Shown here: positions 1 through 64,000 of the stretch, piece after piece
Layout: each line of letters begins with the position of its first letter
Numbering within the stretch: position 1 is the first letter of the stretch
From: Candidatus Collierbacteria bacterium
Lineage (GTDB): Bacteria; Patescibacteriota; Microgenomatia; UBA1400; JACPES01
Direction of reading: 5' to 3'
Assembly: GCA_016183365.1 (NCBI GenBank)
Contig: JACPES010000003.1
Location: 269,051 to 333,050 of the forward strand
Length of the DNA stretch: 64,000 nucleotides
Notes under the pieces: model-generated
Told to the model about the DNA's origin: nothing
Database searches by the model: none
The model's input: the letters and a program-made list of their open reading frames with translations, nothing else
Program-made: the position numbers and the translations under genes

Positions 1-2245
1 GGCCAAAGCGGCTTTGGAAAGAAGAAGCCCCGAGGTTTACGATATTTTGGAAAAAATTACCAAAAATCACCCGGTTTTGCTCAACCGGGCCCCGACTTTG
101 CATAAATTAGGAATTCAGGCTTTTTATCCGATTCTGATCGAAGGCAGCGCTATCAGAATTCATCCTTGCGTTTGTTCCGGATATAACGCTGACTTTGACG
201 GCGACCAAATGGCTGTTCATGTCCCTCTGTCCGTTCACGCCCAGGAAGAAGCCGCGTCCATCATGATGCCGGAACGCAATTTATTAAAACCCTCCAGCGG
301 GACGCCCATAACCGTTCCAAATAAAGAAATGGCGATGGGTTGTTATTATTTAACTTCTTTCGACCCTAATTTTAAAGTTAGCGATTCGGTTTTTTCTGGA
401 AAAGAAGAAGTGATTACCGCTTTACAAAACAATTTTATTGAATACCGTCAACCGGTAATGGTTAGAATTGAAGGAAAAATAATTGAGACTACCGCCGGAA
501 GGATTATCTTTAACCGGGCTTTACCCGATGATGTGCCATTTATTAATCGGCCGATTACCGCCGGAGCAATCCAGGATTTAGTCAGGGAAGCTATAGGCAA
601 ATTAAGTATAGAAGATACGGTCAGTTTAATCGACTCGATTAAAGAGGTAGGTTTTAATGCCGCCACCATCTCCGGGTTATCGGTTTCTGTCAGCGATTGT
701 GTCCTTATTTCCGAAAAAGACGCTATTATAAATTATGCTAATCAAAGGGCGGTTCAAATTGAACAGAATTTTAATATTGGTTTGATTACCAATGAAGAGC
801 GTCGCCGCCTGACGAATCAGTTGTGGATGGAAACTACCGATACAATCGCCGAAAAAACCTGGAATGCTTTGGGCGAAAATAATGCCGTAAAAATTATCAT
901 CGATTCCGGCGGTACCCGGGCCAGCCGGGATCAGGTTAAGCAACTTTCGGCTATGCGCGGATTGGTGGTTGACCCGTTAGGCAATATCGTGGAATTGCCG
1001 ACTAAATCCAACTTCAGGCAGGGTTTGTCGGTGTTTGAATACGTTACCAGTACCAGAGGTTCGCGCAAGGGTTTGACTGATTCAGCCCTAAAAACAGCAG
1101 ATGCCGGTTATTTGACCCGCAGATTGGTTGATGTTACTCATGACGTAATTGTCAGAAGCGATAATTGCGGTACCGAGAGCGGCTTAACCATTTCTAAAAT
1201 CAACCGCCGCGGAGACCAATTTATCAAAAGAATCATTGGCCGGGTTTTGGCCGAAGATGTTTTAAGCCTCAAGAAAGTTATTGCCAAGCGCGGAGACCTA
1301 ATTGACGAATCAACCCAAAAGAAATTGCTGGGAGCTGGAGTGGATTCAGTTATAGTCCGTTCGCCGTTAACCTGCGTTTTGGCTTACGGGATTTGTAAAA
1401 TGTGTTACGGCTGGGATTTTGGCCAAAGAAAATTGGCTGAATTAGGGTTTCCGGCCGGAGTGGTTGCCGCCCAGTCAATCGGGGAACCGGGTACCCAGCT
1501 GACAATGCGGATTAAACATACCGGAGGTATCGTCGGTTTAGACGTAACCCAAGGATTGCCAAGAGTAGAAGAGTTATTTGAAGCCAGGACTCCCAAGATG
1601 CTGGCTCCAATATCTGGGATTGCCGGAAAAGTTGAGATTAAAGAAATCGACCGTGGAATTTTGATCAAAATTTCCGGTCAAGAAGGCGTCGAAGAAGAAC
1701 ATTTGGTGTCAGCTACCGCTCAGCTCCAGGTTCAAAACGGCCAGCAAGTGCCGGCCGGTTGGCAGATGGCTTCCGGAGCATTAGATGTTGATCAACTGGT
1801 GGAAGTTAAAGGAGTTAGAGCCTCACAAGAATATTTGATCCACGAAATCCAGACAGTTTATGAATCCCAGGGAATCCCGATTAACGATAAGCATTTTGAA
1901 GTCATTGTCAGGAAAATGAGCGATAAAGCCAGGATAGTTGATCCTGGTTCAACTGCTTTCCTGCACGGAGAATTAGTAGATTCGGTCACTTTAAATACCA
2001 CCAATGCTCAAGCGATAGCTTCCGGCGGGAAACCGGCGGCAGTCACCCAGGTTATTTTGGGAATTACCCGGGCCAGTCTTTATACTCATTCCTGGTTATC
2101 GGCAGCGTCGTTTATTGAAACCACCAAAGTCTTAACCGAAGCTTCGTTAGAAGGTAAAGAAGATCCGTTATTGGGATTAAAAGAAAACGTAATTATCGGT
2201 AGGTTAATCCCCACTTCGGGAGACCGCGCCGCCATTCCTGGTTGA
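1..2245 (+). CDS. rpoC: DNA-directed RNA polymerase subunit beta' (C-terminal part; 5' end lies outside the window)
   Basis: Translation contains the catalytic [12 protein letters not shown] motif and extended beta'-typical segments. The frame is open from base 1. TGA stop at 2243-2245. Confidence 0.93.
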
Positions 2246-2277
2246 CAGTTATCTCTTCAGCAGATACAGTTAAGCTT

Positions 2278-2937
2278 ATGAATAAGCCATTGTTTTTCGG
2301 ATTTTTATTATTGGGATTGACTTTTTTTATTCAGGTGAAAACCGTTTTTGCTGCCACCAATCCCCGGTTATATTTGGACCCGGCTACCGACAGCGTTGAG
2401 TCCGGATCCCAATTTACGATTAAACTATTTATCGACGCCGGAACTAAATTAACGATAGCCGCCGACGCTAAAATTTCTTTCCCTAAAGCTAAACTGGAAG
2501 TAGTTTCAGTTAAAAGCGGAACTTATTTCGATTCCGTCACTAAAATTATCGGCAATCAAACCGGCAATTTAGAGATCCACGCCTATAATCAAGCTCAAGG
2601 CGAAACCAAAACCGGTTTGGGCGAACTGGTAACTATTACCTTTAAATCTTTATCGCCGGGTTCGGCCTTTATCGATTTAGCGTGTAACGATGGCAGTACT
2701 ATTGATAGCAATATTGCCGATGTGGTTGGCAATGATATTATCGATTGCACTCAAACTTTCGGCAGCGAAATTTCCGTGACGCAAGCCGGGGTTGCCGACA
2801 CCGCTACTCCGACCTCGACCCCTTCCAAACTTCCGCAAGCTGGAAACATAAGTCCTTCTATAATGCTTTTGACAGTTGGATCATTGGCATTAATATCAGG
2901 CTTTTCGTTATTGGCAATGCAAAAAGAATCTGTATGA
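2278..2937 (+). CDS. Secreted surface protein with a cohesin-like beta-sandwich domain and a C-terminal LPQAG sortase-type sorting signal
   Basis: ATG at 2278 (MNKPLFFGFLLLGLTFF, a signal peptide). The body shows a cohesin-like pattern (AADAKISFPKAKLEVVSVKSGTYFDS... GELVTITFKSLSPGSAFIDLA). C-terminus: LPQAG, then a roughly 24-residue hydrophobic stretch, then a short QKESV tail. Confidence 0.5.
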   Translation: MNKPLFFGFLLLGLTFFIQVKTVFAATNPRLYLDPATDSVESGSQFTIKLFIDAGTKLTIAADAKISFPKAKLEVVSVKSGTYFDSVTKIIGNQTGNLEIHAYNQAQGETKTGLGELVTITFKSLSPGSAFIDLACNDGSTIDSNIADVVGNDIIDCTQTFGSEISVTQAGVADTATPTSTPSKLPQAGNISPSIMLLTVGSLALISGFSLLAMQKESV

Positions 2938-3254
2938 AAAAGAAACAATTGATCGGATTCGCATTTTTATCATTACTTCTCGGAGCCGGATTGGCTGGCG
3001 GTCTATATGTTATCAACACCCCGGCTAAAATAGCTCCCAGGGCCGTATCCCCCTCCTTAATAAATCAACCGTCTCCGACTAAAGTTTTGGCTCCGGCCAC
3101 AGTCCCGCCTCAAAAACCACCTGCCAAAACACAATTATCGGAACAGGCGATTATCGACGCTTTCGGAACAGTCTCGACAGACTTTGATCTAAATCAGGAC
3201 GGAACCGTTAATTCTTTAGATATTTTGGAATTTAGAAAAACTTTATTGAAGTAG
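2934..3254 (+). CDS. Small N-terminally membrane-anchored protein with a dockerin-like / EF-hand-like calcium-binding repeat
   Basis: ATG at 2934 overlaps the upstream stop (ATGA). It encodes MKKKQLIGFAFLSLLLGAGLAGG (TM or signal), a Pro-rich linker, then DFDLNQDGTVNSLDILEFRKTLL, which matches the dockerin DxNxDGxVNxxD pattern. The 5' part of the 2745 ORF overlaps the previous gene and was trimmed. Confidence 0.45.
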   Translation: MKKKQLIGFAFLSLLLGAGLAGGLYVINTPAKIAPRAVSPSLINQPSPTKVLAPATVPPQKPPAKTQLSEQAIIDAFGTVSTDFDLNQDGTVNSLDILEFRKTLLK

Positions 3255-4265
3255 TTTCGGTTGATCGATCTCCTGAAAAGATACCGTGGAGGTGATTTTT
3301 TGCCCCAATCTTTGGGTATGGCCTGAAACATCGCTGAATTTGTTGTACGCGTTATTGATATGCCCGCCTAAGATGTTTAACGAATCTTCCAATTGTCCAT
3401 AATCTTTTTCCACCGCCCGCAACAGATTTAAAATTTGCCTTGATCGAGAGGCGAATTGTTTGCCTTGAAATGCCCGCATAATTATTGACAGAGTGGCGTA
3501 CATGGTGTTCGGGCTGACCGGATAAATCCTTAAATTCCTGGAGTAATCCATTAAATCGGGGTTAGTGGCGATTTCGTAATATACCGATTCGCTGGGGATG
3601 TACATCATCGCAAAATCGGTAGTCCCTTCGTCCGGCAAAACGTATTTTGAAGAGATGGCCCGAATATGTTTTTTCACGTCGTTGACAAATTCCTTGCCGG
3701 CTTTTTCTCTTTCAGATTTTTCTTCCGCTTGATTCATTTTCTGAAAATTTTCCATCGGGAATTTGCTGTCTATCGGCAAAATTCCGGCGTCGGTTTTGAT
3801 AGCCGCGTCCACCTTGTCTCCGGAAACAAATTGATATTGGAGATAAAAAGAACTTTGAGGAATCATTTGGGCGATTAGATCGTTCAGGACTTGCTCGCCG
3901 ATATTTCCCCGTAGTTTCGGGCTTTTTAAAAATTCGTGCAATTCTTTCATTGATCGGCCGATTTCGCTGAAACTGCCGGTTTCGCGCTTTAACTCGCCGA
4001 TAACCTCGGCAGCTTTAGTCAGGCGCTCATGGATATCGTGGGTTTGTTTAGTCAAAGATTCTGATAAATGGCGGGTAGAATCCGATAAAGTTTCGTTAAG
4101 GACTTTTTTAGTGTCCGAAATATCTCGGCTCATGGTCTTTAACCATTCGGTCATGGTTTCATCGGTCTTAGGTTTTTTTAATTCCTGAATCTGGCGGTTA
4201 AGATACCAGGTGATAGCCGCCAAAACTGCGATTAAAACCGCCGCCGCTAAAGATAGTTCCAGCAT
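3243..4265 (-). CDS. rmuC: DNA recombination protein RmuC
   Basis: N-terminal TM segment, long coiled-coil region, and the RmuC-typical C-terminal region (GNIGEQVLNDLI ... YVLPDEGTTDFAMMYIPSESVYYE). Confidence 0.8.
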   Translation of the reverse strand: MLELSLAAAVLIAVLAAITWYLNRQIQELKKPKTDETMTEWLKTMSRDISDTKKVLNETLSDSTRHLSESLTKQTHDIHERLTKAAEVIGELKRETGSFSEIGRSMKELHEFLKSPKLRGNIGEQVLNDLIAQMIPQSSFYLQYQFVSGDKVDAAIKTDAGILPIDSKFPMENFQKMNQAEEKSEREKAGKEFVNDVKKHIRAISSKYVLPDEGTTDFAMMYIPSESVYYEIATNPDLMDYSRNLRIYPVSPNTMYATLSIIMRAFQGKQFASRSRQILNLLRAVEKDYGQLEDSLNILGGHINNAYNKFSDVSGHTQRLGQKITSTVSFQEIDQPKLLQ

Positions 4266-4333
4266 ATAACTTCTATGATAACATCATTTACGCCTCACTG
4301 TCTTCCGCCCTTGGCGAAACTATATAAATAACC

Positions 4334-4672
4334 ATGGAACAAGTCTATAAAATTCTAGCCCAGATAATCGCCGATACCTCGTCTCCGGATGAAGCCCAAG
4401 CTCTGATATCCGATTTATTCTCCGAAACCGAGAGGCAGGGGATTGCTAAAAGATTAGCCGTAACCTTGATGTTGTCTAATGGCCGGAGTTACAACGAAAT
4501 AAAAAAACAATTGGGGGTCAGCTCGGCCACCATCGCCAGAATTCAGGAATCGCTGGATAAACCCGGAATTAAAATAGCCATTTCAAAAGTTAAAACCGAC
4601 GAATGGGCCGGCAAATTGGCCAATAAATTCGCCGGGGCTTTAGATAAACTTCTTGCCAAACCCACTCCCTGA
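4334..4672 (+). CDS. YerC/YecD family TrpR-like DNA-binding protein
   Basis: 112 aa carrying the ERQGIAKRLAVTLMLSNGRSYNEIKKQLGVSSATIARIQESL helix-turn-helix signature of the TrpR-related YerC family. Confidence 0.75.
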   Translation: MEQVYKILAQIIADTSSPDEAQALISDLFSETERQGIAKRLAVTLMLSNGRSYNEIKKQLGVSSATIARIQESLDKPGIKIAISKVKTDEWAGKLANKFAGALDKLLAKPTP

Positions 4673-4843
4673 TTTTTCCTATTTCCCTCAGTCAAACGAA
4701 ATCTTCCTGTGTCTTTCTTCAAAAACAATTCTAAATTTCTCAAAGACCGAGTCTCGACCCAAGAAATTAACTGATACATGATATTCAAAAGAAAAAACTA
4801 TCGGACAAACTAAATTTTTACTTGCGACTGCAATTTTTAAGCT

Positions 4844-5221
4844 GTGGATATATCCTTTGATTCGACCACCAACTCCGCCAAGATATATTTTTTTCCACTA
4901 AGATTTTATGAATCCCTGCCTGGCTTTAAATGCGTAGCCAACTATCCGGATTTTGTAATGTTTTCCGCCGGAAATTTCTATTTGGGATTAACCACTCATA
5001 AAGGGAAAACGTCGAAAAATTTGTTCAGTGAATTTAATATTGGTTTGGACCATTTTTCTTTTGAGGTAAAATCAAAGAAAGATTTGGAAAACGCGCTGGA
5101 GTTTTTTGATAAAAACAAAATTCCGCACGGAAATATCGATGAACTGTCAAATGGCTTGTTGATTCTGGTATTCCGCGAACCTGATAACATTCAGCTAGAG
5201 CTTTGCTGTAAAGAACAATGA
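4844..5221 (+). CDS. Hypothetical protein, possibly VOC/glyoxalase-like fold
   Basis: 125-aa ORF immediately upstream of metG, with a 4-nt overlap. Weak glyoxalase-like pattern only. Confidence 0.35.
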   Translation: MDISFDSTTNSAKIYFFPLRFYESLPGFKCVANYPDFVMFSAGNFYLGLTTHKGKTSKNLFSEFNIGLDHFSFEVKSKKDLENALEFFDKNKIPHGNIDELSNGLLILVFREPDNIQLELCCKEQ

Positions 5222-6642
5222 GAAAGAAGTTTTATATCACCACTACCATCCCTTACGTTAACGCCGATCCGCATATCGGGTTCGCCTTAGAAATTGTACA
5301 AGCCGATGTTCTGGCAAGATTTCATCGGCTTTTTGGTGATGAAATATTTTTTAATACTGGGACTGACGAGCACGGTCAAAAGATCTATCAAAAAGCATTA
5401 GAAGCAGGAAAAGATCCACAAAAGTATTGCGACGAATACGCCGCTAAATTCGACAATTTAAAATCTTCCCTTAATTTGAGCTACACCAATTTTATCCGGA
5501 CTACCGATCCCCACCATAAAAAATCCGCCCAAGAATTTTGGAAGCTGTGCGCTGCCAAAGGTGATATTTATAAGGCTAATTATAAAGTGAAATATTGTGT
5601 TGGCTGCGAGCTGGAAAAAACCGATTCAGAATTGACTGAAGGTATTTGTCCGATCCATCCCAATCTTAAGTTGGAGATTAGAGAAGAGGAAAACTATTTT
5701 TTCAAATGGTCGGGATACAAAGATAAACTCTTAAATCTCTATAAAGATAATCCCGAATTTGTGGTTCCTGATTTTAGGTATAACGAACTAAAAAAGTTTG
5801 TTACGTCCGGTCTGCAGGATTTTAGTATCTCTAGATTAAAAGAAAAAATGCCATGGGGAGTTGATGTCCCGGATGATCCCAAGCACGTTATGTATGTTTG
5901 GTTTGACGCCTTAGTAAATTATATTTCCGCTACCGGCTGGCCGGAAGACGAAAAAAGTTTCAGCGCTTGGTGGCCGGGAATTCAGATTGCCGGGAAAGAC
6001 AATCTAAGGCAGCAATCGGCCATGTGGCAAGCAATGTTGATGTCAGCCGGACTTCCCAATACAAAACAAATCATGATTCATGGTTTCATTACCAGCGGTG
6101 GACAGAAAATGAGTAAAAGTTTGGGTAATGTGGTAAGCCCATATGATTTGGTTGACAAATACGGAACCGATGCGACAAGATATTATCTTTTGGCAAAAAT
6201 TAATCCATTTGAAGACGGCGATTTCACTTATGCTAAGTTTGAGGAAGCTTACAATTCCGACCTCGCCAACGGACTGGGAAATTTAGTCCAACGGGTAGCA
6301 AAACTCTGTGAATTAAAGAATCTTGTTTTATCTTTTACTAATCCTTTTGATCCTTCTTTTCCATCTATTTCCTCCCATATCGAAAACTTTGAATTTAACT
6401 TAGCCATAGAGGAATTATGGCGGGAATTCAGCGATCTCGACGCCAAAATTAATCTTGACAAGCCATGGAAAAAATCTGACGAGGAAGCGGGTAAAGACTT
6501 AAAGGTATATCTTGAGAAAATCCTGCAATTAACGTTGCCGTTGAGTATTTTTCTTCCCTCAACCGCCGCTAAAATCCAACAGATTTTCGCAGGCCCAAAA
6601 ATTTCCGCCCCCTCCAGCCCCTTGTTTCCACGCATCGGGTAA
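5218..6642 (+). CDS. metG: Methionine--tRNA ligase (short form, no C-terminal tRNA-binding domain)
   Basis: Class I aaRS motifs: PYVNADPHIGFALE (HIGH-like) and GGQKMSKSLGNVV (KMSKS). Overall MetRS-like. Confidence 0.88.
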   Translation: MRKKFYITTTIPYVNADPHIGFALEIVQADVLARFHRLFGDEIFFNTGTDEHGQKIYQKALEAGKDPQKYCDEYAAKFDNLKSSLNLSYTNFIRTTDPHHKKSAQEFWKLCAAKGDIYKANYKVKYCVGCELEKTDSELTEGICPIHPNLKLEIREEENYFFKWSGYKDKLLNLYKDNPEFVVPDFRYNELKKFVTSGLQDFSISRLKEKMPWGVDVPDDPKHVMYVWFDALVNYISATGWPEDEKSFSAWWPGIQIAGKDNLRQQSAMWQAMLMSAGLPNTKQIMIHGFITSGGQKMSKSLGNVVSPYDLVDKYGTDATRYYLLAKINPFEDGDFTYAKFEEAYNSDLANGLGNLVQRVAKLCELKNLVLSFTNPFDPSFPSISSHIENFEFNLAIEELWREFSDLDAKINLDKPWKKSDEEAGKDLKVYLEKILQLTLPLSIFLPSTAAKIQQIFAGPKISAPSSPLFPRIG

Positions 6643-6651
6643 AATATACCC

Positions 6652-8154
6652 ATGGACTCAATAAAACGCTACTTCCTCCGCCACCCGATCCGCACCCGGA
6701 GGGCTTTGGAAATCCTGCCGGGGTCGGTTAGTTGGTTTCTCATTTTATTTCCAATCTGGGGGTCGTTTCTCATTCCAGAAATCGTCGCGATTTACATCGT
6801 TACATTTACGGTATATTGGCTGTATAGGTCTCTCTCTGTGGCTGGTTTTGCGCTCGTCGGACACTTTAAGATCGAGGCCAGTAAAAGGTTTGACTGGGTA
6901 GGAGACCTCGCGTTCTTCCCGGATTGGCAGCGGATTCGTCACATCGTCGTTTTGCCGACGTACAAAGAGCCTTTGGGAACCTTGCAACGATCCTTAAAAG
7001 GCATTGCGAACCAAACATTTCCACTGAAACGAATTCACGTCATTCTTTCATTTGAGGTTCGCGAGGGAGATGCGGTGAAAGAAAAAGCGAACAAGCTTCG
7101 AGAAGAATTTGGAAACCGGTTCGGCACGTTTGACGTTACCTTCCACCCGGATATTCCGGGAGAAGTGAAGGGGAAATCGAGTAATTCTGCGTGGGCAGCT
7201 ACGTCTGTCGTTGAGCCGAAACTCATCAGGAAAGGCATTATCGATGCGAAGTACGCGACTATAACGAGCATGGACGCGGACGCGCAACTCCACCAGAATT
7301 ACCTTGCGGCCCTCGCGTACAACTTTCTTGACCATCCGAAACGGTATGAGCGTTTTTGGCAACCAAGTATCATGTTCTACAACAACATCTGGCGGATTCC
7401 TGCTCCGATTCGGGCTTTGGTTACCGTGTGGGGAGTGATCCACATGTATCTTCTGGTCCGTCGGGACAGGCTCATCAACTTTTCGACATATTCTCTCTCG
7501 CTACAGCTGCTCCGATCATTCGGATATTGGGATACGAACGTGATTCCGGAGGATTACCGTGTCTTCTTTAAGGCATTTTTCGCAACGAAAGGAAGAGTGG
7601 AGGTCGAACCGATTTTCTTACCGGTCTCGATGGATGCAGCCCAGTCTACGACGTTTTGGAGAACGATGGTCAACCAGTACGAACAAGTGAAGCGGTGGGC
7701 GTGGGGAGTTGCGGACGACCAGTACGTCATCCGGCAGACGGTCCTGACCGCAGGTTTACCGTTCTGGGACAAGATCTTGCGGGTGGTCAGGCTCATGGAG
7801 GATCATTTCCTCTGGCCGGTTAACTGGTTTGCGATCACCATTGGCGCCTTGCTCCCGCCGCTGTTGAATCCGACATTTTCAAGGACGGTGATCGGGAAGA
7901 CGCTTCCCCAAGTAAGCTCCGGGATTCTCACTGTTTCGCTTGTTGCGATTATCGTTATCTTATTCATTGACGCTCGGCAACGGCCGAAGCGGCCGGCAAA
8001 TGTTTCTCGGTTTCGGCGGCTTCTTCAACCCCTTGAGTTTTTTCTGCTTCCGGTTGTGGGATTTTTTTTCAACGCTCTCCCCGGTCTTGACGCCCACACC
8101 AGATTGATGATGGGGCGATATTTGGAATACCGGGTAACGGAAAAAGTCGAGTAA
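6652..8154 (+). CDS. Processive family-2 glycosyltransferase (cellulose/chitin-synthase-like), integral membrane
   Basis: N-terminal TM helices, a DxD-type MDADAQ motif, QVKRWAWG (the Q-x-x-R-W motif of processive GT2) and C-terminal TM helices. Noticeably higher G+C than the flanking genes. Confidence 0.7.
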   Translation: MDSIKRYFLRHPIRTRRALEILPGSVSWFLILFPIWGSFLIPEIVAIYIVTFTVYWLYRSLSVAGFALVGHFKIEASKRFDWVGDLAFFPDWQRIRHIVVLPTYKEPLGTLQRSLKGIANQTFPLKRIHVILSFEVREGDAVKEKANKLREEFGNRFGTFDVTFHPDIPGEVKGKSSNSAWAATSVVEPKLIRKGIIDAKYATITSMDADAQLHQNYLAALAYNFLDHPKRYERFWQPSIMFYNNIWRIPAPIRALVTVWGVIHMYLLVRRDRLINFSTYSLSLQLLRSFGYWDTNVIPEDYRVFFKAFFATKGRVEVEPIFLPVSMDAAQSTTFWRTMVNQYEQVKRWAWGVADDQYVIRQTVLTAGLPFWDKILRVVRLMEDHFLWPVNWFAITIGALLPPLLNPTFSRTVIGKTLPQVSSGILTVSLVAIIVILFIDARQRPKRPANVSRFRRLLQPLEFFLLPVVGFFFNALPGLDAHTRLMMGRYLEYRVTEKVE

Positions 8155-8201
8155 TTTGCAGTGCTTGCTATATTCATGGTGTTTGTGATACTTTTTAAAA
8201 C

Positions 8202-9512
8202 ATGAATCAATTTACGGCTTCTTTATGGGGGGACGAGGCGTTCTCCACAATTTTGGCAATGAGAGATCCAGTTGAAATCATTAAGACGGTGGCCAAAGAC
8301 ACTTCCCCATTTCTGCATCCTTTAATACTTCATTACTGGATGAATATCTTTGGGACTTCAGAGGTGGCCATTCGCAGTCTATCATTTATTTTTTATTTCC
8401 TGACGGTGGTTACCGCCTATTTTATTGGCAAAACTATTGAAAATAAAAAAACGGGATTGTTGGTCGCTTTAATGGTAGTTGTAAACCCGTTCCTATTTGC
8501 CTATGCTTTCGAAGGTCGAATGTACTCGCTTCTACTCTTTACTTCCACCTTGTCTACATATTTTTTTCTAACTAGAAAACCCTGGCTTCATGCTTTAGCC
8601 ACCGCTGCGGCTTTATACACTCACCATTTTTCTTTGACAGTGATTGGAATTCAAGGCATCTGGACCTTTTTTCAAGCTCTGACTTTGCCTAAAAAATCTA
8701 ATTTTGTCAAAAGCATCTTCAGCCGATATTGGTCATTTGGTTTGGCGTTATTGATTTACTCTCCCTGGCTTCCAACTCTTTATCAACAAACCCAAATGGT
8801 AATTTCAGGTTTTTGGTTGCCTAAACCATCTTTTTCTGATTTGACTGGTTTGTATTCAAGTTTTGTAATTGGAAGCCATGAAGGGATCGTTAGACTTATC
8901 CTTTTGGGATTGGTGGGAACCATTCTGATTTTTAGGAAATGGAGGCAAAACAAATGGCAATATTGGTTTTGTCTAAGTTGGTTCCTAATTCCTACTTTTT
9001 TAGTTTGGCTTTTCTCCCAATTTAAGCAATCAATATTTTTTGACCGCTATTTGCTGGCCTCAATTCCCGGGGGATTGTTTTTTTTGGTTTCCAGAAGAAG
9101 GGGTTGGTATTCTCTGGCCCCAATTATTTTGTTAATGGTTTTTTTATTCTGGTATGACTGGCAATATTTCGGCAATCCTACCCGAAGGCCATTTAGGGAA
9201 TTGGCTGACTATGTCAAACAGACACGCCAGCCCGGAGATGAATTGGTGAACTGGAATACCACCGCCCATCATCTTTGGGAATTAAAATATTATCAGATTC
9301 CAGCGCCTATTTATGCCGACGGGGTAACAGAATTACCATTCTTTGTGGGGACTGCCTTGATGCAGACCGGAGACATTATTCAAAAACTTCCCAATGCTCC
9401 CCGATTGGGTATAATCTACAGTGGCGATCCCGGGATGATTGAAGTCGATAATTATGAAATTATGGAAGAAAAAAAGTTTGGAGATTTGACGTTTCAATGG
9501 TGGCGGTTTTAG
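8202..9512 (+). CDS. GT-C superfamily membrane glycosyltransferase (ArnT/PMT-like)
   Basis: 436 aa, polytopic, with an N-terminal WGDEAFS acidic motif in the first loop, typical of ArnT/PMT-type GT-C enzymes. Confidence 0.55.
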   Translation: MNQFTASLWGDEAFSTILAMRDPVEIIKTVAKDTSPFLHPLILHYWMNIFGTSEVAIRSLSFIFYFLTVVTAYFIGKTIENKKTGLLVALMVVVNPFLFAYAFEGRMYSLLLFTSTLSTYFFLTRKPWLHALATAAALYTHHFSLTVIGIQGIWTFFQALTLPKKSNFVKSIFSRYWSFGLALLIYSPWLPTLYQQTQMVISGFWLPKPSFSDLTGLYSSFVIGSHEGIVRLILLGLVGTILIFRKWRQNKWQYWFCLSWFLIPTFLVWLFSQFKQSIFFDRYLLASIPGGLFFLVSRRRGWYSLAPIILLMVFLFWYDWQYFGNPTRRPFRELADYVKQTRQPGDELVNWNTTAHHLWELKYYQIPAPIYADGVTELPFFVGTALMQTGDIIQKLPNAPRLGIIYSGDPGMIEVDNYEIMEEKKFGDLTFQWWRF

Positions 9513-9544
9513 TGGAAGGAGTTTTGGCTTGGGAAAATATATTC

Positions 9545-9583
9545 GGCAAAACCTTACCACAGGTTAACTCCGGGATTTTGACA
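9545..9583 (+). other. Duplicated fragment of the 3' part of the GT2 gene at 6652..8154
   Basis: Translates as GKTLPQVNSGILT, against GKTLPQVSSGILT encoded at 7895..7933. About 80% nucleotide identity over 39 nt, followed by a GC-rich tail. Confidence 0.5.
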
Positions 9584-9825
9584 ATTTTCCCTCTGGCGCG
9601 GCGTTTTCCGTCCACCGACCCGGGATAGGCCAGAATGAGAACGACAATTCAGAATAACATAATAAGAATAAGCGAGAGTAGGAAAACCACATCGAAAGTC
9701 ATAATTACTTTTTACGCATTAATATGAGACTAATCAGCCAACAAATTAGTACTGCTACTAATCCTAATATTAGTACTTCAGCACGGAAGCTGTCAAATGA
9801 AATAAGCGGTGATAAAATAATCAAA

Positions 9826-10450
9826 ATGAAACTTAATCCCTTTAAACTCGAACGTTATTTTGCCAAGTACGAATTTTCTGCCAAATATTTGTTATCCAGT
9901 TCCGATTGCGATGGATTGGGGCAGAAACAATTATTGCAATTAGCGGATGAAGAAACAAAAAATCTTTGGGATAATCTTCACTTGGGGTATACGGAATCTT
10001 TTGGCCATCCGTTGCTTAGGCAAGAAATATCTAAGTTATATCAGGAGGTTAATAAAGATGAGGTATTGGTCGTAGTCCCGGAAGAAGGAATATTTATAAC
10101 TCTGAACACTATGTGAAATTTTATCGATAATTTCTTTAAGATCAAAGGACAGAATAATTTCCGATCACCTGAATAGAATCGAGAGAAATTTAAAAGCTTT
10201 TGAAATTTTTATGAATAAACATCAAAATTTATTTGACTGGATAAGGCCAAATGTCGGGACTATTTGTTTCCCTAAGTTGAAAACTGAAATAGGGGCAGAA
10301 GAATTTTGCGATAAAGTCGTTACATCTGCCGGAATAATGGTTATTCTTTCGAGTGTTTATGACTATGGCGATAGGCATATCAGGGTAGGTTTTGGTCGGG
10401 AAAATTTTCTGGAAGTATTGAATGCTTTTGATAAATTTTTTATAGATCGC
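9826..10450 (+). pseudogene. PLP-dependent aminotransferase (class I/II) with the central catalytic core deleted
   Basis: 5' ORF encodes a typical aminotransferase N-terminus (MKLNPFKLERYFAKYEFSAKYLLSSSDC...). 3' ORF (10211..10540) encodes a typical C-terminal domain (…HIRVGFGRENFLEVLNAFDKFF). The two are only about 95 nt apart, and the roughly 200-aa middle, including the PLP-lysine region, is absent. Confidence 0.6.
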
Positions 10451-10468
10451 TCTTTTTCGTTAATGTCA

Positions 10469-10500
10469 TTAACTCTCCGCGGCCGCGTAGAGAAAAGAGC
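10469..10500 (+). promoter_or_regulatory. Conserved CCGCGGCCGCG-containing motif directly upstream of the argS ATG
   Basis: TTAACTCTCCGCGGCCGCGTAGAGAAAAGAGC. A near-identical copy lies at 44137..44170 upstream of another ATG, and related copies lie in the 44899/45897 direct repeats. Confidence 0.45.
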
Positions 10501-10511
10501 AAAAACAAAAT

Positions 10512-12254
10512 ATGAAATTTACTATCGACAAAGCCATTAAAACCGCAATTCAAAAAACGCTTAAAGATCTTGGGTTTCCGGAAACTCAAGTATCGCTCGA
10601 GCATCCGGCCGTCGAAGTCCACGGCGACTATAGCTCAAATATTGCGTTAACTCTTTTTCCGTCATTGCGATCCGCCAGTCGGCGGAGTGGCAATCTTAAA
10701 TTTTCTTCTCCCCGCCAACTGGCCGAATCAATCGTCGACGAACTTTCCTCAAATAAAGAATTGAAAAAAATCGTCTCCAAAATCGAAGTCGCCAGTCCGG
10801 GGTTTATAAATTTTATTCTCAACGAGAAATTATTGATCATTGGACTCGAAGAAATTCTGAAAGAAAAAAATGGATATGGAAGTTCCAATTCAGCAAAAGG
10901 TAAAACTATGGTCATAGATTATTCTGCTCCTAACATAGCCAAGCGTTTTACCATCGGTCATTTACGCTCGACAATTATCGGTCAGGCGATTTATAACATT
11001 TATAAATTTTTGGGCTGGAAGTGCATCGGCGATAATCATCTTGGCGATTGGGGGACGCAGTTCGGAAAAATGATTGTGGCAATCCGTAAATGGGCCGGAA
11101 AATCCGTGGATGAACTGACAATTGACGAAATGGAAAGTTTATATGTCCGATTTCATCAGGAAGCAGAAACTAATAAAGAATTGGATGAGGAGGCCCGGGT
11201 TGCATTTAAAGCTCTCGAAGACGGTAAGAAAGAAGAACGGGAACTTTGGAAAAAACTCGTTATCCGGTCGATGGAAGAATTTCAGAAAATTTACGATTTG
11301 TTAGGGGTCAAAATAGACGAGGTTTATGGAGAAAGTTATTACGAAAGTATGATGCCTCCGATTATCGATGAAGCCAAGAAAAAAGGTGTTGCCATTGAAA
11401 GTAAAGGCGCGTTAATTATTCCCTATCCGAAAGACGCTCTCCCGCCGAGTATGCTTCTTAAAAGCGATGGGGGAACAACTTATTTAACTCGGGATTTGGC
11501 GACAATCAAATTTAGGAAAGAAAAATGGAATCCTGATTTGATGATATACGAAGTCGGATCAGAACAAACTTTGCATTTCCGGCAAGTTTTCTTGGCAGTA
11601 GAACTTCTTGGTTGGGCAAAGCGCAACCAATTCTTTCATATACCGCATGGACTAATAAGGTTGAAAGAGGGGAAAATAAGTACTCGAAAAGGAAATGCCG
11701 TTAAGCTGGAGCAGGTATTGACGGAAGCGATAGACAGGGCTAAAAAATTCAATGATGATCCTGAAATTTCTAAAATGGTAGGTATTGGCGCGGTTAAATA
11801 TAACGATCTTAAACATTCTCCATCAACAGGATATGTTTTCGATTGGGCTGAAATGATAAATTTGGACGGTAACTCCGGTCCTTATCTCCAATACACCCAC
11901 GCCCGCTGCCGATCCGTATTAAACAAGGCTGGCGTTTTTCCTTCTTCCTTTTTCCCTCTTCCTTCTTCCTTAAACTTCGAGGAGCTTTCCATCCTCCGCT
12001 TTATCTACCGTTTCCCCGAAGTCGTCATGGAGGCGGCTAAACAATACGCCCCGAATTTAGTCTGTACTTTTCTTTACGAACTGGCCCAGCGGTTTAACAC
12101 TTTCTACAACAAGCACCGGATTTTAGGAGACAACGCTCAACGTTCAACGTTCAACGCTCAATTAGTTTTCCGTCTCCTCCTGACTTCCTCCGTCGCCCAA
12201 GTCCTCAAAAATGGCCTAGCTCTTCTCGGTATCCAGTCTCCGAACGCTATGTAA
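10512..12254 (+). CDS. argS: Arginine--tRNA ligase
   Basis: ArgRS N-terminal domain and the DYSAPNIAKRFTIGHLRSTIIG (HIGH-region) signature. Contains an in-frame palindromic insertion at 10661..10695 and a short CAACGTT tandem repeat near the 3' end. Confidence 0.88.
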   Translation: MKFTIDKAIKTAIQKTLKDLGFPETQVSLEHPAVEVHGDYSSNIALTLFPSLRSASRRSGNLKFSSPRQLAESIVDELSSNKELKKIVSKIEVASPGFINFILNEKLLIIGLEEILKEKNGYGSSNSAKGKTMVIDYSAPNIAKRFTIGHLRSTIIGQAIYNIYKFLGWKCIGDNHLGDWGTQFGKMIVAIRKWAGKSVDELTIDEMESLYVRFHQEAETNKELDEEARVAFKALEDGKKEERELWKKLVIRSMEEFQKIYDLLGVKIDEVYGESYYESMMPPIIDEAKKKGVAIESKGALIIPYPKDALPPSMLLKSDGGTTYLTRDLATIKFRKEKWNPDLMIYEVGSEQTLHFRQVFLAVELLGWAKRNQFFHIPHGLIRLKEGKISTRKGNAVKLEQVLTEAIDRAKKFNDDPEISKMVGIGAVKYNDLKHSPSTGYVFDWAEMINLDGNSGPYLQYTHARCRSVLNKAGVFPSSFFPLPSSLNFEELSILRFIYRFPEVVMEAAKQYAPNLVCTFLYELAQRFNTFYNKHRILGDNAQRSTFNAQLVFRLLLTSSVAQVLKNGLALLGIQSPNAM

Positions 12255-12375
12255 GATTTTCCCTACCCTTCTTATCCTTCTTATCCTTCTGATCCTTCTA
12301 ATTCTTCTCGTCTTACGCTCCTCTCCTAATATCTATATCTCTCTTAATATCCTTTAAAATCCTTATAATTATCTA

Positions 12376-12405
12376 TTGACAGGCAATGGTTTCAGTCACT
12401 ATACT
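12376..12405 (+). promoter_or_regulatory. Sigma70-like promoter (TTGACA - 18 nt - TATACT) upstream of the 12414 CDS
   Basis: TTGACA at 12376-12381 and TATACT at 12400-12405. The ATG lies 9 nt downstream, possibly giving a leaderless or short-leader transcript. Confidence 0.4.
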
Positions 12406-12413
12406 GTTTTCAA

Positions 12414-13358
12414 ATGAAACTTCGTTTTGCCACAGTTTTTCTCTTTCAATTATTATTGATGTCTGTTTTTGTTCCCAAGATTCAAGCTTGGTGGTTGGTC
12501 GATCAATTCGGCCAGTTGATTAAAATGGATTCGAGCGGCCAGGTTTTAGGTGATGAAGATAAGGCTCCAAAAAAAGAAGATAAAAATGAGATCAAGAGTG
12601 GTGTCAAGGCAGAAACTACAAATACTAATTTTTCAACCAATCCTAAAGGAAATATTGAGCTAAAGTCAGGTGAAAATAAAAGAGAATTTGAAAATAAAAG
12701 AATAAAAATAAAAATGGAGCAGAAAAATGGCGAGCTGAAAATAAAAACAAAAAGTGAATTAACCGGCGAAGAAATTGAAATTGAGACTAGAATGGAAAAT
12801 AAAGAGAGGCCGGAAAAGACAGAGCCGCGGGAATCACGGGAATCGAAAGAATCCGAAGAATCAGTAGAGGTTCAGGAGACGCAGGAACAGCCGGAAAATG
12901 AAACAGAGATAATGAGGATTAGAGAGCGGGAAGAAAAGAACGAAGTTAAGATAAATACCAGAAATGGCGATTTCGTTATTGATAGGAATAATGTCGGAGC
13001 CACTACTAATTTCCCGTTATCAGTAGATTCTTCAACTAATATTTTGACTGTGACCACTCCGTTAGGAGAAAAACAGGTAACTGTTTTGCCGGATCAGGCA
13101 GTTCAAAATATGTTATCCAGGAATGTAATTGATCAGATTTCCGGTCAAGATAGCACCAGTTCATCCAGTCGGGTAAAAATGAGCCAAAAAATCGACGGGT
13201 CATTGGTTTATGAAGTCGAGGGTGAAAAACAAGAAAAACTATTTGGCTTGATGCCGTTGAAATTCAAAAAAACCGCTATAGTCTCCGTCGAAACAGGAGA
13301 ATTAATAGAAACCAAGGAATCTTTTGTTAACAAGTTCCTCGGGCTGATTTCGTTTTAA
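12414..13358 (+). CDS. Secreted hypothetical protein with a Lys/Glu-rich low-complexity region
   Basis: Signal peptide (MKLRFATVFLFQLLLMSVFVPKIQA), a long K/E-rich charged repeat region, and a C-terminal globular part. Confidence 0.55.
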   Translation: MKLRFATVFLFQLLLMSVFVPKIQAWWLVDQFGQLIKMDSSGQVLGDEDKAPKKEDKNEIKSGVKAETTNTNFSTNPKGNIELKSGENKREFENKRIKIKMEQKNGELKIKTKSELTGEEIEIETRMENKERPEKTEPRESRESKESEESVEVQETQEQPENETEIMRIREREEKNEVKINTRNGDFVIDRNNVGATTNFPLSVDSSTNILTVTTPLGEKQVTVLPDQAVQNMLSRNVIDQISGQDSTSSSSRVKMSQKIDGSLVYEVEGEKQEKLFGLMPLKFKKTAIVSVETGELIETKESFVNKFLGLISF

Positions 13359-13681
13359 CTTTTCAGTGAACGTTTTCGAACAAATTCGAACTCATTTCAA
13401 GTCAATGGGTTAGCTAGCCCCGCCACGGCAGGGCTCGCAAGGTGAACGCGGCGCCTTTACACTGAGCAGTTCGACTGAACTCACTGTAAACCTGCCGAAC
13501 GAACACCCGCCGCGCTGGAGTTTATCCTAAGCGGTGTCGAGAGGTTCAGGACAAGCTTTTTCGGAAGCGTAGCGATCCGGAAAGTAAACTATAAATATGA
13601 GCAGGTATTTCGAATTTTTTACCGAGTGGAATTTTTGGAATACAACAGTCAGCCCCGGAATAAATTCGCCGTTTTTATTTT

Positions 13682-13757
13682 TGGTGACGCTACCCGGATT
13701 CGAACCGGGGTTACCAGGATGAGAACCTGGTGTCCTGGGCCTCTAGACGATAGCGCC
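13682..13757 (-). tRNA. tRNA-Glu (anticodon CTC), CCA encoded
   Basis: Reverse complement GGCGCTATCGTCTAGAGGCCCAGGACACCAGGTTCTCATCCTGGTAACCCCGGTTCGAATCCGGGTAGCGTCACCA. The D-arm is identical to canonical tRNA-Glu. Anticodon loop TTCTCAT. Good cloverleaf. Confidence 0.9.
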
Positions 13758-14003
13758 AATTGAACCTAATTTTATCAGCTTTTCAATCAGAGATCGACTT
13801 TTATAACCTTTAATTTGATATTCTCTTTTCCCAGCCTCGGAATAAGTTTCGTATTTTTCAGTGTGAACTATTTCTATGGGAAGCCTAGATTTAGTAAATT
13901 TACACTTTTCCAATAGATGCTCCTGATATCTATTATTTAAATCAACAGTCGAGCCTGTGTAGTACCGATTATCTTTACATTTGAGAATGTAAACGCTGGG
14001 CAT
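13743..14003 (-). CDS. Small GIY-YIG nuclease-domain protein
   Basis: Trimmed to the ATG at 14001-14003 (MPSVYILKCKDNRYYTGSTVDLNNRYQEH... KREYQIKGY), a GIY-YIG-type core. The upstream ORF extension is low-complexity and overlaps a structured noncoding region. The 3' end overlaps tRNA-Glu by 15 nt. Confidence 0.65.
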   Translation of the reverse strand: MPSVYILKCKDNRYYTGSTVDLNNRYQEHLLEKCKFTKSRLPIEIVHTEKYETYSEAGKREYQIKGYKSRSLIEKLIKLGSIGAIV

Positions 14004-14235
14004 AATTGTTAGGATGTCCCGGTTCGATGATATCGAACCGAGGATGCTCGATCCGATCCGAAGAATCGAGATCGGCAAGAACCTGCTGTCTCCCGACACA
14101 TTTGTGTCGAGGATTCTCGACCTTTGGTCGGAACTAGCCATTAGACGATGGGGTCAACGCTTTAAACTATTCAGAATTATATCAACCCCTAGGTTATAAT
14201 TCTTATTGTCCTTATAATTTTTATCGTTTATAAAC

Positions 14236-14306
14236 TGCGGGATCGGCTAACGGTAGGCCACGACACTCTGAATGTCGGTATCTAGGTTCGATTCCTAGTC
14301 CCGCAA
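14236..14306 (+). tRNA. tRNA-Gln (anticodon CTG)
   Basis: TGCGGGATCGGCTAACGGTAGGCCACGACACTCTGAATGTCGGTATCTAGGTTCGATTCCTAGTCCCGCAA. The U1-A72 pair is typical of bacterial tRNA-Gln. Anticodon loop CTCTGAA. CCA not encoded. Confidence 0.88.
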
Positions 14307-14402
14307 CAAATTTTTTCTTAAGAAAAAATTTGTCCTGAGCGAATGGCGAGCGTAGCCGAGCCAGAGTCGAAGGACCAGTTTCTAAAAAAACTGGAAAATA
14401 TT

Positions 14403-14654
14403 ATGTATTTTGTCTACATGCTTCTTTGCCAAGACGGAAGCTATTACATCGGTTCTTCAAACAATGTTGAGAAGAGGCTGAAAGATCATTTAAATGGTAA
14501 AGGCGGCAAATATACAAAGAGCCATAAACCCCTCAAATTGGTTTATCAAGAGGCGTTGGGAAATAAATCAGAGGCATTAAAACGCGAATTTCAGCTTAAA
14601 CAATGGTCCCGTGTAAGAAAAGAAATATTAGCTCAATCTGTTACGTTTCCCTAA
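14403..14654 (+). CDS. Small GIY-YIG nuclease-domain protein
   Basis: ATG at 14403 (MYFVYMLLCQDGSYYIGSSNNVEKRLKDH ... REFQLKQW). The ORF extension upstream of 14403 is encoded by a palindromic repeat element (14332..14375) and is probably not translated. Confidence 0.65.
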   Translation: MYFVYMLLCQDGSYYIGSSNNVEKRLKDHLNGKGGKYTKSHKPLKLVYQEALGNKSEALKREFQLKQWSRVRKEILAQSVTFP

Positions 14655-14657
14655 CTT

Positions 14658-15941
14658 ATGTTTCCCAAACTAAAAAAATTCTTCAAAAATTTAGGCCCGG
14701 GATTAATTACTGGGGCCGCCGATGACGATCCGTCAGGCATCGCCACTTATTCCCAAACCGGGGCCCAATTTGGTTACGGGATGCTATGGACCGCCGTGTT
14801 TATGCTGCCTTTCCAAGCCGGAGTTCAGGAGGCGTGCGCCAGAATCGGAGCAGTAACCGGAAGGGGAATCGCCGCCAACATCAAACGGCTTTATGGAAAA
14901 AAAATTCTATACGTAGTGGTATTTTTGCTATTGATTGCCAATACAATTAACATTGGGGCAGACATTGGTGCCATGGCCGCGGCTGCCGATTTAATCTTTC
15001 CGGTGGGATTTATTCCTTTGGCTTTAATATTTACGTTAACAATTTTACTTCTGGAAATTTTAACTTCCTATAAAGTTTACTCCAAGATTTTAAAATGGTC
15101 GGTTGTAACTCTTTTAGCCTATCCGCTTACCGTGTTTATGATTAATCAGCCTTGGACGACGATTCTGGCGGCCACATTTATCCCGCATATACAATTCAAT
15201 TTTCAATTTTTATTCATCATCACCGGAGTTCTGGGAACCACCATTTCGCCTTACATGTTTTTTTGGCAAGCCTCGGAAGAAGTAGAAGAAGAAAGACAGG
15301 TCCGTTTACTTAAAGTAGACGGTAAACCACGGATAGATGGCCAATTTATGCATAATCTAAGGGTAGATAATTTTGTTGGAATGTTGTCTTCAGAAATCGG
15401 GACTTGGGCGATTATTGTGGTAGCGGCCACGGTTTTAAATTCTCATGGGATAACCGACATCAAAACTGCCGCCGACGCCGCCAAGGCTTTGGAGCCATTG
15501 GTGAATACTTTCCCGAATGCCGGATATTTAGCCAAAGTCATATTTTCCGTAGGCATTATGGGTTTAGGTTTTCTGTCTATTCCGGTTTTGGCGGGTTCGG
15601 CTGCGTACGCGGTGGCGGAAACGTTCAGTTTAAAAGAAGGCCTGAATTTAAAACTTAAAACCGCTCCTGGTTTTTACGGAATTATCGCCATATCAATGTT
15701 GATAGGTTTGATGATTAATTTTATCGGGATTGATCCGATTAAAGCCTTGGTTTATACAGCGGTGATCAATGGAGTGGTGGCAGTGCCTTTGATCTTTGTC
15801 ATCGCCAAAATCGCCAATAATGGATCAATTCTAGGTCAATACAAAAGCGGCCGGCTATCCAATTTTTTGGTTTGGACGGCATTTGCCGGCCTAGGCTTAG
15901 CCTCCATCGGGATGTTGGCGATAGTCTTGAATATTGTTTAG
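14658..15941 (+). CDS. mntH: NRAMP-family divalent metal cation transporter
   Basis: GPGLITGAADDDPSGIATYSQTGAQFGYGMLW matches the Nramp consensus GPGxLxSxAYxDPG. 427 aa, polytopic. Confidence 0.75.
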   Translation: MFPKLKKFFKNLGPGLITGAADDDPSGIATYSQTGAQFGYGMLWTAVFMLPFQAGVQEACARIGAVTGRGIAANIKRLYGKKILYVVVFLLLIANTINIGADIGAMAAAADLIFPVGFIPLALIFTLTILLLEILTSYKVYSKILKWSVVTLLAYPLTVFMINQPWTTILAATFIPHIQFNFQFLFIITGVLGTTISPYMFFWQASEEVEEERQVRLLKVDGKPRIDGQFMHNLRVDNFVGMLSSEIGTWAIIVVAATVLNSHGITDIKTAADAAKALEPLVNTFPNAGYLAKVIFSVGIMGLGFLSIPVLAGSAAYAVAETFSLKEGLNLKLKTAPGFYGIIAISMLIGLMINFIGIDPIKALVYTAVINGVVAVPLIFVIAKIANNGSILGQYKSGRLSNFLVWTAFAGLGLASIGMLAIVLNIV

Positions 15942-15949
15942 AATAAACA

Positions 15950-16618
15950 TTGTTTATGTCTAAATTCTTTGTTCGTCTTTTCCCCCTATTTCTTCTAATC
16001 CTTCTTTTTCCCTCTTTAATTTTTAATGCGATTTTGTATCAAAAACTTAAGAAACCCGAGCAGGGGATTAAAGTTTTAGGAGTAATCGACGGGGATACTT
16101 TAGTTTTGGACGGAAAAGTCAGATTAAGGTTGCGTAGTGTTGACGCCCCGGAATTGGATTTCTGCGGAGGTCCGGAGGCCAAACAAGAATTATCATTACT
16201 TGTGGCCGATCGGAATGTCGTAATTAAAGAACAAATTATTGACCAAATGGATCGGCCGATGGGTTTGGTTTATGTCGATGACAAACTGGTAAATAAAGAG
16301 ATTTTGGCTTCCGGGTGGGGCCGGTTCCATAGCGATACCACGGATGAAAGGGAAAATTTGAAGTCGGCTTATAACAAAGCCAAAGAGGAGAAATTAGGGA
16401 TATGGGGCCCGAAATGCCGCCAAACTGAAAATCCGGATAATCCAAAATGTAATATTAAAGGCAATATCGATCCTCAAGGCGGGCGAAAAGTGTATTATAT
16501 TCCCGGCTGCGTTCAGTATAAAACCGCTGTGGTGGAAAAAGACCGGGGCGAACAGTGGTTCTGCGATGAGAAAGAAGCCAAAATTGCCGGTTACATTAAA
16601 TCACAGCGTTGTCCCTGA
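15950..16618 (+). CDS. Secreted thermonuclease (staphylococcal nuclease homologue) with a Cys-rich C-terminal extension
   Basis: Signal or TM N-terminus. The SNase core (VIDGDTLVLDGK…RLRSVDAPE) is present, followed by a Cys-containing tail. Confidence 0.75.
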   Translation: MFMSKFFVRLFPLFLLILLFPSLIFNAILYQKLKKPEQGIKVLGVIDGDTLVLDGKVRLRLRSVDAPELDFCGGPEAKQELSLLVADRNVVIKEQIIDQMDRPMGLVYVDDKLVNKEILASGWGRFHSDTTDERENLKSAYNKAKEEKLGIWGPKCRQTENPDNPKCNIKGNIDPQGGRKVYYIPGCVQYKTAVVEKDRGEQWFCDEKEAKIAGYIKSQRCP

Positions 16619-16634
16619 ACCGCTTTAATTTCCT

Positions 16635-17438
16635 CTAATTCTCCTTTCCTATCTTTACAAACCTCCTTTTTCCAAACTGATCCTTAATAATTTCGGCCCG
16701 GAAATTTTTCGGCAGTAATAAATCTTTGATCTTATGGGTTTCGTCAATTTCCAAAAGCAGAACTCCACTAAGTTTTAGCCTTAATTGCGATTGAGCAATT
16801 AATTTATTGATCAATTTTAATCCGTCAGGTCCGCCGTCAAGTGCAAGGAGCGGTTCAAAATCTTTGACCGATTTCGGCAATTTCGCAATTCTAGCAGAAG
16901 GAATATACGGCAGGTTGGCGATGATTAGATCAAACTTTAAATTAGAGGGAAATTGATCAAAAATATTACTTCTAATAAGATTAATTAAGTTTGGTTTCGG
17001 TACCAGGCGATCTAAGTTTCTTTGAGCGACTTCCAAAGATTTGTCCGAAATATCGGATAAAAACATTTGTATCCCCGTGCTAGATCCTTCGACTCGTCGT
17101 TGACCCCTCGCTCGGGATGACAAAGAGAGAATTTCCAGATATAAAGTAATTCCGATACACCCCGATCCGGTGCCGAGGTCGGCAACAGTTAATGGTTGAT
17201 GATTAATGGTTAATGGTTGATGAAAGATAGACTTTAAATGGGCAAGGCTTAAATTTATAAGTTGTTCGGTTTCTATCCGCGGAATTAAGACATTTTGATT
17301 AACCTCGAATTCCCGTCCGTAAAATTCTGCCCAACCCACCAGATATTCGACAGGCGCCTCACCGATCTTGATCCAATCTATTTCCTTTATACCGTGATGG
17401 TTGAGGAAGTTAATTTCTCGTGGAATTAGTTGTCTCAC
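16635..17438 (-). CDS. prmC: Release-factor glutamine N5-methyltransferase (HemK/PrmC)
   Basis: EYLVGWAEFYGREFEVNQNVLIPRIETE, DLGTGSG (SAM-binding) and NLPY (NPPY-type) motifs. Contains an in-frame 21-bp tandem duplication (HQPLTINHQPLT) and an in-frame GC-rich element insertion (17074..17121). Confidence 0.82.
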   Translation of the reverse strand: MRQLIPREINFLNHHGIKEIDWIKIGEAPVEYLVGWAEFYGREFEVNQNVLIPRIETEQLINLSLAHLKSIFHQPLTINHQPLTVADLGTGSGCIGITLYLEILSLSSRARGQRRVEGSSTGIQMFLSDISDKSLEVAQRNLDRLVPKPNLINLIRSNIFDQFPSNLKFDLIIANLPYIPSARIAKLPKSVKDFEPLLALDGGPDGLKLINKLIAQSQLRLKLSGVLLLEIDETHKIKDLLLPKNFRAEIIKDQFGKRRFVKIGKEN

Positions 17439-17476
17439 TTGAAAATGGTCTGTAAAGTATCTGATACTTTACACCC

Positions 17477-18250
17477 TTACAAAAGTAAACGCCAAAAAGC
17501 CACAGCTAAAACTACCCGGTAAACTCCAAATGCGGCCAGAGAGTGGTTTTTCATAAATTTGATCAGCCATTCAACCGCGATTTTGGCGGATATGAACGAT
17601 ACTATAAATCCGACAATCAAAAATTTAATGTCCTGGGCGGAAAAATATTGATACGACTTGATTAAATCCAAACCTGTGGCGGCCACCATTGTCGGAATAG
17701 CTAAAAGAAATGAAAATTCAACCGCGCTTGAACGGGATAAACCGACCGACATTCCGCCGATGATAGTCGCCGCCGCCCGGGAAATTCCGGGGATCATGGA
17801 AACTGTTTGTGCCAGTCCGATCATCAAACAGGGTTTAATCCCCAGTTTTTCAATGGTTAAATTTTTCTGAATTTTGGTTTTAGCCAAAATTTTCTCTAAA
17901 ATGATCAATAAAATTCCTCCGATTAAAAGTGATGCTAAAACAATCCGCGAATCACCGATTAAATATTGTTTAATAAATTTGTACAGAATAAATCCGATGA
18001 TAGCCGAAGGCAAAAAAGCCGCTAAAATTCTGGGATACAATTTTTTATTATCAATTAATTTTCTGTAATAAAGGACGGTTACGGCCATAATTGCTCCAAG
18101 CTGAATAGCAATCTCAAAACTTTTAACAAATTCAGTTTGGGAAAGATTTAATAATTTAGAAACCAAGATTAAATGGCCGGTGGAAGATATCGGCAGAAAC
18201 TCAGTTATGCCTTCAACGATGGATAGAATTAGAGTTTGAATTAAATTCAT
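17477..18250 (-). CDS. uppP: Undecaprenyl-diphosphatase
   Basis: MNLIQTLILSIVEGITEFLPISSTGHLIL (the UppP/BacA signature). Start chosen at the ATG at 18248-18250. The longer ORF up to 18388 runs through the repeat element. Confidence 0.82.
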   Translation of the reverse strand: MNLIQTLILSIVEGITEFLPISSTGHLILVSKLLNLSQTEFVKSFEIAIQLGAIMAVTVLYYRKLIDNKKLYPRILAAFLPSAIIGFILYKFIKQYLIGDSRIVLASLLIGGILLIILEKILAKTKIQKNLTIEKLGIKPCLMIGLAQTVSMIPGISRAAATIIGGMSVGLSRSSAVEFSFLLAIPTMVAATGLDLIKSYQYFSAQDIKFLIVGFIVSFISAKIAVEWLIKFMKNHSLAAFGVYRVVLAVAFWRLLL

Positions 18251-18269
18251 TAGTTTATAGGTTAATTTT

Positions 18270-18386
18270 GTCATTCCGAGCGATCCGCCAGCCAGCGGAG
18301 AGCGTGGGAATCTTTTGTCAGATTGCCACGCTGTCCCGAAGTAACCTCGTCTCGCAAAGCGAGATCCTGCTTTGCAGGACAATGAC
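18270..18386. repeat. GC-rich palindromic repeat element with GTCATTCCGAGCGA … GGACAATGAC termini (full-length member), intergenic between divergent uppP and ugd
   Basis: Several internal hairpins (TCTCGCAAAGCGAGA, CCTGCTTTGCAGG). Both termini carry outward-facing ATGs (…aATGac / gtCAT…). Confidence 0.7.
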
Positions 18387-18420
18387 AACTACAAAACTTG
18401 TTTATGTTATCATTTCATTC

Positions 18421-19713
18421 ATGACTATTGCAGTCGTTGGTGTGGGTTTTGTCGGCCTAGTAACCGCGGCGGTGTTTTCTAAATTCGGCAATACCGTTTG
18501 GGCGGTTAACCGAGATAAACAAAAGTCGGAAGAACTCAAAAAGGGCAAAGTTCCTTTTTTTGAGCCCGGTTTAGAGGAATTAGTCAAGGAAAACGTTGAT
18601 GCCGGCCGATTGAAGTTCACGGTTGAATACCCGGAGGCTATCCGCGAAGCGGATGTGATTATGATAGCCGTCGGAACTCCGTCAGCGCCGGACGGAACCG
18701 CTGATTTATCCGCCGTTTTCGAGGCGGCCCAATCTTTAGCCCCGCATATAAAAACCGGAGCGATCATAATTGTTAAATCGACTGTGCCGCCCGGGACAAA
18801 CAACAAGGTTAAAGAAATTATCAAAATTTATACCAAGAAACAATTTTATACCGCTTCAGTCCCGGAGTTTTTGCGCGAAGGCACTGCGGTCGAAGACACT
18901 TTGCACCCAGACCGGATATTAATCGGGGCCAATGAGCCGTTCGTCATTAAAAAACTTTTGGAATTGCACCGGCCTCTGAACGGAGAAACCGTAATTATGC
19001 GTCCGGAATCCGCCCAACTGACTAAATATTCGGCCAACGCTTATTTAGCCAACCGGATCGTATTTATTAATCAGATATCCGATTTGGCCGAGAAAACCGG
19101 GGCCGATGTTCAGGAGATTATCCGCGGAATGGGGCTGGATCGCAGGATCGGCTTGCATTACTGGTGGCCGGGCCTTGGTTATGGTGGGAGTTGCTACCCC
19201 AAAGATATTAAAGAATTGACGGCTTACGCCAGAAGGGTGGGTGAAGGCGATGGATTATTTGAAAAAATAGACCAATTAAACGAAAATCGGCTCTTAAAAA
19301 TGCTTTCCAAATTTGAAAAAGCCGTTGGTGGCTGGAACGGGAAAACTATTGCCGTTTTAGGGTTATCGTTTAAGCCCAACACCGACGATATGCGGGAAGC
19401 GCCTTCGATGAAAGTGATTCCGGTCTTGACTGCTGCCGGAGCAGCGGTTTCGGTCTATGACCCTCAAGCGTCTGGTCATGCTAAAAAAATCTTGGGAGAC
19501 AGTGTCGCTACGTATGCCGCTAATCCCTATGAAGCTGTAAAAGGAGCAACTGCATTAATAATTTTAGTGGAGTGGGACGAATTCAGATCATTGGATTTGG
19601 CTAAAATTAAAAAGAATATGACTACAGACGCGGTTTTTATTGACACCCGGAATTTATATGATCCGCAAAGAATTAAAGAAGCAGGATTAAAGTATGTCGG
19701 AATAGGAAGATAG
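18421..19713 (+). CDS. ugd: UDP-glucose 6-dehydrogenase
   Basis: MTIAVVGVGFVGLVTAAVF (NAD-binding GxGxxG) and UDPG/GDP-mannose dehydrogenase family features (…GGSCYPKDI…). Start trimmed to 18421. Confidence 0.85.
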   Translation: MTIAVVGVGFVGLVTAAVFSKFGNTVWAVNRDKQKSEELKKGKVPFFEPGLEELVKENVDAGRLKFTVEYPEAIREADVIMIAVGTPSAPDGTADLSAVFEAAQSLAPHIKTGAIIIVKSTVPPGTNNKVKEIIKIYTKKQFYTASVPEFLREGTAVEDTLHPDRILIGANEPFVIKKLLELHRPLNGETVIMRPESAQLTKYSANAYLANRIVFINQISDLAEKTGADVQEIIRGMGLDRRIGLHYWWPGLGYGGSCYPKDIKELTAYARRVGEGDGLFEKIDQLNENRLLKMLSKFEKAVGGWNGKTIAVLGLSFKPNTDDMREAPSMKVIPVLTAAGAAVSVYDPQASGHAKKILGDSVATYAANPYEAVKGATALIILVEWDEFRSLDLAKIKKNMTTDAVFIDTRNLYDPQRIKEAGLKYVGIGR

Positions 19714-19784
19714 GAGAAATTGCTAAATTGCTACATCGCTAAACTTGAACTATGTAACAATCTAACAATATAACAATATAACAA

Positions 19785-20666
19785 TTGAACATTCTTGTCA
19801 CCGGCGCTAACGGATTTGCCGGCCGTCATTTGGTTGAACGTCTTAAGGTCAGCGGTTATACGGTCTTGACTCCGAAAATTGACTTATTAAACGCGACTGA
19901 AACTGAAGTGGTTATTTCCAAACATGAGTTTAACGGGGTTATTCATTTGGCGGCCATGGCCGAAGTCGGGACCAGCCTGATTTCTCCGGCTAAAATTCTC
20001 CGGAATAATATTTTTGCCCAGTTGAATTTACTGGAAACTTTAAGGCGGAGAAAATCCGCGGCTAAAGTTTTAATCATCTGCAGCGCCGACGAATATGGCG
20101 GCAGTCAGGGAGAGCTCATCGATGAAAATACTCCCCTGATGCCAGCCAGCCCTTACGCGGTTTCAAAAGTGGCCCAAGATTTTTTGGGGCTGCAATATTT
20201 TTTATCCTATGGATTAAATATTATCAGGCTTCGGCCTTTTAATCATATCGGCGAGGGGCAACGGACCGGTTTCGTGGTTCCGGATTTTGTCAGACAGATT
20301 GTTGACATAGAAAGAAGCGGTAGTCCCAATGAAATTGTGGTGGGAAATTTAGAAGCCATCCGCGATTTTACCGATGTTAAAGACATGGTTAGGGCTTATG
20401 AATTGGCTCTGACAAAAGGCCAAGCCGGGGAAGTCTACAACGTCGGTTCAGGTCAGGGCATCAAGATTTCTTATCTGCTTCAAGAATTGATTAAGATGTC
20501 AAAGGCCAAAATTAAAATTACAGTGGATAAGTCCAGATTCCGTCCCGGAGAATCCCCTCAACTGGTTTGCAACCCCGGAAAATTTATCCGGGCTACCGGT
20601 TGGAAACCGGAGATTCCTTTAAATAAAACCCTGGAGAGAGTGCTAGAATATTGGCGAAGCAATTAA
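19785..20666 (+). CDS. NAD-dependent epimerase/dehydratase (GDP-4-keto-6-deoxymannose reductase / Rmd-like)
   Basis: ILVTGANGFAGRHL (Rossmann) and an SDR-type YxxxK (PYAVSKVAQ). Located immediately upstream of gmd. Confidence 0.7.
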   Translation: MNILVTGANGFAGRHLVERLKVSGYTVLTPKIDLLNATETEVVISKHEFNGVIHLAAMAEVGTSLISPAKILRNNIFAQLNLLETLRRRKSAAKVLIICSADEYGGSQGELIDENTPLMPASPYAVSKVAQDFLGLQYFLSYGLNIIRLRPFNHIGEGQRTGFVVPDFVRQIVDIERSGSPNEIVVGNLEAIRDFTDVKDMVRAYELALTKGQAGEVYNVGSGQGIKISYLLQELIKMSKAKIKITVDKSRFRPGESPQLVCNPGKFIRATGWKPEIPLNKTLERVLEYWRSN

Positions 20667-20756
20667 ACGAACAAACGAATAAAAAATCAAACGAACAAAT
20701 AAACTAACAAACCAACAAACTAAAAAACGATTTTGTGAATTGTTAGTTTTATATTT

Positions 20757-21788
20757 ATGTCAAAAAAGGCATTCATAACGGGTATCACCGGCCAAGACGG
20801 GAGTTATTTGGCTGAATTTCTGCTTGATCGCGGATACGAAGTTCATGGTTTGATTCGGCGCACCTCGACGGTATCGACGGAAAGAGTATCACACCTTCTT
20901 CACCATATTTCCGTAGTTGACGGCGATCTCACAGATCAACATTCATTAACCCAAGCCATTCAAGACATCAAACCGGATGAAGTATACAATTTGGCAGCTC
21001 AATCGTTTATTCCCACTTCTTTCCGTCAGCCGGTCCTAACCGGAGAAGCCAGCGCTTTAGGCGTTACCAGAATTCTGGAAGCCGTCCGCATCGCCAAACT
21101 CGACACCAAATTCTATCAGGCCAGTTCTTCAGAAATGTTTGGTAAAGCGGTGGAAGTCCCCCAATCGGAAACTACCCCGTTTTCTCCCCGCAGTCCCTAC
21201 GGGGTAGCCAAGGTCTACGGCCATTGGATCACAGTTAATTATCGCGAAGCTTACAATCTTTTCGCTGTATCCGGTATACTCTTTAACCACGAATCTCCCC
21301 GCCGCGGCTTAACCTTCATTACCCGGAAAATTACCATGAGCGTCGCTTGTCTGGCAACCGGCCTAAAATGGGTGCCGCAAAATGAAATCGGCGAGCCATT
21401 AGTTACCGCGGACGGTAAAATCGCTGTCGGCAATCTCGAGTCAAAAAGGGATTGGGGTTTCGCCGGAGATTATGTCGAGGCCATGTGGATGATGCTGCAG
21501 CAAAAACAACCTGACGATTTTGTCATTGGCACCGGCGAAACTCATTCTGTCAAAGAGTTTATCCAAACTGCTTTTGAATCCGCCGGACTAAAAAATTGGG
21601 AATACCATGTTACAGTCGATAAAAGATTTTACCGGCCTGCCGAAGTTGATTTATTGATAGCCGACCCTGCAAAAGCCAATAGAAAGTTGGGCTGGAAACC
21701 AAAGACCAGCTTCAAAGAATTGGTGAATATGATGGTGGAACACGATATTAAATTTGTCAAAAGACAAATTGAGGGAAATCAGAAATGA
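20757..21788 (+). CDS. gmd: GDP-mannose 4,6-dehydratase
   Basis: [31 protein letters not shown]…, the classic Gmd N-terminus, with SDR catalytic residues. Confidence 0.9.
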
Positions 21789-22945
21789 CAAAACAATCAA
21801 AAAAACAAACCGTGGTGATGGTAATTCCAACCTACGATGAACGTGGAAACATCGGCAGGGCTATAGATCAATTGGAAGATGTTTTTAAGAAAATTCCGCT
21901 TAACTACGAGATGCATATTTTAGTGGTTGATGATTCATCTCCGGACGGGACCGCCGACGAGGTGAAAACAAAAATGAAACAGCTGAAAAATGTTCACCTG
22001 TTGATAAATAAGAAAAAGATGGGATTGGGCGGAGCATATTTATCGGGAATGAAATACGCCGTCGAAAAATTGAATCCGGATATTTTCTTTGAATTCGACG
22101 CCGATCTGTCTCATGATCCCAAGTTGGTGCCGCAGTTTTTAACAAAACTGGAGGAGGGCTATGACTTGGTGTTGGGGAGCCGTTATATAAAAGGCGGCGC
22201 CATCCCAGACAATTGGGGATTAAAGAGAAAATTCTATAGCGTAGTCGGGAATATGATTATTATGTTTGTTTTAACCGACTTCAGTATTCGCGACTGGACC
22301 ACCGGTTACCGGGCAATCCGCCGCTATGTTTATGAAAAAGTTTATCCGTTGTTGGGAGAAGAGCGGTTTTTCGGTTATACCTTTCAGATTGGTTTCTTGC
22401 ACAAAGCCGTCCGGGCCGGATTTAAAGCCGGAGAAGTGCCCTTGAAATTCGTGGACCGGACTTTAGGTCGGAGCAAATTGGGGGCGGAATATATTAAAAA
22501 TACTTTAATTTATATTTTCAAAGCCCGATTTTTTGAATTATTGCGGTTCTTCAAATTTGCCACAGTCGGTTCTTTAGGTCTGGTAATCCAAACCGCTCTC
22601 TATTGGATCTTAGGATTCGGATTGAAAGTCGTTTCTCCAACCGTTGCCACCATTCTTGGAGGACAGCTGGCAATCTTGTCAAATTTTATTTTGAATAATG
22701 TCTGGACATTCGGCGACCGGAAAATCACTTCGGTGCCGGTACTGCTTAAAAAACTGGCCGTTTTCTATGCCACATCCAATATTGCCGTTCTGTTTATTCA
22801 GGGCGGAATAATGAAAACAGGTGAGTTAATCGTGGGGAGGGAGAATATTTTAATTCATGGATTTTACGTGGCCGCCTTAGTTTTGACTCTTGTTTTTAAC
22901 TTCACAGTTTACAATAAATATATTTGGAAAAAGGCTCAAGGCTAA
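21785..22945 (+). CDS. Polyprenol-phosphate mannose/hexose synthase (GT2 catalytic domain fused to C-terminal GtrA-like TM domain)
   Basis: [14 protein letters not shown]…[10 protein letters not shown]…DADLSHDP (GT2 / DPM1-like), then 4 TM helices (GtrA-like). Confidence 0.8.
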
Positions 22946-22954
22946 GCCCTCATC

Positions 22955-23038
22955 GTCATTCCGGACTTGCCTGCCCGCCTATGGAGGGATCCGGAATCTA
23001 TATATCATATAAATAGATTACTGTTTTCGCAGGAATGA
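22955..23038. repeat. GC-rich palindromic element (GTCATTCCGGA… hairpin, tail GCAGGAATGATA), intergenic
   Basis: ATTCCGGA-[24 nt]-TCCGGAAT hairpin, same 5' terminus as the element at 35872. Confidence 0.6.
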
Positions 23039-23070
23039 TAAGGTCGGGATAGTTTTGAGGCGGGTTCATT

Positions 23071-23811
23071 ATGTCAAAAAAGACTTCTGTCGACATTGTC
23101 GTTCCGGTATATAACGAAGAAATAGCCCTGCCTGACAATATTCCGATGCTATATAACTATTGCAGAAATAACTTGTCCGAATATGATTGGCGGATAATTA
23201 TCGCCGATAACGCTTCGACGGATTCGACTTCTGCCATCGCCAAAAAATTTGCTAAAAGGCCGCAAATTTCCTATCTCAAGCTTCCCACGAAAGGCAGAGG
23301 GTTGGCCTTAAAGACTGCTTGGCTTAATTCTCAAGCTCAAATCGTCAGTTATATGGACGTGGATTTATCGTCAAATTTGGAATTTTTCAAGGGCTTGCTT
23401 TCGGCGATTGAAGATAGTTCCGATATCGCCATAGGTTCCCGTTTAGCCAGAGGGGCAAACGTGGTCGGGAGGACCGTTTTGCGCGGAATTATGTCCAGGG
23501 GTTATAATTTATTGATAAAAGCGTTTTTTTCAATATCATTCAAAGACGCTCAGTGCGGTTTTAAAGCAATAAAAAAAAGCGTTTTTCAGAATTTGGAACC
23601 TTTGATTGAAAATAATAATTGGTTTTTTGATTCTGAAATGTTAATTTTGGCTGAAAAATCAGGATATAAGATTGCTGAAATCCCGATCTCTTGGCATGAC
23701 GACCCCAGCTCAACCGTTAAAGTCGCCAAAACCGCCAGTGAGGACTTCAAAGGTTTGTTTCGTTTATGGAAAACAAAGCCCTGGAAAAATGTCAGAAGGG
23801 GGGATGGCTAG
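23071..23811 (+). CDS. Family-2 glycosyltransferase (polyprenyl-phosphate sugar synthase-like)
   Basis: VDIVVPVYNEE…IIIADNASTDST…DVDLSS (GT-A DxD). Confidence 0.75.
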   Translation: MSKKTSVDIVVPVYNEEIALPDNIPMLYNYCRNNLSEYDWRIIIADNASTDSTSAIAKKFAKRPQISYLKLPTKGRGLALKTAWLNSQAQIVSYMDVDLSSNLEFFKGLLSAIEDSSDIAIGSRLARGANVVGRTVLRGIMSRGYNLLIKAFFSISFKDAQCGFKAIKKSVFQNLEPLIENNNWFFDSEMLILAEKSGYKIAEIPISWHDDPSSTVKVAKTASEDFKGLFRLWKTKPWKNVRRGDG

Positions 23812-25347
23812 ATGGTTACAATGAACAAAATGGCTAAATTGCCAAAATGGCTACAATGGTTTAAAAAACCACAGATCTTAATTTTGATTTTCATTTTAAT
23901 TGTGGCTGCGTTCTTACGTTTATATCGTATCAGGGATTACATCGTTTTTTTAGGCGATGAAGGCCGCGACGCTTTAGTTTGGTTTAACATGGTGGAAAAA
24001 GGCAAATTCACTTTTTTGGGTCCAACAGCTTCGGTCGGAGGATTTTATTTAGGGCCGGTTTATTACTATTTGGCTTTGCCGTTTTATTTCATTTTCCGCG
24101 ATCCGGTCGGGCCGGCAATTTTCGTAGGCTTATTGGGAGTAGCTACGGTTTGGCTGATTTATTTCGTTACCCAAAGATGGTTTGGAAAAACTTCCGGATT
24201 ATTCGCTTCAGGGATATACGCCGTTACTTCTTTGGTTATCCGTTATTCCCGGGCGTCCTGGAATCCAAACCCGGTACCATTTTTCTCCCTGTTGGGAATA
24301 TACTGGGCCGCTACCGGGGCGAAAGAAAAAAAATGGTGGAAATTAGTCGGAGCCGGAGTTTGTTTGGGGATTCTGTGGCAACTTCATTATTTAACCTTGA
24401 TAATGGCCCCGATTTACTTAATAATTGTATTGATATATAGCAACATTGAAGGTCTGACCTTCAATCGGGCGATACGCCAAGTATTTTTGTTAACGGTCGG
24501 GTGGATGATCGGATTTTCTCCGTTTTTGGCGTTTGAAATTTACCATCATTTTCCCAATGCCAGAACGGTTTTAGAGTTTATCAGTCGACCCAATGGCGCA
24601 GTTTTTAATTGGGAACTTTTGGGACTGTTCAGGTCGGTTATCCGTAATGCCAACAGGCTGACTTTGACTATTTTTAGTTGGCAAAACGGAGTAGTAACTT
24701 TAATCACGACTTTAATTTGGGCTCTGGGCGGGAGCTTGATGATTATTTTTAACAAATCGAATCGTTCGGACAAATTTTTGCCGCGCCAATCGTTGTTGTG
24801 GTGGTTTTGGCTGGGAATAACAATTTTTTCGCTCTATCAAGGCAGTATTTCTGATTACTATTTTGGTTTTTTATTTCCGGTTCCGGCTATATTCTTGGGA
24901 GCGGTAGCGGGATATCTGTTTGAAAAAAAACTGTTTGGCAGATTGTTGGCTGGATTTGTAACTTTGTGGCTGGTTTATGATCAGTCCGGCCGTTTATTTT
25001 TGCGGTTTGAGCCAAATAGATTGCTTCAGCAAACAGAATCTGTTTCCCGCCAAGTAATCTCCCTTTCGGGAAATGAACCATATAATTTTGCCTTGATAAC
25101 TTCCGGAAACAGCGACCACGCCTATCGTTATTTTTTAGAAAAGCTTAATCGGCCGCCGGTTAAGCTTCAGGATTTGATTGCCAAGCAGTTGATAGTGGTT
25201 TGCGAAAAACCGGCCGGCGATTGCCAGCCTTTGGGAAATCCAATTTGGGAAATAGCCGGTTTCGGCCGGGCCGAAGTTGCCGATTCCAAAATTATCCCGC
25301 CGGGGATTACAATCTATAGACTAACGCATTATTTTGGTCAATTATAA
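23812..25347 (+). CDS. GT-C-like polytopic membrane protein (paralog family with 27100 and 51903)
   Basis: The shared N-terminal pattern FLGDEGRDAL…LGPTASVGGFYLGPVYYYLALPF is conserved in three paralogs. Acidic DE motif in the first loop. Confidence 0.5.
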   Translation: MVTMNKMAKLPKWLQWFKKPQILILIFILIVAAFLRLYRIRDYIVFLGDEGRDALVWFNMVEKGKFTFLGPTASVGGFYLGPVYYYLALPFYFIFRDPVGPAIFVGLLGVATVWLIYFVTQRWFGKTSGLFASGIYAVTSLVIRYSRASWNPNPVPFFSLLGIYWAATGAKEKKWWKLVGAGVCLGILWQLHYLTLIMAPIYLIIVLIYSNIEGLTFNRAIRQVFLLTVGWMIGFSPFLAFEIYHHFPNARTVLEFISRPNGAVFNWELLGLFRSVIRNANRLTLTIFSWQNGVVTLITTLIWALGGSLMIIFNKSNRSDKFLPRQSLLWWFWLGITIFSLYQGSISDYYFGFLFPVPAIFLGAVAGYLFEKKLFGRLLAGFVTLWLVYDQSGRLFLRFEPNRLLQQTESVSRQVISLSGNEPYNFALITSGNSDHAYRYFLEKLNRPPVKLQDLIAKQLIVVCEKPAGDCQPLGNPIWEIAGFGRAEVADSKIIPPGITIYRLTHYFGQL

Positions 25348-25367
25348 CCCTTGTAGCCATTTTAATT

Positions 25368-26117
25368 ATGTATCCATTCTTATCAATCGTAATTCCTTCT
25401 TTTAACGAATCTGAAAATATCGCTAAAGGCGCGCTGAATGAGGTGGATAAATATTTATCCGGCCAAAAATATGATTGGGAAACAATTTTAGTTGATGACG
25501 GGTCGACTGACGGGACATTGGAGGATTTGCAAAAATGGATAAATGGTAAAAAGCATTGGCGGGTAATAAAAAATTCTCATCAAGGGAAAGCCCGGGCGGT
25601 AAAAACCGGAGTCTTGAGCGCGCGAGGAGACCTGGTTTTGTTCACTGATTTTGATCAAGCTACTCCTCTATCCGAGGTAGAGAAATTGCTTCCGTTTCTG
25701 CAAAAGGGTTATAACGTGGCAATCGGGTCGCGGGAGGTGAAGGGCAGCGAGCGCCTCGGTGAGCCCTGGTACAGACACCTGATGGGAAAAGTATTTAATT
25801 TTTCCGTCCAAACCATCGCCATCGGCGGCATCCGCGACACCCAGTGCGGCTTCAAACTTTTCACCAATCAGGCCGCCAAAGATCTATTCAATAGTTTGAT
25901 TGTTTACGGCAACGGGATTGAAAAACAGGCCTTCACCGGCGCATTTGACGTCGAACTGCTATACATCGCTCAAAAACGGGACTACAAAATCGCCGAAGTC
26001 CCGGTTTCTTGGCGCCACATTAAAACCAACCGCGTCAATCCTCTCCGCGACTCCGCTAGAATGTTTTTTGATGTCATCCGAATCCGAATGACAGATTTGT
26101 TCGGGGGTTACAGATGA
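25368..26117 (+). CDS. Family-2 glycosyltransferase (DPM-synthase-like)
   Basis: LSIVIPSFNESENI…LVDDGSTDGT…FTDFDQATP. Confidence 0.75.
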   Translation: MYPFLSIVIPSFNESENIAKGALNEVDKYLSGQKYDWETILVDDGSTDGTLEDLQKWINGKKHWRVIKNSHQGKARAVKTGVLSARGDLVLFTDFDQATPLSEVEKLLPFLQKGYNVAIGSREVKGSERLGEPWYRHLMGKVFNFSVQTIAIGGIRDTQCGFKLFTNQAAKDLFNSLIVYGNGIEKQAFTGAFDVELLYIAQKRDYKIAEVPVSWRHIKTNRVNPLRDSARMFFDVIRIRMTDLFGGYR

Positions 26118-27124
26118 ATTCAGTTAAATTTTTCTCACTCTTTACTCTTTACTCATTACTCTTTACTTCTTTCGTTCTTTACTCCTATACCCAAGTCGAT
26201 CTCAACCTGACATTGTCGAGCAATCCTGTCTATCAAACCATTCAACGTCAATTGACAAATATCGGTTACTTCAACCGCCCGCAATCCACCGCAATATTCT
26301 TTGCTATCCTAGCAGGACTTGTTGCTTGTTACTTGTTAATTGTTATTTTTCACGACAAATGGAAACTAACCACTAGGCAACTCTGGCAATTGCTTTTTGC
26401 TTTTTGCTTTTTGCTTTTTGTTTCCTATCCCGCTTTTGCCCACGACATTTTCAATTACATGTTTGACGCTAGGACTGTAGTTAAGTACGCTCAAAATCCC
26501 TACCTGACTACTCCTCTGGATTTTCCAAATGACGATTGGACTAGATTCATGCGTTGGACCCATGTTAGTTCGGTTTATCCTCCTGGTTGGCTGATAACCA
26601 CGATACCGTTTTATCTGTTAGGATTTGGGAAATTCACTTTAACGTTGCTATCGTTTAAATTCTTGGGGATGATTTCGTTTTTGGCATCCAGTTGGTTGAT
26701 GCTAAAAATTGCCGGACGACACGCCTGGATTCTCTGGAGTTTCAATCCGATGATTTTGATTGAGTCTCTAAGCAGTGTCCACAATGAAATCACTATGGTA
26801 GCTTTTACTCTGTTGGCCTTTTACATTGTCGGTGTCAACAAAAAAAATACAGCGCCTTATTTCTCGCTAATTTTTGCTGGACTTATAAAGTATATTTCGT
26901 TTCTGTTACTTCCATTCATAAACCACCCCGCGCGCGCTGCCGTCGCCGCTTGGGTTGGAGCATTGGCATTTTTCATTATGCGTGAAGTCAATCCGTGGTA
27001 TATCATCTTGCCGGTATCAATATCATTTATGTCAAAAAATAGATTTCTGACTAAATTTGCCATAATTGCCAGTTTGTTTGTAATGTATCGTTACTACCCA
27101 TGCGTAGCTATTTTTTCCTGTTAG
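26114..27124 (+). CDS. Polytopic membrane protein of unknown function
   Basis: 336 aa, multiple TM helices. Contains heptamer tandem repeats (TTTACTC)n and (TGCTTTT)n. Confidence 0.45.
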   Translation: MNSVKFFSLFTLYSLLFTSFVLYSYTQVDLNLTLSSNPVYQTIQRQLTNIGYFNRPQSTAIFFAILAGLVACYLLIVIFHDKWKLTTRQLWQLLFAFCFLLFVSYPAFAHDIFNYMFDARTVVKYAQNPYLTTPLDFPNDDWTRFMRWTHVSSVYPPGWLITTIPFYLLGFGKFTLTLLSFKFLGMISFLASSWLMLKIAGRHAWILWSFNPMILIESLSSVHNEITMVAFTLLAFYIVGVNKKNTAPYFSLIFAGLIKYISFLLLPFINHPARAAVAAWVGALAFFIMREVNPWYIILPVSISFMSKNRFLTKFAIIASLFVMYRYYPCVAIFSC

Positions 27125-28812
27125 TTTCCATAATTATTTTTTTATCGTTAACCGGGCCATCAATCGTTTCCGGTAATTTCGCTTTTGTGTTTGACATGGG
27201 TCGCGATCAGCTGTGGATCAGAGATATGGTGGAATTGCGGCGTCCGACTTTGATCGGTCCGTGGGGGTCAATTGCCGGTATTTTCTTTGGGCCGCTATGG
27301 TTCTATTTGTTATCTATCCCGTATTTGATTTTTAAAGGTGACCCGCGGGGAGCGGTTCTAGTTTCTCTGGCGGCTAATTTACTGACGATGATAATCGGAT
27401 GGCAATTTTTGCGGAAAAACAAACATCCGGTCGCCGGGAATATTTTCGCGATCTTGTATTCAGTTTCTCCTTTAACGATTAGCCTTTCATCTTTTGCTTT
27501 CCATGCTAATTTATTGCCTTTAATTACGCTGTTATTTTTTATCGGTCTCTATGTTTTTCATAAATCATTATTCATAAATCATAAATCATTGCTTGGTCTG
27601 TCTTTAGCGGCTCTATCCGCCTCTCTAGCCTATCATTTTGAACCCGCCGCCGGAGTGATGTTAACGGGGTTCATGACTGTTTTAATCTTAATAAATATGC
27701 GGCAAATGAAGATATTTCAATCATTTAAATCATTAAAAAATATATTAATAGCAATTATCTTATTTTTGATCCCCTTCCTCCCTCAACTTGTTTTTGAACT
27801 CCGCCACGATTTCATCCAAACCAAATCTTTGTTTGGCTATTTTAGCGGAGAAAACACCAGTTTGGGCGGGGTTCTGCCTTTAAGCGAAAGAATTGTTGAG
27901 CGGGGAATTAAGCTGGGCGAAACCTTGACATATTCCTTATTCACCATTGATTCTAATCTTTGGAAAATAGTTTTCTTGGGACTTTTTATCCTCGCGCTTC
28001 TTGCTTTAACAAAATTGAAAAAGTTCACCCTGAATCTCGATAGTTTTACTCTTTACTCTTTACTCTTTACCCTTTACTTTCTATCTTTCCATTATTTGGC
28101 TTATACATTTTTGTTTCCGGCAGAATTAAAAGGTTGGTATCTTAGCGGTTTCGTTTCAATTCATATTTTGGCATTTAGTTTGATTTGTGAATTTGTTTAT
28201 GGAGCCCCACGCTCTATCAATAGTGCGACATCCCGCTCGTTTCGCCAGAGCTTCAACGAGGCGAGCCTAAGCGCAATCCATCCACGGGTAAACTCACGAT
28301 TTTCTTGCGAAAGGCGGGATAAATCTAGCCATTTATTTATTTTAACCATTTTGATATTTATAATTATTAGGAATATTAATCCTTTTGATCGGATTTTCGG
28401 CGGACAAAAACCTCCGCTCCCTCCGGAAACTTTCAGCGCCCAAATTGAAGTGGTGGATTGGATCTATCGAGATGCAATTCATAAGGATAAGCCGTTTGCG
28501 GTTTACACCTACACTCCGCCGGTTTATGACTATCAATATCAGTATCTTTTATGGTGGCGCGGGATAAATAAATATAAGTTATTGCCTGCCGAGTATAGTT
28601 ATAAGCCGGGTGAGACCTCTTATCTTCAATATAAAGATCGATTTGTTTCCTCAATCTGGAAACCTAAAGACGCCCAGTTAATGTATTTGATAATTGAGCC
28701 GGATAATCTGGAGTTCAGAGTAGCCGGATGGATGGGAAATTTTTTAAGGTCTGATAAACTGGAAACCCGGGAATTTCCTTCTAAAGTCAAAGTTTTATTC
28801 GGAAGCTTATAA
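27100..28812 (+). CDS. GT-C-like polytopic membrane protein (paralog of 23812 and 51903) carrying a roughly 110-bp in-frame repeat-element insertion
   Basis: N-terminal FDMGRDQLW…GPWGSIAGIFFGPLWFYLL pattern. GC-rich insertion at 28187..28297. Confidence 0.5.
   Translation: MRSYFFLLVSIIIFLSLTGPSIVSGNFAFVFDMGRDQLWIRDMVELRRPTLIGPWGSIAGIFFGPLWFYLLSIPYLIFKGDPRGAVLVSLAANLLTMIIGWQFLRKNKHPVAGNIFAILYSVSPLTISLSSFAFHANLLPLITLLFFIGLYVFHKSLFINHKSLLGLSLAALSASLAYHFEPAAGVMLTGFMTVLILINMRQMKIFQSFKSLKNILIAIILFLIPFLPQLVFELRHDFIQTKSLFGYFSGENTSLGGVLPLSERIVERGIKLGETLTYSLFTIDSNLWKIVFLGLFILALLALTKLKKFTLNLDSFTLYSLLFTLYFLSFHYLAYTFLFPAELKGWYLSGFVSIHILAFSLICEFVYGAPRSINSATSRSFRQSFNEASLSAIHPRVNSRFSCERRDKSSHLFILTILIFIIIRNINPFDRIFGGQKPPLPPETFSAQIEVVDWIYRDAIHKDKPFAVYTYTPPVYDYQYQYLLWWRGINKYKLLPAEYSYKPGETSYLQYKDRFVSSIWKPKDAQLMYLIIEPDNLEFRVAGWMGNFLRSDKLETREFPSKVKVLFGSL
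28187..28297. repeat. GC-rich repeat element with GTGAATTTG … AAACTCAC termini inserted in frame in a GT-C gene
   Basis: Encodes …EFVYGAPRSINSATSRSFRQSFNEASLSAIHPRVNS…. Related to the 32749 element (GTGAAGTTT…AAACTTCAC). Confidence 0.55.
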
Positions 28813-28819
28813 TTTAAAT

Positions 28820-30361
28820 ATGTGGAAACGCCGCGCCCTAGCCATTACCGCCTTAACAATTTTATATCTCTCTTCAAGATTAATTAATTTAACCCTAATC
28901 CCGATTTTTACGGATGAAGCTATTTACATTCGTTGGGGCCAGATCGCTCTTCAGGATCCGGTTCACCGGTTTATTTCCTTGGAAGACGGCAAACAGCCTT
29001 TGTTTATTTGGTTGATGTTGCCGATGTTAAAGTGGGTTTCGGATCCGTTAATTGCAGGCAGATTGGTGTCCGTGTTCTCCGGAGCGATAACTCTAGCGGG
29101 ATTGATGGCGTTGTCATGGAAATTATTCGGGGAGAGAACCGGCTGGATAGCCGGATTGACGTACATCATTTCTCCATTCTTTCTATTGTATGATCGGCTG
29201 GCGCTCTACGATTCTCTGACAACAGTGCTGATGATTTGGGCCCTTTTCTTATCTGTCCTGTTGGCAGAGACATTGCGAATTGATGTTGCTTTGCTTTTAG
29301 GCATGACTGTCGGAGCGGGATTTCTGACGAAATCATCTGCGCAGTTTGCGCTGATTCTTCTGCCAACGACGTTTTTATTGTTTGATTGGAAGGAGCGAGG
29401 GAAAGGGAAAAGATTATTGAAATTGGCAGGATTAGGGATTATTGTCGTCTTGTTGTCCAAAGGTATCGAGTTAATACTTCGGCTGGCGCCTCTTTCGCAC
29501 ATGATTGCCTTAAAGGATCACACATTTATTGTGACGACTCAAGAATTCATTGCGCATCCATTTGAAAGATTGCTTGGAAATATGGGTGGACTGTGGAATT
29601 GGATGCAAGCGTATGCGACGTATCCCTTGTTGGCGCTTTTTGCCGTTGGAATGGCGTACGGCTTGAAAAAATACAAGAGAAGAACGACGTTCTTGAGCTT
29701 GTGGTTTCTTGTTCCGTTTCTGGCTCTGGCGTCATTTGGCAAAGTATTGTATCCGCGATATTTGCTGTTTATGATAGCTCCGCTTCTTCCGATTATTGCT
29801 CTTGGAATTTCGGAGATAGTATCCCTTGTGCCCGAACTCCGTACCGACGCCCTTCGCGAACGCCCCCGCTCAGCGGGACGGCGAGAAGTAAATCCGGTAT
29901 GGGGCTTTATTATAACCTTCCTTTTAATTTCTTATCCGATTTGGTTCTCCTATAAAATTATTTTTGATCCACTATCCGCTCCGTTACCGAAAGTCGACAG
30001 GTTCCAATTTTTTGACGATTGGCCTTCCGGATATGGCATAAACGAGGTAATTGGTTTTATAAAAGTTAGGGCTGAAACCCAAAAAATTTTTGTCGGCACC
30101 GAAGGCACATTTGGCCTGACGCCGGCAGCCTTGAATATTTATCTGAAAGATAATCCGAACGTTGAAGTCAAAGGATATTGGCCGATATCTGACGGGATAA
30201 AAGAATTGACAGAAATCGCGCTTACCGGAAAACCGACTTATGTCTTATTCAAAGATACCCAAAAGCCAAATCCCGAATGGCCGCTGGAATTTATAGTGAA
30301 ATATCAAAAAGGCAGAGGAGAAGTCTACATGTCTTTATATCATATTAATTCTAAAAAGTGA
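28820..30361 (+). CDS. GT-C superfamily glycosyltransferase (ArnT/PMT family)
   Basis: IPIFTDEAIYIRWGQ… in the first loop. Polytopic N-terminal half plus soluble C-terminal domain. In-frame GC-rich insertion at 29828..29889. Confidence 0.6.
   Translation: MWKRRALAITALTILYLSSRLINLTLIPIFTDEAIYIRWGQIALQDPVHRFISLEDGKQPLFIWLMLPMLKWVSDPLIAGRLVSVFSGAITLAGLMALSWKLFGERTGWIAGLTYIISPFFLLYDRLALYDSLTTVLMIWALFLSVLLAETLRIDVALLLGMTVGAGFLTKSSAQFALILLPTTFLLFDWKERGKGKRLLKLAGLGIIVVLLSKGIELILRLAPLSHMIALKDHTFIVTTQEFIAHPFERLLGNMGGLWNWMQAYATYPLLALFAVGMAYGLKKYKRRTTFLSLWFLVPFLALASFGKVLYPRYLLFMIAPLLPIIALGISEIVSLVPELRTDALRERPRSAGRREVNPVWGFIITFLLISYPIWFSYKIIFDPLSAPLPKVDRFQFFDDWPSGYGINEVIGFIKVRAETQKIFVGTEGTFGLTPAALNIYLKDNPNVEVKGYWPISDGIKELTEIALTGKPTYVLFKDTQKPNPEWPLEFIVKYQKGRGEVYMSLYHINSKK
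29828..29889. repeat. GC-rich in-frame insertion with CCGTACCG and CCCGCTCAGCGGGACG modules
   Basis: Shares modules with the 32749 element (CCGTACCG; CCCGCTCCGCGGGACG). Encodes VPELRTDALRERPRSAGRRE. Confidence 0.5.
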
Positions 30362-31644
30362 AGTACCTGGTTGCGGTTTTATTTATACTAGCTGTTGTCA
30401 GAAGTTTTTATCATTTACCCCACTCCAGTTTTGACGCCGACGAAGAGTACTTTGCCAAATCCGGAAAATCAATTCTGTCGGGAAACTTGACTTTAATCGG
30501 TCAGGAAACCGGAGTGGGTGCCCTCTATCACGCGCCTTTGTTCAATTACTTGATTGCTTTTTTTCTTTGGATTTTTCATGGAAATCCCTTGGTGGTCAAG
30601 GGGCTGGGGGCGGCATTCGCCGCCATTACCGTCCCGGCATTTTTCTTGATCGGAAGAAAGCTGACGTCCACCACGGCGGCCTTCTTTTCCTCGCTCCTGG
30701 TTTTATTTAGCGATAGCTTTTTGGGGTTGGAATCGTTTGCTCCGAATATTACTCCTCTGACTCTTCTGGTATTATTTTTTTTGTTAGCGGCGGCACATAA
30801 TTGTAAAAGCAAGTTCAAATCAATGATTCTTGGAGCCTTGGTCGGTTTATCTGCTCACTTCCATATCGTGGGTATGATGTTAATTCCATCATTGGTGATT
30901 ATCAATTGGAGATGGTTGCCCGTATTCCTGTTGTTTGTTTCACCGCTAATATTTTTCGATTTCCGTCATAATCATCTAATTACGAATAACGCTTTGTCGT
31001 TTTTTGCCAATCCCGGCATCGGGACCCCTCTTATCTTCCGGTTGAACACATATTTTCTTTCTCTTGCCGACCACATCAACCTCGGGGTGAGCGCCGGAAT
31101 TTTCATTCCGGTGGCGATACTAGCGCTAATTTGGGGATTATTTACTCCAAGAATTACCCGGATGATTAAAATAGTATTGTTACTTCCTCTGTTTTTCTTC
31201 CTTCTATACTCCAAGCATCTGGTGCCGTATTACGCGATCGTTTCCTGGACGCCATTCATTCTGATATTTGGTGTGGCGCTAGAAATGATCTGGGAAAAAA
31301 GATCAATCGGAAAAATGGTTGTTTTGGCATACCTGGGCCTATTTATCTATGGAAATACTATCAGTCTATTCCGGTGGACGGCGGTCAGAGGGATTAATAA
31401 TAAAATCGCCGCCTTGGAGTACATTAAGAAAGAGTCAGGGAGTCGTCCGATTTATATTTCCAGAACCATGGAGAGGGCAACCAACTTTGGTTTTGATTAT
31501 CTGATGGATTATGTCGCTTTGGTGTCAACCGGAAATCCCAATGACCCTACTTATACGCTGGTAGTCCCGGCAGATTGGCAGGGAATTAAACCGGACAAAC
31601 AATTTGGCGATATCGGAATAGTATTGCCGCATGAAGGAAAATAG
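30358..31644 (+). CDS. GT-C-like polytopic membrane protein
   Basis: GTG start at 30358. SFDADEEYFAKSG acidic first-loop motif. About 11 TM helices. Confidence 0.5.
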   Translation: MKYLVAVLFILAVVRSFYHLPHSSFDADEEYFAKSGKSILSGNLTLIGQETGVGALYHAPLFNYLIAFFLWIFHGNPLVVKGLGAAFAAITVPAFFLIGRKLTSTTAAFFSSLLVLFSDSFLGLESFAPNITPLTLLVLFFLLAAAHNCKSKFKSMILGALVGLSAHFHIVGMMLIPSLVIINWRWLPVFLLFVSPLIFFDFRHNHLITNNALSFFANPGIGTPLIFRLNTYFLSLADHINLGVSAGIFIPVAILALIWGLFTPRITRMIKIVLLLPLFFFLLYSKHLVPYYAIVSWTPFILIFGVALEMIWEKRSIGKMVVLAYLGLFIYGNTISLFRWTAVRGINNKIAALEYIKKESGSRPIYISRTMERATNFGFDYLMDYVALVSTGNPNDPTYTLVVPADWQGIKPDKQFGDIGIVLPHEGK

Positions 31645-31746
31645 AAATACATTAATCATCTGGATATTCCGGGGGAATCCTCTGGTTGTCAATAGATTAA
31701 ATGTCGACTTCGGTCTGGTGGCAACGGAGCCGAAAACAATCAAACA

Positions 31747-33315
31747 ATGAACGATAAGCAAAAAGATAAAATTATGCTGCCTTTTATAATTTTTATCTCC
31801 GTTATTCTTTTTTTCTATCGGCTCGGGGAGACTGCTTTAACCAATTGGGACGAGGCTTGGTTTGGATCTGTGGCCCAAGACATGGTTTCTTCCGGTAATC
31901 TTTTGACAGGGAAATGGAATGGGCAAACATTTTTTTATGAACCCCCGCTTTTGGTTTGGTTGTTGTCTTTGTCGATTAAAGTTTTCGGCGAGAGCGAATT
32001 TTGGCTGCGGTCGGTCAGCGCTATAGCCGGACTTTTTACGGTTGTCGGTTGTTATTTTTTGACATTTCGAATCACAAAATCAAGACCGGCCGGAATTTTG
32101 TCAGGGCTGATAATTTTGTCTGATATCGAGTTTCTGTTCCGCAGCCGCCAAGTCAACGTCGAAATCCTTCTGACAGTTTTATTGTTGTGGTCGATGATTT
32201 TTATCTCTAAAGCTTATGAAAGCAATCGGCGACGGTGGATATTTTTTTCCGCTATTTGTTTAGGTTTGGCCTTTTTAACTAAACGAGCCAGTCCGGTTTT
32301 AGCTCTGCCGGCAGTCGGTTATCTTTTGTTAAAAACAACCTTCCGTGAACATCCTGTTCCTTTGTTTATATTCTTTATAACTTTTATAACCGTCACTTTA
32401 CCCTGGTATTTGCTTAGTTATTTTAAATGGGGGGACCAATTTATTAATGAGTTTTTTATCGGATATACTCTCAATAAAATTAAATCAGTCAACGTCAGTA
32501 TCGGAACTTCACCATTTTTTTACTTAAATTCTATTAAGCATGCCTTTAAATTCTGGTCTCTTTTAATTCCGCTTGCGGCCGTTTGGGCAGCGGTAACAGC
32601 TTTCCGTGACCGGAAAATTGCGGGAATAATGATTTTCATTTTGACTTTTCTATTTTTTCTGACCTTAGCGCCAATCAAATCTTCGTGGTTTTTCTTACCT
32701 CCTCATCCATTCTTGGCTATTTTGATAGGATTATTTATTTCAAGAATTGTGAAGTTTATCCTGCGAAGCCCCGTACCGTCTGGTACAGGGCGAAGCAGGA
32801 TCCCGCTCCGCGGGACGAAACTTCACAATCAAATAATTGTCATTTCAGACGCAGCAAAGCGAAGATCCGGAATTTATGCGGATATTCTATATAGCTTTCA
32901 ACTCGCCTCGCGACGAAGCGGGTTCAGGGTTGGGGTGATATTAGTTGTAATAATCTCTTTGGCGGGATGGCAACTTTATCGTTACCGTCACGATTACATA
33001 GTTCCCGACACCACCGGAAACCAAGCGATGATTTCCAGTTTGGCCGGGGCATTATCTAACAAAGGCGAACCGATTTATTTGGATGACGAATATCTGCCGG
33101 TGGCGGTTTTTTACAGCCATAAAAAAATTATTCCTTTAAGATTTAGCCGGACGGTTAATCGCGTCCCGAGCCAAACTTCTATTCCTGATAACAGTCTGAT
33201 TTTAACCAATCCGGAAACATTTCCCGCTTTAAAATCCGCTACCGGAATTTTGTTTGAGGAGCTTTTTTCCGTTAGGGATTTGATTTTGGTTAGAGCTAAA
33301 GGATTTAAGGTTTAA
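31747..33315 (+). CDS. GT-C superfamily glycosyltransferase (ArnT / PMT family, GT83/GT39-like)
   Basis: LTNWDEAWFGSVAQDMVSSGNLLTGKWNGQTFFYEPPLLVWL, a textbook ArnT/PMT N-terminal signature. Carries a roughly 190-bp in-frame GC-rich insertion (32749..32935). Confidence 0.7.
   Translation: MNDKQKDKIMLPFIIFISVILFFYRLGETALTNWDEAWFGSVAQDMVSSGNLLTGKWNGQTFFYEPPLLVWLLSLSIKVFGESEFWLRSVSAIAGLFTVVGCYFLTFRITKSRPAGILSGLIILSDIEFLFRSRQVNVEILLTVLLLWSMIFISKAYESNRRRWIFFSAICLGLAFLTKRASPVLALPAVGYLLLKTTFREHPVPLFIFFITFITVTLPWYLLSYFKWGDQFINEFFIGYTLNKIKSVNVSIGTSPFFYLNSIKHAFKFWSLLIPLAAVWAAVTAFRDRKIAGIMIFILTFLFFLTLAPIKSSWFFLPPHPFLAILIGLFISRIVKFILRSPVPSGTGRSRIPLRGTKLHNQIIVISDAAKRRSGIYADILYSFQLASRRSGFRVGVILVVIISLAGWQLYRYRHDYIVPDTTGNQAMISSLAGALSNKGEPIYLDDEYLPVAVFYSHKKIIPLRFSRTVNRVPSQTSIPDNSLILTNPETFPALKSATGILFEELFSVRDLILVRAKGFKV
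32749..32935. repeat. Composite GC-rich repeat insertion in frame in the ArnT-like gene
   Basis: Three parts: a GTGAAGTTT…AAACTTCAC hairpin element (32749..32826), a GTCATTTCAGACGC…CCGGAAT element (32839..32873) and a GC-rich tail. Encodes …KFILRSPVPSGTGRSRIPLRGTKLHNQIIVISDAAKRRSG…LASRRSGFRVG…. Confidence 0.6.
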
Positions 33316-34476
33316 AATCAGGAAAATCAATCCACTGGTTAAAAAATGGCTGGATAAAAACGGATTTAATTGCAGAGGGAGATAAGGATCTTTGATATAA
33401 AAAATCAGTAAGAAATAGGTTAGGCCGACTATTGCCAGGTCTTTGAATTTTTTAGTTTGAATAAATTTTGCGATTAGAACTATCCAAACGGGAATTAAAA
33501 TAGTGTAATGATGCTGCCACACAAAAACCGGCAAAAATAGCAAAACTATTATTGTTAAATGCCAAAAATCAATAAAGTCATTCCTAGTTGTTCCGGTTTT
33601 TATAATTTTTATAATTCTTATAGCTCTTACTCCTAAAATAAAACTAATCCCTAACCTAATCGCCGAATTTAAATTTCCGAAAACCCCAAATCTCGCTATC
33701 AACGCCGTTATCGACTGATTCATGTAGGAAGCGTTAACAGTTTCTTTGGTTACTTCACCCATCAGACCGGGAACAACCGACACAAAATAATATTTTGTCA
33801 AATCCCAACCGAAAACGAACCCTCCCATAACTGTTAGAAACGCAAAAGTGAAAACATACCAGTTAACCACTTTCCATTTTTTTCTAATCAAAAAATAAAT
33901 TAGTATCGGCGCCGGAGTCAACTTGAGAATAGTTGCCAAACCAAATAAAATTCCAGAAACAGTATCTTTTTTCCTGATTGTGACAAAATAATAACTGCCG
34001 ACAATCAATGCCAAAACGATCAAATTAATCTGCCCAAGCGCTAAAGTTAATTTTACCGGAAACATTTTTAAACACAGCGTAAAAATCAGCCATTTAATAA
34101 CCAATGATCCACGAGATCCCTCGACTACGCTACGTTCCGCTTGGGATGACGGGGAGGAACGATCAAAGTTGAGAATCCGTAAAGTCATGGATACCGTCAA
34201 CCAAAGACTTACTACTGACAAAACTGTAAATAACCATTCTGATAATTCTGTCGGTGCTGCCGCCAATGGAAGAAAAAAAAGGGTAGTGGCCGGCGAATAG
34301 TTATACCGGTCAAAAAATTTCAGCTTATAAGGATTTTCTCCATTCAAAGTCGCTTTTGTACCATCAATATAGACGCTAAAATCATTAAGAGGAAAGTTTT
34401 TTACCAAATTTGCCAACGGCACTACCTGACGGTATAAAATTATTGCTACAATCAAGAGTATTATTCTTTTAGCCAT
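33229..34476 (-). CDS. Polytopic membrane protein, GT87/DUF2029-like (putative mannosyltransferase)
   Basis: DFSVYIDGTKATLNGENPY, resembling the GT87 DFxxYYxAAxxxxxGxNPY motif. Start trimmed to the ATG at 34474-34476, which shares a CATG with the divergent 34475 gene. The 3' end overlaps the convergent 31747 gene. Confidence 0.45.
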   Translation of the reverse strand: MAKRIILLIVAIILYRQVVPLANLVKNFPLNDFSVYIDGTKATLNGENPYKLKFFDRYNYSPATTLFFLPLAAAPTELSEWLFTVLSVVSLWLTVSMTLRILNFDRSSPSSQAERSVVEGSRGSLVIKWLIFTLCLKMFPVKLTLALGQINLIVLALIVGSYYFVTIRKKDTVSGILFGLATILKLTPAPILIYFLIRKKWKVVNWYVFTFAFLTVMGGFVFGWDLTKYYFVSVVPGLMGEVTKETVNASYMNQSITALIARFGVFGNLNSAIRLGISFILGVRAIRIIKIIKTGTTRNDFIDFWHLTIIVLLFLPVFVWQHHYTILIPVWIVLIAKFIQTKKFKDLAIVGLTYFLLIFYIKDPYLPLQLNPFLSSHFLTSGLIFLILNLKSFSSNQNQIPNGKKLLKQNSGSGF

Positions 34477-36766
34477 GAAATCTTTCAACCATTTAACCAT
34501 TCTAACCATTTTAACTTTTGTAGTCACCACAATATTTTACTTCAAGCCCATCTGGAAAAATAAGTTGATTCCTTTTCCAGGCCGCCTGCTGGTATCTTAT
34601 TTTAGCCCCTGGAAAGAAGAATCATGGCCCGAGTTTCCGACCGGAGTTCCGCGTAAAGGTCTATTGGGTTTTGATACCGCCAGAATGATGGGTTCCTGGC
34701 GCAGTTTTATTACAAACGAACTTAAACAAGGCAGATTGCCGACCTGGAACCCGCATCAGTTCGCCGGCGCCCCGCTTTTAGCCAATTTCCAATCGGCCAC
34801 TTTCTTTCCTCCCAATCTAATTTATCTCCTGCTTCCTTTTTCAATCGCCTGGACAATTTTAGTCATTTTTCAACCCTTGTTAGCAAGTTTTGGGATGTAT
34901 TTATTGCTTAAATCACAGTTTAAAGACAAAAACCTAATAACTAACAACCAAATACTAATAACTATTCTTCCTTCTCTCGCCTACGGTTTTTCCGCCTGGA
35001 TGTCTGTTTGGATAGAATGGAATATTCACGGTTTTGTTTACGCCCTGCTTCCATTTGTGCTCCTTTTTATCCATAAGAGAAAAGCCATTTTAATCATTTT
35101 AACCATTTCAGCCATTATTTTTGCCGGTCATCCGCAAATGGCCTTTATTGCCCTGACGGCTGCCGCGCTCTTTGCCGCGGTCAATCACCGTCTTAAAAAA
35201 TTTCTGTTGTCAGCCGCGGTCGCCCTTCTAATTACTTCTGTCCAGTGGATTCCCGCTGTTCGTTACTACCAAGAGGCCAGCCGGGAACAATCCTCAAGCG
35301 AATTTACTTACGAAAAAACTCTCTTACCGTGGGGCCAAATCTCGCAATTAATAGTTCCTAATTATCTGGGAAATTCCGCCACCGGAAATTTCCGCGGCCA
35401 AGCAAATTTTGTAGAAACCACCGCTTATTCAGGAATAGCAATTTTGGGATTTGCGATTATGGGATTGTTGGCAAGAAACAAGAAACAAGAAGTAAAATTT
35501 GCCGTTTTTCTCCTTCTGACAATTTTCCTTTTTGTTCTCCCCAACCCATTTTCATTTCTTGTAGGCAAACTCAACATCCCGATTCTTTCCACCAGCGTCG
35601 CCAGTCGCTGGCTGATGCTTTTGCCTCTGGCGGTAACTTTGTTAGCTGCCGCCGGTATCGACCGATTTATTGAACTAACTACATCAAACCCTACTAAAAA
35701 GGCCAGGCCTTTTCCGGAAAGGCCTGGCCTTTTCTCTCCCGCCGTTTTTGTTTTTATCCTAATAGCTGGTCTGTGGATATACGCTTTGCTATCTCCTTCT
35801 GAACTCCGTTCGGTTTCCATCCGCAATCTGATGATACCCAGCGCCATCGCCGGCTTATTCCTATTAACATTGTCATTCCGGACTGCCGACCCGCCTGCAA
35901 GCGCCTGGAGCGCTAGCGACTGGCGGGCAGGTCGGCAGTCTGTAATGAAGATTTTATTGTTTTCTTTGGTTGTTTTGTCTATCGGTGAGCTTATTTTATT
36001 CGGTTGGAAAACAATGCCGTACACTGAAAAAAATTTCGTTTATCCGGAGACTCCGGTGTTAGAAAAATTACAGGAGTTTTCCAAAGATGGTAGTAGATTT
36101 GCATCTACTGATGGCAGCGTAATCGAGTCAAATTTTGCCACTTATTATAAGTTATATGATTTATCAGGCTACGATGCTTTGTACCCGCGCAGAATCGGAG
36201 AATTGATTTGGGTAGCTCAAAATAAAGGGCAACCTGTAGCCGATTTTTCCCGGTCTACCGTGGTCACTCCCACCTCTCCTTCACTGACCAAAGATAATCT
36301 TTGGAACTTGGCCGGCGTCCGCTGGATCATCAATAAAGATGACCTGCTGTCAGAACATCCCGGCCAAAGATCTAATGATTTATCTCCCGACTTCAAACTT
36401 ATCTGGGAAGAAGGCAAGTGGCAAATCTACGAAAACCTTAACGCATTTCCTCGGGCTTTCTTTATTAAGAGTGGGGATTGGATTGGTGAGGGTGATGACG
36501 TGATTAGTAGCTCCTTAAATCTCTCAACCTCTTTAGTCTCCCTTATCACCCCGGCTAGAATTGTCTTCTATCAGCCGACAAAGGTGGCGATAGAGGTTAG
36601 CGCCCCAGCTGATGGTTATCTGGTATTAACCGATACTTTTTATCCCGGCTGGACGGCTACCGTTGATGGTCCTTTGGCGGAGATTGTTCCGGCGTTTCAT
36701 GCTTTTAGAGCCGTTCCGGTCTCTCAAGGAAATCATATTGTTAAGTTTAGTTACGGTTCTTTATAA
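34475..36766 (+). CDS. YfhO-like GT-C polytopic membrane protein (paralog of 56130 and 59927)
   Basis: Shared N-terminal pattern: …YFSPWKEE…GRLPTWNPHQFAGAPLLANFQSATFFPP…. Carries in-frame palindromes at 35697..35734 and 35872..35948 and a (CAAGAAA)3 repeat. Confidence 0.5.
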   Translation: MKSFNHLTILTILTFVVTTIFYFKPIWKNKLIPFPGRLLVSYFSPWKEESWPEFPTGVPRKGLLGFDTARMMGSWRSFITNELKQGRLPTWNPHQFAGAPLLANFQSATFFPPNLIYLLLPFSIAWTILVIFQPLLASFGMYLLLKSQFKDKNLITNNQILITILPSLAYGFSAWMSVWIEWNIHGFVYALLPFVLLFIHKRKAILIILTISAIIFAGHPQMAFIALTAAALFAAVNHRLKKFLLSAAVALLITSVQWIPAVRYYQEASREQSSSEFTYEKTLLPWGQISQLIVPNYLGNSATGNFRGQANFVETTAYSGIAILGFAIMGLLARNKKQEVKFAVFLLLTIFLFVLPNPFSFLVGKLNIPILSTSVASRWLMLLPLAVTLLAAAGIDRFIELTTSNPTKKARPFPERPGLFSPAVFVFILIAGLWIYALLSPSELRSVSIRNLMIPSAIAGLFLLTLSFRTADPPASAWSASDWRAGRQSVMKILLFSLVVLSIGELILFGWKTMPYTEKNFVYPETPVLEKLQEFSKDGSRFASTDGSVIESNFATYYKLYDLSGYDALYPRRIGELIWVAQNKGQPVADFSRSTVVTPTSPSLTKDNLWNLAGVRWIINKDDLLSEHPGQRSNDLSPDFKLIWEEGKWQIYENLNAFPRAFFIKSGDWIGEGDDVISSSLNLSTSLVSLITPARIVFYQPTKVAIEVSAPADGYLVLTDTFYPGWTATVDGPLAEIVPAFHAFRAVPVSQGNHIVKFSYGSL
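35697..35734. repeat. Near-perfect palindrome AAAAGGCCAGGCCTTTTCCGGAAAGGCCTGGCCTTTT, in frame in a CDS
   Basis: Member of the AAGGCCWGGCC family (see 52251, 52534, 57168). Encodes KKARPFPERPGLFS. Confidence 0.75.
35872..35948. repeat. GC-rich palindromic element GTCATTCCGGACTGCCGACCCGCC…GGCGGGCAGGTCGGCAGTC…TGTAATGA, in frame in a CDS
   Basis: Long imperfect stem. The 5' terminus is identical to the 22955 element. Encodes LSFRTADPPASAWSASDWRAGRQSVMK. Confidence 0.65.
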
Positions 36767-36773
36767 TTCTTTT

Positions 36774-37448
36774 ATGAAAATCTCAATTATTATCCCTGCT
36801 TTCAATGAAGGAAAAACTATTTCCAAAATAATTGAGTCTTTAAAAAAAGTTGATGGATTCCATAAAGAAATTATTGTGGTTGATGACGCGTCAACTGACG
36901 GAACATATAAAAAACTTCAAGATACTAAAGGAATAAAAGTTATCCGCCATCCAAAAAATTTAGGTAAAGGTTCGGCTATCAGAACCGGGATAAAGTCTTC
37001 CTCTGGCGATTATGTATTAGTCCAAGACGCCGATCTGGAGTACGATCCTCAAGACATACTGACCATGATAAAGCCTATTAACCAAGGGAAGGCGGAAGTC
37101 GTTTACGGGTCCAGATTTACCGGCTCGCGGCGCAATATGTTTTTTTGGCACTGGATGGGAAACCAGTTATTGACTCTGGTGACCAATATTCTCTATAACA
37201 CCACTCTTTCGGACATGGAAACTTGTTATAAATTAATTCCCTTGAAATTAATTAAATCGTTAAATTTGAGAGCTAAAAGGTTTGAATTTGAGCCGGAAGT
37301 GACCGTCAAGATTTTAAAAAGAGGCATCAGAATTTGGGAAGTCCCGATTTCCTATGCCGGCCGGGAATATCATGAGGGCAAGAAAATTACTTGGCGAGAT
37401 GGTATTCCGGCATTGTTTACATTACTAAAGTATCGTTTTGTGGATTGA
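36774..37448 (+). CDS. Family-2 glycosyltransferase (DPM-synthase-like)
   Basis: ATG at 36774. MKISIIIPAFNEGKTI…IVVDDASTDGT…VQDADLEYDP. Confidence 0.8.
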   Translation: MKISIIIPAFNEGKTISKIIESLKKVDGFHKEIIVVDDASTDGTYKKLQDTKGIKVIRHPKNLGKGSAIRTGIKSSSGDYVLVQDADLEYDPQDILTMIKPINQGKAEVVYGSRFTGSRRNMFFWHWMGNQLLTLVTNILYNTTLSDMETCYKLIPLKLIKSLNLRAKRFEFEPEVTVKILKRGIRIWEVPISYAGREYHEGKKITWRDGIPALFTLLKYRFVD

Positions 37449-37454
37449 AGGAAA

Positions 37455-38837
37455 ATGAACAAAAAACAAAAAACAAAAAACATCTTTGCTCTTTGCTCTT
37501 TGCTCTTTGCTCTTTTACCCCTATTCTGGAATCTCTTGCGTCCAGGTTTCTATTCTTCCGATGACGGCGAATGGATGGTAATTAGGTTAACCGCTTTTCA
37601 TGAATCTTTCCGCAAAGGGCAAATTCCGGTTAGGTGGTTGTCCAGATTAAATCATGAATATGGATATCCGGTAACTAATTTTCTTTATCCATTGCCATTT
37701 TATCTGGCTGAACCATTTTATGCGCTAACCAGGGATCCGGTTTTAGCCGTAAAAATAGTTATGGGATTGGCGATAGCCAGCATGGCTGTCGGATCATACG
37801 TTTTATTTAAAAAATGGGGAACAGCGGAGGGGATTATCGGTGCTTTAACATATTCTTATTCTCCATATGTAGTTTTTAATCTTTACCAGCGTGGTTCATT
37901 GGGAGAACTAGTGGCTATGGGAATAGTTCCATGGGTATTTTGGGCCATTTCTTCAAAAAAGCTGTTATTGTCATCGTTTTTTACCGCGGCATTAATAACA
38001 GCCCATAACGTGGTTGCCGCGCTTTTTTTGCCCCTAGTCGTGGTCTGTGTTTTGTGGAAATTTAAAACCAGAGCATGGTTTATGGTTCATGGTTTATGGT
38101 TTATGCTCGCTTTTGGCTTGAGCGCCTTCTTCTGGTTCCCGGCTTTGGCCGAGTACCGTTTTGTCCGGACATCTCAAATCGCGGTTTCGGATTTTAGTAA
38201 CGAATATCTTTCTTTACAAAATGCTTTTGAACGGACCGGACCAATCTCCGTTTTGACTAATTTTGGCTTGCCCTTGTTCTTTTTAACCGAAAATTCTAAA
38301 TGGTTTTGGAACTTATTCAAACCTTTGCAAATAATTCAGTTTCCCTGGAGATTATTAAATTTATTCTCTTTTATTTCTTCAGGAATTATTTCGTTTTTAA
38401 TTTTTAAATTAAAAAAATACCGCTTATTTCAATCTTTAATTATAATTTTTATAGCTGTTATAACATTTATTTCAGTTTTTCCCTTTCTGTCTCCAAAGTC
38501 TTTTACCAATTATCCTCCGAGCTATTATCAAACTAACGATGATAGTACCACGGTTAGAGCCGAATATACCCCGATCTGGGTAAATGATTGGCCTTTGGTT
38601 CGTCCGGAAACTCCCGTAAAACATTACTACCCCGGTCTAAAGTTGTTTGTGAACGGATCGGAAAAATTTGTTAATCCTGGTGAATATAACGGAGAGATAA
38701 GAAGTTCCGTTTTTGGCGAAGGCGGTAAGATCAAATTCATTTGGAGCGAGACGCCCTTGAGGGCAGCAACGGATTTAATATCAATTTTTAGTTTTTTGAT
38801 TATTTTATTTTTGTTTAAATATAGGTGGATAATATGA
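37455..38837 (+). CDS. Polytopic membrane protein (putative GT-C; paralog of 38834)
   Basis: The N-terminus is encoded by (AAAAAAC)3(TTTGCTC)4. GQIPVRWLSRLNHEYGYPVTNFLYPLPFY is conserved with the downstream paralog. Confidence 0.45.
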   Translation: MNKKQKTKNIFALCSLLFALLPLFWNLLRPGFYSSDDGEWMVIRLTAFHESFRKGQIPVRWLSRLNHEYGYPVTNFLYPLPFYLAEPFYALTRDPVLAVKIVMGLAIASMAVGSYVLFKKWGTAEGIIGALTYSYSPYVVFNLYQRGSLGELVAMGIVPWVFWAISSKKLLLSSFFTAALITAHNVVAALFLPLVVVCVLWKFKTRAWFMVHGLWFMLAFGLSAFFWFPALAEYRFVRTSQIAVSDFSNEYLSLQNAFERTGPISVLTNFGLPLFFLTENSKWFWNLFKPLQIIQFPWRLLNLFSFISSGIISFLIFKLKKYRLFQSLIIIFIAVITFISVFPFLSPKSFTNYPPSYYQTNDDSTTVRAEYTPIWVNDWPLVRPETPVKHYYPGLKLFVNGSEKFVNPGEYNGEIRSSVFGEGGKIKFIWSETPLRAATDLISIFSFLIILFLFKYRWII

Positions 38838-40357
38838 AGTTTATCCTTTTCATAATGTTGTTGAGTGTGCCTGCGGTCTGGCAAATCATCGCTCCTGGAT
38901 TTTTCCCGATGCACGACGATATCCAGGTGGCCAGAGTCGAGCAGATGTTTGTGGCTTTAAAATCAGGGCAGTTTCCTGTTCGTTGGGTGCCTGATTTAGG
39001 GTATGGCTACGGGTATCCGATTTTTAATTTTTATAATCCCTTAGCCTATTATTTTGGAGCGGCTTTTATGTTTTTAGGACTTGATGCTTTAGAGGCCACA
39101 AAATTGATGTTTATCTTTCCGGTTTTGGTATCGGGAATATCAATGTTTATATTTTCTAAACTTTTTTTATCCGATTTCGCTTCAGGATTTGCCGGATTAC
39201 TTTATGTTTATGCTGCATACCACGCGGTTCAAATCTACGTTAGGGGCGCGGTCGCCGAGTATTGGGCTTATGCCCTATTGCCGTTGGTTTTCTATGCCAT
39301 TTGGAAAAGAAAAATTATTTTTGCCGGACTAACTTTGGCTGCTTTAATCGCATCTCACAATCTTACTGCTTTTATGACTATTCCTTTTTTGGTGCTTTTA
39401 TTTTTATTTCGATATTTTAAAATATCGAAACTAAAAAATTTCAATAATGATAATTTAATCTTAATATTGTTTAGAGGAATGGTGCCATTGATGATTGGTT
39501 TAGGTTTGAGCGCCTTTTTTTGGCTACCATCTATTCTGGAATCTCCAAAAACCTTAGTTAGCCAAATGGTATTTGAAAAATTTGATCCCCCCTCAAAACA
39601 TGTGGTTTATCCATTACAACTATGGTCCGGAGTTTGGGGTTACGGCGGGTCATCTGCCGGAATTGATGATGGATTATCGTTTCAAATAGGTAAAATTCAT
39701 TTGATAGGAAGTCTTGCGGCAATTGCTATATTGCTATATTGTTATATTGTTAAACGAAAAGAAATTCAATTAACAATTGAGCAATTTAACAATTTAGCAA
39801 TTTTCTCTGTCGTCGGCTTAATACTTTCAGTATTTATCCTACTTCCTTTATCCCGGCCAATTTGGGATGCCTTTCCGGTCCTTTCCTATATCCAATTTCC
39901 CTGGCGCTTTCTGACGTTTGTTTCTCTATTTAGCTCTCTATTGACAGCTTGGGCGATTACAATGGTCTTGAACCTGATAGTAAAAAAAGAAGCCATGAAA
40001 AATGTAGCGTTCATTGCTTCTTGCTTCCTGCTTCTTGTTTCTTATATCAAATTCTTCCAACCCCAATTTAAATTTCCGGTTACAGCGGATGAACTAATTA
40101 CCCGGGAAAAACTGGTCTGGGATTATTCTAGGATCTCCTATGAATACTTGCCAAAGGGGTTTATTCCGCCCATAAACGCTGAAGTTGCCTTAAGAGTAGA
40201 TAATAAGCAGAATCAACTATTGGTCGACAGCCTAAAAGAGCAAACTATGGTTAGACGGGTTGCGAATATAATTAGCTTGTTCACGTTTATAACCTTTATA
40301 GCATTTGTTGTTGTTATTCCCTTTTGTAAGAAAAATGGACAAAATCTCTCAAGTTAA
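38834..40357 (+). CDS. Polytopic membrane protein (putative GT-C; paralog of 37455)
   Basis: GQFPVRWVPDLGYGYGYPIFNFYNPLAYY. ATG at 38834 (the ORF call from 38825 uses GTG). Confidence 0.45.
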   Translation: MKFILFIMLLSVPAVWQIIAPGFFPMHDDIQVARVEQMFVALKSGQFPVRWVPDLGYGYGYPIFNFYNPLAYYFGAAFMFLGLDALEATKLMFIFPVLVSGISMFIFSKLFLSDFASGFAGLLYVYAAYHAVQIYVRGAVAEYWAYALLPLVFYAIWKRKIIFAGLTLAALIASHNLTAFMTIPFLVLLFLFRYFKISKLKNFNNDNLILILFRGMVPLMIGLGLSAFFWLPSILESPKTLVSQMVFEKFDPPSKHVVYPLQLWSGVWGYGGSSAGIDDGLSFQIGKIHLIGSLAAIAILLYCYIVKRKEIQLTIEQFNNLAIFSVVGLILSVFILLPLSRPIWDAFPVLSYIQFPWRFLTFVSLFSSLLTAWAITMVLNLIVKKEAMKNVAFIASCFLLLVSYIKFFQPQFKFPVTADELITREKLVWDYSRISYEYLPKGFIPPINAEVALRVDNKQNQLLVDSLKEQTMVRRVANIISLFTFITFIAFVVVIPFCKKNGQNLSS

Positions 40358-41831
40358 GCAAAAAACAGTTAAAGGGTTGGTGGCCCTGATAGCCAGAACC
40401 GGTCTGCTGCAGGTTATAGCGGTTGTAGCGACATTTATTTTGACGGTATTTTTAGATCCAGCTCAATTTGGAGTTTTTGCGATCGTGGCCGCAGCAGTTG
40501 ACATTTTGGTTTATTTTTCAGATATCGGTTTAGCCGGAGCGTTGATCCAGAAGCAAGATATAAACGAAAAAGATCTGGCTACAACTTTTACGATTCAGCA
40601 GATATTAAGTTTGACTTTGTTGGGTCTTGGATTTTTAGCCGGCAGCTTGGTGGCTAATATTTACTCTCTTTCCTTAGCCGGAATTTGGTTGTTCAGAGCG
40701 TTATTGGTTTCAGTTTTTTTGTCAGGCTTGAAAACGATTCCCAGTGTTTTATTGGAAAGAAAACTTGATTTTATTAAAGTCGTTACCGTCCAGATTGCGG
40801 AAACATTAATTTTTTACGGACTGGCGGTATTTTTGGCGTGGAAAGGGTTTGGAGTATCCAGTTTTTCTTGGGCGGTTTTATTCAGGAGTGTCATTGGGTT
40901 GATAATGATTTATATTTTAGCGCCATGGAGACCGCGAATCGGGATTGACAGGATTTCATTCAAAAAACTGATATCGTTTGGAATGCCGTTTCAATTAAAT
41001 AGTCTTTTAGGTTTGGTAAAAGATCGGATGTTGGTGGCATATTACGGAGCGATTTTGTCTCCGGTTCATGTCGGGTATCTACAGTGGGCGGAAAGATGGT
41101 CTCTTTTCCCGTTGAGAATGGTGGTGGATAATGTCTCAAAGGTGACTTTTCCGGCTTATTCCAGACTGCAGGCAGAACGCGATCATTTAGTCAAAGCTAT
41201 TGAAAAATCAATTTTTTTTACCGGTCTTTTCATTTTCCCGATCTTAATAGGACTGATAGTTTTGGCTCCGACTGCCCTGGAAGTTATTCCCAAATATAAT
41301 AAATGGCAGCCGGCTCTTTTGGCTTTAGGTTTATTTTCCATAAATGCTATGTGGTCTTCAATTTCGACTACAATTACTAACGCGTTTGCGGCTATGGGGA
41401 AAATTAATATTAATTTGAAATTAATGTTAATGTGGACCGTGCTGACATGGATTTTGACTCCATTATTGATGTCTAAATACGGTTATAATGGCGTGGCCGC
41501 CGCTTCGGCTTTGGTAGCTTCATCTTCAATAATTCCGATGATAATCCTTAAAAGGATATTACCGATAAGGCTATTCTCGAATATCTGGCCGCAATTAATC
41601 AACGCGTTAATAATGGGGTTAATAATCCGTTATGTTAATTTAAAATTACCATTTACTATTTACTCTTTGCTATTTACCGTTCTCCTCGGTGCTATACTTT
41701 ATGGTGCGTTATTAATGGTTTTAATGCCTAAAAAACTGATAGCAGAAATAAAATCAGTCTGGTTGTTGTCATCCCGAGCGAAGCCAGGTACCGGCCGGAA
41801 CCTGGCGAAGTCGAGGGATCTAACGGAGTGA
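40335..41831 (+). CDS. Wzx-type oligosaccharide flippase (MOP superfamily polysaccharide biosynthesis protein)
   Basis: About 14 TM helices with a Wzx-like N-terminus (…LVALIARTGLLQVIAVVATFILTVFLDPAQFGVFAIVAAAVDILVYFSDIGLAGALIQ). The last 22 residues are encoded by the palindromic element at 41768..41832. Confidence 0.65.
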   Translation: MDKISQVKQKTVKGLVALIARTGLLQVIAVVATFILTVFLDPAQFGVFAIVAAAVDILVYFSDIGLAGALIQKQDINEKDLATTFTIQQILSLTLLGLGFLAGSLVANIYSLSLAGIWLFRALLVSVFLSGLKTIPSVLLERKLDFIKVVTVQIAETLIFYGLAVFLAWKGFGVSSFSWAVLFRSVIGLIMIYILAPWRPRIGIDRISFKKLISFGMPFQLNSLLGLVKDRMLVAYYGAILSPVHVGYLQWAERWSLFPLRMVVDNVSKVTFPAYSRLQAERDHLVKAIEKSIFFTGLFIFPILIGLIVLAPTALEVIPKYNKWQPALLALGLFSINAMWSSISTTITNAFAAMGKININLKLMLMWTVLTWILTPLLMSKYGYNGVAAASALVASSSIIPMIILKRILPIRLFSNIWPQLINALIMGLIIRYVNLKLPFTIYSLLFTVLLGAILYGALLMVLMPKKLIAEIKSVWLLSSRAKPGTGRNLAKSRDLTE

Positions 41832-41886
41832 CAAAAATAATTATTAATATCGCTTTGCTAGATTTCTCGCTGTAGCTCGAAATGAC
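41768..41886. repeat. GC-rich palindromic element GTCATCCCGAGCGAAGCCAGGTACCGGCCGGAACCTGGCGAAGTCGAGGGATCTAACGGAGTGAC plus a degenerate second copy ending …CTCGAAATGAC
   Basis: Forms the 3' end and stop codon of the flippase gene and the spacer before the next ATG. Close relatives at 17074..17121 (reverse) and 14332..14375. Confidence 0.65.
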
Positions 41887-41902
41887 GAAAGAATTATAGT
41901 TT

Positions 41903-42823
41903 ATGAAACAAACACTTTCTGTAGTTCTGTCTGTTCACAACGAAGAAAAACTTCTAGAAGAGGCCCTAAAATCTATTAAAGATTTGGCCGATGAAATTAT
42001 CGTTGTCGATAATGAATCAACAGACAAGACAGTCCAAATTACCAAAAAGTACACAAAAAATATTTTTGTTCACCAAAATACCCCAAATTCCCTAAATATC
42101 CCAAAAAATTACGGTTTTTCCAAAGCCAAGGGCGATTGGATTCTTTCTCTCGATGGTGATGAAGTGATACCGGTGGAATTGGCCGCTGAAATCAGTCGTA
42201 TCATCAATTCTCCATCTGATTCTTCTGTCAATGGCTACTGGATGTCAAGAAAGAATATAGTTTTCGGCAAATGGATCAAGCATGGAATTTGGTATCCGGA
42301 TAAACAGTTAAGACTATTCCGCCGCGGCAAAGGGAAATTTCCGGAAAAACATAATCATGAATATTTGGAAGCAACAGGGGAATTAGCTGAATTAAAAAAT
42401 CATTTGATTCATCAAAATTATCAAACTATTGTTCAATTCGTGGATAAAATGAATCATACTTACACTGACAATGAAGCCGAAGTCCTGTTGGCGTTGGGGA
42501 AAAAATTAGAGTGGTTCGACGCTATCAGGATGCCGGCTTCTGATTTCATCCTGAATTTTTTCCGCCGCCAATCATATAAGGACGGGCTTCATGGTTTGAT
42601 CTTGTCGTTACTGCAAGCCTTTTATGCGCTTTTGGTATTTGCTAAAGCATGGGAAAAACAAGGGTTTTGGGAATACGATTCTAAGGATTTTGTCCGTGAC
42701 GTTAAGTCTGAACTGAAAGACAAAGGCAAAGAGTTCTCTTGGTGGTACACTAAAGAACTTATACCTTGGTTTTTAAAACCAAAGCAAATAATTAAGAAGT
42801 TTATCAACGCATCAACTCATTAA
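41903..42823 (+). CDS. Family-2 glycosyltransferase
   Basis: LSVVLSVHNEEKLL…IIVVDNESTDKT…LSLDGDE. Confidence 0.75.
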   Translation: MKQTLSVVLSVHNEEKLLEEALKSIKDLADEIIVVDNESTDKTVQITKKYTKNIFVHQNTPNSLNIPKNYGFSKAKGDWILSLDGDEVIPVELAAEISRIINSPSDSSVNGYWMSRKNIVFGKWIKHGIWYPDKQLRLFRRGKGKFPEKHNHEYLEATGELAELKNHLIHQNYQTIVQFVDKMNHTYTDNEAEVLLALGKKLEWFDAIRMPASDFILNFFRRQSYKDGLHGLILSLLQAFYALLVFAKAWEKQGFWEYDSKDFVRDVKSELKDKGKEFSWWYTKELIPWFLKPKQIIKKFINASTH

Positions 42824-42850
42824 CGCATTAACGTATCAACACATTAATCT

Positions 42851-43882
42851 ATGAACATATTTATCACCGGCGGAGCCGGATTTATCGGTACCCACTCCGC
42901 GAATTTCTATCTGAAAGCCGGTAACAAGATTACAATATTTGATAATTTTTCCCGAAAAGGGACTAGAGAAAATGTTAAATGGCTGGAGAAAAAATATGGA
43001 GTAGGGAGCATGGAAGTTATTGAAGGAGATATACGGGATTTCGATAAGCTTAAACAGTCAATTGTCGGCAATGATGTAGTTATTCATTTGGCCGGTCAAG
43101 TGGCGGTGACGACTTCAGTTACTAACCCAAGAGAGGATTTTGAAATTAACGCTTTGGGCACGTTTAACGTTTTGGAATCCGTTCGGCTTCTTACTCCTGA
43201 CTCTATACTCCTATTCGCTTCGACCAATAAAGTTTACGGCGGGATGGAAGAAATAAAAATTATCAAAAAAGGCAAAAGGTATGTTTACCGCGATTTGCCG
43301 GGCGGGATTTCTGAAGCCCAGAATTTGGATTTCCATTCTCCGTATGGATGCAGCAAGGGGACCGCGGACCAATATGTCCGGGATTATCACCGGATTTATG
43401 GTTTGAAAACCGTGGTTTTCCGTCAGAGTTGTATCTTCGGCACTCATCAATTCGGAATTGAAGATCAAGGATGGGTGAGCTGGTTTACCATCGCTTCTGT
43501 TTTGGGAAAACCGATAACCGTCTATGGCGACGGGATGCAGGTTCGAGACGTATTGTTCGTCGAGGATTTAGTTAAAGCCTATGATTTGGCGATAAAAAAA
43601 ATTGACAAAACAGCCGGAAAGATCTATAACGTCGGCGGCGGACCAAAGTTTACTCTTTCTTTACTTGAATTATTGGCTCTTCTCGAGAAAAAACTCGGCA
43701 AAAAAATTCCATACAGTTCTGCCGACTGGCGCCCCGGCGACCAGCCGGTCTATGTCAGCAGTATTTCAAAGATAAAAAAAGAATTGGGTTGGGAACCACA
43801 AATCTCCGTCAATCAGGGAACCGGCAGAATGATTGACTGGATTATCAAAGAAAAAGATCTAATAGAAAAAGCACTGAATTAA
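42851..43882 (+). CDS. NAD-dependent epimerase/dehydratase (CDP-paratose 2-epimerase / UDP-sugar epimerase-like)
   Basis: MNIFITGGAGFIGTH (Rossmann) and YGCSKGTADQY (SDR YxxxK). Confidence 0.75.
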   Translation: MNIFITGGAGFIGTHSANFYLKAGNKITIFDNFSRKGTRENVKWLEKKYGVGSMEVIEGDIRDFDKLKQSIVGNDVVIHLAGQVAVTTSVTNPREDFEINALGTFNVLESVRLLTPDSILLFASTNKVYGGMEEIKIIKKGKRYVYRDLPGGISEAQNLDFHSPYGCSKGTADQYVRDYHRIYGLKTVVFRQSCIFGTHQFGIEDQGWVSWFTIASVLGKPITVYGDGMQVRDVLFVEDLVKAYDLAIKKIDKTAGKIYNVGGGPKFTLSLLELLALLEKKLGKKIPYSSADWRPGDQPVYVSSISKIKKELGWEPQISVNQGTGRMIDWIIKEKDLIEKALN

Positions 43883-43906
43883 ATTTATGAAGGGAAAAAT
43901 TGCGGT

Positions 43907-44130
43907 AACGGGGTGGAAAGATTGGATGAATGTTAAGGTTCTGCAAAAGGTAGTTATTGTGGACGAGATAGATAATATTTTGCTTCAAATTCTCATTTTT
44001 GACTATTTGCTATCAGGCTAAAGTTAAAGGAATTTCTCCAAATGTGGTTTTAAGCCAAGAATATGCCGAATACCGCTGGCTCTCAAAATCAGAAGCGCTA
44101 TCGCTCAATTCAATTCCTATCTTTTTAATC
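43907..44130 (+). pseudogene. Possible NUDIX hydrolase remnant (frameshifted fragments)
   Basis: Frame 1: MKGKIAVTGWKDWMNVKVLQKVVIVDEIDNILLQIL. Another frame: …SQEYAEYRWLSKSEALSLNSIPI, which is a NUDIX C-terminal-like pattern. No intact ORF. Weak evidence. Confidence 0.25.
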
Positions 44131-44136
44131 TTTGCT

Positions 44137-44170
44137 TTTAACTCTACGCGGCCGCGGATAGAAAAGAGCA
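44137..44170 (+). promoter_or_regulatory. Second copy of the TTAACTCT-CGCGGCCGCG-TAGAAAAGAGCA motif, abutting the ATG at 44172
   Basis: Near-identical to 10469..10500 upstream of argS. Confidence 0.45.
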
Positions 44171-44171
44171 T

Positions 44172-44873
44172 ATGACTTATCAAAAACTCCAAAAAGAACT
44201 GTTTGATCGGATTGAAATTCAGGCTAAAATCGGCAATTCTTCAAATACTCTAGTTGCAATGCGAAATTTTGATAATGACAATAGCCGGTGTTTAACCTCA
44301 GTATTTTTTCTGTCTCAAACTAAGGTTGTGTCAGAAATACAAAAATTTACAGAAGAACTACAGGTTGCTGATAACAGGCAATATTATTATCCAGTCTTTT
44401 CGCTTCATATAACTATCCAAAACATTAGAAATGAAAACATTCAGCCTTTATTCAATCAAGAAGATATTGATATGACCAAGCAGGTTTTTGCAAAAATCAT
44501 TCCGAAACATAAACCAATTAAATGCCATTTGAAAGGGTTATTTGAATTGCCGACAAGCATATCTATTAGAGGATATACAGATGAATCTCTGAAAGATTTG
44601 GTTTTAGACTTAAAGAGAGAACTGATTTCTGTTGGAGTTCCTGACAATAAAAAATATGCTTCCGATTCGATATTTTTCTGCAACAGCACCATCTGTCGTT
44701 ACCAAGTTCAACCTAATGATAAATTTTTCGAGATTGTCAGACGGAACAAGAATCGGGATTTCGATGCCGTTGACATCAATGAGGTCAGTTTGATGACTAC
44801 AAATGCGGTTGCTGATCAGAAATACACCAACATTATTAACAGTATCCCCTTAGCTTCCCCTAATTTCTTTTAG
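44172..44873 (+). CDS. Hypothetical protein (single HxTx motif reminiscent of 2H phosphoesterases)
   Basis: 233 aa. …YYYPVFSLHITIQNI… has one H-x-T-x motif, and a second could not be found, so no family is assigned. Confidence 0.5.
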   Translation: MTYQKLQKELFDRIEIQAKIGNSSNTLVAMRNFDNDNSRCLTSVFFLSQTKVVSEIQKFTEELQVADNRQYYYPVFSLHITIQNIRNENIQPLFNQEDIDMTKQVFAKIIPKHKPIKCHLKGLFELPTSISIRGYTDESLKDLVLDLKRELISVGVPDNKKYASDSIFFCNSTICRYQVQPNDKFFEIVRRNKNRDFDAVDINEVSLMTTNAVADQKYTNIINSIPLASPNFF

Positions 44874-44898
44874 TTCCATTATTTTCGCTTGACTACTA

Positions 44899-44980
44899 TT
44901 CTTTTCCATCCGCGGCCGCGGACTCAAAAGAGTAAAAGTTAATCTTAACTTACAGCGGCCGCGGGGAGTTATTGACATTA
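44899..44980 (+). repeat. 82-bp direct repeat, copy 1: CCGCGGCCGCGG - 33 nt AT-rich - CGGCCGCGG - TTATTGACA
   Basis: Nearly identical (1-2 mismatches) to 45897..45978. Ends in a TTGACA -35-like hexamer, about 58 nt upstream of the paaX-like ATG. Confidence 0.8.
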
Positions 44981-45034
44981 GTTATTCTTTTAATTAGAGT
45001 AATTTGATTAGAGTAATAAATTCAAACCTTTTTT

Positions 45035-45865
45035 ATGGCACGTAGTCGAACTACATCCAAATTGATTTCTAGGCTTACCGGTGAGTTGGCCGTTACGACC
45101 TTGGATTTCGTGGTACTATCTGCTGCTTTGGCCGGTGGGATGATTCTATACGGACCTAGTGGAAAAGATTTATACGCCAGCCAAAAAACCCAAAGAGCTC
45201 TGAAAATGACGGGATTAATGTACAAAAAATGGGACGAATCGGCTTTCCGCCGTGCAGTTGGTCGGGCAGCCGGCGAAGGATTGGTTAAACGAATTACAGA
45301 TGGCTTTAAATTGACAGGGTCAGGTAAAAAGCGGTTGAAGGAATTATTACCGTCGTATAAACAACCCAAACCTTGGGATGAAAAATTGTGGTTGGTGACC
45401 TATGACATTCCGGAAGACAAGCGTTACATTCGTGATCGCTTTCGCAATTGGCTGTTTGAAATCGGCTGTCGAATGATCCAGGAATCAGTATGGCTATCAG
45501 TCAAAGATCCAAAACCTTGGATTAAAGATTCGATAGCATCAATGGAAAAGGGAAATATCATCGTATCGTGTTTGGGTAAGGATGGAAGTATCGGGAATGA
45601 GAATTTAAACGAACTGATTTATCGCGTGTTTGAATTAAAACGATTGAACAAGGCATATAAAAGTTGGTTGCAAGCAGTAAATCAACAAAGTAGTAAATCA
45701 ACAGTATTGAGTTTAGGTTTTAGATTTTTATCTCTTTTGCGTCAAGATCCAATGTTTCCGAAAGATCTACTGCCTCAAGATTGGGCGGGCAACAAAGCCA
45801 GGAGAATCTTCGAGACAGAAATCGAGTCTGAAATGGGTGCGATCAAAATATACTTGCAAAAATAA
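45035..45865 (+). CDS. PaaX-family transcriptional regulator
   Basis: WDEKLWLVTYDIPEDKRYIRDRFRNWLFEIGCRMIQESVWLS and DPMFPKDLLPQDWAGNKARRIF match the PaaX middle and C-terminal domains (compare E. coli PaaX WDGKWLLLL… / DPLLPEELLPAHWAGHTARQL). Confidence 0.8.
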   Translation: MARSRTTSKLISRLTGELAVTTLDFVVLSAALAGGMILYGPSGKDLYASQKTQRALKMTGLMYKKWDESAFRRAVGRAAGEGLVKRITDGFKLTGSGKKRLKELLPSYKQPKPWDEKLWLVTYDIPEDKRYIRDRFRNWLFEIGCRMIQESVWLSVKDPKPWIKDSIASMEKGNIIVSCLGKDGSIGNENLNELIYRVFELKRLNKAYKSWLQAVNQQSSKSTVLSLGFRFLSLLRQDPMFPKDLLPQDWAGNKARRIFETEIESEMGAIKIYLQK

Positions 45866-45896
45866 TTTCTCCTAAAACTTGATTGAGAAAAATTTG

Positions 45897-45978
45897 TTCT
45901 TTTCCATCCGCGGCCGCGGACTCAAAAGAGTAAAAGTTAATCTTAACTTCCAGCGGCCGCGGGGAGTTATTGACACTA
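45897..45978 (+). repeat. 82-bp direct repeat, copy 2 (promoter/operator-like module upstream of larE)
   Basis: See copy 1. TTGACA at 45970-45975 lies about 64 nt upstream of the larE ATG. Confidence 0.8.
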
Positions 45979-46038
45979 ATACTAATTAATAGAATTCATC
46001 AAAAGGGATTTATCAGTCGTTGTATACTCACTGTTGTC

Positions 46039-46851
46039 ATGATGCAGGAAAGCCGTTCATTGAAACAAAAAGAAACACTATTGAAAGAGCTATTTTCGGA
46101 AATGAGGAGCGTTGTCGTTGCCCTATCTGCTGGAGTGGATTCATCGCTTACGCTTGCGGTGGCGCATGATGTATTAAAAGAAAAAGCAGTTGCAGCAGTT
46201 GCGATATCTCCCAGTCTATCTCAGGACAATGTAAAACTTGCAAGAAGAGTCGCGAAACTTATTGGGGCTGAGCTTATAGAAATTGAAACTCATGAGGTCG
46301 AGGATCCGGAGTACCAGAAGAATAATCCGCTGCGATGCTATTTTTGTAAGCATATTGTCTATTCGGAGTTGAAAAAAATCGCGGAGCAAAAACACGCTTT
46401 TCTTGTCGATGGTTTTAACACTGACGATACTGCGGAAACGAGACCAGGCATGCGGGCAGCAAAAGAAGAACGAGTCAGACATCCGCTTTTTGAAGCAGGA
46501 TTAACCAAAAAAGACGTGCGGTCTCTGGCTGGAAAATACGGGTTGCCGAACTGGAATAAGGCTGCCGATGCGTGTTTATCGTCCCGATTCTTAACCGGCA
46601 TTCCGGTAAATCCCCGCTTGGTGAAGCGCATTGAAGGACTGGAGTCGGTAGTGCGCCGCATCCTACAATTGGGAGCAGAACATACATTACGCGTCCGGCA
46701 TCTTGGAGATCAAGAAGCTCGAGTTGAAGTCAATTCTGAGTTGTTTCCAATTCCGGTCAGACTTGAGAAAAAAGTGAAAAATGTTGTCGAGTCATTTGGA
46801 TATCGCGAGATTTCATTTGCCGTTTACAGATGGGGGAGTGCCAGTGGTTAA
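46039..46851 (+). CDS. larE: LarE-family PP-loop ATP pyrophosphatase (sacrificial sulfur transferase for nickel-pincer cofactor synthesis)
   Basis: PP-loop ALSAGVDSS and the LarE-typical NPLRCYFCK motif. About 270 aa from the ATG at 46039. Higher G+C than surrounding genes. Confidence 0.75.
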   Translation: MMQESRSLKQKETLLKELFSEMRSVVVALSAGVDSSLTLAVAHDVLKEKAVAAVAISPSLSQDNVKLARRVAKLIGAELIEIETHEVEDPEYQKNNPLRCYFCKHIVYSELKKIAEQKHAFLVDGFNTDDTAETRPGMRAAKEERVRHPLFEAGLTKKDVRSLAGKYGLPNWNKAADACLSSRFLTGIPVNPRLVKRIEGLESVVRRILQLGAEHTLRVRHLGDQEARVEVNSELFPIPVRLEKKVKNVVESFGYREISFAVYRWGSASG

Positions 46852-47373
46852 ACGAGTCGTTAATATCATTGAAAATCTCGGTTTTGCTCAAATTGATCAC
46901 GGCCGTTTCGAACGGACCGGAATTCCCGAAGTGGTTTTTTGCGAAGGGAAAACGCCGGAACAGGTTGCGGAGATTTTCTCAAGGCTGGCCGCGACCAGTG
47001 GATTCGCCATGGCGACACGGGTGAAGCCCCGACACCAGAAAGTTATTCAAAAGAAAGTTCCCGAAACCGTATGGCATGAACGGGCTGGCATTATGACTAT
47101 GTTGTAGTTGTGACCGCGGGGACAGGAGATATTTCGGTTGCGGAAGAGGCAAAGGTGACATTAGAGTTTTTTGGCATTCGGGCAGAGAAACTTTGCTGAC
47201 TTCTTGTCTGGTTATTGGCGTCCCGACGGCAATCGGATACGGGATGGGGCGAGGCGGAAAAACGGCTCTTCGCACAATGCTCGATTCTTGTGTTCCCGGG
47301 ATGGTGGCAGTTAATATTGACAACGGATTCGGAGCCGCGTGCGCGGTGATGAGAATGTGGAAAAACTAGAAAA
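46781..47373 (+). pseudogene. larB: larB (pyridinium-3,5-biscarboxylic acid mononucleotide synthase), frameshifted with an internal deletion
   Basis: LarB-like pieces lie in three different frames: …VVNIIENLGFAQIDHGRFERTGIPEVVFCEGKTPEQV…ATRV; [24 protein letters not shown]; [48 protein letters not shown]. The conserved DVGVAGIHRL…IVVAGMEGALP segment is missing. Confidence 0.65.
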
Positions 47374-47375
47374 TC

Positions 47376-47546
47376 ATGAAAATAGGGTATTTCGATTGTA
47401 TCGGCGGGGCAAGCGGCGACATGATTTTAGGGTCTTTGATTGATGTCGGCCTCCCTATCGCGGTTTTGAAAAGAGAACTTGAAAAACTTCCAATTCAAGG
47501 TTGGACATTAAACGCAAAAAATCCGAGTAAAAGTGGCAAGATATGA
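47376..47546 (+). pseudogene. larC: larC (nickel insertion protein), N-terminal fragment only
   Basis: MKIGYFDCIGGASGDMILGSLIDVGLPIAVLKRELEKLPIQGWTLNAKNPSKSGKI, then stop. LarC normally exceeds 400 aa and the remainder is absent or frameshifted. Confidence 0.55.
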
Positions 47547-47626
47547 AGGAAAAATTGTTCGCGCCTTGCCGGAATACGATGATTGCAAAAAAACTGCAGC
47601 GGAGAAAAAAGTGTCGATTCAAACAG

Positions 47627-48700
47627 TTATTGATAGTGTAAGAGATATCGTTCTTTCCACATTATTCCATAATTAGTTTTCATCATACGCCTAACGTTTT
47701 TGATGCCTACAGTTGCGTACCAGATGTCGTAATACACTTTAGCCGCCCAACGGAGAAGGAATAAAAATGGCGATTTAACGTCGAACATCAGCCATTCCAT
47801 CCATTTTCCGCGATGCCTTAACCACATTTCAGTAGCCATGACGATATTCGACTGATTAGCCTGTTCGAATTTGAACTGGGGAAGTTTATCTCCGACAACT
47901 TCGGTCTTCATAGATCCAACTCCGACTTGTTGTGCAAAAGTAATATGCTTGACGGTTTTCGGGTCTATCCCCATAACTCTTGAGGCTACCGTATCCAACG
48001 CCACCCGGTCCGGCGAAGCAAAAATATATCCGATTTTACGAGGTTTTCCGGTTTTAGGGCCTTTGCCCTCCATTCCAAACAAGCCGTCCATTAAAGCAAA
48101 AGTAATTTTGCCTTTGAAGAAATTGTTGACGTCGGCGATGGCCTGATGCAGAACCATATGGAAATTATGCCGCAGGTCATGGATGCATCCCCATTGATTT
48201 TTTAAAGCTCCGGTCATTGAGGAATACGAATGAGTTTTTAAAACCGGCATGGTGATGATCGTATCGGCATCAAGGAGCACTTTGCTGATTTTGAGATGAT
48301 GGAGAACCAGCGCTTTTTCAAATGACACAACACGAAATTCCGTGTGAGAAAGATTGACAACGGTCGCATCATACTTTTTTACCATATCTTCAATTCCCTG
48401 AACTTTAAACGATATATCCGCCCGCATAATTGCGGCTGTATCGGTATCCACGATAGTAATTTTTTTCGGTCGGTATTTTTTAGACGCTTTGATTACTTTT
48501 AAAACACCTTCAATCACAATTGGAGTAGTGGTGCAGGAAGGATAAATCGTGTCCCAAACCACATTGACTTTTAAAACCAAATTTTTCCCCTTCATGTATT
48601 TTTCCCATTGGGCCAATATCATGGCTTTTTCGACAGCCTTAAAGACGACTTGAGGATTAGTAGATTTATCGTCGACTTTGACGCAAGAAACGAGAGACAC
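47627..48700 (-). CDS. DUF362-family protein, possibly LarA-like (NPN-cofactor enzyme superfamily)
   Basis: 357 aa. The PVLKTHSYSSMTGALKN segment resembles the LarA PHFFAGFSGGRK region around the cofactor-binding lysine. Assignment is tentative, but adjacency to larE/B/C supports it. Confidence 0.5.
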   Translation of the reverse strand: MSLVSCVKVDDKSTNPQVVFKAVEKAMILAQWEKYMKGKNLVLKVNVVWDTIYPSCTTTPIVIEGVLKVIKASKKYRPKKITIVDTDTAAIMRADISFKVQGIEDMVKKYDATVVNLSHTEFRVVSFEKALVLHHLKISKVLLDADTIITMPVLKTHSYSSMTGALKNQWGCIHDLRHNFHMVLHQAIADVNNFFKGKITFALMDGLFGMEGKGPKTGKPRKIGYIFASPDRVALDTVASRVMGIDPKTVKHITFAQQVGVGSMKTEVVGDKLPQFKFEQANQSNIVMATEMWLRHRGKWMEWLMFDVKSPFLFLLRWAAKVYYDIWYATVGIKNVRRMMKTNYGIMWKERYLLHYQ

Positions 48701-48776
48701 AATAATAAATGGTTATAATGGTTAATAAATGGTTTAAATGATTGAGATCTTAATTTTTTTAGCCATTTTAACCATT

Positions 48777-49532
48777 CTAACCATTTTGACCATTTTGTCT
48801 ATATTCCGGGTGTCCGGTTAATTTTTTCATTCTTTCTGTTATCATGATTCTTAAATATTTCGGCACCGACTGAAAAATTGTTAATTTTGATTGTCCTTCA
48901 CCGCGGCGCTCGTATTGGATGGGAATTTCACCGACTTTGTATCCGTGGAGGTGAAATTTTATCGGGATTTCGGTGTGAATTTCAAACCAACCGCTTTTTA
49001 AGTTTAATTTTTTAAGAGCGGACGCTCTCATGATTCTATAGCCGCTGCTGGCATCATGAAGCGGATAACCGGTAGTAAGTTTGGCGGCTAAAACGCAAGC
49101 TTGCGATAATAATAGACGAAAAGCCGGACCGTCCATCGATCCTCCGGAAACGAAGCGGCTGCCGATAACCATGTCATAGCCTTTGTTTGCGGCGGAGATA
49201 AAATCCGGAATTTCCTCCGGTCGGTGAGATAGGTCGGTATCCATGGTGATAATCCATTTGCCGCGGGCAACGGCAAATCCGGCTCTTTCGGCGTTCCCCG
49301 GTCCATTATTGGAATAGCGGTGAATGACTTTAATCTGTGGGAATTCATCCGATAGTTTGTCCAGAATTTTCCCGGTATTATCCGAGCTGACGTCATCAAT
49401 GGCGATAATTTCATAAGAAAGTCGGTTGCTTGTGGCCATTTTGATAATTCTGGATATAAAAGAGAGGATATTTCCTTCTTCATTGTGAGCCGGAGTAACT
49501 ATGGAATATTTAATGTCTTTAGTCTTTGGCAT
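48777..49532 (-). CDS. Family-2 glycosyltransferase (DPM-synthase-like)
   Basis: YSIVTPAHNEEGNI…IIAIDDVSSDNT…TMDTDLSHRP. The C-terminus is encoded by CCATTTT-type tandem repeats. Confidence 0.78.
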   Translation of the reverse strand: MPKTKDIKYSIVTPAHNEEGNILSFISRIIKMATSNRLSYEIIAIDDVSSDNTGKILDKLSDEFPQIKVIHRYSNNGPGNAERAGFAVARGKWIITMDTDLSHRPEEIPDFISAANKGYDMVIGSRFVSGGSMDGPAFRLLLSQACVLAAKLTTGYPLHDASSGYRIMRASALKKLNLKSGWFEIHTEIPIKFHLHGYKVGEIPIQYERRGEGQSKLTIFQSVPKYLRIMITERMKKLTGHPEYRQNGQNG

Positions 49533-49561
49533 AACAACTGATTATCGCCTATAATAAGCCA

Positions 49562-51004
49562 ATGTTCAAGGGGATTTTTCACCGCGGCCGGTTCCTGCTT
49601 CCCCTTTTTGTTCTTTCCGGCATATTATTTAGCGGAGCTATCAGATATCCCTTTTTCCAGGATGATTTTTTTGCCCTCCAAACATCACGCGTTTATACCC
49701 CCAATGATGTTTTTCGCCTTATAGGCATACAAGATGGAACTGTTTATTGGCGTCCAATCGGGATTCAATTGTACTTTGCGTTATTACAGGCAATAAATAT
49801 AGGTTCACCTCTGGGATTTCATTTGGCCGCGTTCTTTTTTCACCTGATCAACATTTACTTGATTTTTAAGCTCACTAAATTAATTTATCCGAAAACTTCC
49901 GTCAGCCGGCTAACGGCGTTTTTCTATGCCATCAGCCCATTGCATTATTTTGCTCTAGGCTGGGCTATCAATTTTTCATATGTGATTGTTGTCACTTTGG
50001 CATTATTAGTGTTTATTTTTGCCATATCCAATAGATTAATTCTCTCTTGGACATTTCTGGTCTTAGCGTTGGCAGCCAATGAATTGGCAATATCTGTGCC
50101 AATTTTACTTGTTCTAATTCTTGTTAAGTTGAACGGAAAGCAATTTTTAAGCCAAAAGCGATTACTGAAATTCACCGCAGCGGTGTTTGCGGTGACAGTC
50201 GGTTATTTAATATGGCGGTTTTCCCAAGGAATTAGAGCGGAGAACGATTACATTATTTCGCTGATTGCCCCGATTCTTTCGATGCGTTGGTACGGATTAT
50301 GGATGATCGGTCTTAGCGACATCATTAGGGATCAGATGACAAGCATTTTTACCTTCCAAACTTTATTTACGATGAGTTTCCCCTGGGTTGTGTTTGTCTA
50401 TACATTTCAGATTGGAGTGATGTTATTAGTGATGAGCGGTATGGCGATTGAGGCTGTCCGTTCGAAACGCTGGCTGACAGAGCGGTTGTTTCAAATCGGA
50501 TGGATAGTAATTGGATTGTCTCCGGTTTTATTTTTTCCGGTTCATCTTTATTCGCATTATGCCATTTTGGCCTCCATTGCTCTTTATTGGGCAATTTCTC
50601 AATTTTTGGTCGAACTTAAGACTCCTTATAATTTAAGAATTCGGCAAATTATGACAGGGTTATGGCTGTTGGTGGCGGTAGTTACTTTGAGATTAAATTA
50701 TTTAGCCTCATGGATGAGCGATCACGCTCGCCATAGCCAACTATTTCAAGGCGAATTATTACGGCAGTATAAACAAGTTGACTCATCCGCCACTATTTAT
50801 ATAATTACGAACTCCACTAAAGCGCCTTTGGTTCTGGCCAAAGGATACTCGCTAAACTATTTGTATGGTGTTTCGCCGGAGAAAGTACACTATACTAAGT
50901 CAGCAAAAGCCTATTTATTCCCGATTGGAAATATTGATAGTGATATTACGGAACAAGAAGCTCGTGAGTTGTTAGCAATAAATGGCGTAATTTTTGATTT
51001 ATAA
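49562..51004 (+). CDS. GT-C-like polytopic membrane protein
   Basis: 480 aa, about 12 TM helices, with an FFQDDFFAL acidic first-loop motif. Confidence 0.45.
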   Translation: MFKGIFHRGRFLLPLFVLSGILFSGAIRYPFFQDDFFALQTSRVYTPNDVFRLIGIQDGTVYWRPIGIQLYFALLQAINIGSPLGFHLAAFFFHLINIYLIFKLTKLIYPKTSVSRLTAFFYAISPLHYFALGWAINFSYVIVVTLALLVFIFAISNRLILSWTFLVLALAANELAISVPILLVLILVKLNGKQFLSQKRLLKFTAAVFAVTVGYLIWRFSQGIRAENDYIISLIAPILSMRWYGLWMIGLSDIIRDQMTSIFTFQTLFTMSFPWVVFVYTFQIGVMLLVMSGMAIEAVRSKRWLTERLFQIGWIVIGLSPVLFFPVHLYSHYAILASIALYWAISQFLVELKTPYNLRIRQIMTGLWLLVAVVTLRLNYLASWMSDHARHSQLFQGELLRQYKQVDSSATIYIITNSTKAPLVLAKGYSLNYLYGVSPEKVHYTKSAKAYLFPIGNIDSDITEQEARELLAINGVIFDL

Positions 51005-51928
51005 GTGAAGTTATCAGTTGTCATCCCAAGCTATAACGGAAAACTTTTACTGGAGAAAAACCTCCCGGCGGTAATTCTGGCAGTTAATAACTGGGATCAA
51101 GGCCATAAATGGGAGGTTGTGGTTGTCGACGACGCTTCGACTGATGGGACTATCGAATGGTTGGCGCAAAACTATCCATCGGTAAAAGTGGTTAAAAACA
51201 AAAATAATTTACGTTTTGCGAAAAGCTGCAACCGCGGTGTGTCGCAAGCTATTGGCGACGTGGTGCTGCTTTTAAATAATGACGTCAAGCCTCAAAAAAA
51301 CTTTTTATCTCACCTATTGACACATTTCTCTGATGAATCTGTGTTTGCCGTGGGATGTTGCGAGCTTAATATGGTTGATGGTCAAGTCAAAGAAGGCGGT
51401 AGAGGAGTGTCAAGGTTTAACCGCGGGTTGGTGATCCATTGGCGGCCGGAGGATCAAAAAAATCAGGATGTCACTTGGGTTTCCGGCGGTAGCGCCGCCT
51501 TTAATAAAAGTATCTGGGATAAACTGGGAGGATTTGATAAATTATTCAGGCCGGCTTACGAAGAAGACCGCGACTTATGCTGGCAAGCTTTAAAATCCGG
51601 ATACAGAATAGTTTTTGAACCAAAAGCGGTGGTAGAGCATTTTCATGAAACCACTAATTTTAAATTATTCGGAAAAGCAAAAATTTCTTTATATTCCCTA
51701 AAAAATCAGCTTCTGTTTGTTTGGAAAAATGTATCTTCTCCGGAATATTTGTTTAATCATTTTCTTTGGTTACCATACCATTTGATTTTGACCACTTGGC
51801 GGACGAAGGGAATATTTTTAATAGCCTTTTGCTGGGCTTTGATTCAATTGCCGGAGGCCTTGGCTTCTAAAAGAAAGGCGTCAAAACTTTGGAGAGTAAA
51901 AGATGAAGAAATTTTTAAATTGGCTTAA
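51005..51928 (+). CDS. Family-2 glycosyltransferase
   Basis: GTG start. LSVVIPSYNGK…VVVDDASTDGT…LLLNNDV. Confidence 0.72.
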   Translation: MKLSVVIPSYNGKLLLEKNLPAVILAVNNWDQGHKWEVVVVDDASTDGTIEWLAQNYPSVKVVKNKNNLRFAKSCNRGVSQAIGDVVLLLNNDVKPQKNFLSHLLTHFSDESVFAVGCCELNMVDGQVKEGGRGVSRFNRGLVIHWRPEDQKNQDVTWVSGGSAAFNKSIWDKLGGFDKLFRPAYEEDRDLCWQALKSGYRIVFEPKAVVEHFHETTNFKLFGKAKISLYSLKNQLLFVWKNVSSPEYLFNHFLWLPYHLILTTWRTKGIFLIAFCWALIQLPEALASKRKASKLWRVKDEEIFKLA

Positions 51929-53456
51929 AGATAATTGGGGTTTAGTACTGGTTGTAATAATCGGCGGGCTTTTAAGGTTTTACCGCCTGCAGGACTTGAC
52001 TACATTTGGCGGAGATCAGGGGATTGATTACCAAAATGTGGCGAGAATGGTGGTAGAAAAAAGATTATCGTTGTTGGGCCCGGTAACCCATGTAGGAGTT
52101 TTTTTGGGTCCACTCTACTATTATCTTTTAATTCCGTTTTTTTTGATTTTTAAATTCGATCCGATTGCCACGCCGGTAATGTTTGGGTTGTTTGGGACGA
52201 CGACTGTGGGTTTGGTTTACATTTTGGCGAAACTTTTATTAAGGCCTGGCCTTGCCGGGCAAGGCCAGGCCTTTGTTGATATATTCGTCTTTCTGACTGC
52301 TCTCCTCTACGCCGTTTCACCGGTTATTCTAGAGTCCAGCCGGGCGCCATCGCAACCGCACTTGATTCCATTTTTTGCGACTCTACTGTTAATTTCAATT
52401 GTCCGCATTGTCGAGAAAAGGGATAAATGGTGGGATTGGGTTCTAACCGGGATATGTTTGGCCAGTGTGATTCAATTCCACTTTTTGGCGTTTCCGCTAT
52501 GGATTTTTACAGCAATTATATTGGTTGTCAGTAAAGGCCTGGCCCCGCTCAGCGGGGCCAGGCCTTATAAGATTTTTCTACTGGCGATTCCGGCGGTAGT
52601 TCTGTTGTTTCCCTGGTTTTTATTCGAAATCCGCCACAATTTTTTTATCACTAATCAAATTCTTGCCTACCTTCGTTCAGGAGAAGTTGAATTTCACCCA
52701 ATTGTTTATATGGAACGTGTTTTGGATTTAATCTGGTTTAGTTTTGATAAGCTGATAGGACAGGGAAACCAGTTTATTACACTTTTGTCAATCATTTTTT
52801 TCTTGTTTGCGACTAGTACTTTCTATTACAAAAAGGAGTCTCCTTTACGGAGAGACAACAGGGTCTTTTTCATCTTAATATCGTACTTCTGGCTGAATAT
52901 TTTCGGCATTGCTCTATATAAATTTCCTTTTTCCAACCATTACATTTCTGCTTTGTATCCCATAATAGTATTATTATTTTCTATCGGAGTATTTCAGATT
53001 ATGCCTCGACTATTAGCTTTTATAACTTTTTTAATATTTATTTTCTTTATTTTTCTCCACAATAATTTTACTTCTAATCACGGATATACCATGCCGGAGT
53101 GGGTAAATGCCAGCCTGATTCAAAAAGCGGCGGAAATGATTACGGGAGATATTAAAAAACAAGCCGGAACTTATAATGTGGTAAATACCCTAGACGGCGA
53201 TACCAGAGCAAATCCATACCGTTATGTTTTAATGTATAAATACAAAGTTGCCCCATTGGGGGTAGAGAAATATCCCGAAGCGGATCATTTATATATTGTC
53301 ACCAGAAACAGAAAGAATGAGTTACTGGATGACAGGCGTTGGGAATTGGCAAGTTTTCCGGTAGAAATGATTGAAGATTTAGGCATGATCGGCGGGGATA
53401 TAAAGATGTATAGATGGGATAATGGATCAGCCGATAGAAAGGATTTAAGAGAATGA
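51903..53456 (+). CDS. GT-C-like polytopic membrane protein (paralog of 23812/27100) carrying three in-frame palindromes
   Basis: FGGDQGIDYQNVARMV…LLGPVTHVGVFLGPLYYYLLIPF. Palindromes at 52251..52283, 52534..52566 and 52832..52846. Confidence 0.5.
   Translation: MKKFLNWLKDNWGLVLVVIIGGLLRFYRLQDLTTFGGDQGIDYQNVARMVVEKRLSLLGPVTHVGVFLGPLYYYLLIPFFLIFKFDPIATPVMFGLFGTTTVGLVYILAKLLLRPGLAGQGQAFVDIFVFLTALLYAVSPVILESSRAPSQPHLIPFFATLLLISIVRIVEKRDKWWDWVLTGICLASVIQFHFLAFPLWIFTAIILVVSKGLAPLSGARPYKIFLLAIPAVVLLFPWFLFEIRHNFFITNQILAYLRSGEVEFHPIVYMERVLDLIWFSFDKLIGQGNQFITLLSIIFFLFATSTFYYKKESPLRRDNRVFFILISYFWLNIFGIALYKFPFSNHYISALYPIIVLLFSIGVFQIMPRLLAFITFLIFIFFIFLHNNFTSNHGYTMPEWVNASLIQKAAEMITGDIKKQAGTYNVVNTLDGDTRANPYRYVLMYKYKVAPLGVEKYPEADHLYIVTRNRKNELLDDRRWELASFPVEMIEDLGMIGGDIKMYRWDNGSADRKDLRE
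52251..52283. repeat. Perfect 33-bp palindrome AAGGCCTGGCCTTGCC-G-GGCAAGGCCAGGCCTT inside a CDS
   Basis: 16-bp arms checked by hand. Encodes LRPGLAGQGQAFV in frame. Confidence 0.85.
52534..52566. repeat. Perfect 33-bp palindrome AAGGCCTGGCCCCGC-TCA-GCGGGGCCAGGCCTT inside a CDS
   Basis: 15-bp arms. Shares the CCCGCTCAGCGGG core with the 29828 insertion. Encodes KGLAPLSGARPYK. Confidence 0.85.
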
Positions 53457-54292
53457 AAATAGCAACGGTCATTTTAGTTTACGGAGAAAGCCCGCATTTG
53501 AACGAATGTTTAGCCAGCCTAAAATCGGCAGAAAATTCGGGTATAAATAATCAGGTTATCGTGGTTGACAATTCCAAAGATAATGCCGGTTTTTCCGGAG
53601 GGAATAACAAGGGTATCCGTCAGGCTTTAGCCGAAGGGGCAGAAGCGGTATTGATTCTAAACGATGATACAAAAGTGGCTAAATCGGCATTGTTAGAAAT
53701 GATAGATAGTCTAGAAAAAGAAGGGGTCGGAGTCGTCGCTCCTAAAATTTATTTTTATCCCGGATTCGAGTTTCATAAATCAAGATATAAGCCGAAAGAT
53801 AGAGGCAAAGTTATTTGGTATGCAGGCGGTTTAATCGATTGGAGTAATGTTGTCGGAGTCCATCGGGGAGTTGACGAAGTTGATCGCGGACAATATGAAA
53901 TAAAAGCGGAAACGGAATTCGCTACCGGATGCGCAGTTTTGATTAAAAGGGAAGTTTTCGAGACTATTGGCCTGTATGACGAAAGATATTTTTTGTACTT
54001 AGAAGATCTGGATTTTTCCGTTAGAGCTAACAAAGCAGGGATTAAAATTATTTATCAGCCCAAGGCAGTTGTCTGGCATAAAAACGCCCAATCCAGCGGA
54101 GTGGGGTCGGGGTTGCACGATTATTTTTTCACCAGGAATAGGTTGTTGTTTGGGTTAGAACATGCAACTATTAAAACTAAATTGGCTCTAATTAGAGAAA
54201 GTATCAGAATTTTCCTGAAAGGGAATAGTTGGAAAAGAAAGGGAGTAATGGATTATTATTTGAGGAAATTTGGCCGGGGTAGCTGGAAATGA
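53453..54292 (+). CDS. Family-2 glycosyltransferase
   Basis: IATVILVYGESPHL…VVDNSKDNAGF…LNDDT. Confidence 0.72.
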   Translation: MKIATVILVYGESPHLNECLASLKSAENSGINNQVIVVDNSKDNAGFSGGNNKGIRQALAEGAEAVLILNDDTKVAKSALLEMIDSLEKEGVGVVAPKIYFYPGFEFHKSRYKPKDRGKVIWYAGGLIDWSNVVGVHRGVDEVDRGQYEIKAETEFATGCAVLIKREVFETIGLYDERYFLYLEDLDFSVRANKAGIKIIYQPKAVVWHKNAQSSGVGSGLHDYFFTRNRLLFGLEHATIKTKLALIRESIRIFLKGNSWKRKGVMDYYLRKFGRGSWK

Positions 54293-55083
54293 AATTATCT
54301 GCGATAGTTATCACAAACAATTCTGCTGCCAAAATAAAAGGTTGTCTGAAATCGTTAAAATTTGCCGATGAAATTATAGTTGTGGATTCAGGCTCTACCG
54401 ATAAGACTAAAGAATTGGTCGAAAAAACCGGGGCCAGGGTTTTTGAAGTTGAAAATGTCGGCTATTCTCATAGCCGTAACGTTGGGGCCCAAAAGGCCAA
54501 AGGCGAATGGTTACTTTATATTGACGCGGATGAAAGGGTTACTCCTGAATTGGAAAAAGCAATATCCGTCATTGCGAGCCCCGTTGCGGGGCTCGCAATG
54601 ACTTTTCAGAGCTACAAAATTTACCGCAAGAATATTATCCTAGGAAAATGGCTCAAACACGGCGGCTGGTGGCCTGATCCGGTCCACCGGCTGATCAAAA
54701 AATCAGCGCTGAAAGAATGGACGGGAAAACTCCACGAATACCCCATTATTGATGGGAATGTTGGTCTGATTACTGAGCCTCTCGTTCATTTTTCAAAAGG
54801 TTCGATATCGGAAATGGTAAAAAATTCCCGCGACTTTGTGCCAATAGAAGCGCAATTGAAATCAGATGCTGGTCATCCGCCGGTAAAAATCTATCATTTT
54901 GTTTTGGCTATGTGGAGAGAGTTTTGGACCAGGGGTATTTTGAAAGCCGGTTGGTTAGATGGCATAGTCGGCATAATCGAAATCTTTTATCAAATGTTCC
55001 ACCAATTTATGGTCTATTCAATATTATGGCAAATGCAACAGTCTTCTTTCCGTCATCCTGAGCGAAACAAAAAATCTCGTTAA
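54289..55083 (+). CDS. Family-2 glycosyltransferase carrying an in-frame 35-bp perfect palindrome
   Basis: LSAIVITNNSAAKI…IIVVDSGSTDKT…YIDADE. Palindrome at 54568..54602. The C-terminus ends in a truncated element (55052..55068). Confidence 0.75.
   Translation: MKLSAIVITNNSAAKIKGCLKSLKFADEIIVVDSGSTDKTKELVEKTGARVFEVENVGYSHSRNVGAQKAKGEWLLYIDADERVTPELEKAISVIASPVAGLAMTFQSYKIYRKNIILGKWLKHGGWWPDPVHRLIKKSALKEWTGKLHEYPIIDGNVGLITEPLVHFSKGSISEMVKNSRDFVPIEAQLKSDAGHPPVKIYHFVLAMWREFWTRGILKAGWLDGIVGIIEIFYQMFHQFMVYSILWQMQQSSFRHPERNKKSR
54568..54602. repeat. Perfect 35-bp palindrome GTCATTGCGAGCCCC-GTTGC-GGGGCTCGCAATGAC inside a GT2 CDS
   Basis: Carries the GTCATTGC…GCAATGAC termini of the main element family. 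Encodes IASPVAGLAMT in frame. Confidence 0.88.
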
Positions 55084-55087
55084 ACTT

Positions 55088-56032
55088 ATGAATCATAATT
55101 CGCAAATCATTTTATACAAGACTCCCGATGATCAGATTAAAGTCCAAGTTAAATTGGAGAAAGAAACTGTTTGGTTGAATCAAGACCAAATGGTTCAACT
55201 TTTTCAGAGAGATCAGTCTGTAATTTCAAAACATATCGCGAATGTGTTTCGGGAAAAAGAACTAAAGAAAGAAAGCAATATGCAATTTTTGCATATTGCT
55301 GGATCAGATAAACCGGTAGCCTTTTACAATTTAGATGTAATTATTTCTATTGGCTATAGGGTTAAATCGATCAGAGGTACACAGTTTAGGATTTGGGCCA
55401 CGAAGACGATTAAAGAATACATGATTAAAGGCTTTGTGATGGATGACGAAAGATTGTCTCAAGGAAAAACCGGAAATAAATTTAATTATTATGACGAACT
55501 TCTAGAGAGGGTTAGGGCAATTAGAGCGTCGGAAAAGAATTTATACGAAAAAGTAAAAGATATTTTTGCCACCAGCGTTGATTATAATTCTAAAACAAAA
55601 GAGGCCGCTAAATTTTTTGCCACGGTCCAAAATGAATTTCACTACGCCATTGCCGGATACACGGCGGCGGAGCTGATTGTTAAAAGAGCTAGCGGAAGGC
55701 AAAAAAACTTGGGAATGACTAACTGGAAAGGTAAAAGCGTGGTTAAGAGCGACGCGGTAATTGCTAATAATTACATGTTGGAAAGAGAACTTCGTCAATT
55801 GTATCTGTTGGTAGAGCAATTTCTATCTTTTGCCGAACTTCAAATTGAAAGAGAAAGACCGATGTACATGAGCGATTGGAGAAAGGCGCTAGATGAATTT
55901 TTAAGCCTGAATAGATTGGAATTATTGAAGAAGAAGGGTGGAATATCACACCAGAAAATGGAAAAATTTATTAAAAGCGAGTTAGAGAAATATAAAAGAA
56001 TTTCACGGTTGTCCTTAAGGAAAAAAACATGA
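55088..56032 (+). CDS. RhuM-family (virulence-associated) protein
   Basis: N-terminus …DDQIKVQVKLEKETVWLNQDQMVQLFQRDQSVISKHIANVF… matches the RhuM family signature. Confidence 0.7.
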   Translation: MNHNSQIILYKTPDDQIKVQVKLEKETVWLNQDQMVQLFQRDQSVISKHIANVFREKELKKESNMQFLHIAGSDKPVAFYNLDVIISIGYRVKSIRGTQFRIWATKTIKEYMIKGFVMDDERLSQGKTGNKFNYYDELLERVRAIRASEKNLYEKVKDIFATSVDYNSKTKEAAKFFATVQNEFHYAIAGYTAAELIVKRASGRQKNLGMTNWKGKSVVKSDAVIANNYMLERELRQLYLLVEQFLSFAELQIERERPMYMSDWRKALDEFLSLNRLELLKKKGGISHQKMEKFIKSELEKYKRISRLSLRKKT

Positions 56033-56129
56033 ATATCGTAGCTCAAAGTCTTTGGGAGTAGCCCTTAGCACCCTATCTCATTTAATTCCGATGATAATAA
56101 TCGTTTCAAAGTTTCTTTAAGGCCAAAAA

Positions 56130-58190
56130 ATGATTAAAAGACAATTATTTCAATCAATTAATCAATTAATTAATTGGAGAGAAATTAAACCATATCTGGC
56201 ATTTTCTTTTATCTGGATAATATTTTCGTACCCTTTCTTTTTTCAGGGCAGGATTCCGGCGCCGCTGGATTTTTTGGTTAATTTTTACGCGCCGTGGGAT
56301 ACCTACTATGATTCGCCGGTAAAAAATCCGAGCTTATCCGATGTGGTCGCCCAAATAATTCCATGGAAGATTTTCAATGGCCAAGAACTGCGCGCTGGCA
56401 GAATTCCCTTATGGAATCCATATAATTTGACAGGGGCACCTCATTTGGGGAATTGGCAAAGCGGGGTTTTGTATCCGACGACTTTATTGTTTCTGATTTT
56501 TCCAGATCCTATTGCTTGGTCGCTTCATGTTTTACTTCAACCTTTGCTGGCTGGAATTTTTATGATTTTATTTTTACGGCAACTAAAAATTTCCCCCCTA
56601 GCTTCACTTTTGGGAGCAATAGTTTTTGCATATGGCGGATTTATGACATCCTGGTTTGAATGGGGAACTTTGGGCCACGCTCTGCTGTGGTTGCCGCTGG
56701 CATTATACGGAATATTAAGGACGAAGGACGAAGGACGAAGGACGAAGATATCAGCGTTAACGATTTTTTCTTTAACAATGTCTCTTTTGGCGGGGCATCC
56801 ACAAACCTCGATTTACGTCATGATTGCAGTTATCGGATACTATTTATATAAGAATATAAGAAATGACAATAAGCTCTCACTGTTTCTTGTTTCTTGTTCC
56901 TTGTTTCTTATCCCCATACTTCTTGCAGCCCCCCAAGTTTTTCCTTCAATCCAAGTTTATTCGGAGTCTGCACGGAATTTGGTTGACGGCAGAAGCTGGG
57001 CTAAAGCGTTTTTGATCAAGCCTGCCGATTTTTTAACATTCCTCGCTCCGGATTTCTTCGGTAATCCTACTACCAGAAATAGTTGGAGCGATTTTTCGTA
57101 TGTGGAAATGCAAGGATATGTTGGTGTCGTGACTTTTATGTTGGCATCAGTGGCTGTTATGAACATTAAAAGGCCTGGTCCCGCGGTGGCGGGGTCTAGC
57201 CTTATCAAGTTTTTGATTTGCGGGATTGTTATCGCATTAATGCTGGCGACTAAAAATCCGATTTCGGAATTGATTATTGATTTGAATTTGCCAATTATTT
57301 CCGACAGCAGTCCGGCCAGAATCATGGGACTAATTAACTTTTCATTGGCGGTTTTGGCGGCATTTGGTCTGGATTCTTTTACAAAACTTATTAAAGAGAA
57401 AAAGACAAAATTCTTAAACTCCGGGATTTATTTTATCGCGGCTATTTTGGCCGGAATGTGGATATGGACTTTTGCGTCAACTAATCCTAATGCCCTGGTG
57501 ACCAGAAGAAACTTGATTTTTCCCTCAACCGTTTTTGCGGTCTTTAGTATGGCGTATTTTCTGATTTCAAAAATATTCGCTAATCCGCGGGTCCGGACAT
57601 TGTTTTTTGTTTTTTGTTTTTTGTTTTTTGTCTCTCTCGATCTTTTCCGCTTTCACCATAAATTTACGCCTTTTTCAGATATAAAAAATTGGTATCCGGA
57701 AGTTCCGGTTATTACTCAACTCAAATCATCTTCAGGACGAATTTTTGGGACTTTGGAGGCGAATTTAAACCTGCCGTTTAGGTTGAAATCAATTGATGGT
57801 TACGATCCCTTAATCAATCGGAATCTTGTTTTAATGACGTACGATCCACAGGCGCTGTCAACACATAACAGGATTACTTCGCCGGACTTTCCGAAGGGAA
57901 ACGCCCAAACAATTGCCAGCTTAGGTAAATTGGGAGTCAAGAGAGTTATAGATTCTGCCGTTCCCGGGGGTAATTCCTGGGATCTTCGGTTATGGGAATA
58001 CGGCGATCAGTTCCGGTTGGATTGGAAAGATGTAAAGTATCAGATACTTTACAACACGCAGGCTCAAGAATCAGAACTGGAACCGATTTCCGGAATGAAA
58101 AACGGCCAAATAAAACTATTTAACCTTGGGATATTAATTTCCAGCTCGACCGTATTTGGTATGCAAATTTGGAAAAAATATGCTAAATAA
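56130..58190 (+). CDS. YfhO-like GT-C polytopic membrane protein (paralog of 34475/59927)
   Basis: …YAPWDTYYDSPVKNPSLSDVVAQIIPW…GRIPLWNPYNLTGAPHLGNWQSGVLYP…. Contains (ACGAAGG)4, (TTTCTTG)4 and (GTTTTTT)4 heptamer arrays and a degraded palindrome at 57168..57205. Confidence 0.5.
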   Translation: MIKRQLFQSINQLINWREIKPYLAFSFIWIIFSYPFFFQGRIPAPLDFLVNFYAPWDTYYDSPVKNPSLSDVVAQIIPWKIFNGQELRAGRIPLWNPYNLTGAPHLGNWQSGVLYPTTLLFLIFPDPIAWSLHVLLQPLLAGIFMILFLRQLKISPLASLLGAIVFAYGGFMTSWFEWGTLGHALLWLPLALYGILRTKDEGRRTKISALTIFSLTMSLLAGHPQTSIYVMIAVIGYYLYKNIRNDNKLSLFLVSCSLFLIPILLAAPQVFPSIQVYSESARNLVDGRSWAKAFLIKPADFLTFLAPDFFGNPTTRNSWSDFSYVEMQGYVGVVTFMLASVAVMNIKRPGPAVAGSSLIKFLICGIVIALMLATKNPISELIIDLNLPIISDSSPARIMGLINFSLAVLAAFGLDSFTKLIKEKKTKFLNSGIYFIAAILAGMWIWTFASTNPNALVTRRNLIFPSTVFAVFSMAYFLISKIFANPRVRTLFFVFCFLFFVSLDLFRFHHKFTPFSDIKNWYPEVPVITQLKSSSGRIFGTLEANLNLPFRLKSIDGYDPLINRNLVLMTYDPQALSTHNRITSPDFPKGNAQTIASLGKLGVKRVIDSAVPGGNSWDLRLWEYGDQFRLDWKDVKYQILYNTQAQESELEPISGMKNGQIKLFNLGILISSSTVFGMQIWKKYAK

Positions 58191-58893
58191 ATTCTTTTTA
58201 CCTCCTGATGTTTTTATTCGCCACTGGTTGGTAGCGCGAGAGATTCGCAAAGGGCCTCTCCGAAGGTTATCGGGAGAATCATTATTAGATGTTGGGGGAT
58301 CGCTCGCTGAATTTCGTAAATTTATAGCCAAACTGGAAATTACCACCGCGGACGTGGTGGCGGGAGCAGACGTTGTCTATAATGGCCAAAAACTTCCGTT
58401 AGATAATGCTTCATTTGATTATGTAGTCTCGGTTGATACTTTAGAACACATCCCGCCGGAAAAAAGATTAGGTTTTGTGAATGATTTAGTTAGAGTAGCT
58501 AAACAAAGAGTTGTTATTATCGCGCCTTTTGCTTCAATGCAACATGATATATATGAGAAAAATTTAATATTGGATTTCAAGAAGAGTGAAAAAAAGATTC
58601 CGGTTTATTTAACTGAACATCGAAAACACGGTTTGATAAGTCTCGGTCAGTTAATTGAGATCGGGAAAAGTTACCCGACGGCAATTTACAGTCTAGCCGG
58701 TCTGGTTTGGCTGGATAAATTAAATTTTGCGGTCCACATGTTTGAAGTCAATCCCGGAAAAATAAACAGAGTTATTTATATTTTAAAGTTTATTTGGAAT
58801 TTGGTTATAAACCTTATATCTTCTTTAATGATTATTAATCCTGATAAAAATACGGCCAGCAGGGTAATTATCGTTATTGACAAATACAATTGA
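58180..58893 (+). CDS. Class I SAM-dependent methyltransferase
   Basis: LDVGGSLAEF (motif I-like) … VVSVDTLEHIPPEKRLGFVNDLVRVAK (motif II/III-like). ATG at 58180. Confidence 0.6.
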   Translation: MLNKFFLPPDVFIRHWLVAREIRKGPLRRLSGESLLDVGGSLAEFRKFIAKLEITTADVVAGADVVYNGQKLPLDNASFDYVVSVDTLEHIPPEKRLGFVNDLVRVAKQRVVIIAPFASMQHDIYEKNLILDFKKSEKKIPVYLTEHRKHGLISLGQLIEIGKSYPTAIYSLAGLVWLDKLNFAVHMFEVNPGKINRVIYILKFIWNLVINLISSLMIINPDKNTASRVIIVIDKYN

Positions 58894-59930
58894 AGAAAAT
58901 TTTAATCCATTCTCCATATTGGCATATCGGCGGCGGCGGAGAACGATACGCTTTGACAGCGGCGCAATGTTTAAGTCGTGAGGCTTTAGTCTCGGTGGAC
59001 GTGGGAGAAAATAACAACTTGGAAGTTCTCGGTGAAAGCTTGGGGCTAGATTTAAACCGGGTGAAAACCGTTCGAAAAATAACCGAGGTTAAGAAAATTA
59101 TAGGTTTCGATGGCATATTTTGGCTGTCAGATGGCAGTATCCCATTTCTGCCGTTTTTTTCGACTAAAGTTATTCATTTTCAAGCTCCGTTCCAAAAAGT
59201 AGATGGTAAAAACCTGAAAAACAGGTTGAAACTAATGGGGACTAAAGTGATTTGTAATTCCAAATATACTAAAGGGTTTATTGATAAAGAATTCGGGATA
59301 AATTCAATGGTGATTTATCCGCCGGTTGCGACTGACCGATTTAAACCAATGTCTAAGGACAAATTGATTTTGACAGTTGGCCGATTTAGTTCTTCTTCCC
59401 AATTTAAACGTCAGGATTTACTGATAGAGGCGTTTAAAGATTTAATCAAAAACAGAGTTAGGGGTTGGAGGATGGTTGTGGTCGGTAAAGTCGAAGATAA
59501 CCAAAGCCTTAAAATGATTTCCGACCTAAGGTCGAAAATAAAAGGTTTTCCGATAACCATTAAAACAGATTTAGATCAGGACAGATTAAGGTCTCTTTTT
59601 TGCCGGTCGGCGATATATTGGCACGCTGCAGGTTACGGAGTAAATTTGAACGATTATCCGGAACGAGCCGAGCATTTCGGCATTAGCACGGTTGAAGCTA
59701 TGGCCGCCGGAGCTATTCCGTTATCTTTCGCTGCCGGTGGTCAATTAGAAATAATTTCTAGTGGGGAGAACGGATTTTTATGGACAACTTCGCAGGAACT
59801 GATAATGCTGACAAAAAAGATAATTAATGATTCCGAATTAAAAGAGCGGATTGGTTTGGCGGCTATTAGCCGGGCCGAGAATTTTAGCCAAGACAATTTC
59901 TGTCGGAAAATTAGAGAATTGTTTAAGTGA
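58890..59930 (+). CDS. GT4 (group 1) glycosyltransferase
   Basis: C-terminal GT-B pattern …LTVGRFSSSSQFKRQDLLIEAF…FGISTVEAMAAGAIPL…. Confidence 0.72.
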   Translation: MKKILIHSPYWHIGGGGERYALTAAQCLSREALVSVDVGENNNLEVLGESLGLDLNRVKTVRKITEVKKIIGFDGIFWLSDGSIPFLPFFSTKVIHFQAPFQKVDGKNLKNRLKLMGTKVICNSKYTKGFIDKEFGINSMVIYPPVATDRFKPMSKDKLILTVGRFSSSSQFKRQDLLIEAFKDLIKNRVRGWRMVVVGKVEDNQSLKMISDLRSKIKGFPITIKTDLDQDRLRSLFCRSAIYWHAAGYGVNLNDYPERAEHFGISTVEAMAAGAIPLSFAAGGQLEIISSGENGFLWTTSQELIMLTKKIINDSELKERIGLAAISRAENFSQDNFCRKIRELFK

Positions 59931-62011
59931 AAATATTAAATTTGGTTCGAAATTTAATAGCTTATGTCATTCCAGCGATCCTTCGACAAGCTCAGGATGG
60001 TGAGCACCGTCGAACCAAAGCTGGAATCTATTTAAATAGTAGTTCCGCCAAAGGCGGAATGACAATGGTGATTTTGATTGTACTATCTTTGTCTTTTTTC
60101 TGGCCTGTATGGTTTAAGGGAAAACTGCCGATTCCGGCCGATGCTTTAGTCGGATTGTATCACCCGTTCCGAGATTATTACGCGGCTGATTTTCCGAATG
60201 GGGTCCCGTTTAAAAATTATATTTTGACTGATCCGGTATTGCAGCAGTACCCGTGGAAATGGTTAGCTATAAATCAGTTAGGGAGTATCCTTAAAGGAGT
60301 CTCCTTTAAGGATACTCCCTTGTTGGAAAATCCTTATTCTTTTGGCGGTTACGGAGCCAGTTCAATAGAAAATATTCAGGCGGGGACATTTTATCCGCTG
60401 AACATCCTTTTTTTTCTTATCAATAATTTTTCCGCGGCATGGACGGTTTTTATCATCCTTCAGTCAATCTTGGCTTCATTATTTATGTACTGGTGGCTTA
60501 AAGAAAATTCCTTAAAAAATTCGGCAGCGATTTTTGGCGGGTTAGTTTGGGCGTTTTCTTCTTTCAATTTGGTCTGGCTGGAGTGGGGGAATATTGGACA
60601 TGCCGGACTGTGGTTGCCATTGGCACTATTGTGTGTTGACAAAATGCAAAAAACAAAAAACAAAAAACAAAAAACCTGGAAATGGCATGCGATTCTGCAA
60701 TTTGTACTATCAAGCAGCCTTTTTGCCGGACATTTGCAAGTGACGCTTTATCTACTGATGGCTGTGGCGCTGTATTGGTTTATCCGGCTGGGTATTTCGA
60801 AACGATCTATTTCATTGTTTCTTGTTTTTTGTTTCTTGTTTCTTGCCCTTACGTCCATTCAATGGATTCCATCACTGAAATTTACTCTCTCATCAAATCG
60901 TGAAGTCGAGCAACAGGATGCTCTTACCCGCGAAGGGTTTTTCATTCGTCCCCATCAGTTAGTTCAAATGATAAGTCCGGATTTTTTTGGCAACCCGTCG
61001 ACTTTGAATTATCGCGGCGCTTGGAATTATGCCGAACAGGTAATTTATATCGGAATCATTCCTTTACTATTTGTTCTTTTAGGCGTTCTCACCAAAAACT
61101 CTCAAAAAAATGATGTAGATTCGATATGCTATAGCTTATCGAATCTACATCTACATAGGTTTTGTTGGTCGCTGATAATTATCGGTTTGTTGTTCGCGAC
61201 TGACAATCCGATTTCGCGTTTGCCTTATCAATTAAAGCTGCCATTAATTTCTGATCTGCAACCGACAAGATTATCTTATTTGATTACTTTCGGACTATCT
61301 TCCCTTTCGGCTTTTGGTCTCAACGAGTTTATTAAAAATCCCCGGAAATTATTCTCAAAAGTTATAACCATCGTTGTCGTCTTTACCGTTTTGCTGTTTG
61401 CCCTATTAATAATTAGCAGTAAACTTTCACCGGAAGATAAATTAATTTCCCAACGCAACTTAATATGGCCAGTAACGCTTTTGATTTTATTTTATATTTT
61501 AAGTGGATTGTTCTACTTGTTTGAGAACAAAAAACAAAAAACAAAAAACAAAAAACTTCAGCTCTTTGCTCTTTGCTCTTTGCTTTTTGTCATTTCCGAT
61601 CTCTTCCGTTTCGGCTGGAAATTTACTCCGTTCTCTCCAAAAGAATATTTGTATCCCATAACTCCTGCCATAAAATTTTTGCAAAACAATATTCGGGAAA
61701 ACGACAGATATATGACTTTAGACCGCCGCATTTTACCTCCGAATGCAAATATAATTTATGAATTGAAATCAATCGAAGGTTACGATCCAATTTATTCGAA
61801 ACAATACGCGTTGTTAATAGGAGAGATGGAATCCGGGGAAGTAGCCGATAAGCCGCAGAGTTTTGGTCGGATTATCAGGCCTATAAACTATAAATCCCCG
61901 ATTACTGCTCTTTTGGGAGTCCGTTACGCGCTTAGTCTGTCTGATCTTGAAGAGGAGAGGTGGGTTAAGGTTTTTCAAGAAGGGAAAACTAGAATCTATG
62001 AAAGACGGTAG
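59927..62011 (+). CDS. YfhO-like GT-C polytopic membrane protein (paralog of 34475/56130); start uncertain
   Basis: The ORF call uses GTG at 59927. Alternative ATGs at 60059 and 60065 lie at the end of the 59966..60063 repeat element. Carries (AAAAAAC)4 ×2, (TTTGCTC)3 and (TTTCTTG)4 arrays and a perfect 39-bp palindrome. Confidence 0.5.
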   Translation: MKILNLVRNLIAYVIPAILRQAQDGEHRRTKAGIYLNSSSAKGGMTMVILIVLSLSFFWPVWFKGKLPIPADALVGLYHPFRDYYAADFPNGVPFKNYILTDPVLQQYPWKWLAINQLGSILKGVSFKDTPLLENPYSFGGYGASSIENIQAGTFYPLNILFFLINNFSAAWTVFIILQSILASLFMYWWLKENSLKNSAAIFGGLVWAFSSFNLVWLEWGNIGHAGLWLPLALLCVDKMQKTKNKKQKTWKWHAILQFVLSSSLFAGHLQVTLYLLMAVALYWFIRLGISKRSISLFLVFCFLFLALTSIQWIPSLKFTLSSNREVEQQDALTREGFFIRPHQLVQMISPDFFGNPSTLNYRGAWNYAEQVIYIGIIPLLFVLLGVLTKNSQKNDVDSICYSLSNLHLHRFCWSLIIIGLLFATDNPISRLPYQLKLPLISDLQPTRLSYLITFGLSSLSAFGLNEFIKNPRKLFSKVITIVVVFTVLLFALLIISSKLSPEDKLISQRNLIWPVTLLILFYILSGLFYLFENKKQKTKNKKLQLFALCSLLFVISDLFRFGWKFTPFSPKEYLYPITPAIKFLQNNIRENDRYMTLDRRILPPNANIIYELKSIEGYDPIYSKQYALLIGEMESGEVADKPQSFGRIIRPINYKSPITALLGVRYALSLSDLEEERWVKVFQEGKTRIYERR
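59966..60063. repeat. Full-length GC-rich palindromic element GTCATTCCAGCGA … GGCGGAATGAC at the 5' end of a GT-C gene
   Basis: Long-range stem ATTCCAGC/GCTGGAAT plus a TTCCGCCAAAGGCGGAA hairpin. Translated in frame if the GTG start is used (…VIPAILRQAQDGEHRRTKAGIYLNSSSAKGGMTM…). Confidence 0.7.
60281..60319. repeat. Perfect 39-bp palindrome GGGAGTATCCTTAAAGGAG-T-CTCCTTTAAGGATACTCCC inside a CDS
   Basis: 19-bp arms checked by hand. Encodes GSILKGVSFKDTPL. The core AAAGGAGTCTCCTTT recurs at 52832..52846. Confidence 0.88.
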
Positions 62012-63650
62012 AAAGATTGTTTTCTTTCTATTCTTTTTTTCTCTGTTTTTGAGGGTAGTGTGGTGGGGTAAGTTTCCTCCGGGATTTACTGCAGATGAAG
62101 CGATAATGGGTTACGACGCCTATAGCTTACTTAAAACCGGAAAAGATCAATTCGGAACATCCTGGCCGCTGGCATTCAGATCGTTCGGCGACTGGCGACC
62201 GCCTTTATACATATACACGTCAATGCCGTTTGTGGCCATTTTTGGATTGACTCCATTGGCGGTTAGACTGCCATCGATGATTGCCGGATCACTGGAAATA
62301 GTTCTTATCTATCTGGTTGGAAAAGAGATTTTCTCGAGGGACACCGGACTATTTTCTGCAATTTTACTTATGCTGTCTCCATGGTCAATATTGCAAACCC
62401 GATTTGCCCAGGAAGCAAATCTTTCTACTTTAACTATATTTGCCGGAATAGCAGGTTTAATTTTTTGGATAAGAAGGAAAAAGTGGAAACATATTGTTTG
62501 TAGCGCGTTGTTTTTTGGCCTGTCATTTTATTCATACCACAACGCCAGATTAACAACGCCTCTTATTTTGCTTGGATGTTTAGTCTTAATAAAGTCAGTT
62601 AAAATTGTGTCCGGACGACAAATTGTGATTGCGGTGATAATTGGAATTTTAACAGTGTTGCCGCAATTAGTTTGGATGAAAAATAATCCGCAGACAATAT
62701 TCCGCCGCGCTTCTTCCCAAAGCGTTCTCACTGATCAGGGCATCAAAGGCTCTTTATGGAAAGATATTGTATCGATGCCGCCGGGTTATCCGGTTTGGCT
62801 GTCGAGATTACAGCACAATAAGCCGCTCTATTATGGGAGAGCGATTTTTAAAGGATATCTGTCGCATTTAGATCCGCGGTTTTTGTTTTTTTCCGGTGAT
62901 CCGCATGAACGGTTTAGAATGCCTTATTCCGGGCTCCTCAATTGGACAATGTTGTTATTTTTGCCAATCGGTTTTTTTATGGTTCTAAAACGCTGTTTTC
63001 GTTATACAGATAAATCTCTGGCGTTTTCTTTCCGCTTAATTGTTTGGTGGCTTTTGGTTGCTCCGGTTGTGGCCTCCTTATCAACCATTGTGCCAAATTC
63101 TCAACACGCCCAAGATTTAATGATTCCGCTTCATCTCATCGGCGGAATTGGCGCTGCCTTGGTTTTTGAACGGATGGCTGTTCTACAAAAATCCCTTGCC
63201 TTTTCATTGTTTTTCGTTTCTCTTTCCTTGTTTCTTTATGGTTATACGCAGATAATCCCTGTTCAAACGAAATATCTTCAGGCTTGGCATTACTATGGTA
63301 ATTTATTCGAAAAATTACGCCCATATAACCAGAGCAAAATAGTATTTTTGGGCGGGCAATACTATATCAATTTAGCATTTTATTTGAAAGTTGATCCTTT
63401 GGCGTTTCAGAAAGAAGTAAAGATTTCACAACCGGATAATTTGGCGGAATTAGATCATGTGGAATCGTTTGGCAGGTTTACCTTCACCAGAGATCGCGAT
63501 ATTCCAAACAATGTAGATATTAATACTTTTTATGTGCGATTGAATGAATTCGAAGAAGTGTTGCCCGAAGGTACTACTGTTGTTGATCGGGAAGTTTGGC
63601 CGGACGGGAAAAGAGAATATATAATTTTTCGATATAATGGGAAATCATGA
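61998..63650 (+). CDS. GT-C superfamily glycosyltransferase (PMT/ArnT family)
   Basis: …GKFPPGFTADEAIMGYDAYSLLKTGKDQFGTSWPLAFRSFGDWRPPLYIY… (PMT-type loop-1 signature). ATG at 61998 (the ORF call from 61947 overlaps the previous gene). Confidence 0.62.
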   Translation: MKDGRKIVFFLFFFSLFLRVVWWGKFPPGFTADEAIMGYDAYSLLKTGKDQFGTSWPLAFRSFGDWRPPLYIYTSMPFVAIFGLTPLAVRLPSMIAGSLEIVLIYLVGKEIFSRDTGLFSAILLMLSPWSILQTRFAQEANLSTLTIFAGIAGLIFWIRRKKWKHIVCSALFFGLSFYSYHNARLTTPLILLGCLVLIKSVKIVSGRQIVIAVIIGILTVLPQLVWMKNNPQTIFRRASSQSVLTDQGIKGSLWKDIVSMPPGYPVWLSRLQHNKPLYYGRAIFKGYLSHLDPRFLFFSGDPHERFRMPYSGLLNWTMLLFLPIGFFMVLKRCFRYTDKSLAFSFRLIVWWLLVAPVVASLSTIVPNSQHAQDLMIPLHLIGGIGAALVFERMAVLQKSLAFSLFFVSLSLFLYGYTQIIPVQTKYLQAWHYYGNLFEKLRPYNQSKIVFLGGQYYINLAFYLKVDPLAFQKEVKISQPDNLAELDHVESFGRFTFTRDRDIPNNVDINTFYVRLNEFEEVLPEGTTVVDREVWPDGKREYIIFRYNGKS

Positions 63651-64000
63651 AACGCTGGCCGATTTTTTTTCTTTTAACAATCTTATTTTTTCTTCATTTT
63701 TATAGGCTAGGAGATATACCACCCGGATTAAACAATGATGAGGCGAACATTGGTTATGAAGCATGGTCTATTGCCACCACCGGCCGCGACCAATGGGGAA
63801 ATTTTTTGCCGCTGGTATTTCAAGGCTTCGGTAACTGGAGTTTGCCGGTTTATATTTATTTAACTGCTCCATTTGTTCGGATATTAGGGCCGACGATTCT
63901 TGCGGTTCGGGCGGTTTCCGCGTTGTCATTTTTGGCGCTGGTTTTATTGGTCTATGCGATTGTCAAAAAATTCCGGCCGCAAATAGCTTTTCCGGCGGCA
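63647..64000 (+). CDS. GT-C superfamily glycosyltransferase (PMT/ArnT family), 3' end outside the window
   Basis: …GDIPPGLNNDEANIGYEAWSIATTGRDQWGNFLPLVFQGFGNWSLPVYIY…, a paralog of the preceding gene. ATGA start/stop overlap. Confidence 0.6.
   Translation, partial: MKRWPIFFLLTILFFLHFYRLGDIPPGLNNDEANIGYEAWSIATTGRDQWGNFLPLVFQGFGNWSLPVYIYLTAPFVRILGPTILAVRAVSALSFLALVLLVYAIVKKFRPQIAFPAA

Follow-up and report, generated by a model that had tools for sequence, protein, structure and literature searches.

A tRNA-Glu/tRNA-Gln locus of a Candidatus Collierbacteria genome, probably colonised by two selfish UPF0213-type GIY-YIG cassettes

In the 64-kb stretch of DNA that was analysed here in full (hereinafter, the window), which comes from Candidatus Collierbacteria, a lineage of the Candidate Phyla Radiation (CPR), two small genes for GIY-YIG nuclease-domain proteins lie next to two divergent tRNA genes, with a structured spacer in between. 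What are these genes doing at a tRNA locus, and what is the spacer? The features from which the question arises are as follows.

13682..13757, minus strand: functional tRNA-Glu(CTC), the 'B' allele, with an encoded CCA (ARAGORN; Rfam tRNA model, 58.7 bits)
13743..14003, minus strand: G1, an 86-aa GIY-YIG nuclease-domain protein of the UPF0213 type (Pfam PF01541, E = 3e-13)
14156..14235, unstranded: conserved spacer from which the tRNA-Glu/tRNA-Gln pair diverges, a putative promoter region in which TATAAT occurs on either strand (14173-14181, 14195-14203)
14236..14307, plus strand: tRNA-Gln(CTG), a resident gene (ARAGORN; Rfam tRNA model, 59.6 bits)
14403..14654, plus strand: G2, an 83-aa GIY-YIG protein of the UPF0213 type (Pfam PF01541, E = 2e-20)

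ARAGORN and Rfam agree with the sequence-only reading of this DNA that tRNA-Glu is encoded on the minus strand and tRNA-Gln on the plus strand. The same reading described mirror-image units, each consisting of a tRNA and a GIY-YIG gene; the two tRNAs and the two genes, for proteins of 83-86 aa, are indeed present, but the symmetry does not hold: G1 precedes tRNA-Glu on the strand that encodes both, whereas G2 lies 95 nt downstream of tRNA-Gln.

Both proteins belong to the UPF0213/COG2827 family. Their PF01541 bit scores (50.2 for G1 and 73.0 for G2) exceed the cut-off of 22.6, and the sole significant matches in PDB, covering residues 2-79, are two structures labelled 'UPF0213' and annotated as hypothetical proteins, 1ZG2 (BH0048 of B. 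halodurans) and 1YWL (EF2693 of E. faecalis) (E = 5e-11 for G1; 2e-17 for G2, with 1ZG2). The similarity to BH0048 and EF2693 is full-length and consists of the ~80-aa domain alone, so that family, size and the presence of the catalytic domain only are all shared. The catalytic columns (Y5, Y15, G17, R25, H29 and E62) are invariant among 25 homologues including G1 and G2, which are 43% identical to each other, and the catalytic-motif columns are likewise invariant in the alignment of the G1 subfamily; P0121-P0131 are homologues of G1. No separate DNA-binding or recognition domain was detected in G1 or G2, the GIY-YIG domain spanning nearly the whole 83-86 aa; characterised homing endonucleases carry a DNA-binding domain of a kind that is absent from proteins of this size. 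To our knowledge, neither nuclease activity nor site specificity has been reported for a UPF0213 protein. The model of group I intron endonucleases, TIGR01453, matches over its first 36 positions only and below the cut-off, and libraries of defence and phage proteins gave only weak, partial matches. The start of G2 is placed 12 nt upstream of 14403 in the NCBI model.

The adjacency of such genes to tRNAs is conserved in other genomes. All eight genes of the G1 subfamily abut tRNA-Glu, and a tRNA is found within 200 nt in 10 of the 39 CPR loci with G2-like genes, the tRNA density being 0.77 per kb within this distance vs. 0.18 per kb further out (the genome scan employed a G2-only alignment, the mixed alignment of G1 and G2 being too diverse). 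In contrast to the Firmicutes genes of the family, which are not tRNA-linked (2 of 36 loci), the CPR genes vary between close relatives and adjoin tRNAs. Where a G2-like gene adjoins tRNA-Met(CAT), the tRNA is usually of the initiator type. The possibility that G2-like genes are flanked by duplicated tRNAs was considered and rejected, since the two tRNA-Met(CAT) genes of a pair encode distinct species and share 53-68% identity.

Among relatives, the tRNA-Glu/tRNA-Gln locus is observed in three states, namely empty, differently filled and arranged as in the window. In the empty state (locus L011), an intact tRNA-Glu is followed by 81 nt, tRNA-Gln, 6 nt and then the Nramp gene, without any GIY-YIG gene. 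In L182 and L184, another GIY-YIG gene, GIYx (42% identity to G1), is present in the same layout, with a tRNA-Glu 5' half that matches the L011 tRNA in 35/36 positions, and in L185 and L007, a gene denoted G1' is located downstream of an intact tRNA-Glu. G2 sits between tRNA-Gln and Nramp; the window, L007 and L185 have a filled site here, and L011 and L184 an empty one. Both at the G2 site and at the tRNA-Glu site, which is empty in L011, close relatives differ by presence or absence at an identical position. Orthologues of tRNA-Gln(CTG) are found in L007, L011, L184 and L185, and the promoter spacer 14156..14235, which contains inverted repeat I3, is near-identical in L007-L009 and conserved in L011 and L184; altogether, positions 4820-4996 of L011 align with 14134-14309 of the window at 86% identity. 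That a single locus is empty or holds any of three different GIY-YIG subfamilies, depending on the close relative, argues against a housekeeping operon. The order and direction of events may be read in two ways: L011 and L007 resemble each other more than either resembles the window, so that G2 might have been gained or, alternatively, might be ancestral and lost from L011. Furthermore, the entire 1.9 kb from the ArgRS gene to tRNA nt 22 differs between the window and L011, so several events may be superimposed at the right-hand junction.

On balance, we consider it probable, albeit far from certain, that the divergent tRNA-Glu/tRNA-Gln locus was colonised by two unrelated copies of selfish, homing-endonuclease-like cassettes with GIY-YIG genes of the UPF0213 type. 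That these cassettes are mobile we infer from comparative patterns only. The spacer between G1 and the promoter has the following anatomy, listed from the promoter side.

14134..14155, minus strand: nt 1-22 of the resident A-type tRNA-Glu (20/20 match to the L011 tRNA; alignment A1)
14091..14133, minus strand: module 1, a doublet of bulged hairpins (H+ at 14114-14133, H- at 14091-14113)
14078..14090, minus strand: nt 23-35 of the resident tRNA-Glu, GACAGCAGGTTCT, 100% identical to nt 24-36 of the L175 tRNA, with one mismatch to L011
14017..14077, minus strand: module 2, a doublet of bulged hairpins (H+ at 14045-14077, H- at 14017-14044)
14008..14016, minus strand: remnant of nt 36-48 of the resident tRNA-Glu, CATCCT--AAC, directly upstream of the G1 start

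Judging from these alignments, the spacer consists of the resident tRNA-Glu gene, of which the 5' two-thirds are present, and of two hairpin modules that have been inserted into it. Uninterrupted homology to the intact tRNA-Glu of relatives stops at the 14134..14155 segment, where module 1 separates nt 22 from nt 23 in the D-arm of the tRNA; module 2 lies between nt 35 and 36, in the anticodon loop. Removal of the modules restores the tRNA sequence exactly, without any target duplication. With the modules excised, the truncated copy (14008-14155) is identical to the intact tRNA of L011 in 42/47 positions vs. 37/48 for the complete tRNA downstream of G1 in the same locus, which identifies it as the resident gene. 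An earlier assignment of a CATCCT inside module 2 to tRNA nt 36-41 was dropped; this stretch is the base of a hairpin, and the tRNA resumes after the module.

The exact restoration of the tRNA, without target duplication, is also what would be expected if the interrupted copy were a working tRNA-Glu gene whose intervening sequences are excised at the RNA level, and CPR rRNA genes hold many non-intron insertions, some of which encode GIY-YIG proteins (PMC11270868). Nevertheless, neither a T-arm nor a 3' acceptor strand is present in this copy, which ends at approximately nt 48 directly at the start of G1, and a 3' exon that would complete the same tRNA is absent, the downstream sequence folding on its own into a complete tRNA whose acceptor stem differs. 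In the window, L171, L175 and L177, the 5' acceptor strand of the upstream copy does not pair with the 3' strand of the downstream tRNA. The group I ribozyme core (Rfam Intron_gpI) has no match in 13200-14500 even at E <= 10. We regard excision from the RNA as extremely unlikely.

The hairpins that the sequence-only reading had picked out are real and fall within the modules: the perfect 9-bp inverted repeat CGGTTCGAT/ATCGAACCG (14020-14040) is part of module 2, and CGACAC-ATTT-GTGTCG is part of module 1. The dense stem potential of 14004..14235 is likewise beyond chance, with folding z-scores of -4.4 on the minus and -5.4 on the plus strand and none of the 200 shuffles folding as well. Each doublet follows the unit formula TNCCG-helix-CGAGN'A and consists of two abutting bulged hairpins in opposite orientation, H+ followed by an H- of the reverse-complement type, which makes the modules architecturally symmetric on both strands. 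An alternative fold, a cloverleaf with a CGAG-NNNN-CTCG middle arm, was ruled out by folding and covariation. In 11 copies, the inner stems show 45 and 70 end-inward pairs vs. ~7 in shuffles; the closing pair N:N' is C:G 11 times, G:C five times and T:A four times; and changes on both sides of a pair are seen by RNAalifold in 6 of the 14 pairs of module 1 and 11 of the 22 pairs of module 2. The same leader architecture with compensatory changes is found in at least seven independent G1 loci. Both families of hairpins described in this work were detected with structure-aware patterns, after a blastn self-search of the spacer and of the 320-nt stretch considered below, which showed no repeat elsewhere in the window. 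The motif CGAGNATNCTCG has two matches in the window vs. 0.02 expected, both in the G1 leader, and is confined to G1 loci among the 181 loci fetched (~1.1 Mb searched); the window contains four module unit hairpins, all in the G1 leader, single ones elsewhere being at the chance level. In viral contigs, there was no cassette, module or G1 relative, and the single pattern match, inside a coding sequence, is attributable to chance.

Module 1 occupies the same position in L171, L175, L176 and L177. Other positions are seen as well: 33|34 in L176, the D-loop in L172 and the T-loop of a 3' tRNA fragment in L181; in L171, a third doublet is nested in module 2. Module 2 is missing from L177, and modules are missing from L181 and L184, all with intact GIY-YIG genes, which implies that the modules are not required for the cassette.

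These observations bear on the proposal that the spacer functions at the RNA level, as a cis-regulatory or processing leader of the G1 mRNA, that is, a tRNA-derived 5' UTR, with G1 and G2 being ordinary co-transcribed host genes. The strong, conserved helices with compensatory changes fit such a leader, as do its location behind a conserved tRNA promoter and the fact that the last hairpin ends 13 nt upstream of the G1 ATG; besides, UPF0213 is a single-copy gene without tRNA neighbors in many Firmicutes. However, an RNA function does not call for symmetry on two strands, and it is difficult to reconcile with modules that are dispensable and change position between loci while the GIY-YIG genes stay intact. 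An RNA leader of host genes is accordingly a possibility that we treat as unlikely.

One line of evidence for the favored reading, colonisation by selfish cassettes, is the G1 subfamily. In all eight of its genes, the end falls at -5 to +22 relative to a complete tRNA-Glu; in the window, the TAG stop codon of G1 is nt 13-15 of tRNA-Glu(B). A minimal unit of 0.35-0.5 kb recurs in at least five gene contexts. A recognisable truncated 5' copy of tRNA-Glu is present upstream of G1 in 6 of the 8 loci (the window, L171, L172, L175, L176 and L177); L174 retains module 2 behind a decayed region, and in L181 the upstream copy is absent. Downstream of G1, 3' tRNA fragments are found in L171, L174, L176 and L181. 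Several contigs among the loci examined stop inside or beside the cassette region.

The two tRNA copies of the window show a native-versus-foreign pattern. The complete tRNA-Glu(B) has 78% identity (identity matrix) to the resident A-type tRNA-Glu of relatives, an allele that is itself 100% identical between L011 and L007, whereas the remnant is of the resident type; flanking host sequence has been replaced by a foreign allele, as in co-conversion. Probably, tRNA-Glu(B) arrived together with G1. The identity pattern recurs in L177, where the upstream copy matches the L011 tRNA in 33/34 positions and its own downstream tRNA in 27/34. In L172 and L176, the upstream copy is essentially identical to its own tRNA, which would fit local duplication or gene conversion as well as invasion. 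The B allele does not clearly cluster with the tRNAs of the closest G1 homologues, and the tRNA and GIY-YIG phylogenies do not clearly track each other, the tRNAs being too short for such a comparison.

Partial duplication of a tRNA could also be the attL/attR scar of a decayed integrase-type element of which a small cargo gene was left. Partial tRNA duplications commonly flank integrated elements in prokaryotes (PMC9897764), and there are local parallels, i.e., a 24-nt repeat of the tRNA 3' part that flanks a 146-aa ORF in L176 and tandem 3' tRNA fragments in L171. Against such an origin, the search for an integrase (tyrosine or serine recombinase) between or beside the repeats was negative in all eight G1 loci, the same minimal unit recurs in different gene contexts, and the functional tRNA is a complete divergent allele rather than a chimera. 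Moreover, it is the 5' portion that is duplicated, and the dead copy is the one that retains the native promoter, the opposite of what restoration by an integrase yields. A scar of this kind is, in our view, very unlikely.

Under the colonisation scenario, genes of the G1 subfamily would always travel together with a complete tRNA-Glu gene, to whose 5' end they are joined. In the window, the cassette lies inside the resident tRNA-Glu gene, of which the 5' part (nt 1 to ~48) persists upstream as a dead copy behind the putative native promoter, the T-arm and the 3' acceptor strand having been lost. The divergent complete tRNA-Glu downstream of G1 would supply the tRNA function, so that disruption of an essential gene would be compensated by a carried replacement and not by splicing. 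We propose that G1 cleaves cassette-free tRNA-Glu genes and that repair copies the cassette in, with the tRNA halves as homology arms. The 14156..14235 region would then be the native promoter that drives a single transcript running through the leader, G1 and tRNA-Glu(B), and RNase P cleavage at the 5' end of the tRNA would remove the stop codon of G1, keeping the nuclease output low. The similarity of the modules on both strands points to a role at the DNA level: they might be a recognition or cleavage structure for the nuclease, or they might interrupt the direct tRNA repeat so that recombination does not delete G1. A more radical possibility is that UPF0213 proteins are structure-specific nucleases that act on the cloverleaf or cruciform DNA of tRNA genes and that the doublets are non-autonomous modules mobilised by the nuclease, which would amount to a new mobile system. 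tRNA genes would then be hit by shape rather than by sequence, with precise loop insertion and no target-site duplication. The precise loop insertions, the nested doublet of L171 and the strand symmetry of the modules speak for targeting by shape, which we nonetheless deem quite unlikely.

The second cassette, G2, has a leader of a different type.

14306..14333, plus strand: perfect 14+14-nt A/T palindrome at the left edge of the G2 insertion (inverted repeat I1)
14332..14375, plus strand: hairpin of the G2 leader, GTCCTGAGCG...GAGTCGAAGGAC, a member of a dispersed REP-like family

The palindrome begins at the 3' end of tRNA-Gln, is absent from L011 and L184, and has the same architecture in L107. 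The REP-like motif of the leader occurs in six copies in the 64-kb window vs. 0.06 expected, and the hairpin also precedes G2-like genes in other CPR loci. G2 with this leader appears to have been inserted at, or lost in the relatives from, the exact junction of the tRNA-Gln 3' end with Nramp.

The sequence-only reading had also proposed that the stretch of ~320 nt between the gene for a secreted protein and tRNA-Glu, and perhaps the spacer, encode a non-coding RNA. The former divides into two parts.

13359..13400, plus strand: conserved tail after the stop codon of the secreted-protein gene, with a TTCGAA-CAAA-TTCGAA hairpin
13401..13681, unstranded: lineage-specific, GC-rich and hairpin-rich spacer without a match to ~180 loci

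In this stretch, 13359-13681, no ORF is longer than 45 aa, the GC content reaches 0.54 against the window mean of 0.41, and the AGCCC...GGGCT stem is there, although with a spacing of 10 nt rather than 11. The folding departs only moderately from that of shuffled sequence (z = -3.6 for the plus and -1.2 for the minus strand). The first 42 nt are the only part that is conserved in the sister genomes, ~100 nt spanning the stop codon being 81% identical to L182, L183 and L184; in blastn comparisons with ~180 loci, three syntenic sister genomes included, nothing beyond nt 1-42 was matched, and L182/L184 and L185 keep both flanking genes and carry unrelated sequence in between. The 13401..13681 part contains a GC hairpin (13416-13435), a 67-nt imperfect palindrome (13441-13507) and one copy of the dispersed REP-like motif (13526-13544). 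Decay of a former gene was considered and rejected, tblastn with the L011 SDR, the L007 G1' and the L185 ORF439 finding nothing in it; nor was there a match of the GIY-YIG profile to its six-frame translations with stops masked.

A novel stand-alone structured RNA in either region would agree with the folding of both, the GC enrichment and the lack of ORFs. With Rfam 15, however, run on the whole window at the gathering threshold and on 13200-14500 at E <= 10, only the tRNAs were found: no covariance model reaches the gathering threshold in 14004..14235, and the 320-nt stretch has no match even at E <= 10. Beyond nt 42, the latter is replaced in L182/L184 and L185 and holds a dispersed hairpin, whereas tRNA fragments and modules account fully for the spacer, which is a real, conserved, structured element but not a free-standing RNA between mirrored units. 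Two of the outcomes that the sequence-only reading named as refuting its proposal, no Rfam match and no conservation in relatives, therefore apply to the 320-nt stretch beyond its first 42 nt. A stand-alone RNA is thus most unlikely, and the 320-nt stretch seems, from this comparison, to be a fast-turning-over spacer at a recombination hot spot rather than a gene.

A close analogy to the G1 cassette is with the mobile endonuclease ORFs (mORFs) of fungal mitochondria, which on insertion bring along a foreign version of the gene end that they displace (atp6 of Allomyces; atp6, atp9, cox2 and nad3 of Glomus; PMC3630166). As in the window, an essential gene in those mitochondria harbors a free-standing endonuclease ORF (GIY-YIG in the case of atp9), which comes with a divergent but functional version of the part that it displaces, and the native part remains adjacent as a non-functional remnant that matches close relatives (PMC3630166). 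In the G1 locus, in contrast, it is a bacterial tRNA gene that is targeted and a whole gene that is carried, the remnant is a 5' part with hairpin-doublet insertions instead of a 3' part, and the nuclease is a minimal 86-aa UPF0213 protein. In phage T4, SegB, a free-standing GIY-YIG homing endonuclease that is likewise embedded in a tRNA gene cluster, cuts the corresponding region of a relative and thereby promotes inheritance of the neighboring tRNA region (PMC2330249, PMC2988022, PMC13096335). SegB differs in being a larger, two-domain, phage-encoded protein with demonstrated site-specific cleavage, whereas cleavage by G1 and G2 is a prediction, and its system involves neither tRNA duplication nor hairpin modules.

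Similarly to tRNA-targeting integrative elements, the G1 cassette is foreign DNA flanked by a direct repeat of a partial tRNA, with the tRNA function preserved, but it has no integrase, its cargo is a single 86-aa gene, the 5' rather than the 3' part is duplicated, and the replacement is a full divergent allele (PMC9897764). The modules resemble the proteobacterial REP, BIME and REPIN sequences in that they are inverted pairs of imperfect bulged palindromes conserved by structure; unlike these, they are not dispersed, being found in G1 leaders only in 1.1 Mb, whereas the G2-leader hairpin is dispersed in the manner of REP-type repeats. No RAYT (Y1 transposase) gene was seen in the loci examined. 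Finally, the insertions in CPR rRNA genes come from the same group of organisms, affect stem-loop tips of structural RNA genes and include GIY-YIG ORFs within sequences that are neither group I nor group II introns (PMC11270868). The difference is that rRNA tolerates excision without ligation, whereas the tRNA-Glu gene described here appears to be inactivated and replaced.

On the practical side, cassettes of the G1 type can mislead tRNA annotation and screens for non-coding RNA, and the tRNA-like fragments and duplicated tRNA segments that they leave can break assemblies. With regard to biology, the G1 cassette would represent a third way for a mobile nuclease gene to reside in the gene of an essential structural RNA, by carrying a spare gene and using neither splicing nor excision of an intervening sequence. 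For UPF0213/COG2827, a widespread family with solved structures for which we know of no function, these loci suggest that, at least in CPR, the nuclease genes are selfish and are linked to tRNA genes with an accuracy of single nucleotides, and they point to a cassette-free tRNA-Glu gene and the bulged-hairpin doublets as candidate substrates.

The sequence-only reading had reported two small GIY-YIG genes and two tRNA genes, all of which are present; ARAGORN and Rfam agree on the tRNAs, and both proteins have a Pfam GIY-YIG domain:

13682-13757, minus strand, tRNA-Glu(CTC)
13743-14003, minus strand, G1, GIY-YIG gene of the UPF0213 type, 86 aa
14236-14307, plus strand, tRNA-Gln(CTG)
14403-14654, plus strand, G2, GIY-YIG gene, 83 aa

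Contigs of Candidatus Collierbacteria (CPR/Microgenomates) match the window. The G1 and G2 proteins (43% identical to each other) are identical to NCBI entries from Collierbacteria, six Logan contigs from one sample series match the region at 100% identity, and solved structures include no relatives other than the 'UPF0213' proteins BH0048 (1ZG2) and EF2693 (1YWL). The description of mirror-image units holds for the opposite strands and the pairing with tRNAs but not for the layout: G1 is located upstream of tRNA-Glu and overlaps it, so that its stop codon is tRNA nt 13-15, whereas G2 starts 95 nt downstream of tRNA-Gln. The hairpins quoted for the spacer between G1 and tRNA-Gln (14004-14235) are indeed in the sequence, and its stem potential is borne out by folding far better than shuffles (z = -4.4 and -5.4). 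A search for non-coding RNAs in Rfam, even at E <= 10, returned only the tRNAs. Upstream of G1, the spacer consists of a dead copy of the resident tRNA-Glu that is interrupted by two hairpin modules:

14134-14155, minus strand, resident tRNA-Glu nt 1-22
14091-14133, minus strand, module 1
14078-14090, minus strand, resident tRNA-Glu nt 23-35
14017-14077, minus strand, module 2
14008-14016, minus strand, remnant of resident tRNA-Glu nt 36-48
14003, minus strand, ATG of G1

Removal of both modules in silico yields a continuous tRNA sequence with zero duplicated target bases.

Four related Collierbacteria arrangements were retrieved by anchoring on Nramp, G2 and the gene for the secreted protein; the ancestral gene order is ArgRS - SDR - secreted protein - tRNA-Glu(-) / tRNA-Gln(+) - Nramp. 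Neither site is occupied in locus L011, where 81 nt separate an intact tRNA-Glu from tRNA-Gln and Nramp begins 6 nt past the latter. In loci L185 and L007-L009, an intact tRNA-Glu that is 100% identical to the L011 allele precedes two hairpins, then another GIY-YIG gene, G1', with 37-42% identity to G1 and G2, and then tandem hairpin repeats of 38 nt; G2 (82% identical) is present as well. L182 and L184 keep the first 35 nt of the resident tRNA-Glu (35/36 identical to L011); next come a hairpin, then GIYx, which is a third GIY-YIG gene with 42% identity to G1, and then a complete, divergent tRNA-Glu. G2 is absent from L184. Thus, a single tRNA pair hosts 0, 1 or 2 GIY-YIG genes, and four subfamilies (G1, G2, G1' and GIYx) occur there. 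Homology between the window and L011 starts at tRNA-Gln, spans the conserved promoter spacer and ends at tRNA-Glu nt 22 (L011 4820-4996, window 14134-14309); the flanking genes of these genomes are ~80-86% identical.

Several other differences were observed around this locus. The short-chain dehydrogenase gene found between ArgRS and the secreted-protein gene in L182, L184 and L185 is missing from the window (12255-13358); L011 has the dehydrogenase, with an in-frame TGA at 4399-4401 (a pseudogene, sequencing error or recoding are possible), and no secreted-protein gene. Immediately past the ArgRS stop, L011 also has a long structure of nested inverted repeats (3845-3960), which is absent from the window. 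The 38-nt repeat downstream of G1' (L185 6557-6636; L007 1-145) forms two GCTNAGC-centred hairpins, and three contigs of this lineage (L007, L008, L009) end inside it. In L184, ArgRS, dehydrogenase, secreted protein, GIYx and Nramp are all frameshift-split and an IS1595-type transposase follows Nramp, which points either to an assembly of low quality or to a genome in decay.

In three loci, the truncated copy resembles the resident type more than the functional tRNA that it adjoins. In the window, the respective identities are 42/47 (L011 tRNA) vs 37/48, in L184 35/36 (L011 tRNA) vs 30/36, and in L177 33/34 (tRNA of its relative L176) vs 27/34; in L172 and L176, the truncated copy hardly differs from the functional one (51/52 and 42/45 identical). 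The functional tRNA-Glu of the window is 78% identical to the allele common to L011 and L007 (100% between those two). These alignments are most simply read as the entry of a G1+tRNA-Glu cassette into the resident tRNA-Glu gene: the native 5' part would have stayed behind the native promoter, and the cassette would have brought a foreign tRNA gene as replacement.

The same cassette is conserved in other genomes. Besides the window, seven loci of the G1 subfamily were retrieved (L171, L172, L174, L175, L176, L177 and L181), with 61-70% protein identity and at least five different gene neighbourhoods. The proposed GIY-YIG/tRNA adjacency is found in all eight loci: the end of the G1 ORF falls somewhere from 5 nt ahead of a complete tRNA-Glu to 22 nt within it (anticodon CTC in 7/8, TTC in 1/8); because the ORF runs into the tRNA, C-terminal tails such as GAIV, GPIV and APSSNG are translated tRNA. 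A recognisable truncated tRNA-Glu copy precedes the ORF in 6/8 loci (window, L171, L172, L175, L176, L177), ending at nt 34-51, right at the G1-type start codon. L174 retains module 2 with the tRNA-like part ahead of it decayed, and L181 has, instead of an upstream copy, a 3' tRNA fragment just downstream; such fragments also follow the tRNA in L171, L174 and L176. In L171, an 85-nt unit (last 19 nt of tRNA-Glu plus flank) is tandemly repeated downstream of the tRNA (3322-3490), and in L176, the 3' end of tRNA-Glu and a perfect 24-nt repeat of it flank a 146-aa ORF with no family match (690-1216), which looks like a small integration adjoining the cassette. Several independent assemblies break in or next to the cassette region: contigs L177-L180 begin 121 nt ahead of G1, a short way upstream of the tRNA-like leader, and two others end at the functional tRNA-Glu, L003 at the tRNA end and L005 2 nt past it; these breaks are consistent with a duplicated tRNA segment confusing assemblers.

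Each module is a pair of abutting hairpins, H+ (T-N-C-C-G / helix / C-G-A-G-N'-A, with a bulged A) and H-, the same unit in reverse-complement orientation. Across ~20 units, the closing pair N:N' is always paired (C:G 11, G:C 5, T:A 4), and the inner helices differ wholly in sequence while pairing is always kept, with 45 and 70 end-inward pairs in 11 modules vs ~7 in shuffles and both-sided compensatory changes at 6/14 and 11/22 pairs in RNAalifold. There are two instances of the joint signature CGAGNATNCTCG in the window (0.02 expected), and among 181 loci it is confined to G1 leaders (~1.1 Mb searched); single hairpin units occur elsewhere only at chance level. Modules interrupt the D-arm at 22|23 in five loci, the D-loop in L172, the anticodon loop at 35|36 in most loci and 33|34 in L176, and the T-loop of the 3' tRNA fragment in L181; in L171, module 2 holds a third doublet, nested precisely between its H+ and H-. 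These varying positions indicate that modules behave as discrete insertions, always in dead tRNA copies and never in a functional tRNA gene. Action at the RNA level, within the G1 leader, is possible, but we favour a role at the DNA level because the doublet shows the same structures on either strand.

With one genome per species, tRNAs lie within 200 nt of G2-like genes in 10/39 CPR-like loci (0.77 per kb, vs 0.18 per kb at 200-2500 nt) and 2/36 Firmicutes loci (0.21 vs 0.03 per kb). The CPR genes (L091-L170; e.g., L098, L107, L123, L142, L148, L161) are most often just downstream of tRNA-Gln or an initiator-type tRNA-Met (CGCGGGG...CCCCGCAAC), and the window tRNA-Gln shares the ...CCCGCAAC 3' end. 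No more than a few nt lie between the 3' end of the tRNA and the start of the hairpin leader. In the window, this leader (14332-14375, GTCCTGAGCG...GAGTCGAAGGAC) is a member of a dispersed family of REP-like hairpins with the consensus (gtcat)CCYRAGCG-variable-GTCGARGG(atct) and covarying flanking stem bases, present in six copies in the 64-kb window vs 0.06 expected:

13526, 14334 and 41773, plus strand, REP-like hairpin copies
17086, 34118 and 59980, minus strand, REP-like hairpin copies

The copies are located at gene boundaries, and in other CPR genomes the motif also precedes many G2-like genes. Ten nt of the leader loop (14353-14362) are 90% complementary to tRNA-Gln nt 5-14 (14240-14249), which may be chance.

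The 320-nt stretch beyond the secreted-protein gene (13359-13681), previously proposed as a candidate ncRNA, does not behave as a conserved one: Rfam has no match, and only the hairpin just past the secreted-protein stop (13359-13400) is kept in sister genomes (81% in L182/L183/L184), the rest being swapped for ~600 unrelated nt with a 55-aa ORF in these loci and for a 439-aa ORF in L185. Folding is moderate on the plus strand (z = -3.6; -1.2 on the minus strand). Within the stretch are a GC hairpin, an imperfect palindrome of 67 nt and the REP-like copy at 13526; comparisons with the SDR gene that the window lacks, G1', the 439-aa ORF and a GIY-YIG profile gave no similarity. Judging from these comparisons, we regard it as a probable rapidly turning-over spacer at a recombination hot spot.

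Literature on GIY-YIG proteins with tRNA and CPR/Patescibacteria, UPF0213 or YhbQ did not describe the cassette or the hairpin doublets. The closest precedent is a fungal mitochondrial mobile ORF that brings a foreign copy of the displaced gene end, the native end becoming a silent remnant (PMC3630166). T4 SegB is a GIY-YIG homing enzyme active in a tRNA cluster (PMC2330249), and some of the non-intron insertions in CPR rRNA genes encode GIY-YIG proteins (PMC11270868). Integrase-borne islands are otherwise the typical setting of partial tRNA duplications (PMC9897764), and from these the G1 cassette differs in that an integrase is absent.

We consider it fairly probable that the cassette is selfish; any specific role for the modules is held with much less confidence. 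G1-type proteins, putative nucleases, would cut cassette-free tRNA-Glu genes, and the cut would be repaired from a cassette-bearing donor, the tRNA segments on both sides serving as homology arms. The weak point of this cutting model is that UPF0213 proteins have no recognition domain. The native promoter spacer contains conserved TATAAT boxes (14173-14203); transcription from this promoter would make tRNA-Glu expression dependent on read-through of G1, and when RNase P cuts at the 5' end of the tRNA, the G1 stop codon would be lost, which would limit nuclease production. The carried tRNA would render the insertion harmless.

Follow-up and report, generated by a model that had tools for sequence, protein, structure and literature searches.

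The window, a 64,000-nucleotide stretch of DNA from a Candidatus Collierbacteria MAG (CPR/Microgenomates; an ultra-small uncultured bacterium), carries a single locus, over 50 kb long, in which at least 15 to 18 genes encode membrane glycosyltransferases. It is probably a conserved envelope glycosylation locus of Microgenomates, in which few lipid-linked donors feed many GT-C enzymes building a complex glycoconjugate. Family and fold assignments, gene counts, gene order and conservation were established directly; gene functions are predicted from homology and fold. Features are collected in Table 1, and genes are named by their first coordinate. All 15 large polytopic membrane proteins encoded between positions 18,421 and 64,000 were assigned as GT-C-type by Pfam/NCBIfam matches, paralogy, profile comparison or predicted fold, and GT-C coding sequence makes up 52.6% of this interval. 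The initial annotation had counted at least 15 such enzymes, and this stands, since profile searches moved none of the large membrane proteins to a non-glycosyltransferase family. The count is a lower bound, with others at 8202-9512 (upstream of this interval, without an ortholog in relative J), across the window end and, in at least two cases, beyond it.

Table 1. Annotated features of the glycosylation locus and its flanks.
Feature	Coordinates	Strand	Basis
Membrane GT2, processive type, TM helices	6652..8154	+	Pfam Glyco_trans_2_3
GT-C, PMT_2, DEA motif near N-terminus	8202..9512	+	Pfam PMT_2 33.1 bits, cut-off 26.1
UppP/BacA undecaprenyl-diphosphate phosphatase	17477..18388	-	Pfam BacA 2e-69
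UDP-glucose 6-dehydrogenase, ugd	18418..19713	+	TIGR03026 417 bits, cut-off 189.8; Pfam
SDR sugar-nucleotide epimerase/reductase	19785..20666	+	Pfam; NCBIfam matches all below cut-off
GDP-mannose 4,6-dehydratase, gmd	20757..21788	+	TIGR01472 444 bits, equivalog cut-off 415; Pfam
GT2 + GtrA/DPMS transmembrane domain fusion	21785..22945	+	Pfam GT2 plus GtrA_DPMS_TM
DPMS/ArnC-like GT2, soluble, 246 aa, no TM helix	23071..23811	+	Pfam, NCBIfam
GT-C, PMT_2, DE motif after TM1	23812..25347	+	Pfam PMT_2 37.1 bits, cut-off 26.1
DPMS/PgfS-like GT2, soluble, 249 aa	25368..26117	+	Pfam, NCBIfam
GT-C, MptA/MptB type, 336 aa	26114..27124	+	NCBIfam MptB 3e-8
GT-C, divergent PMT_2-like, 570 aa, ~11 TM helices	27100..28812	+	PMT_2 21.6 bits, below cut-off
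GT-C, PMT_2, DE motif	28820..30361	+	Pfam 44.9 bits
GT-C, PMT_2, variable slot	30358..31644	+	Pfam 30.8 bits
GT-C, PMT/PMT_2, ArnT-like	31747..33315	+	Pfam 79.2 and 48.2 bits; PDB ArnT 5ezm 2e-14
GT-C, GT87, PimE-like mannosyltransferase	33229..34530	-	Pfam GT87 2.4e-37
GT-C, YfhO family, 763 aa	34475..36766	+	Pfam YfhO 61.2 bits, cut-off 28.5
DPMS/AglJ-like GT2	36663..37448	+	Pfam; NCBIfam AglJ 2e-39, PpgS 3e-25
GT-C, PTPS_related/YfhO-like, DD motif after TM1	37455..38837	+	Paralog of 38825, 8e-31
GT-C, PTPS_related, DD motif	38825..40357	+	Pfam PF10131 36.5 bits, cut-off 26.4
Wzx/MOP-family flippase	40305..41831	+	Pfam Polysacc_synt_3 8.6e-52
Conventional GT2, not DPMS-like, one C-terminal TM helix	41903..42823	+	Pfam, NCBIfam
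SDR sugar-nucleotide epimerase/dehydratase	42851..43882	+	Pfam, NCBIfam
Insert, species-variable, not glycosylation-related	44172..48700		Profile matches
DPMS/ArnC-like GT2, 251 aa, no TM helix	48777..49532	-	PDB PfDPMS 5.6e-31
GT-C, small divergent family	49562..51004	+	FFQDDFF motif, hhalign, fold model
Conventional GT2, EpsD/MftF-like	51005..51928	+	Pfam, NCBIfam
GT-C, PMT_2-like, paralog of 23812	51903..53456	+	BLASTP 2e-37 over 528 aa
Conventional GT2, rhamnosyltransferase/GlfT1-like	53453..54292	+	Pfam, NCBIfam
Conventional GT2, paralog of 41903	54289..55083	+	Pfam, NCBIfam
RhuM-family protein, insertion	55088..56032	+	Pfam 1e-94
GT-C, YfhO-like	56130..58190	+	YfhO 21.6 bits, below cut-off; BLASTP 2e-59 to 34475
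Methyltransferase	58156..58893	+	Pfam; weak MftM-like match 7.5e-9
GT4 (GT-B fold), cytoplasmic glycosyltransferase	58890..59930	+	Pfam Glycos_transf_1 2.6e-22
GT-C, YfhO-like paralog	59927..62011	+	BLASTP 1e-74 to 56130, 3e-62 to 34475
GT-C, PMT_2, DE motif	61998..63650	+	Pfam 59.4 bits
GT-C, PMT_2, N-terminal part, gene cut by window end	63647..64000	+	PMT_2 38.7 bits

Eight of the 15 GT-Cs reach Pfam gathering scores, five as PMT_2/PMT (23812, 28820, 30358, 31747 and 61947, the last being the longest-ORF start of the gene tabulated at 61998, for which an identical 550-aa product is on record) and one each as GT87 (33229, minus strand), YfhO (34475) and PTPS_related (38825). BLASTP paralogy links five more to these (27100, 51903, 56130, 59927 and 37455), and acidic DE, DD or DxD motifs lie behind TM1 in most of the 15. 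The divergent 27100 matches 23812 at 2.6e-9 and 51903 at 4e-11; 51903 also contains two in-frame GC-rich hairpin elements. Most homologs of 56130 carry PF09586, and those of 37455 carry PF10131 or PF09586; the AlphaFold (AF2) model of 37455 has a pLDDT of 90, and GT-C structures fill the first 21 places among its PDB fold matches. MptA (TIGR03459) is matched by 16 of 20 orthologs of 26114 and MptB by the other 4, and a precomputed PF26314 match is recorded for its orthologs. In the small family of 49562 (9 homologs found), TM1 is followed by an invariant FFQDDFF motif; 49562 aligned with the PMT_2 set in hhalign at 90%, and the top PDB matches of its predicted model are STT3, ALG12, PglB, ArnT and Pmt4. 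NCBIfam PRK13375 matches 33229 at 1.7e-23, under its curated cut-off, and the TM map places a C-terminal extracytoplasmic domain of ~255 aa on 34475. At the window end, the PMT_2 gene beginning at 63647 encodes a full product of 546 aa and is followed by a PTPS_related-like gene (615 aa, 24.1 bits against a cut-off of 26.4). The GT-Cs of the locus are predicted to act extracytoplasmically.

Nine GT2 genes lie between 18,421 and 64,000. Five resemble polyprenyl-phosphate-sugar synthases (21785, 23071, 25368, 36663 and 48777; best NCBIfam matches PgfS, ArnC, AglJ, PpgS or Dol-P-hexose transferase), and four are conventional (41903, 51005, 53453 and 54289; NCBIfam likeness to EpsD, MftF, rhamnosyltransferase and GlfT1-like enzymes). 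When two of the former, 48777 and 21785, were searched against the PDB, the best matches were PfDPMS, ArnC and GtrB. Gene 21785 matched PfDPMS (5mlz) at 1.3e-36 over residues 9-326, with ArnC and GtrB next, and shares the domain architecture of archaeal DPMS; 48777 (minus strand) matched ArnC at 6e-20 and GtrB at 8e-16, and NCBIfam ArnC at 9.5e-25. Dol-P-hexose transferase, AglJ and ArnC are the top NCBIfam matches of 23071, and PgfS, AglJ, Dol-P-hexose transferase and ArnC are among those of 25368. The true start of 36663 is probably near 36774, and its orthologs measure 224-232 aa. Among the five DPMS-like GT2s, four have a GT-C as immediate neighbour: 23071 has 23812 directly downstream, 25368 is translationally coupled to 26114, 36663 adjoins 37455, and 48777 is divergent from 49562. 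Some of these neighbours are therefore likely to be true donor/transferase pairs. The initial annotation had gone further, flanking each GT-C with a DPM1-like GT2, and this was not borne out: 6 of 15 GT-Cs directly abut any GT2, six follow one another from 27100 to 36766 with no GT2 between them, and 5 donor synthases stand against at least 15-18 GT-Cs. The ArnC/ArnT logic, a GT2 charging a lipid phosphate with the sugar that a GT-C then uses outside the membrane, fits the families found, but its 1:1 interleaving is absent. A further GT2, 6652, lies outside this interval and has a counterpart in relative J (74%).

The accessory genes proposed earlier (ugd, gmd, two SDRs, Wzx, GT4 and methyltransferase) were all recovered by Pfam/NCBIfam. 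TuaD is the top NCBIfam match of ugd, whose longest ORF begins at 18268 and whose start is probably near 18418; UppP is divergent from ugd and occupies the equivalent position in relative J (82%). The SDR 19785, next to gmd, is plausibly a GDP-4-keto-6-deoxymannose reductase or fcl-like enzyme, and 58156 is possibly a sugar O-methyltransferase. The window yielded no acceptor, priming phosphoglycosyltransferase, Wzy polymerase, ligase or LCP enzyme, which counts against the reading preferred here.

Conservation was examined in relatives J (JACRNH010000024.1), K (ENA k141_425440), L084, L087 and L091, and those that are Collierbacteria-like keep the gene order. J retains both the location after UppP and the left flank, the centre and right side of the locus are syntenic in J and K, and the centre is syntenic in L084, L087 and L091. 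Distant metagenome relatives (loci of at least 12 kb, anchored on a PTPS_related homolog, 31-38% identical) carry 4-9 GT-C genes in each 12-22 kb locus, and in several the order dpGT2, MptB, PMT2, PTPSr, YfhO, PMT2, PTPSr, PTPSr recurs, continuing with dpGT2, Wzx, three conventional GT2, YfhO and GT4. A minority of slots differs between species. Slot 30358 is missing from K, L084 and L091, found in L087 and 39% identical in J; the J protein in slot 49562 is only 24% identical, that in slot 61947 is 36% identical, and the insert at positions 43.9 to 47.6 kb also differs. Here the insert holds a 2H-like ORF, a PaaX/Cas2-like ORF, LarE and DUF362 (minus strand), with decayed LarB and LarC remnants at 46850-47661, and K and J have other content at this spot. 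The RhuM gene is shared with J and missing from K. The sharp species differences at the three GT-C slots resemble serotype-type variation. The 'surface-variation island' of the initial annotation is nevertheless unsupported, because position and gene order are conserved and the GT-C paralogs are at most 32% identical pairwise, compared with mostly 56-86% for orthologs; G+C content is unremarkable, and the locus carries no gene for an integrase or mobile element. Judged by sequence comparison, the locus is best read as conserved cell-envelope machinery of the lineage rather than a variable island.

The repeats bear on the same question. The window contains 22 period-7 arrays as compared to 1.75 expected from shuffles, and 18 of the 22 sit within GT-C genes or Wzx (for example three in 26114, four in 59927 and two encoding the N-terminus of 37455). 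Gain or loss of one heptanucleotide unit would shift the frame, and semi-independent, Gtr-like GT2/GT-C modules might thus generate a combinatorially variable glycan coat by slipped-strand mispairing. The four GT-C-adjoining DPMS-like GT2s, the species-variable slots and insert, and the variation of unit and period at orthologous positions (period-7 arrays at the 37455 N-terminus, a period-8 array in K) would fit such a scheme, which we nonetheless consider improbable. Every array is in frame, the reading frame is intact in 15 of 15 GT-C genes, and a tblastn screen of 80 related metagenome loci, holding 354 GT-C-like ORFs, detected no frameshift-split GT-C homolog. Array copies number 3-6.6, below the 8-38 recorded for heptanucleotide tracts known to phase-vary (PMC2651432). 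Across arrays 26137 and 26317, 5 independent assemblies match one another at 100%, with no copy-number polymorphism, and neither the unit nor the copy number of array 28045 changes in a species with a 72% identical ortholog. Similar arrays occur in ArgRS and a methyltransferase and are common in other Microgenomates loci; the heptanucleotide repeats are a lineage-wide and genome-wide trait. The repeats noted initially are real but lend the variation reading no support; together with cross-species synteny and the excess of GT-Cs over donor synthases, this makes many independent switchable modules unlikely.

A somewhat stronger competitor, though still doubtful, is general protein O-glycosylation, in which some or all of the GT-Cs, PMT/PMT_2-like and others, would put different sugars on secreted and surface proteins (pilins, S-layer or adhesin-like), with the PMT/Ppm1 protein glycosylation of Actinobacteria as its model. 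Eight GT-Cs are PMT/PMT_2-like, the top NCBIfam match of Wzx is an O-glycosylation flippase (4.6e-35, under the curated cut-off), and one GT2 is nearest AglJ of S-layer glycoprotein glycosylation. CPR bacteria are not known to make lipid A, and an ArnT-type lipid A acceptor is therefore unlikely. However, no MIR or other protein-binding domain was detected, no acceptor was identified, and the distinct GT-Cs far outnumber those of known protein O-mannosylation systems. Cell-wall polymers and lipoglycans are the known targets of the GT87, MptA/B-like and YfhO families (PMC8035078; PMC5836110; NCBIfam family names).

For the preferred reading, a conserved locus with few donors and many GT-Cs, we infer the donor lipid, the topology of action, the shared acceptor and the order of action. 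Cytoplasmic enzymes would make UDP-GlcA (Ugd) and a GDP-6-deoxyhexose (Gmd plus SDR), the second SDR supplying one further sugar-nucleotide product. Each of the five DPMS/ArnC/GtrB-like GT2s would load undecaprenyl phosphate with one sugar, and flipping of the lipid-linked sugars may fall to Wzx, to the GtrA-like domain of 21785 or to the two together; the neighbouring UppP would recycle the carrier, regenerating undecaprenyl phosphate. At the outer face, each of the GT-Cs (at least 15-18, from four or five old families) would add a sugar with its own linkage or to its own acceptor. The four conventional GT2s, GT4 and methyltransferase would work in the cytoplasm on a glycan that is lipid-linked or of another kind. 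Given few donors, many GT-Cs, ancient paralogs and conserved order, the GT-Cs most likely work one after another, or introduce branches, on one or a few complex envelope glycoconjugates. Multi-component transmembrane glycosylation systems combine a GT-A enzyme, a GtrA-type or Wzx-type flippase and a GT-C, and several donors can share one flippase (PMC8035078; PMC5836110). The model for the GT-Cs of this locus is mycobacterial LM/LAM/arabinogalactan synthesis, in which PimE, MptA/B/C, Emb and Aft act serially or introduce branches.

The region from 18.4 to 64 kb is a near-unbroken run of glycosylation genes, mainly on the + strand, as judged from the ORF listing and from Pfam and NCBIfam scans (see the table, in which genes are named by their start coordinate in the window). 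Between 18421 and 64000 it holds nine GT2 genes, one GT4, one Wzx/MOP flippase, one methyltransferase, a second SDR besides that near its start, and 15 large polytopic membrane proteins, which sum to 23,964 nt, or 52.6% of this region. A further PMT_2 gene lies upstream, the window end cuts another (546 aa), and the next protein outside the window (615 aa) is PTPS_related-like at 24.1 bits, just under Pfam's 26.4 cut-off; on a related contig this last gene is followed by one more PMT_2. The count of 15 is a lower bound. Of a Wzx/Wzy-dependent polysaccharide pathway, the Wzx is present; among window ORFs of at least 120 aa, no match to Bac_transf, MraY-type or Wzy_C families was obtained, and such genes could sit elsewhere in the genome. 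As separate observations, a cohesin-domain protein, a possible surface or scaffold protein with ∼70% identity to its counterpart in the related Collierbacteria contig JACRNH010000024.1 (hereafter J), follows rpoC directly, and tandem arrays of period 8, 9, and 16, for which a regulatory role is possible, occupy spacers and gene starts. A tRNA-Ser(GGA) called by ARAGORN within the YfhO gene (98 nt, 34729-34826, - strand) had no Rfam gathering-score support and is probably a false positive.

Features of the glycosylation locus and its surroundings (window coordinates; single numbers are gene or array starts; J, contig JACRNH010000024.1; K, ENA contig k141_425440)
Feature	Position	Strand	Remark
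Cohesin-domain protein	2242-2937
MetRS	5218-6642
Upstream PMT_2	8202-9512
ArgRS	10512-12254
UppP/BacA	17477-18388	-	directly upstream of ugd, divergent from ugd
ugd	18418-19713		first gene of run
SDR	19785-20666		second in run
gmd	20757-21788		score over TIGR01472 equivalog cut-off
DPMS-like GT2	21785, 23071, 25368, 36663, 48777
Conventional-type GT2	41903, 51005, 53453, 54289
PMT_2/PMT	23812, 28820, 30358, 31747, 61947		Pfam gathering score
GT87	33229	-	Pfam gathering score
YfhO	34475		Pfam gathering score
PTPS_related	38825		Pfam gathering score
PMT_2 cut by window end	63647
Heptanucleotide arrays	11938-11971, 12131-12161, 17188-22, 26137-26420, 28045-78, 37458-37515, 56717-57631, 60639-61589, others		3-6.6 copies, many perfect
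Period-8 and period-16 arrays	19717-19785, 20665-20728, 42802-42865		fill spacers ugd/SDR, SDR/gmd, GT2/second SDR
Period-9 arrays	23804, 34483, 48757		at gene starts
Hairpins	52229-52279, 52528-52578, 54572-54598		first two in GT-C gene 51903-53456
Palindromic intergenic element	10473-10510, 44125-44173, 44889-44980, 45892-45978
Spot between SDR and DUF362	42851 (SDR)		window: 2H-like ORF, PaaX-like ORF, LarE; K: LarE, LarB, LarC; J: ECF component, phosphoribosyltransferase
LarE	within 45970-47661		intact
LarB	46850-47366		three frameshifted pieces
LarC	47376-47661		terminal remnants
RhuM family	55088-56032		Pfam 1e-94

All 15 large membrane proteins are glycosyltransferases of the GT-C type. 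The initial annotation had counted at least 15, a number borne out in that each has at least one tested line of support, and profile searches gave no reassignment to non-glycosyltransferase families, the outcome it had named as refuting. Eight of the 15 matched a family at the Pfam gathering score, and one of these, 31747, also matched the sequence of the ArnT crystal structure 5ezm (2e-14); an exact-product search with 31747-33315 returned no record. Five more were joined to them by paralogy inside the window: 51903 to 23812 (27% identity over 528 aa, 2e-37); 27100, with a subthreshold PMT_2 match, to both 23812 (2.6e-9) and 51903 (4e-11); 56130 (2e-59) and 59927 (3e-62) to the YfhO gene 34475, with a mutual match at 1e-74; and 37455 to 38825 (8e-31). 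In the public protein collection, proteins homologous to 37455 and 56130 mostly carry PF10131 or PF09586. The 336-aa protein 26114 matched NCBIfam MptB under the cut-off (3e-8); among 20 orthologs scanned, MptA (TIGR03459) was matched in 16 (best 1.3e-15) and MptB in four, and a precomputed PF26314 (MptA_B_family) match exists on its orthologs. The last, 49562, is without a family match and has only nine homologs, in which a FFQDDFF motif directly after TM1 is invariant; hhalign aligned it to the PMT_2 paralogs of the window with 90% probability (E 1.5e-6).

Single-sequence PDB searches with 49562, 38825, and 34475 yielded no match and profile PDB searches with alignments A1, A3, and A4 nothing useful, and the fold was therefore tested by structure prediction on two representatives, the other 13 proteins being assigned by sequence family. 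The AlphaFold model of 37455 (33 sequences, pLDDT 90.1) matched exclusively GT-C proteins among its top 21 PDB hits (STT3, AftD, ALG12, PglB, AglB, ArnT, EmbA/B, and the GT-C-like GPI-transamidase subunit). For the 49562 model (pLDDT 72.6), the top 13 comprised 12 GT-C enzymes, including STT3, ALG12, PglB, ArnT, Pmt4, and DPY19, and one GT-C-like GPI-transamidase subunit. A hydropathy scan, a crude predictor, gave ∼6 to 12 transmembrane segments in each of the 15, where 8 to 13 are typical of GT-C enzymes. Most also display an acidic DE/DD/DxD motif after TM1: DE in 23812, 28820, 30358, 31747, and 61947, DD in 37455, 38825, and 49562, and DxxxD in 27100 and 51903, while the GT87 protein carries a single loop-1 Asp; the motif is less clear in 26114 and the YfhO trio.

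The accompanying proposal, that each GT-C is interleaved with a DPM1-like GT2, fails at this locus. Only six of the 15 GT-Cs directly adjoin any GT2, and six consecutive GT-C genes (27100 to 36766) are uninterrupted by one. Five GT2s (21785, 23071, 25368, 36663, and 48777) form one similarity group resembling polyprenyl-phosphate-sugar synthases (DPMS-like), with best NCBIfam matches to PgfS, ArnC, AglJ, PpgS, and Dol-P-hexose transferase, all scoring under the equivalog cut-offs so that none is a named ortholog. Against the PDB, 48777 matched Pyrococcus DPMS 5mlz (5.6e-31), followed by ArnC and GtrB, and 21785 matched 5mlz over residues 9 to 326 (1.3e-36). Only 21785 has TM helices, in a GtrA/DPMS domain (GtrA_DPMS_TM), while the remaining members of the group belong to the soluble type, as do DPM1 and GacI, with no small partner protein identified. 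The remaining four GT2s are of conventional type (EpsD, MftF, rhamnosyltransferase, GlfT1). DPMS-like GT2s neighbor GT-C genes in four places (23071/23812, 25368/26114, 36663/37455, and 48777/49562), which makes some true donor/transferase pairs plausible. The overall ratio is about one DPMS-like GT2 to three or four GT-Cs (five versus at least 15), in distinction from the three-component Gtr-type module of a 1:1 GT2/GT-C pair and a GtrA flippase, and no stand-alone GtrA is present.

The initial annotation had further read the locus as a surface-variation island, a reading that comparison with relatives does not support. In J, the left flank matches in order (rpoC, cohesin, RmuC, MetRS, GT2, ArgRS, Nramp, SNase, methyltransferase, UppP, ugd, SDR, gmd), synteny with both J and K extends through the center and right of the cluster, and the JGI contigs L084, L087, and L091 keep the central order of the window. 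Identity between orthologs is mostly 56 to 86% for GT-Cs, 78 to 89% for DPMS-like GT2s, and 81 to 87% for Wzx and the SDRs. Paralogs within the genome are at most 32% identical, so the duplications are ancient. Among 80 metagenome loci anchored on homologs of 37455 at 31 to 72% identity, 38 are at least 12 kb long, and each of these has four to nine GT-Cs, zero to three DPMS-like GT2s, and zero to three conventional GT2s. Several of them have a recurring order in common (DPMS-like GT2, MptB-like, PMT_2, PTPS_related, YfhO, PMT_2, PTPS_related, PTPS_related, DPMS-like GT2, Wzx, three conventional GT2s, YfhO, GT4); homologs with a named source belong to Levybacteria, Chisholmbacteria, and the Microgenomates group, among others. 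Of 74 genome loci anchored on ArgRS, only two had any GT-C; the set served to establish the taxonomy, and one of the 74, L044, showed left-flank synteny. The idea of a mobile island was likewise rejected: G+C is 0.37 to 0.46 in the cluster versus 0.40 to 0.48 in the flanks, no integrase, transposase, or mobility gene was found in the window, and position and order are kept in relatives. These results favor a conserved locus over an island.

Interspecies differences are limited to few places. K, L084, and L091 lack the GT-C gene 30358, L087 carries it, and its J version has 39% identity; for 49562, identity is 78% in K and 24% in J, and for 61947, 86% and 36%, respectively. J additionally has a PTPS_related gene in - orientation. 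The RhuM-family gene situated among the glycosyltransferase genes is also found in J and is absent in K, and between the 42851 SDR and DUF362 each genome has its own set of nonglycosylation genes. At this spot LarE is intact in the window (TIGR00268, 249 bits against a cut-off of 150) and LarB and LarC are broken, all three being intact in K; decay of the nickel-pincer cofactor pathway seems to be under way in this genome. An intergenic repeat containing a CCGCGGCCGCGG palindrome, two of whose copies (82 nt) are 98% identical, borders the species-specific 2H-like and PaaX/Cas2-like genes and recurs upstream of ArgRS, and may represent a terminator, a REP-like element, or an insertion footprint. 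In the left flank, ArgRS and MetRS are 43 and 55% identical to their syntenic J genes, compared with 82 to 95% for neighboring genes, and the window ArgRS is nearer to other Patescibacteria (53-54%) than to J, which suggests in-place xenologous replacement of these aminoacyl-tRNA synthetases. The ArgRS relatives, at a best identity of 53 to 54%, are nearly all labeled Patescibacteria/Microgenomates or generic "bacterium"; the rest (with labels such as Gammaproteobacteria, Pseudomonadales, or Pacearchaeota) we take to be mis-binned. At 100% identity, two window proteins match the NCBI proteins HYU89_02910 and HYU89_03010, encoded on a 588,265-bp contig of a Candidatus Collierbacteria MAG.

Variation might also arise by slippage within genes. 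Tandem Repeats Finder (TRF) detected 22 period-7 arrays against 1.75 expected (maximum of four in 20 block shuffles), 18 of them within GT-C genes or Wzx and all in frame. Units such as (TCTTTGC)n and (TTTACTC)n encode transmembrane helices (LFALCSLLFA and FTLYSLLFT), and (AAAAAAC)n encodes Lys-rich cytoplasmic loops (KKQKTKN). Adding or losing a single unit would cause a frameshift, which makes phase variation a legitimate idea, and with it a switchable, modular GT2/GT-C repertoire. Of the features of simple-sequence-repeat (SSR) contingency loci, a repeat unit of non-triplet length inside an ORF is present, while polymorphism and OFF-frame alleles were not seen where tested. Five assemblies from different runs were 100% identical through the imperfect arrays 26137 and 26317, with no copy-number difference, a comparison covering these two arrays since short-read contigs break at perfect ones. 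No frameshift-split GT-C was found by tblastn in ∼90 related loci (80 metagenome members with 354 GT-C-like ORFs), and all GT-C genes of the window are intact. K, whose ortholog is 72% identical, shows no change in unit or copy number at array 28045. Copy numbers in the window (3-6.6) lie below the 8 to 38 of known phase-variable heptanucleotide tracts (PMC2651432). Period-7 arrays also occur in the essential gene ArgRS (two) and in a methyltransferase (one) and are common in other Microgenomates loci, and at some orthologous positions unit and period differ between species, indicating turnover on evolutionary time scales. The switchable repertoire is thus improbable, and the arrays look like a lineage-wide habit of slippage expansion tolerated in TM helices and loops.

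Two apparent signs of variation were set aside: Logan contigs ending exactly at perfect heptamer arrays (61528 and 26419) were read as a k-mer assembly artifact, and a repeat polymorphism suggested by differing gene calls on the K contigs L075 and L076 proved to be a gene-caller difference, the DNA being 100% identical. Identical heptamer units recur across genes and species, and a literature search found no description of in-gene heptamer repeats in CPR. Separately, GC-rich perfect hairpins (GGCCTGGCC...GGCCAGGCC) lie in frame in the GT-C gene 51903 and encode loop peptides (RPGLAGQGQA and KGLAPLSGARP); they are present in K, are replaced by other sequence in J, and recall the Rickettsia palindromic elements inserted in genes.

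By analogy with characterized families (PMC8035078, PMC5836110, and NCBIfam/PDB relatives), the five DPMS-like GT2s would load UDP- or GDP-sugar residues onto undecaprenyl phosphate, Wzx or the GtrA-like domain would translocate the lipid-linked sugars, and the GT-Cs would transfer them on the outside of the membrane. The combination of few donors with many old, co-conserved GT-Cs favors a serial or branching assembly line acting on one or few envelope glycoconjugates, which is the probable, if far from certain, reading. Transfer to protein (O-glycosylation) is rather unlikely. No acceptor, priming transferase, polymerase, or ligase was found in the window. The assembly line, protein O-glycosylation, and the switchable repertoire are partly compatible rather than fully exclusive. 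Very improbable as a whole is a bolder version, in which an LM/LAM-like extracytoplasmic line of ∼18 or more GT-Cs in one conserved supercluster would make an as yet undescribed, highly complex envelope glycoconjugate of Microgenomates (CPR), with the densest GT-C repertoire known for any genome, the heptamer arrays serving as low-frequency slippage switches; such switches would let populations vary individual glycan branches.

All components come from known families, and the passage of sugars from GT2 to GT-C is known logic; what is unusual is scale and contiguity, with at least 15 to 18 GT-Cs making up over half of a >50-kb locus in a small-genome CPR lineage, conserved across a CPR class. 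GT-C superclusters in CPR were not found described in a literature search. CPR/Patescibacteria have tiny genomes, usually ∼1 Mb, and live mostly attached to other cells; to our knowledge, almost nothing has been learned of their surface chemistry. If a genome of ∼1 Mb is assumed here, the locus, on a 588-kb contig, takes up ∼5% of it or more. This share, the GT-C content, and conservation across Microgenomates together suggest that a complex, extracytoplasmically assembled glycan is probably central to Microgenomates biology; it might, for example, support the integrity of the envelope, attachment to hosts, or resistance against phage or grazing. The locus offers a concrete gene set for heterologous expression and enrichment-culture glycomics, and structural targets among little-known GT-C families (PTPS_related, YfhO-like, and the 49562 family). 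It also serves as a corrective: many paralogs plus repeats do not by themselves indicate a variable island.

In Gram-positive transmembrane glycosylation (CsbB/GtcA/YfhO, GtlA/GtlB, CsdAB/CD/EF, GacI/J/K/L) and in GtrABC, a GT-A-fold GT2 makes a C55-P-sugar, a GtrA- or Wzx-type flippase translocates this product, and the sugar is passed to an envelope polymer by a GT-C whose first loop bears an acidic motif (PMC8035078, PMC5836110). The present locus shares YfhO-family members with these systems, and its TM-less GT2s resemble GacI; however, those organisms have one to three GT-A/GT-C pairs each, compared with at least 15 to 18 GT-Cs and five donor synthases here, and the only GtrA here is the GtrA/DPMS TM domain carried by one of the GT2s. 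SSR phase-variable loci (Haemophilus, Campylobacter, and Neisseria LOS/capsule) likewise have tandem units that are not multiples of three inside glycosyltransferase genes, whereas the tracts described here are short, in frame, nonpolymorphic where tested, lineage-wide, and also present in an essential gene. With ArnC/ArnT, the locus has in common the GT2-to-GT-C logic, the ArnT match of 31747, and matches of 48777 and 21785 to ArnC structures, although Pyrococcus DPMS matches better than ArnC and ArnA, ArnB, and ArnD are missing. A lipid A-directed ArnT function was rejected on this lack of Arn partner genes and because the bacterium is a CPR monoderm without lipid A. The closest analogy is with the mycobacterial LM/LAM/AG enzymes. 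The Corynebacterineae set (PimE, MptA/B/C, EmbA-C, AftA-D; Ppm1/PpgS) similarly uses many GT-Cs and few polyprenyl-phosphate sugars to build one complex glycoconjugate on the outer side of the membrane, and GT87 (PimE-like), MptA/B-like, and PpgS/Ppm-like homologs occur here. Emb or Aft family members were not detectable by sequence in the window; the predicted fold of 37455 matches AftD and EmbA/B among others. The differences lie in phylum, in envelope, and in arrangement: mycobacterial GT-C genes are scattered around a 4.4-Mb genome, whereas those described here are contiguous on a single contig.

Follow-up and report, generated by a model that had tools for sequence, protein, structure and literature searches.

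Short heptanucleotide arrays in surface-glycosylation genes of a Candidatus Collierbacteria genome: frame-filtered slippage and recombination rather than an on/off switch?

When a glycosyltransferase gene carries a tandem repeat whose unit is not a multiple of three, should it be read as phase-variable? The question arises from a 64,000-nucleotide stretch of a Candidatus Collierbacteria genome (CPR, Microgenomates), hereafter the window. The original prediction for this DNA placed heptanucleotide arrays inside coding regions of GT-C glycosyltransferase genes and took them for slipped-strand on/off switches. Tandem Repeats Finder, with which the coordinates below were called, recovered all of those arrays 1-9 bases from their predicted positions, and all fall within ORFs. 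It also called several that had not been listed, which are pointed out below.

These 7-base repeats exist and greatly exceed chance. The window holds nine perfect period-7 arrays of at least three copies, against none in 100 order-3 Markov simulations, and not a single such array at any of the other periods between 5 and 15. A looser score counts 16 period-7 arrays in the 48 ORFs, whereas periods 5, 6, 8, 9, and 10 gave 0, 0, 1, 1, and 0. Shuffling codons across whole genes left 0.0 period-7 arrays, and shuffling within 15-codon blocks left 0.07. This erasure agrees with the earlier view that the arrays are slippage-type repeats of the DNA without a protein-repeat origin. It also largely refutes the idea that selection acts on heptad-periodic peptides in amphipathic or transmembrane helices, with the DNA repeat secondary. 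Three heptamers do encode exactly one heptad of 7 residues (two turns of a helix); a hydrophobic a/d pattern is seen in peptides such as ISNLKSQISNLK; and the arrays lie in helices and loops. The period, however, is 7 nt and not 21 nt, often perfect in nucleotides, the same base change runs through all units despite their different codon positions, and one array (L009) is intergenic. We regard selection for heptads as very improbable.

The pattern extends across the lineage. In about 750 kb of related loci, there are 33 perfect arrays of at least three copies at period 7, compared with 3, 1, 1, and 1 at periods 8, 9, 6, and 5. With 42 unit classes among the 68 non-redundant arrays, the excess is not tied to a specific motif. 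Tracts range from 3 to 5.6 copies; a histogram of perfect lag-7 runs has a discrete mode at 23-27 matches, that is, arrays of 30-34 nt or about 4.4-4.9 copies, and the longest tract across about 810 kb is 37 nt. An excess specific to unit length 7 over neighboring lengths has been described before, in the relevant section of PMC4692102 (refs. 33, 39), for GGGAATC in Xanthomonas, GGGGA(T/C)T in Nostoc, and tandem heptanucleotides in Calothrix; polymerase slippage is proposed there, with no clear link to pathogenicity genes. As that section presents them, those repeats are intergenic, G-rich, variable in length, and built from one or a few genome-specific motifs, whereas ours are almost all coding (47 of 49), A/T-rich, length-quantised, and of at least 42 unit classes. 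The same section cites a 2007 genome survey, which we count toward a slippage reading.

Most host ORFs match the PMT_2, GT87, YfhO, and PTPS_related membrane families of Pfam. ORFs 23812, 28820, 30358, 31747, 33229, 34475, 38825, and 61947 score above the curated cut-off, and ORFs 27100 and 56130 below it. The Pfam search returned no match for ORFs 26114 and 37455 themselves; 37455 is tied to PTPS_related through orthologs with PF10131, and 59927 to YfhO through orthologs with PF09586. ORF 31747 matches the ArnT structure 5ezm (E = 2e-14), and the relevant parts of PMC5836110 and PMC8035078 assign YfhO a GT-C fold.

Arrays lie on the plus strand unless stated otherwise. ORF 26114..27124 begins with an imperfect (ACTCTTT/TTTACTC) array of 6.6 copies at 26137..26184, which encodes the N-terminal hydrophobic segment SLFTLYSLLFTSFVLYS (aa 8-24). 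It is followed by a previously unlisted (ACTTGTT) array of 4.1 copies at 26317..26345, again in a hydrophobic segment (aa 68-78), and by 4.4 perfect copies (100% matches) of (TTGCTTT) at 26390..26420, read as LLFAFCFLLFV (aa 93-103). ORF 27100..28812, whose PMT_2 match is weak, carries (TCATAAA) x4.6 at 27558..27589 (aa 153-164, FHKSLFINHKSL) and (TTTACTC) x4.9 at 28045..28078 (aa 316-327, FTLYSLLFTLYF). In the PTPS_related ORF 37455..38837, a composite sits right behind the ATG at 37458..37515: 3.6 copies of (AACAAAA) at 37458-37482 and 4.7 of (TCTTTGC) at 37483-37515 yield NKKQKTKN-IFALCSLLFALL, a Lys-rich tail and then a signal-anchor helix. The same ORF has (ATGGTTT) x4.4 at 38075..38105 (aa 207-217, AWFMVHGLWFM), and the next PTPS_related ORF, 38825..40357, has (TTGCTTC) x4.3 at 40014..40043 (aa 397-407). 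A further unlisted array, (TTACTAT/TTTACTC-like) x4.6 at 41646..41677, encodes LPFTIYSLLFT (aa 448-458) in the Polysacc_synt flippase ORF 40305..41831.

Three YfhO paralogs carry the rest of the membrane-gene arrays. In 34475..36766, an array at 35443..35491 (aa 323-339) joins 3.3 copies of (TTTGGGA), the unlisted part at 35443-35466, to 2.9 copies of (CAAGAAA) at 35472-35491. The other two share three hot spots. In 56130..58190, these, numbered 1 to 3 in order, hold (AAGGACG) x4.4, perfect (100% matches), at 56717..56747 (aa 196-206, LRTKDEGRRTK); (TGTTTCT) x4.1 at 56881..56909 (aa 251-260, LFLVSCSLFL); and (TTGTTTT) x4.6, perfect, at 57600..57631 (aa 491-501, LFFVFCFLFFV). In 59927..62011, they hold (ACAAAAA) x5.3 at 60639..60675 (aa 238-250, DKMQKTKNKKQKT); (TTTCTTG) x5.0 at 60810..60845 (aa 295-307, ISLFLVFCFLFLA); and a composite at 61526..61589 (aa 534-555) of (AACAAAA) x4.4 at 61526-61556, TTCAGC, and (GCTCTTT) x4.1 at 61561-61589. 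T-rich units encode hydrophobic helices and A-rich units Lys-rich loops, with mean hydropathies of +1.3 to +3.2 and -2.4 to -3.0, respectively.

The family membership of these hosts bears out the expected association with GT-C genes; the arrays are not confined to them. The essential gene argS (10512..12254), which therefore serves as a control case, carries two unlisted arrays: (TTCCTTC) x4.9, 85% matches, at 11938..11971 in the linker preceding the DALR domain (aa 476-487), and (CAACGCT) x4.4 at 12131..12161 in a loop of that domain (aa 540-550). Another unlisted array, (GTTAATG) x5.0 as read on the plus strand, lies at 17188..17222 in a cytoplasmic methyltransferase gene on the minus strand (ORF 16635..17438, aa 73-84); the encoded HQPLTINHQPLT sits just ahead of the DLGTGSG motif. 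Further arrays sit in the GT4 linker and, always in the same loop, in cytoplasmic GT2 enzymes. The glycosylation cluster (20 in 38 kb) is nonetheless about 4.6 times as dense in arrays as the window's housekeeping part (3 in 26 kb), which site tolerance may explain.

Do the arrays switch genes? As predicted, gain or loss of one unit shifts the frame: with one unit added or removed in simulation, every host protein was truncated at the array or within about 80 codons of it. We then asked how often such states occur, using a census of 49 arrays from the window and about 110 related loci. Long, unbroken ORFs enclose 47 of them; the other two are an intergenic array (L009) and an unclassified one at the edge of locus L033. 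Not one of the 47 ORF-internal arrays is out of frame, including 28 that had not been picked by way of a full-length protein match and so were sampled without bias toward intact genes. The comparison of strains that had been proposed as a check found no copy-number differences among about 20 full-length proteins from different samples (clusters of at least 90% identity) or between loci 91-98% identical, and close pairs show no 7-nt indels; arrays are identical in L068 and L071 (91% identity) and in the block shared by the window and L109 (97-98% identity). Two apparently 5'-truncated orthologs (P0156, P0171) considered as OFF states were rejected, both being intact ORFs with miscalled starts. 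Alleles that are disrupted break elsewhere: inside a palindrome insert (P0141), at a point away from any array (P0029), or by N-terminal truncation (L106).

These results can be set against systems in which switching is known. The closest precedent is NeuO, an O-acetyltransferase of the E. coli K1 prophage CUS-3 with a 5' heptanucleotide VNTR, (AAGACTC)n; it too is a surface-glycan-modifying enzyme with a coding heptanucleotide repeat, its full-length protein is made only with multiples of three units, and three units encode one heptad peptide (PMC13001214). That single 5' tract has 3-53 units (mode 20), OFF alleles make up 65.6% of those in sequenced genomes, and sub-populations of n+/-1 can be measured within one culture (PMC13001214). 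Here, in contrast, tracts of 3-5.6 units occur three to four per gene, mostly mid-gene, in frame wherever they are ORF-internal, and invariant in close relatives. The classical SSR contingency loci known from Haemophilus, Neisseria, and Campylobacter likewise place non-multiple-of-3 repeats in surface-structure genes, including glycosyltransferases, but their tracts are long and vary greatly both within a strain and from strain to strain, a gene usually has a single tract close to its promoter or 5' end, and OFF alleles are frequent (PMC2651432, PMC11868660); none of these features was found in the assembled sequences here.

Could these nevertheless be true contingency loci, with second-order selection keeping the tracts and a one-unit change reversibly switching single GT-C, GT2, or GT4 genes? 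Such switching would diversify the surface of an episymbiont under phage or host pressure, possibly so slowly that consensus assemblies nearly always read ON. The NeuO precedent, a unit not divisible by three, the truncation caused by every one-unit change, the enrichment in the surface-glycosylation cluster, and the two genes with arrays right behind the start codon (37458, 26137) speak for it. Against it stand the 0 of 47 out-of-frame arrays beside the 65.6% of NeuO, the invariant copy number, the short tracts, the similar arrays in essential argS, and the disrupted alleles broken elsewhere. Copy-number variation, a sizeable OFF fraction, open-ended tract length, and confinement to dispensable environment-facing functions, all expected of a contingency locus, were not seen in the assembled sequences. 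We consider such loci unlikely, and the predicted on/off switch is not supported, there being no sign of it in assembled sequences.

More can be learned from orthologs. The 101 YfhO orthologs hold 37 arrays, of which 35 are placed at three sites, with differing units; the conserved control segments have none. Hot spot 1 is a positively charged loop and hot spot 2 a transmembrane helix. That the loop of 56130 and its equivalent in 59927 hold (ACGAAGG)4 and (AAAAAAC)4 was correctly seen in the original prediction; different heptamers in equivalent loops of paralogs and now orthologs argue for recurrent local repeat turnover, in line with the local expansion it proposed. Array sites and perfection are kept in orthologs only 35-70% identical, the unit sequence shifting in all copies together. 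This counts for switching, since homogeneity at old sites despite unit change implies repeated gain and loss of units; it also weighs against simple slippage, because ongoing homogenisation is needed. The median length of segments at the loop hot spot is 45 aa where an array is present and 36.5 aa where none is, and compared with most orthologs the A-rich array at 61526 inserts 7 aa. Arrays in the GT2 loop and the transmembrane hot spot replace sequence and add no length. In the 37455 family, L112 reads ATG-AACAAAAAAC-TTCAGC (1.4 copies), against about 3.6-4.4 copies in L113 and in the window, and L112 and L113 are exactly three units apart (21 nt, 7 aa).

Recombination is evident from mosaic alleles, from a 98.3%-identical pair that differs only in a transmembrane-array block, and from a composite module, (AACAAAA)n-TTCAGC-(TCTTTGC)n, that two unrelated genes have in common, linker included: it occurs at the N-terminus of L112 (37455/PTPS_related family) and in the C-terminal transmembrane helix of YfhO (59927, L109). 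Perhaps, then, most arrays were not made in place, and ectopic gene conversion or template switching copies ready-made cassettes of a Lys-rich loop plus a transmembrane helix among membrane-protein genes. This would account for the shared composite, for the (AAATCAA)4.6 array that L033 (a GT2 gene) and L066 (a YfhO gene) share along with a similar 3' flank, for the block swapped between the 98.3%-identical alleles, and for the four unit classes to which 11 of the 16 window arrays belong. Yet the 68 arrays are spread over 42 unit classes, and units are lineage-specific at most homologous sites, which requires local origin or remodelling as well; moreover, avoiding stop codons and unsuitable residues in three frames narrows the choice of unit and makes chance recurrence more frequent. 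As the main source of the arrays, transfer seems to us improbable.

The reading we prefer, at a probability of roughly 60%, combines heptamer-biased slippage with recombination, lets reading frame and structural tolerance act as the filter, and assigns no switching role. Replication slippage or duplication biased to 7 nt would produce short heptanucleotide microsatellites across Microgenomates genomes; in such gene-dense genomes nearly every event would hit coding DNA, and frame-keeping outcomes alone would survive. As three units equal 21 nt or 7 codons, arrays should accumulate at a seed plus three units (about 4.4-4.9 copies, 30-34 nt). Each base of the unit is then read once at codon position 2, and for this reason T-rich units invariably give Phe/Leu/Val/Cys/Ser heptads, suited to a generic transmembrane helix, and A-rich units Lys/Asn/Gln/Thr/Glu/Arg heptads, suited to a positive-inside cytoplasmic loop. 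These would be tolerated in polytopic GT-C enzymes at a small number of unconstrained sites and on surface loops or helices of GT2, GT4, ArgRS, and methyltransferase, and recombination would homogenise arrays, resize them in three-unit steps, and move them between alleles and even genes. The heptamer excess, the quantised lengths, the in-frame state, the hot spots, the three-unit difference between orthologs, and the mosaicism are observed; we infer that slippage is the generator and selection the filter, with switching function absent. Several points count against slippage: a three-unit gain in an essential gene would need a route that avoids a lethal intermediate, homogenisation free of frameshifted intermediates does not follow readily from a purely neutral model, arrays at the transmembrane hot spot and GT2 loop replace and do not insert, and density is uneven.

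A bolder version makes the tracts an evolvability device, kept by Microgenomates at fixed envelope-glycosylation sites, where dedicated or unusually biased slippage and conversion would rewrite 7-periodic tracts of about 31 nt and so provide rare reversible inactivation, 7-residue resizing, and portable cassettes of a positive loop plus a transmembrane helix. We think this quite unlikely; if true, it would amount to contingency and module shuffling by a slow, quantised system not known from any bacterium.

In the study of Borg-element repeats, the ORF repeat units are reportedly themselves multiples of 3. Those described in the relevant part of PMC9879509 are, like ours, recent, perfect, in-gene, and in frame, and add low-complexity protein segments; they form long disordered regions, whereas a unit of 7 keeps frame here through a three-unit quantum and builds transmembrane or loop heptads.

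It is worth remembering what depends on the choice of reading. The tempting but unsupported annotation of phase-variable glycosyltransferases in a CPR bacterium is removed. Its replacement under the slippage reading is a checkable rule: a 7-nt slippage bias and a reading-frame filter would yield quanta of 21 nt, with which generic transmembrane helices and positively charged loops are built or resized. Should it hold genome-wide, the rule would give very large, fast-diverging CPR families of polytopic glycosyltransferases a simple route to gain or remodel topology elements, and it would caution against automated screens that equate a non-multiple-of-3 repeat in a surface gene with phase variation.

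Two details of unit sequence may be added: CAAGAAA at 35472 and the TTTCTTG unit at 56881 and 60810 are reverse complements, and the unit at 57600..57631 is the reverse complement of AAAAAAC.

The first 23 kb of the window carries housekeeping genes, including rpoC, metG, and argS, and envelope-glycosylation genes are densely clustered from ~23.8 to 63.6 kb. The polytopic membrane proteins of this cluster belong to the PMT_2, GT87, YfhO, and PTPS_related families, and are accompanied by a Polysacc_synt flippase as well as GT2, GT4, and methyltransferase genes. ORF 31747 (ORFs are named by start coordinate) matched the ArnT structure 5ezm; the YfhO alignment, used as a profile against solved structures, gave no match. 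In the literature, YfhO has been assigned a GT-C fold and a place in extracytoplasmic glycosylation systems made up of three components (PMC5836110, PMC8035078). The YfhO paralog ORF 59927..62011 is identical to HYU89_03025, a hypothetical protein of a Candidatus Collierbacteria MAG (CPR/Microgenomates). A RhuM-family gene (Virulence_RhuM, E = 1e-94; 55088-56032), which may be the remnant of a mobile element, lies inside the cluster, with a GT2 gene on one side and a YfhO paralog on the other.

The original prediction had described arrays of tandem 7-nt units between 26145 and 61585, and every one of them was recovered at or adjoining its expected position, all inside ORFs. Similar arrays that it had not named occur in the flippase gene (41646), argS (11938 and 12131), and a methyltransferase gene (17188). 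Perfect period-7 arrays of at least three copies number nine in the window versus none in 100 order-3 Markov simulations, and no perfect array of at least three copies was found there at any other period from 5 to 15. A looser score gives 16 arrays in the 48 ORFs, against 0.0 after codon shuffling and 0.07 after shuffling within 15-codon blocks; because shuffling removes the arrays, local amino-acid or codon composition does not explain them. Eleven of these 16 derive from just four unit classes (AAAAAAC, AAACAAG, AAAGAGC, and AAAGAGT, with rotations and both strands counted).

We also collected ~110 related loci from genomes and metagenomes, each centered on a YfhO homolog and together ~750 kb long, in which perfect arrays of at least three copies number 33 at period 7, and 3, 1, 1, and 1 at periods 8, 9, 6, and 5, respectively. 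The phenomenon is lineage-wide. The 68 non-redundant arrays across all loci fall into 42 unit classes, with units that are 74% A+T, and this heterogeneity excludes a specific motif, a binding site, or a mobile-element family as their origin. By exact-sequence look-up, the window proteins 37455 (PTPS_related) and 59927 occur on no other contigs; their nearest relatives are ~70-74% identical, and comparisons with them are thus above strain level. A scan of species-representative genomes yielded one close relative (L001).

Of the 37 arrays in a set of 101 non-redundant YfhO genes, 35 map to one of three sites (reference aa 240-260, 300-320, and 520-560); conserved segments contain none, and other periods yield 0-1. 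Weaker lag-7 signals at these sites in a further 17, 17, and 6 orthologs, respectively, are likely decayed arrays. The same alignment columns hold different units in orthologs that are 58-86% identical, and each change is present in all copies of the unit. Similarly, units turn over directly after the DDGSTD motif of cytoplasmic GT2 enzymes and in the interdomain linker of GT4 enzymes. A slippage origin and recurrent local expansion, both proposed at the outset, are supported.

Three consecutive heptamers are read in all three frames, placing each base of the unit once at codon position 2; for this reason, T-rich units specify hydrophobic heptads and A-rich units heptads of Lys, Asn, Gln, Thr, Glu, and Arg. 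The mean hydropathy of the encoded segments is +1.3 to +3.2 for T-rich and −2.4 to −3.0 for A-rich units, and strand reversal swaps one class for the other (AAAAAAC vs. GTTTTTT; CAAGAAA vs. TTTCTTG). The product of an array is either a generic transmembrane helix or a positive-inside loop.

The lengths of the arrays are quantized. A histogram of perfect lag-7 runs first falls off as it does for other periods, after which a discrete mode appears at 23-27 matches, equivalent to array lengths of 30-34 nt (4.4-4.9 copies). This quantization is predicted if arrays form as a short seed plus three units, since three units amount to 21 nt and keep the frame. The start in locus L112 reads ATG-AACAAAAAAC-TTCAGC (1.4 copies), and the same place in L113 and in the window has three units more, a 7-aa difference; likewise, compared with most orthologs, the A-rich array at 61526 inserts 7 aa. 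At the YfhO loop hot spot, the median segment is 45 aa with arrays versus 36.5 aa without; neither the transmembrane segment nor the GT2 loop is lengthened by arrays. The longest perfect array, (AGCAGTA) x5.3 or 37 nt (L009, 495-531), is not gene-internal: it covers the final codons of a GT2-like ORF and stops 14 nt before a YfhO start codon, where a change in length would alter spacing and not reading frame.

It was originally suggested that gain or loss of one unit frameshifts the host gene and that the arrays are therefore candidate contingency switches turning glycosylation genes on and off. The first part stands, in that adding or removing one unit in simulation truncates every host protein. 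As a benchmark, NeuO, an established heptanucleotide switch in a glycan-modifying enzyme, has 3-53 repeats, is out of frame (OFF) in 65.6% of genomes, and shows n±1 sub-populations within a single culture (PMC13001214). Across the window and loci, 47 of 49 arrays lie in long open frames extending far to both sides, the other two being that of L009 (3′ end and intergenic, just upstream of the YfhO start) and one at the edge of locus L033. All 47 ORF-internal arrays are in frame, 28 of them in genes picked without selection for full-length matches, and copy number is constant in close relatives. No length change was seen at arrays among ~20 full-length proteins of at least 90% identity from different samples; the array is the same in L068 and L071 (91% identical), and the block common to the window and L109 (97-98% identical) contains both C-terminal arrays with identical copy numbers. 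Indel spectra of 16 locus pairs revealed no 7-nt indels at arrays, the usable alignments being those of the close pairs and those of the more divergent pairs too noisy. In addition, a contingency role is excluded for the arrays in essential argS, which occupy linker and loop positions in its anticodon-binding region, and genes with three to four arrays each, mostly in the middle of the gene, do not resemble known contingency loci. An on/off function is thus not supported. The strongest point in favor of some selective maintenance is that homogenized arrays persist at fixed sites, and for that reason we retain the switch as an unlikely alternative.

Several truncated homologs were considered as OFF alleles and rejected. 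P0132 (L106) is truncated N-terminally at ~aa 200, away from arrays, and P0029 also breaks away from any array. P0123 (L107) is on a low-coverage contig where homology begins close to the loop site and the DNA upstream is unrelated. In the frameshifted P0141 the break lies within a palindromic insert; the ORFs of P0156 and P0171 are intact with miscalled starts.

Collierbacteria YfhO alleles are mosaic: when ORF 59927..62011 is compared with L109, L106, L026, L108, L107, L027, and L029, blocks of 97-100% identity adjoin blocks of 50-70%, and several homologs begin at ~aa 200-215 with unrelated DNA upstream. L026 and L108 are 98.3% identical with the transmembrane-array block swapped (CTGTTTA-type vs. 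TTGTTTC-type, equal length). Breakpoints coincide with arrays in some cases, such as this block and the right-hand boundary of the block in which L109 and L106 diverge, and lie elsewhere in others. A composite, (AACAAAA)n-TTCAGC-(TCTTTGC)n, is found with an identical linker in two places, the PTPS_related N-terminus and the C-terminal helix of YfhO 59927 (window 37458-37515 and 61526-61589; L112 and L113, ~position 301; L109, 2205-2255). Its product, a Lys-rich stretch followed by a transmembrane helix, occurs in two unrelated gene families, which suggests that a topology cassette was transferred ectopically. An identical (AAATCAA)4.6 array is shared by one GT2 and one YfhO gene. Arrays thus move as modules as well.

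Heptameric SSRs feature in a 2007 survey cited through PMC4692102, which also refers to the proposal that the geometry of the polymerase active site favors slippage of this length. The bacterial heptamer SSRs described there are intergenic and motif-specific, whereas the arrays here are coding and length-quantized. Our literature search returned no report of heptamer arrays in CPR/Microgenomates, nor of coding, length-quantized ones in CPR. The most likely account, with a probability of about 0.6, is that heptamer-biased slippage and recombination act together, with reading frame and structural tolerance as the filter.

Perfect palindromes of 33-41 nt, mostly GC-rich, are found in frame inside ORFs (window 35697-35733, 52241-52273, 52534-52566, 54568-54602, and 60280-60320; for example, AAGGCCTGGCCTTGCCGGGCAAGGCCAGGCCTT and GTCATTGCGAGCCCCGTTGCGGGGCTCGCAATGAC). 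Orthologs differ in whether they carry these palindromes, which often adjoin or sit within heptamer arrays, as in L109, L106, L027, and L029 (immediately 5′ to the transmembrane array) and L068 and L034 (inside the GT2 array). The palindromes appear to be a second type of small insertion element that stays in frame. Finally, tandem arrays of period 8 are present with 3.4-5.2 copies, and several of them lie in intergenic spacers of sugar-nucleotide and glycosylation genes; those at 19717-19791, 20665-20728, and 42803-42865 are intergenic or at gene ends, and those at 39722-39749 and 39770-39803 lie inside ORF 38825..40357.
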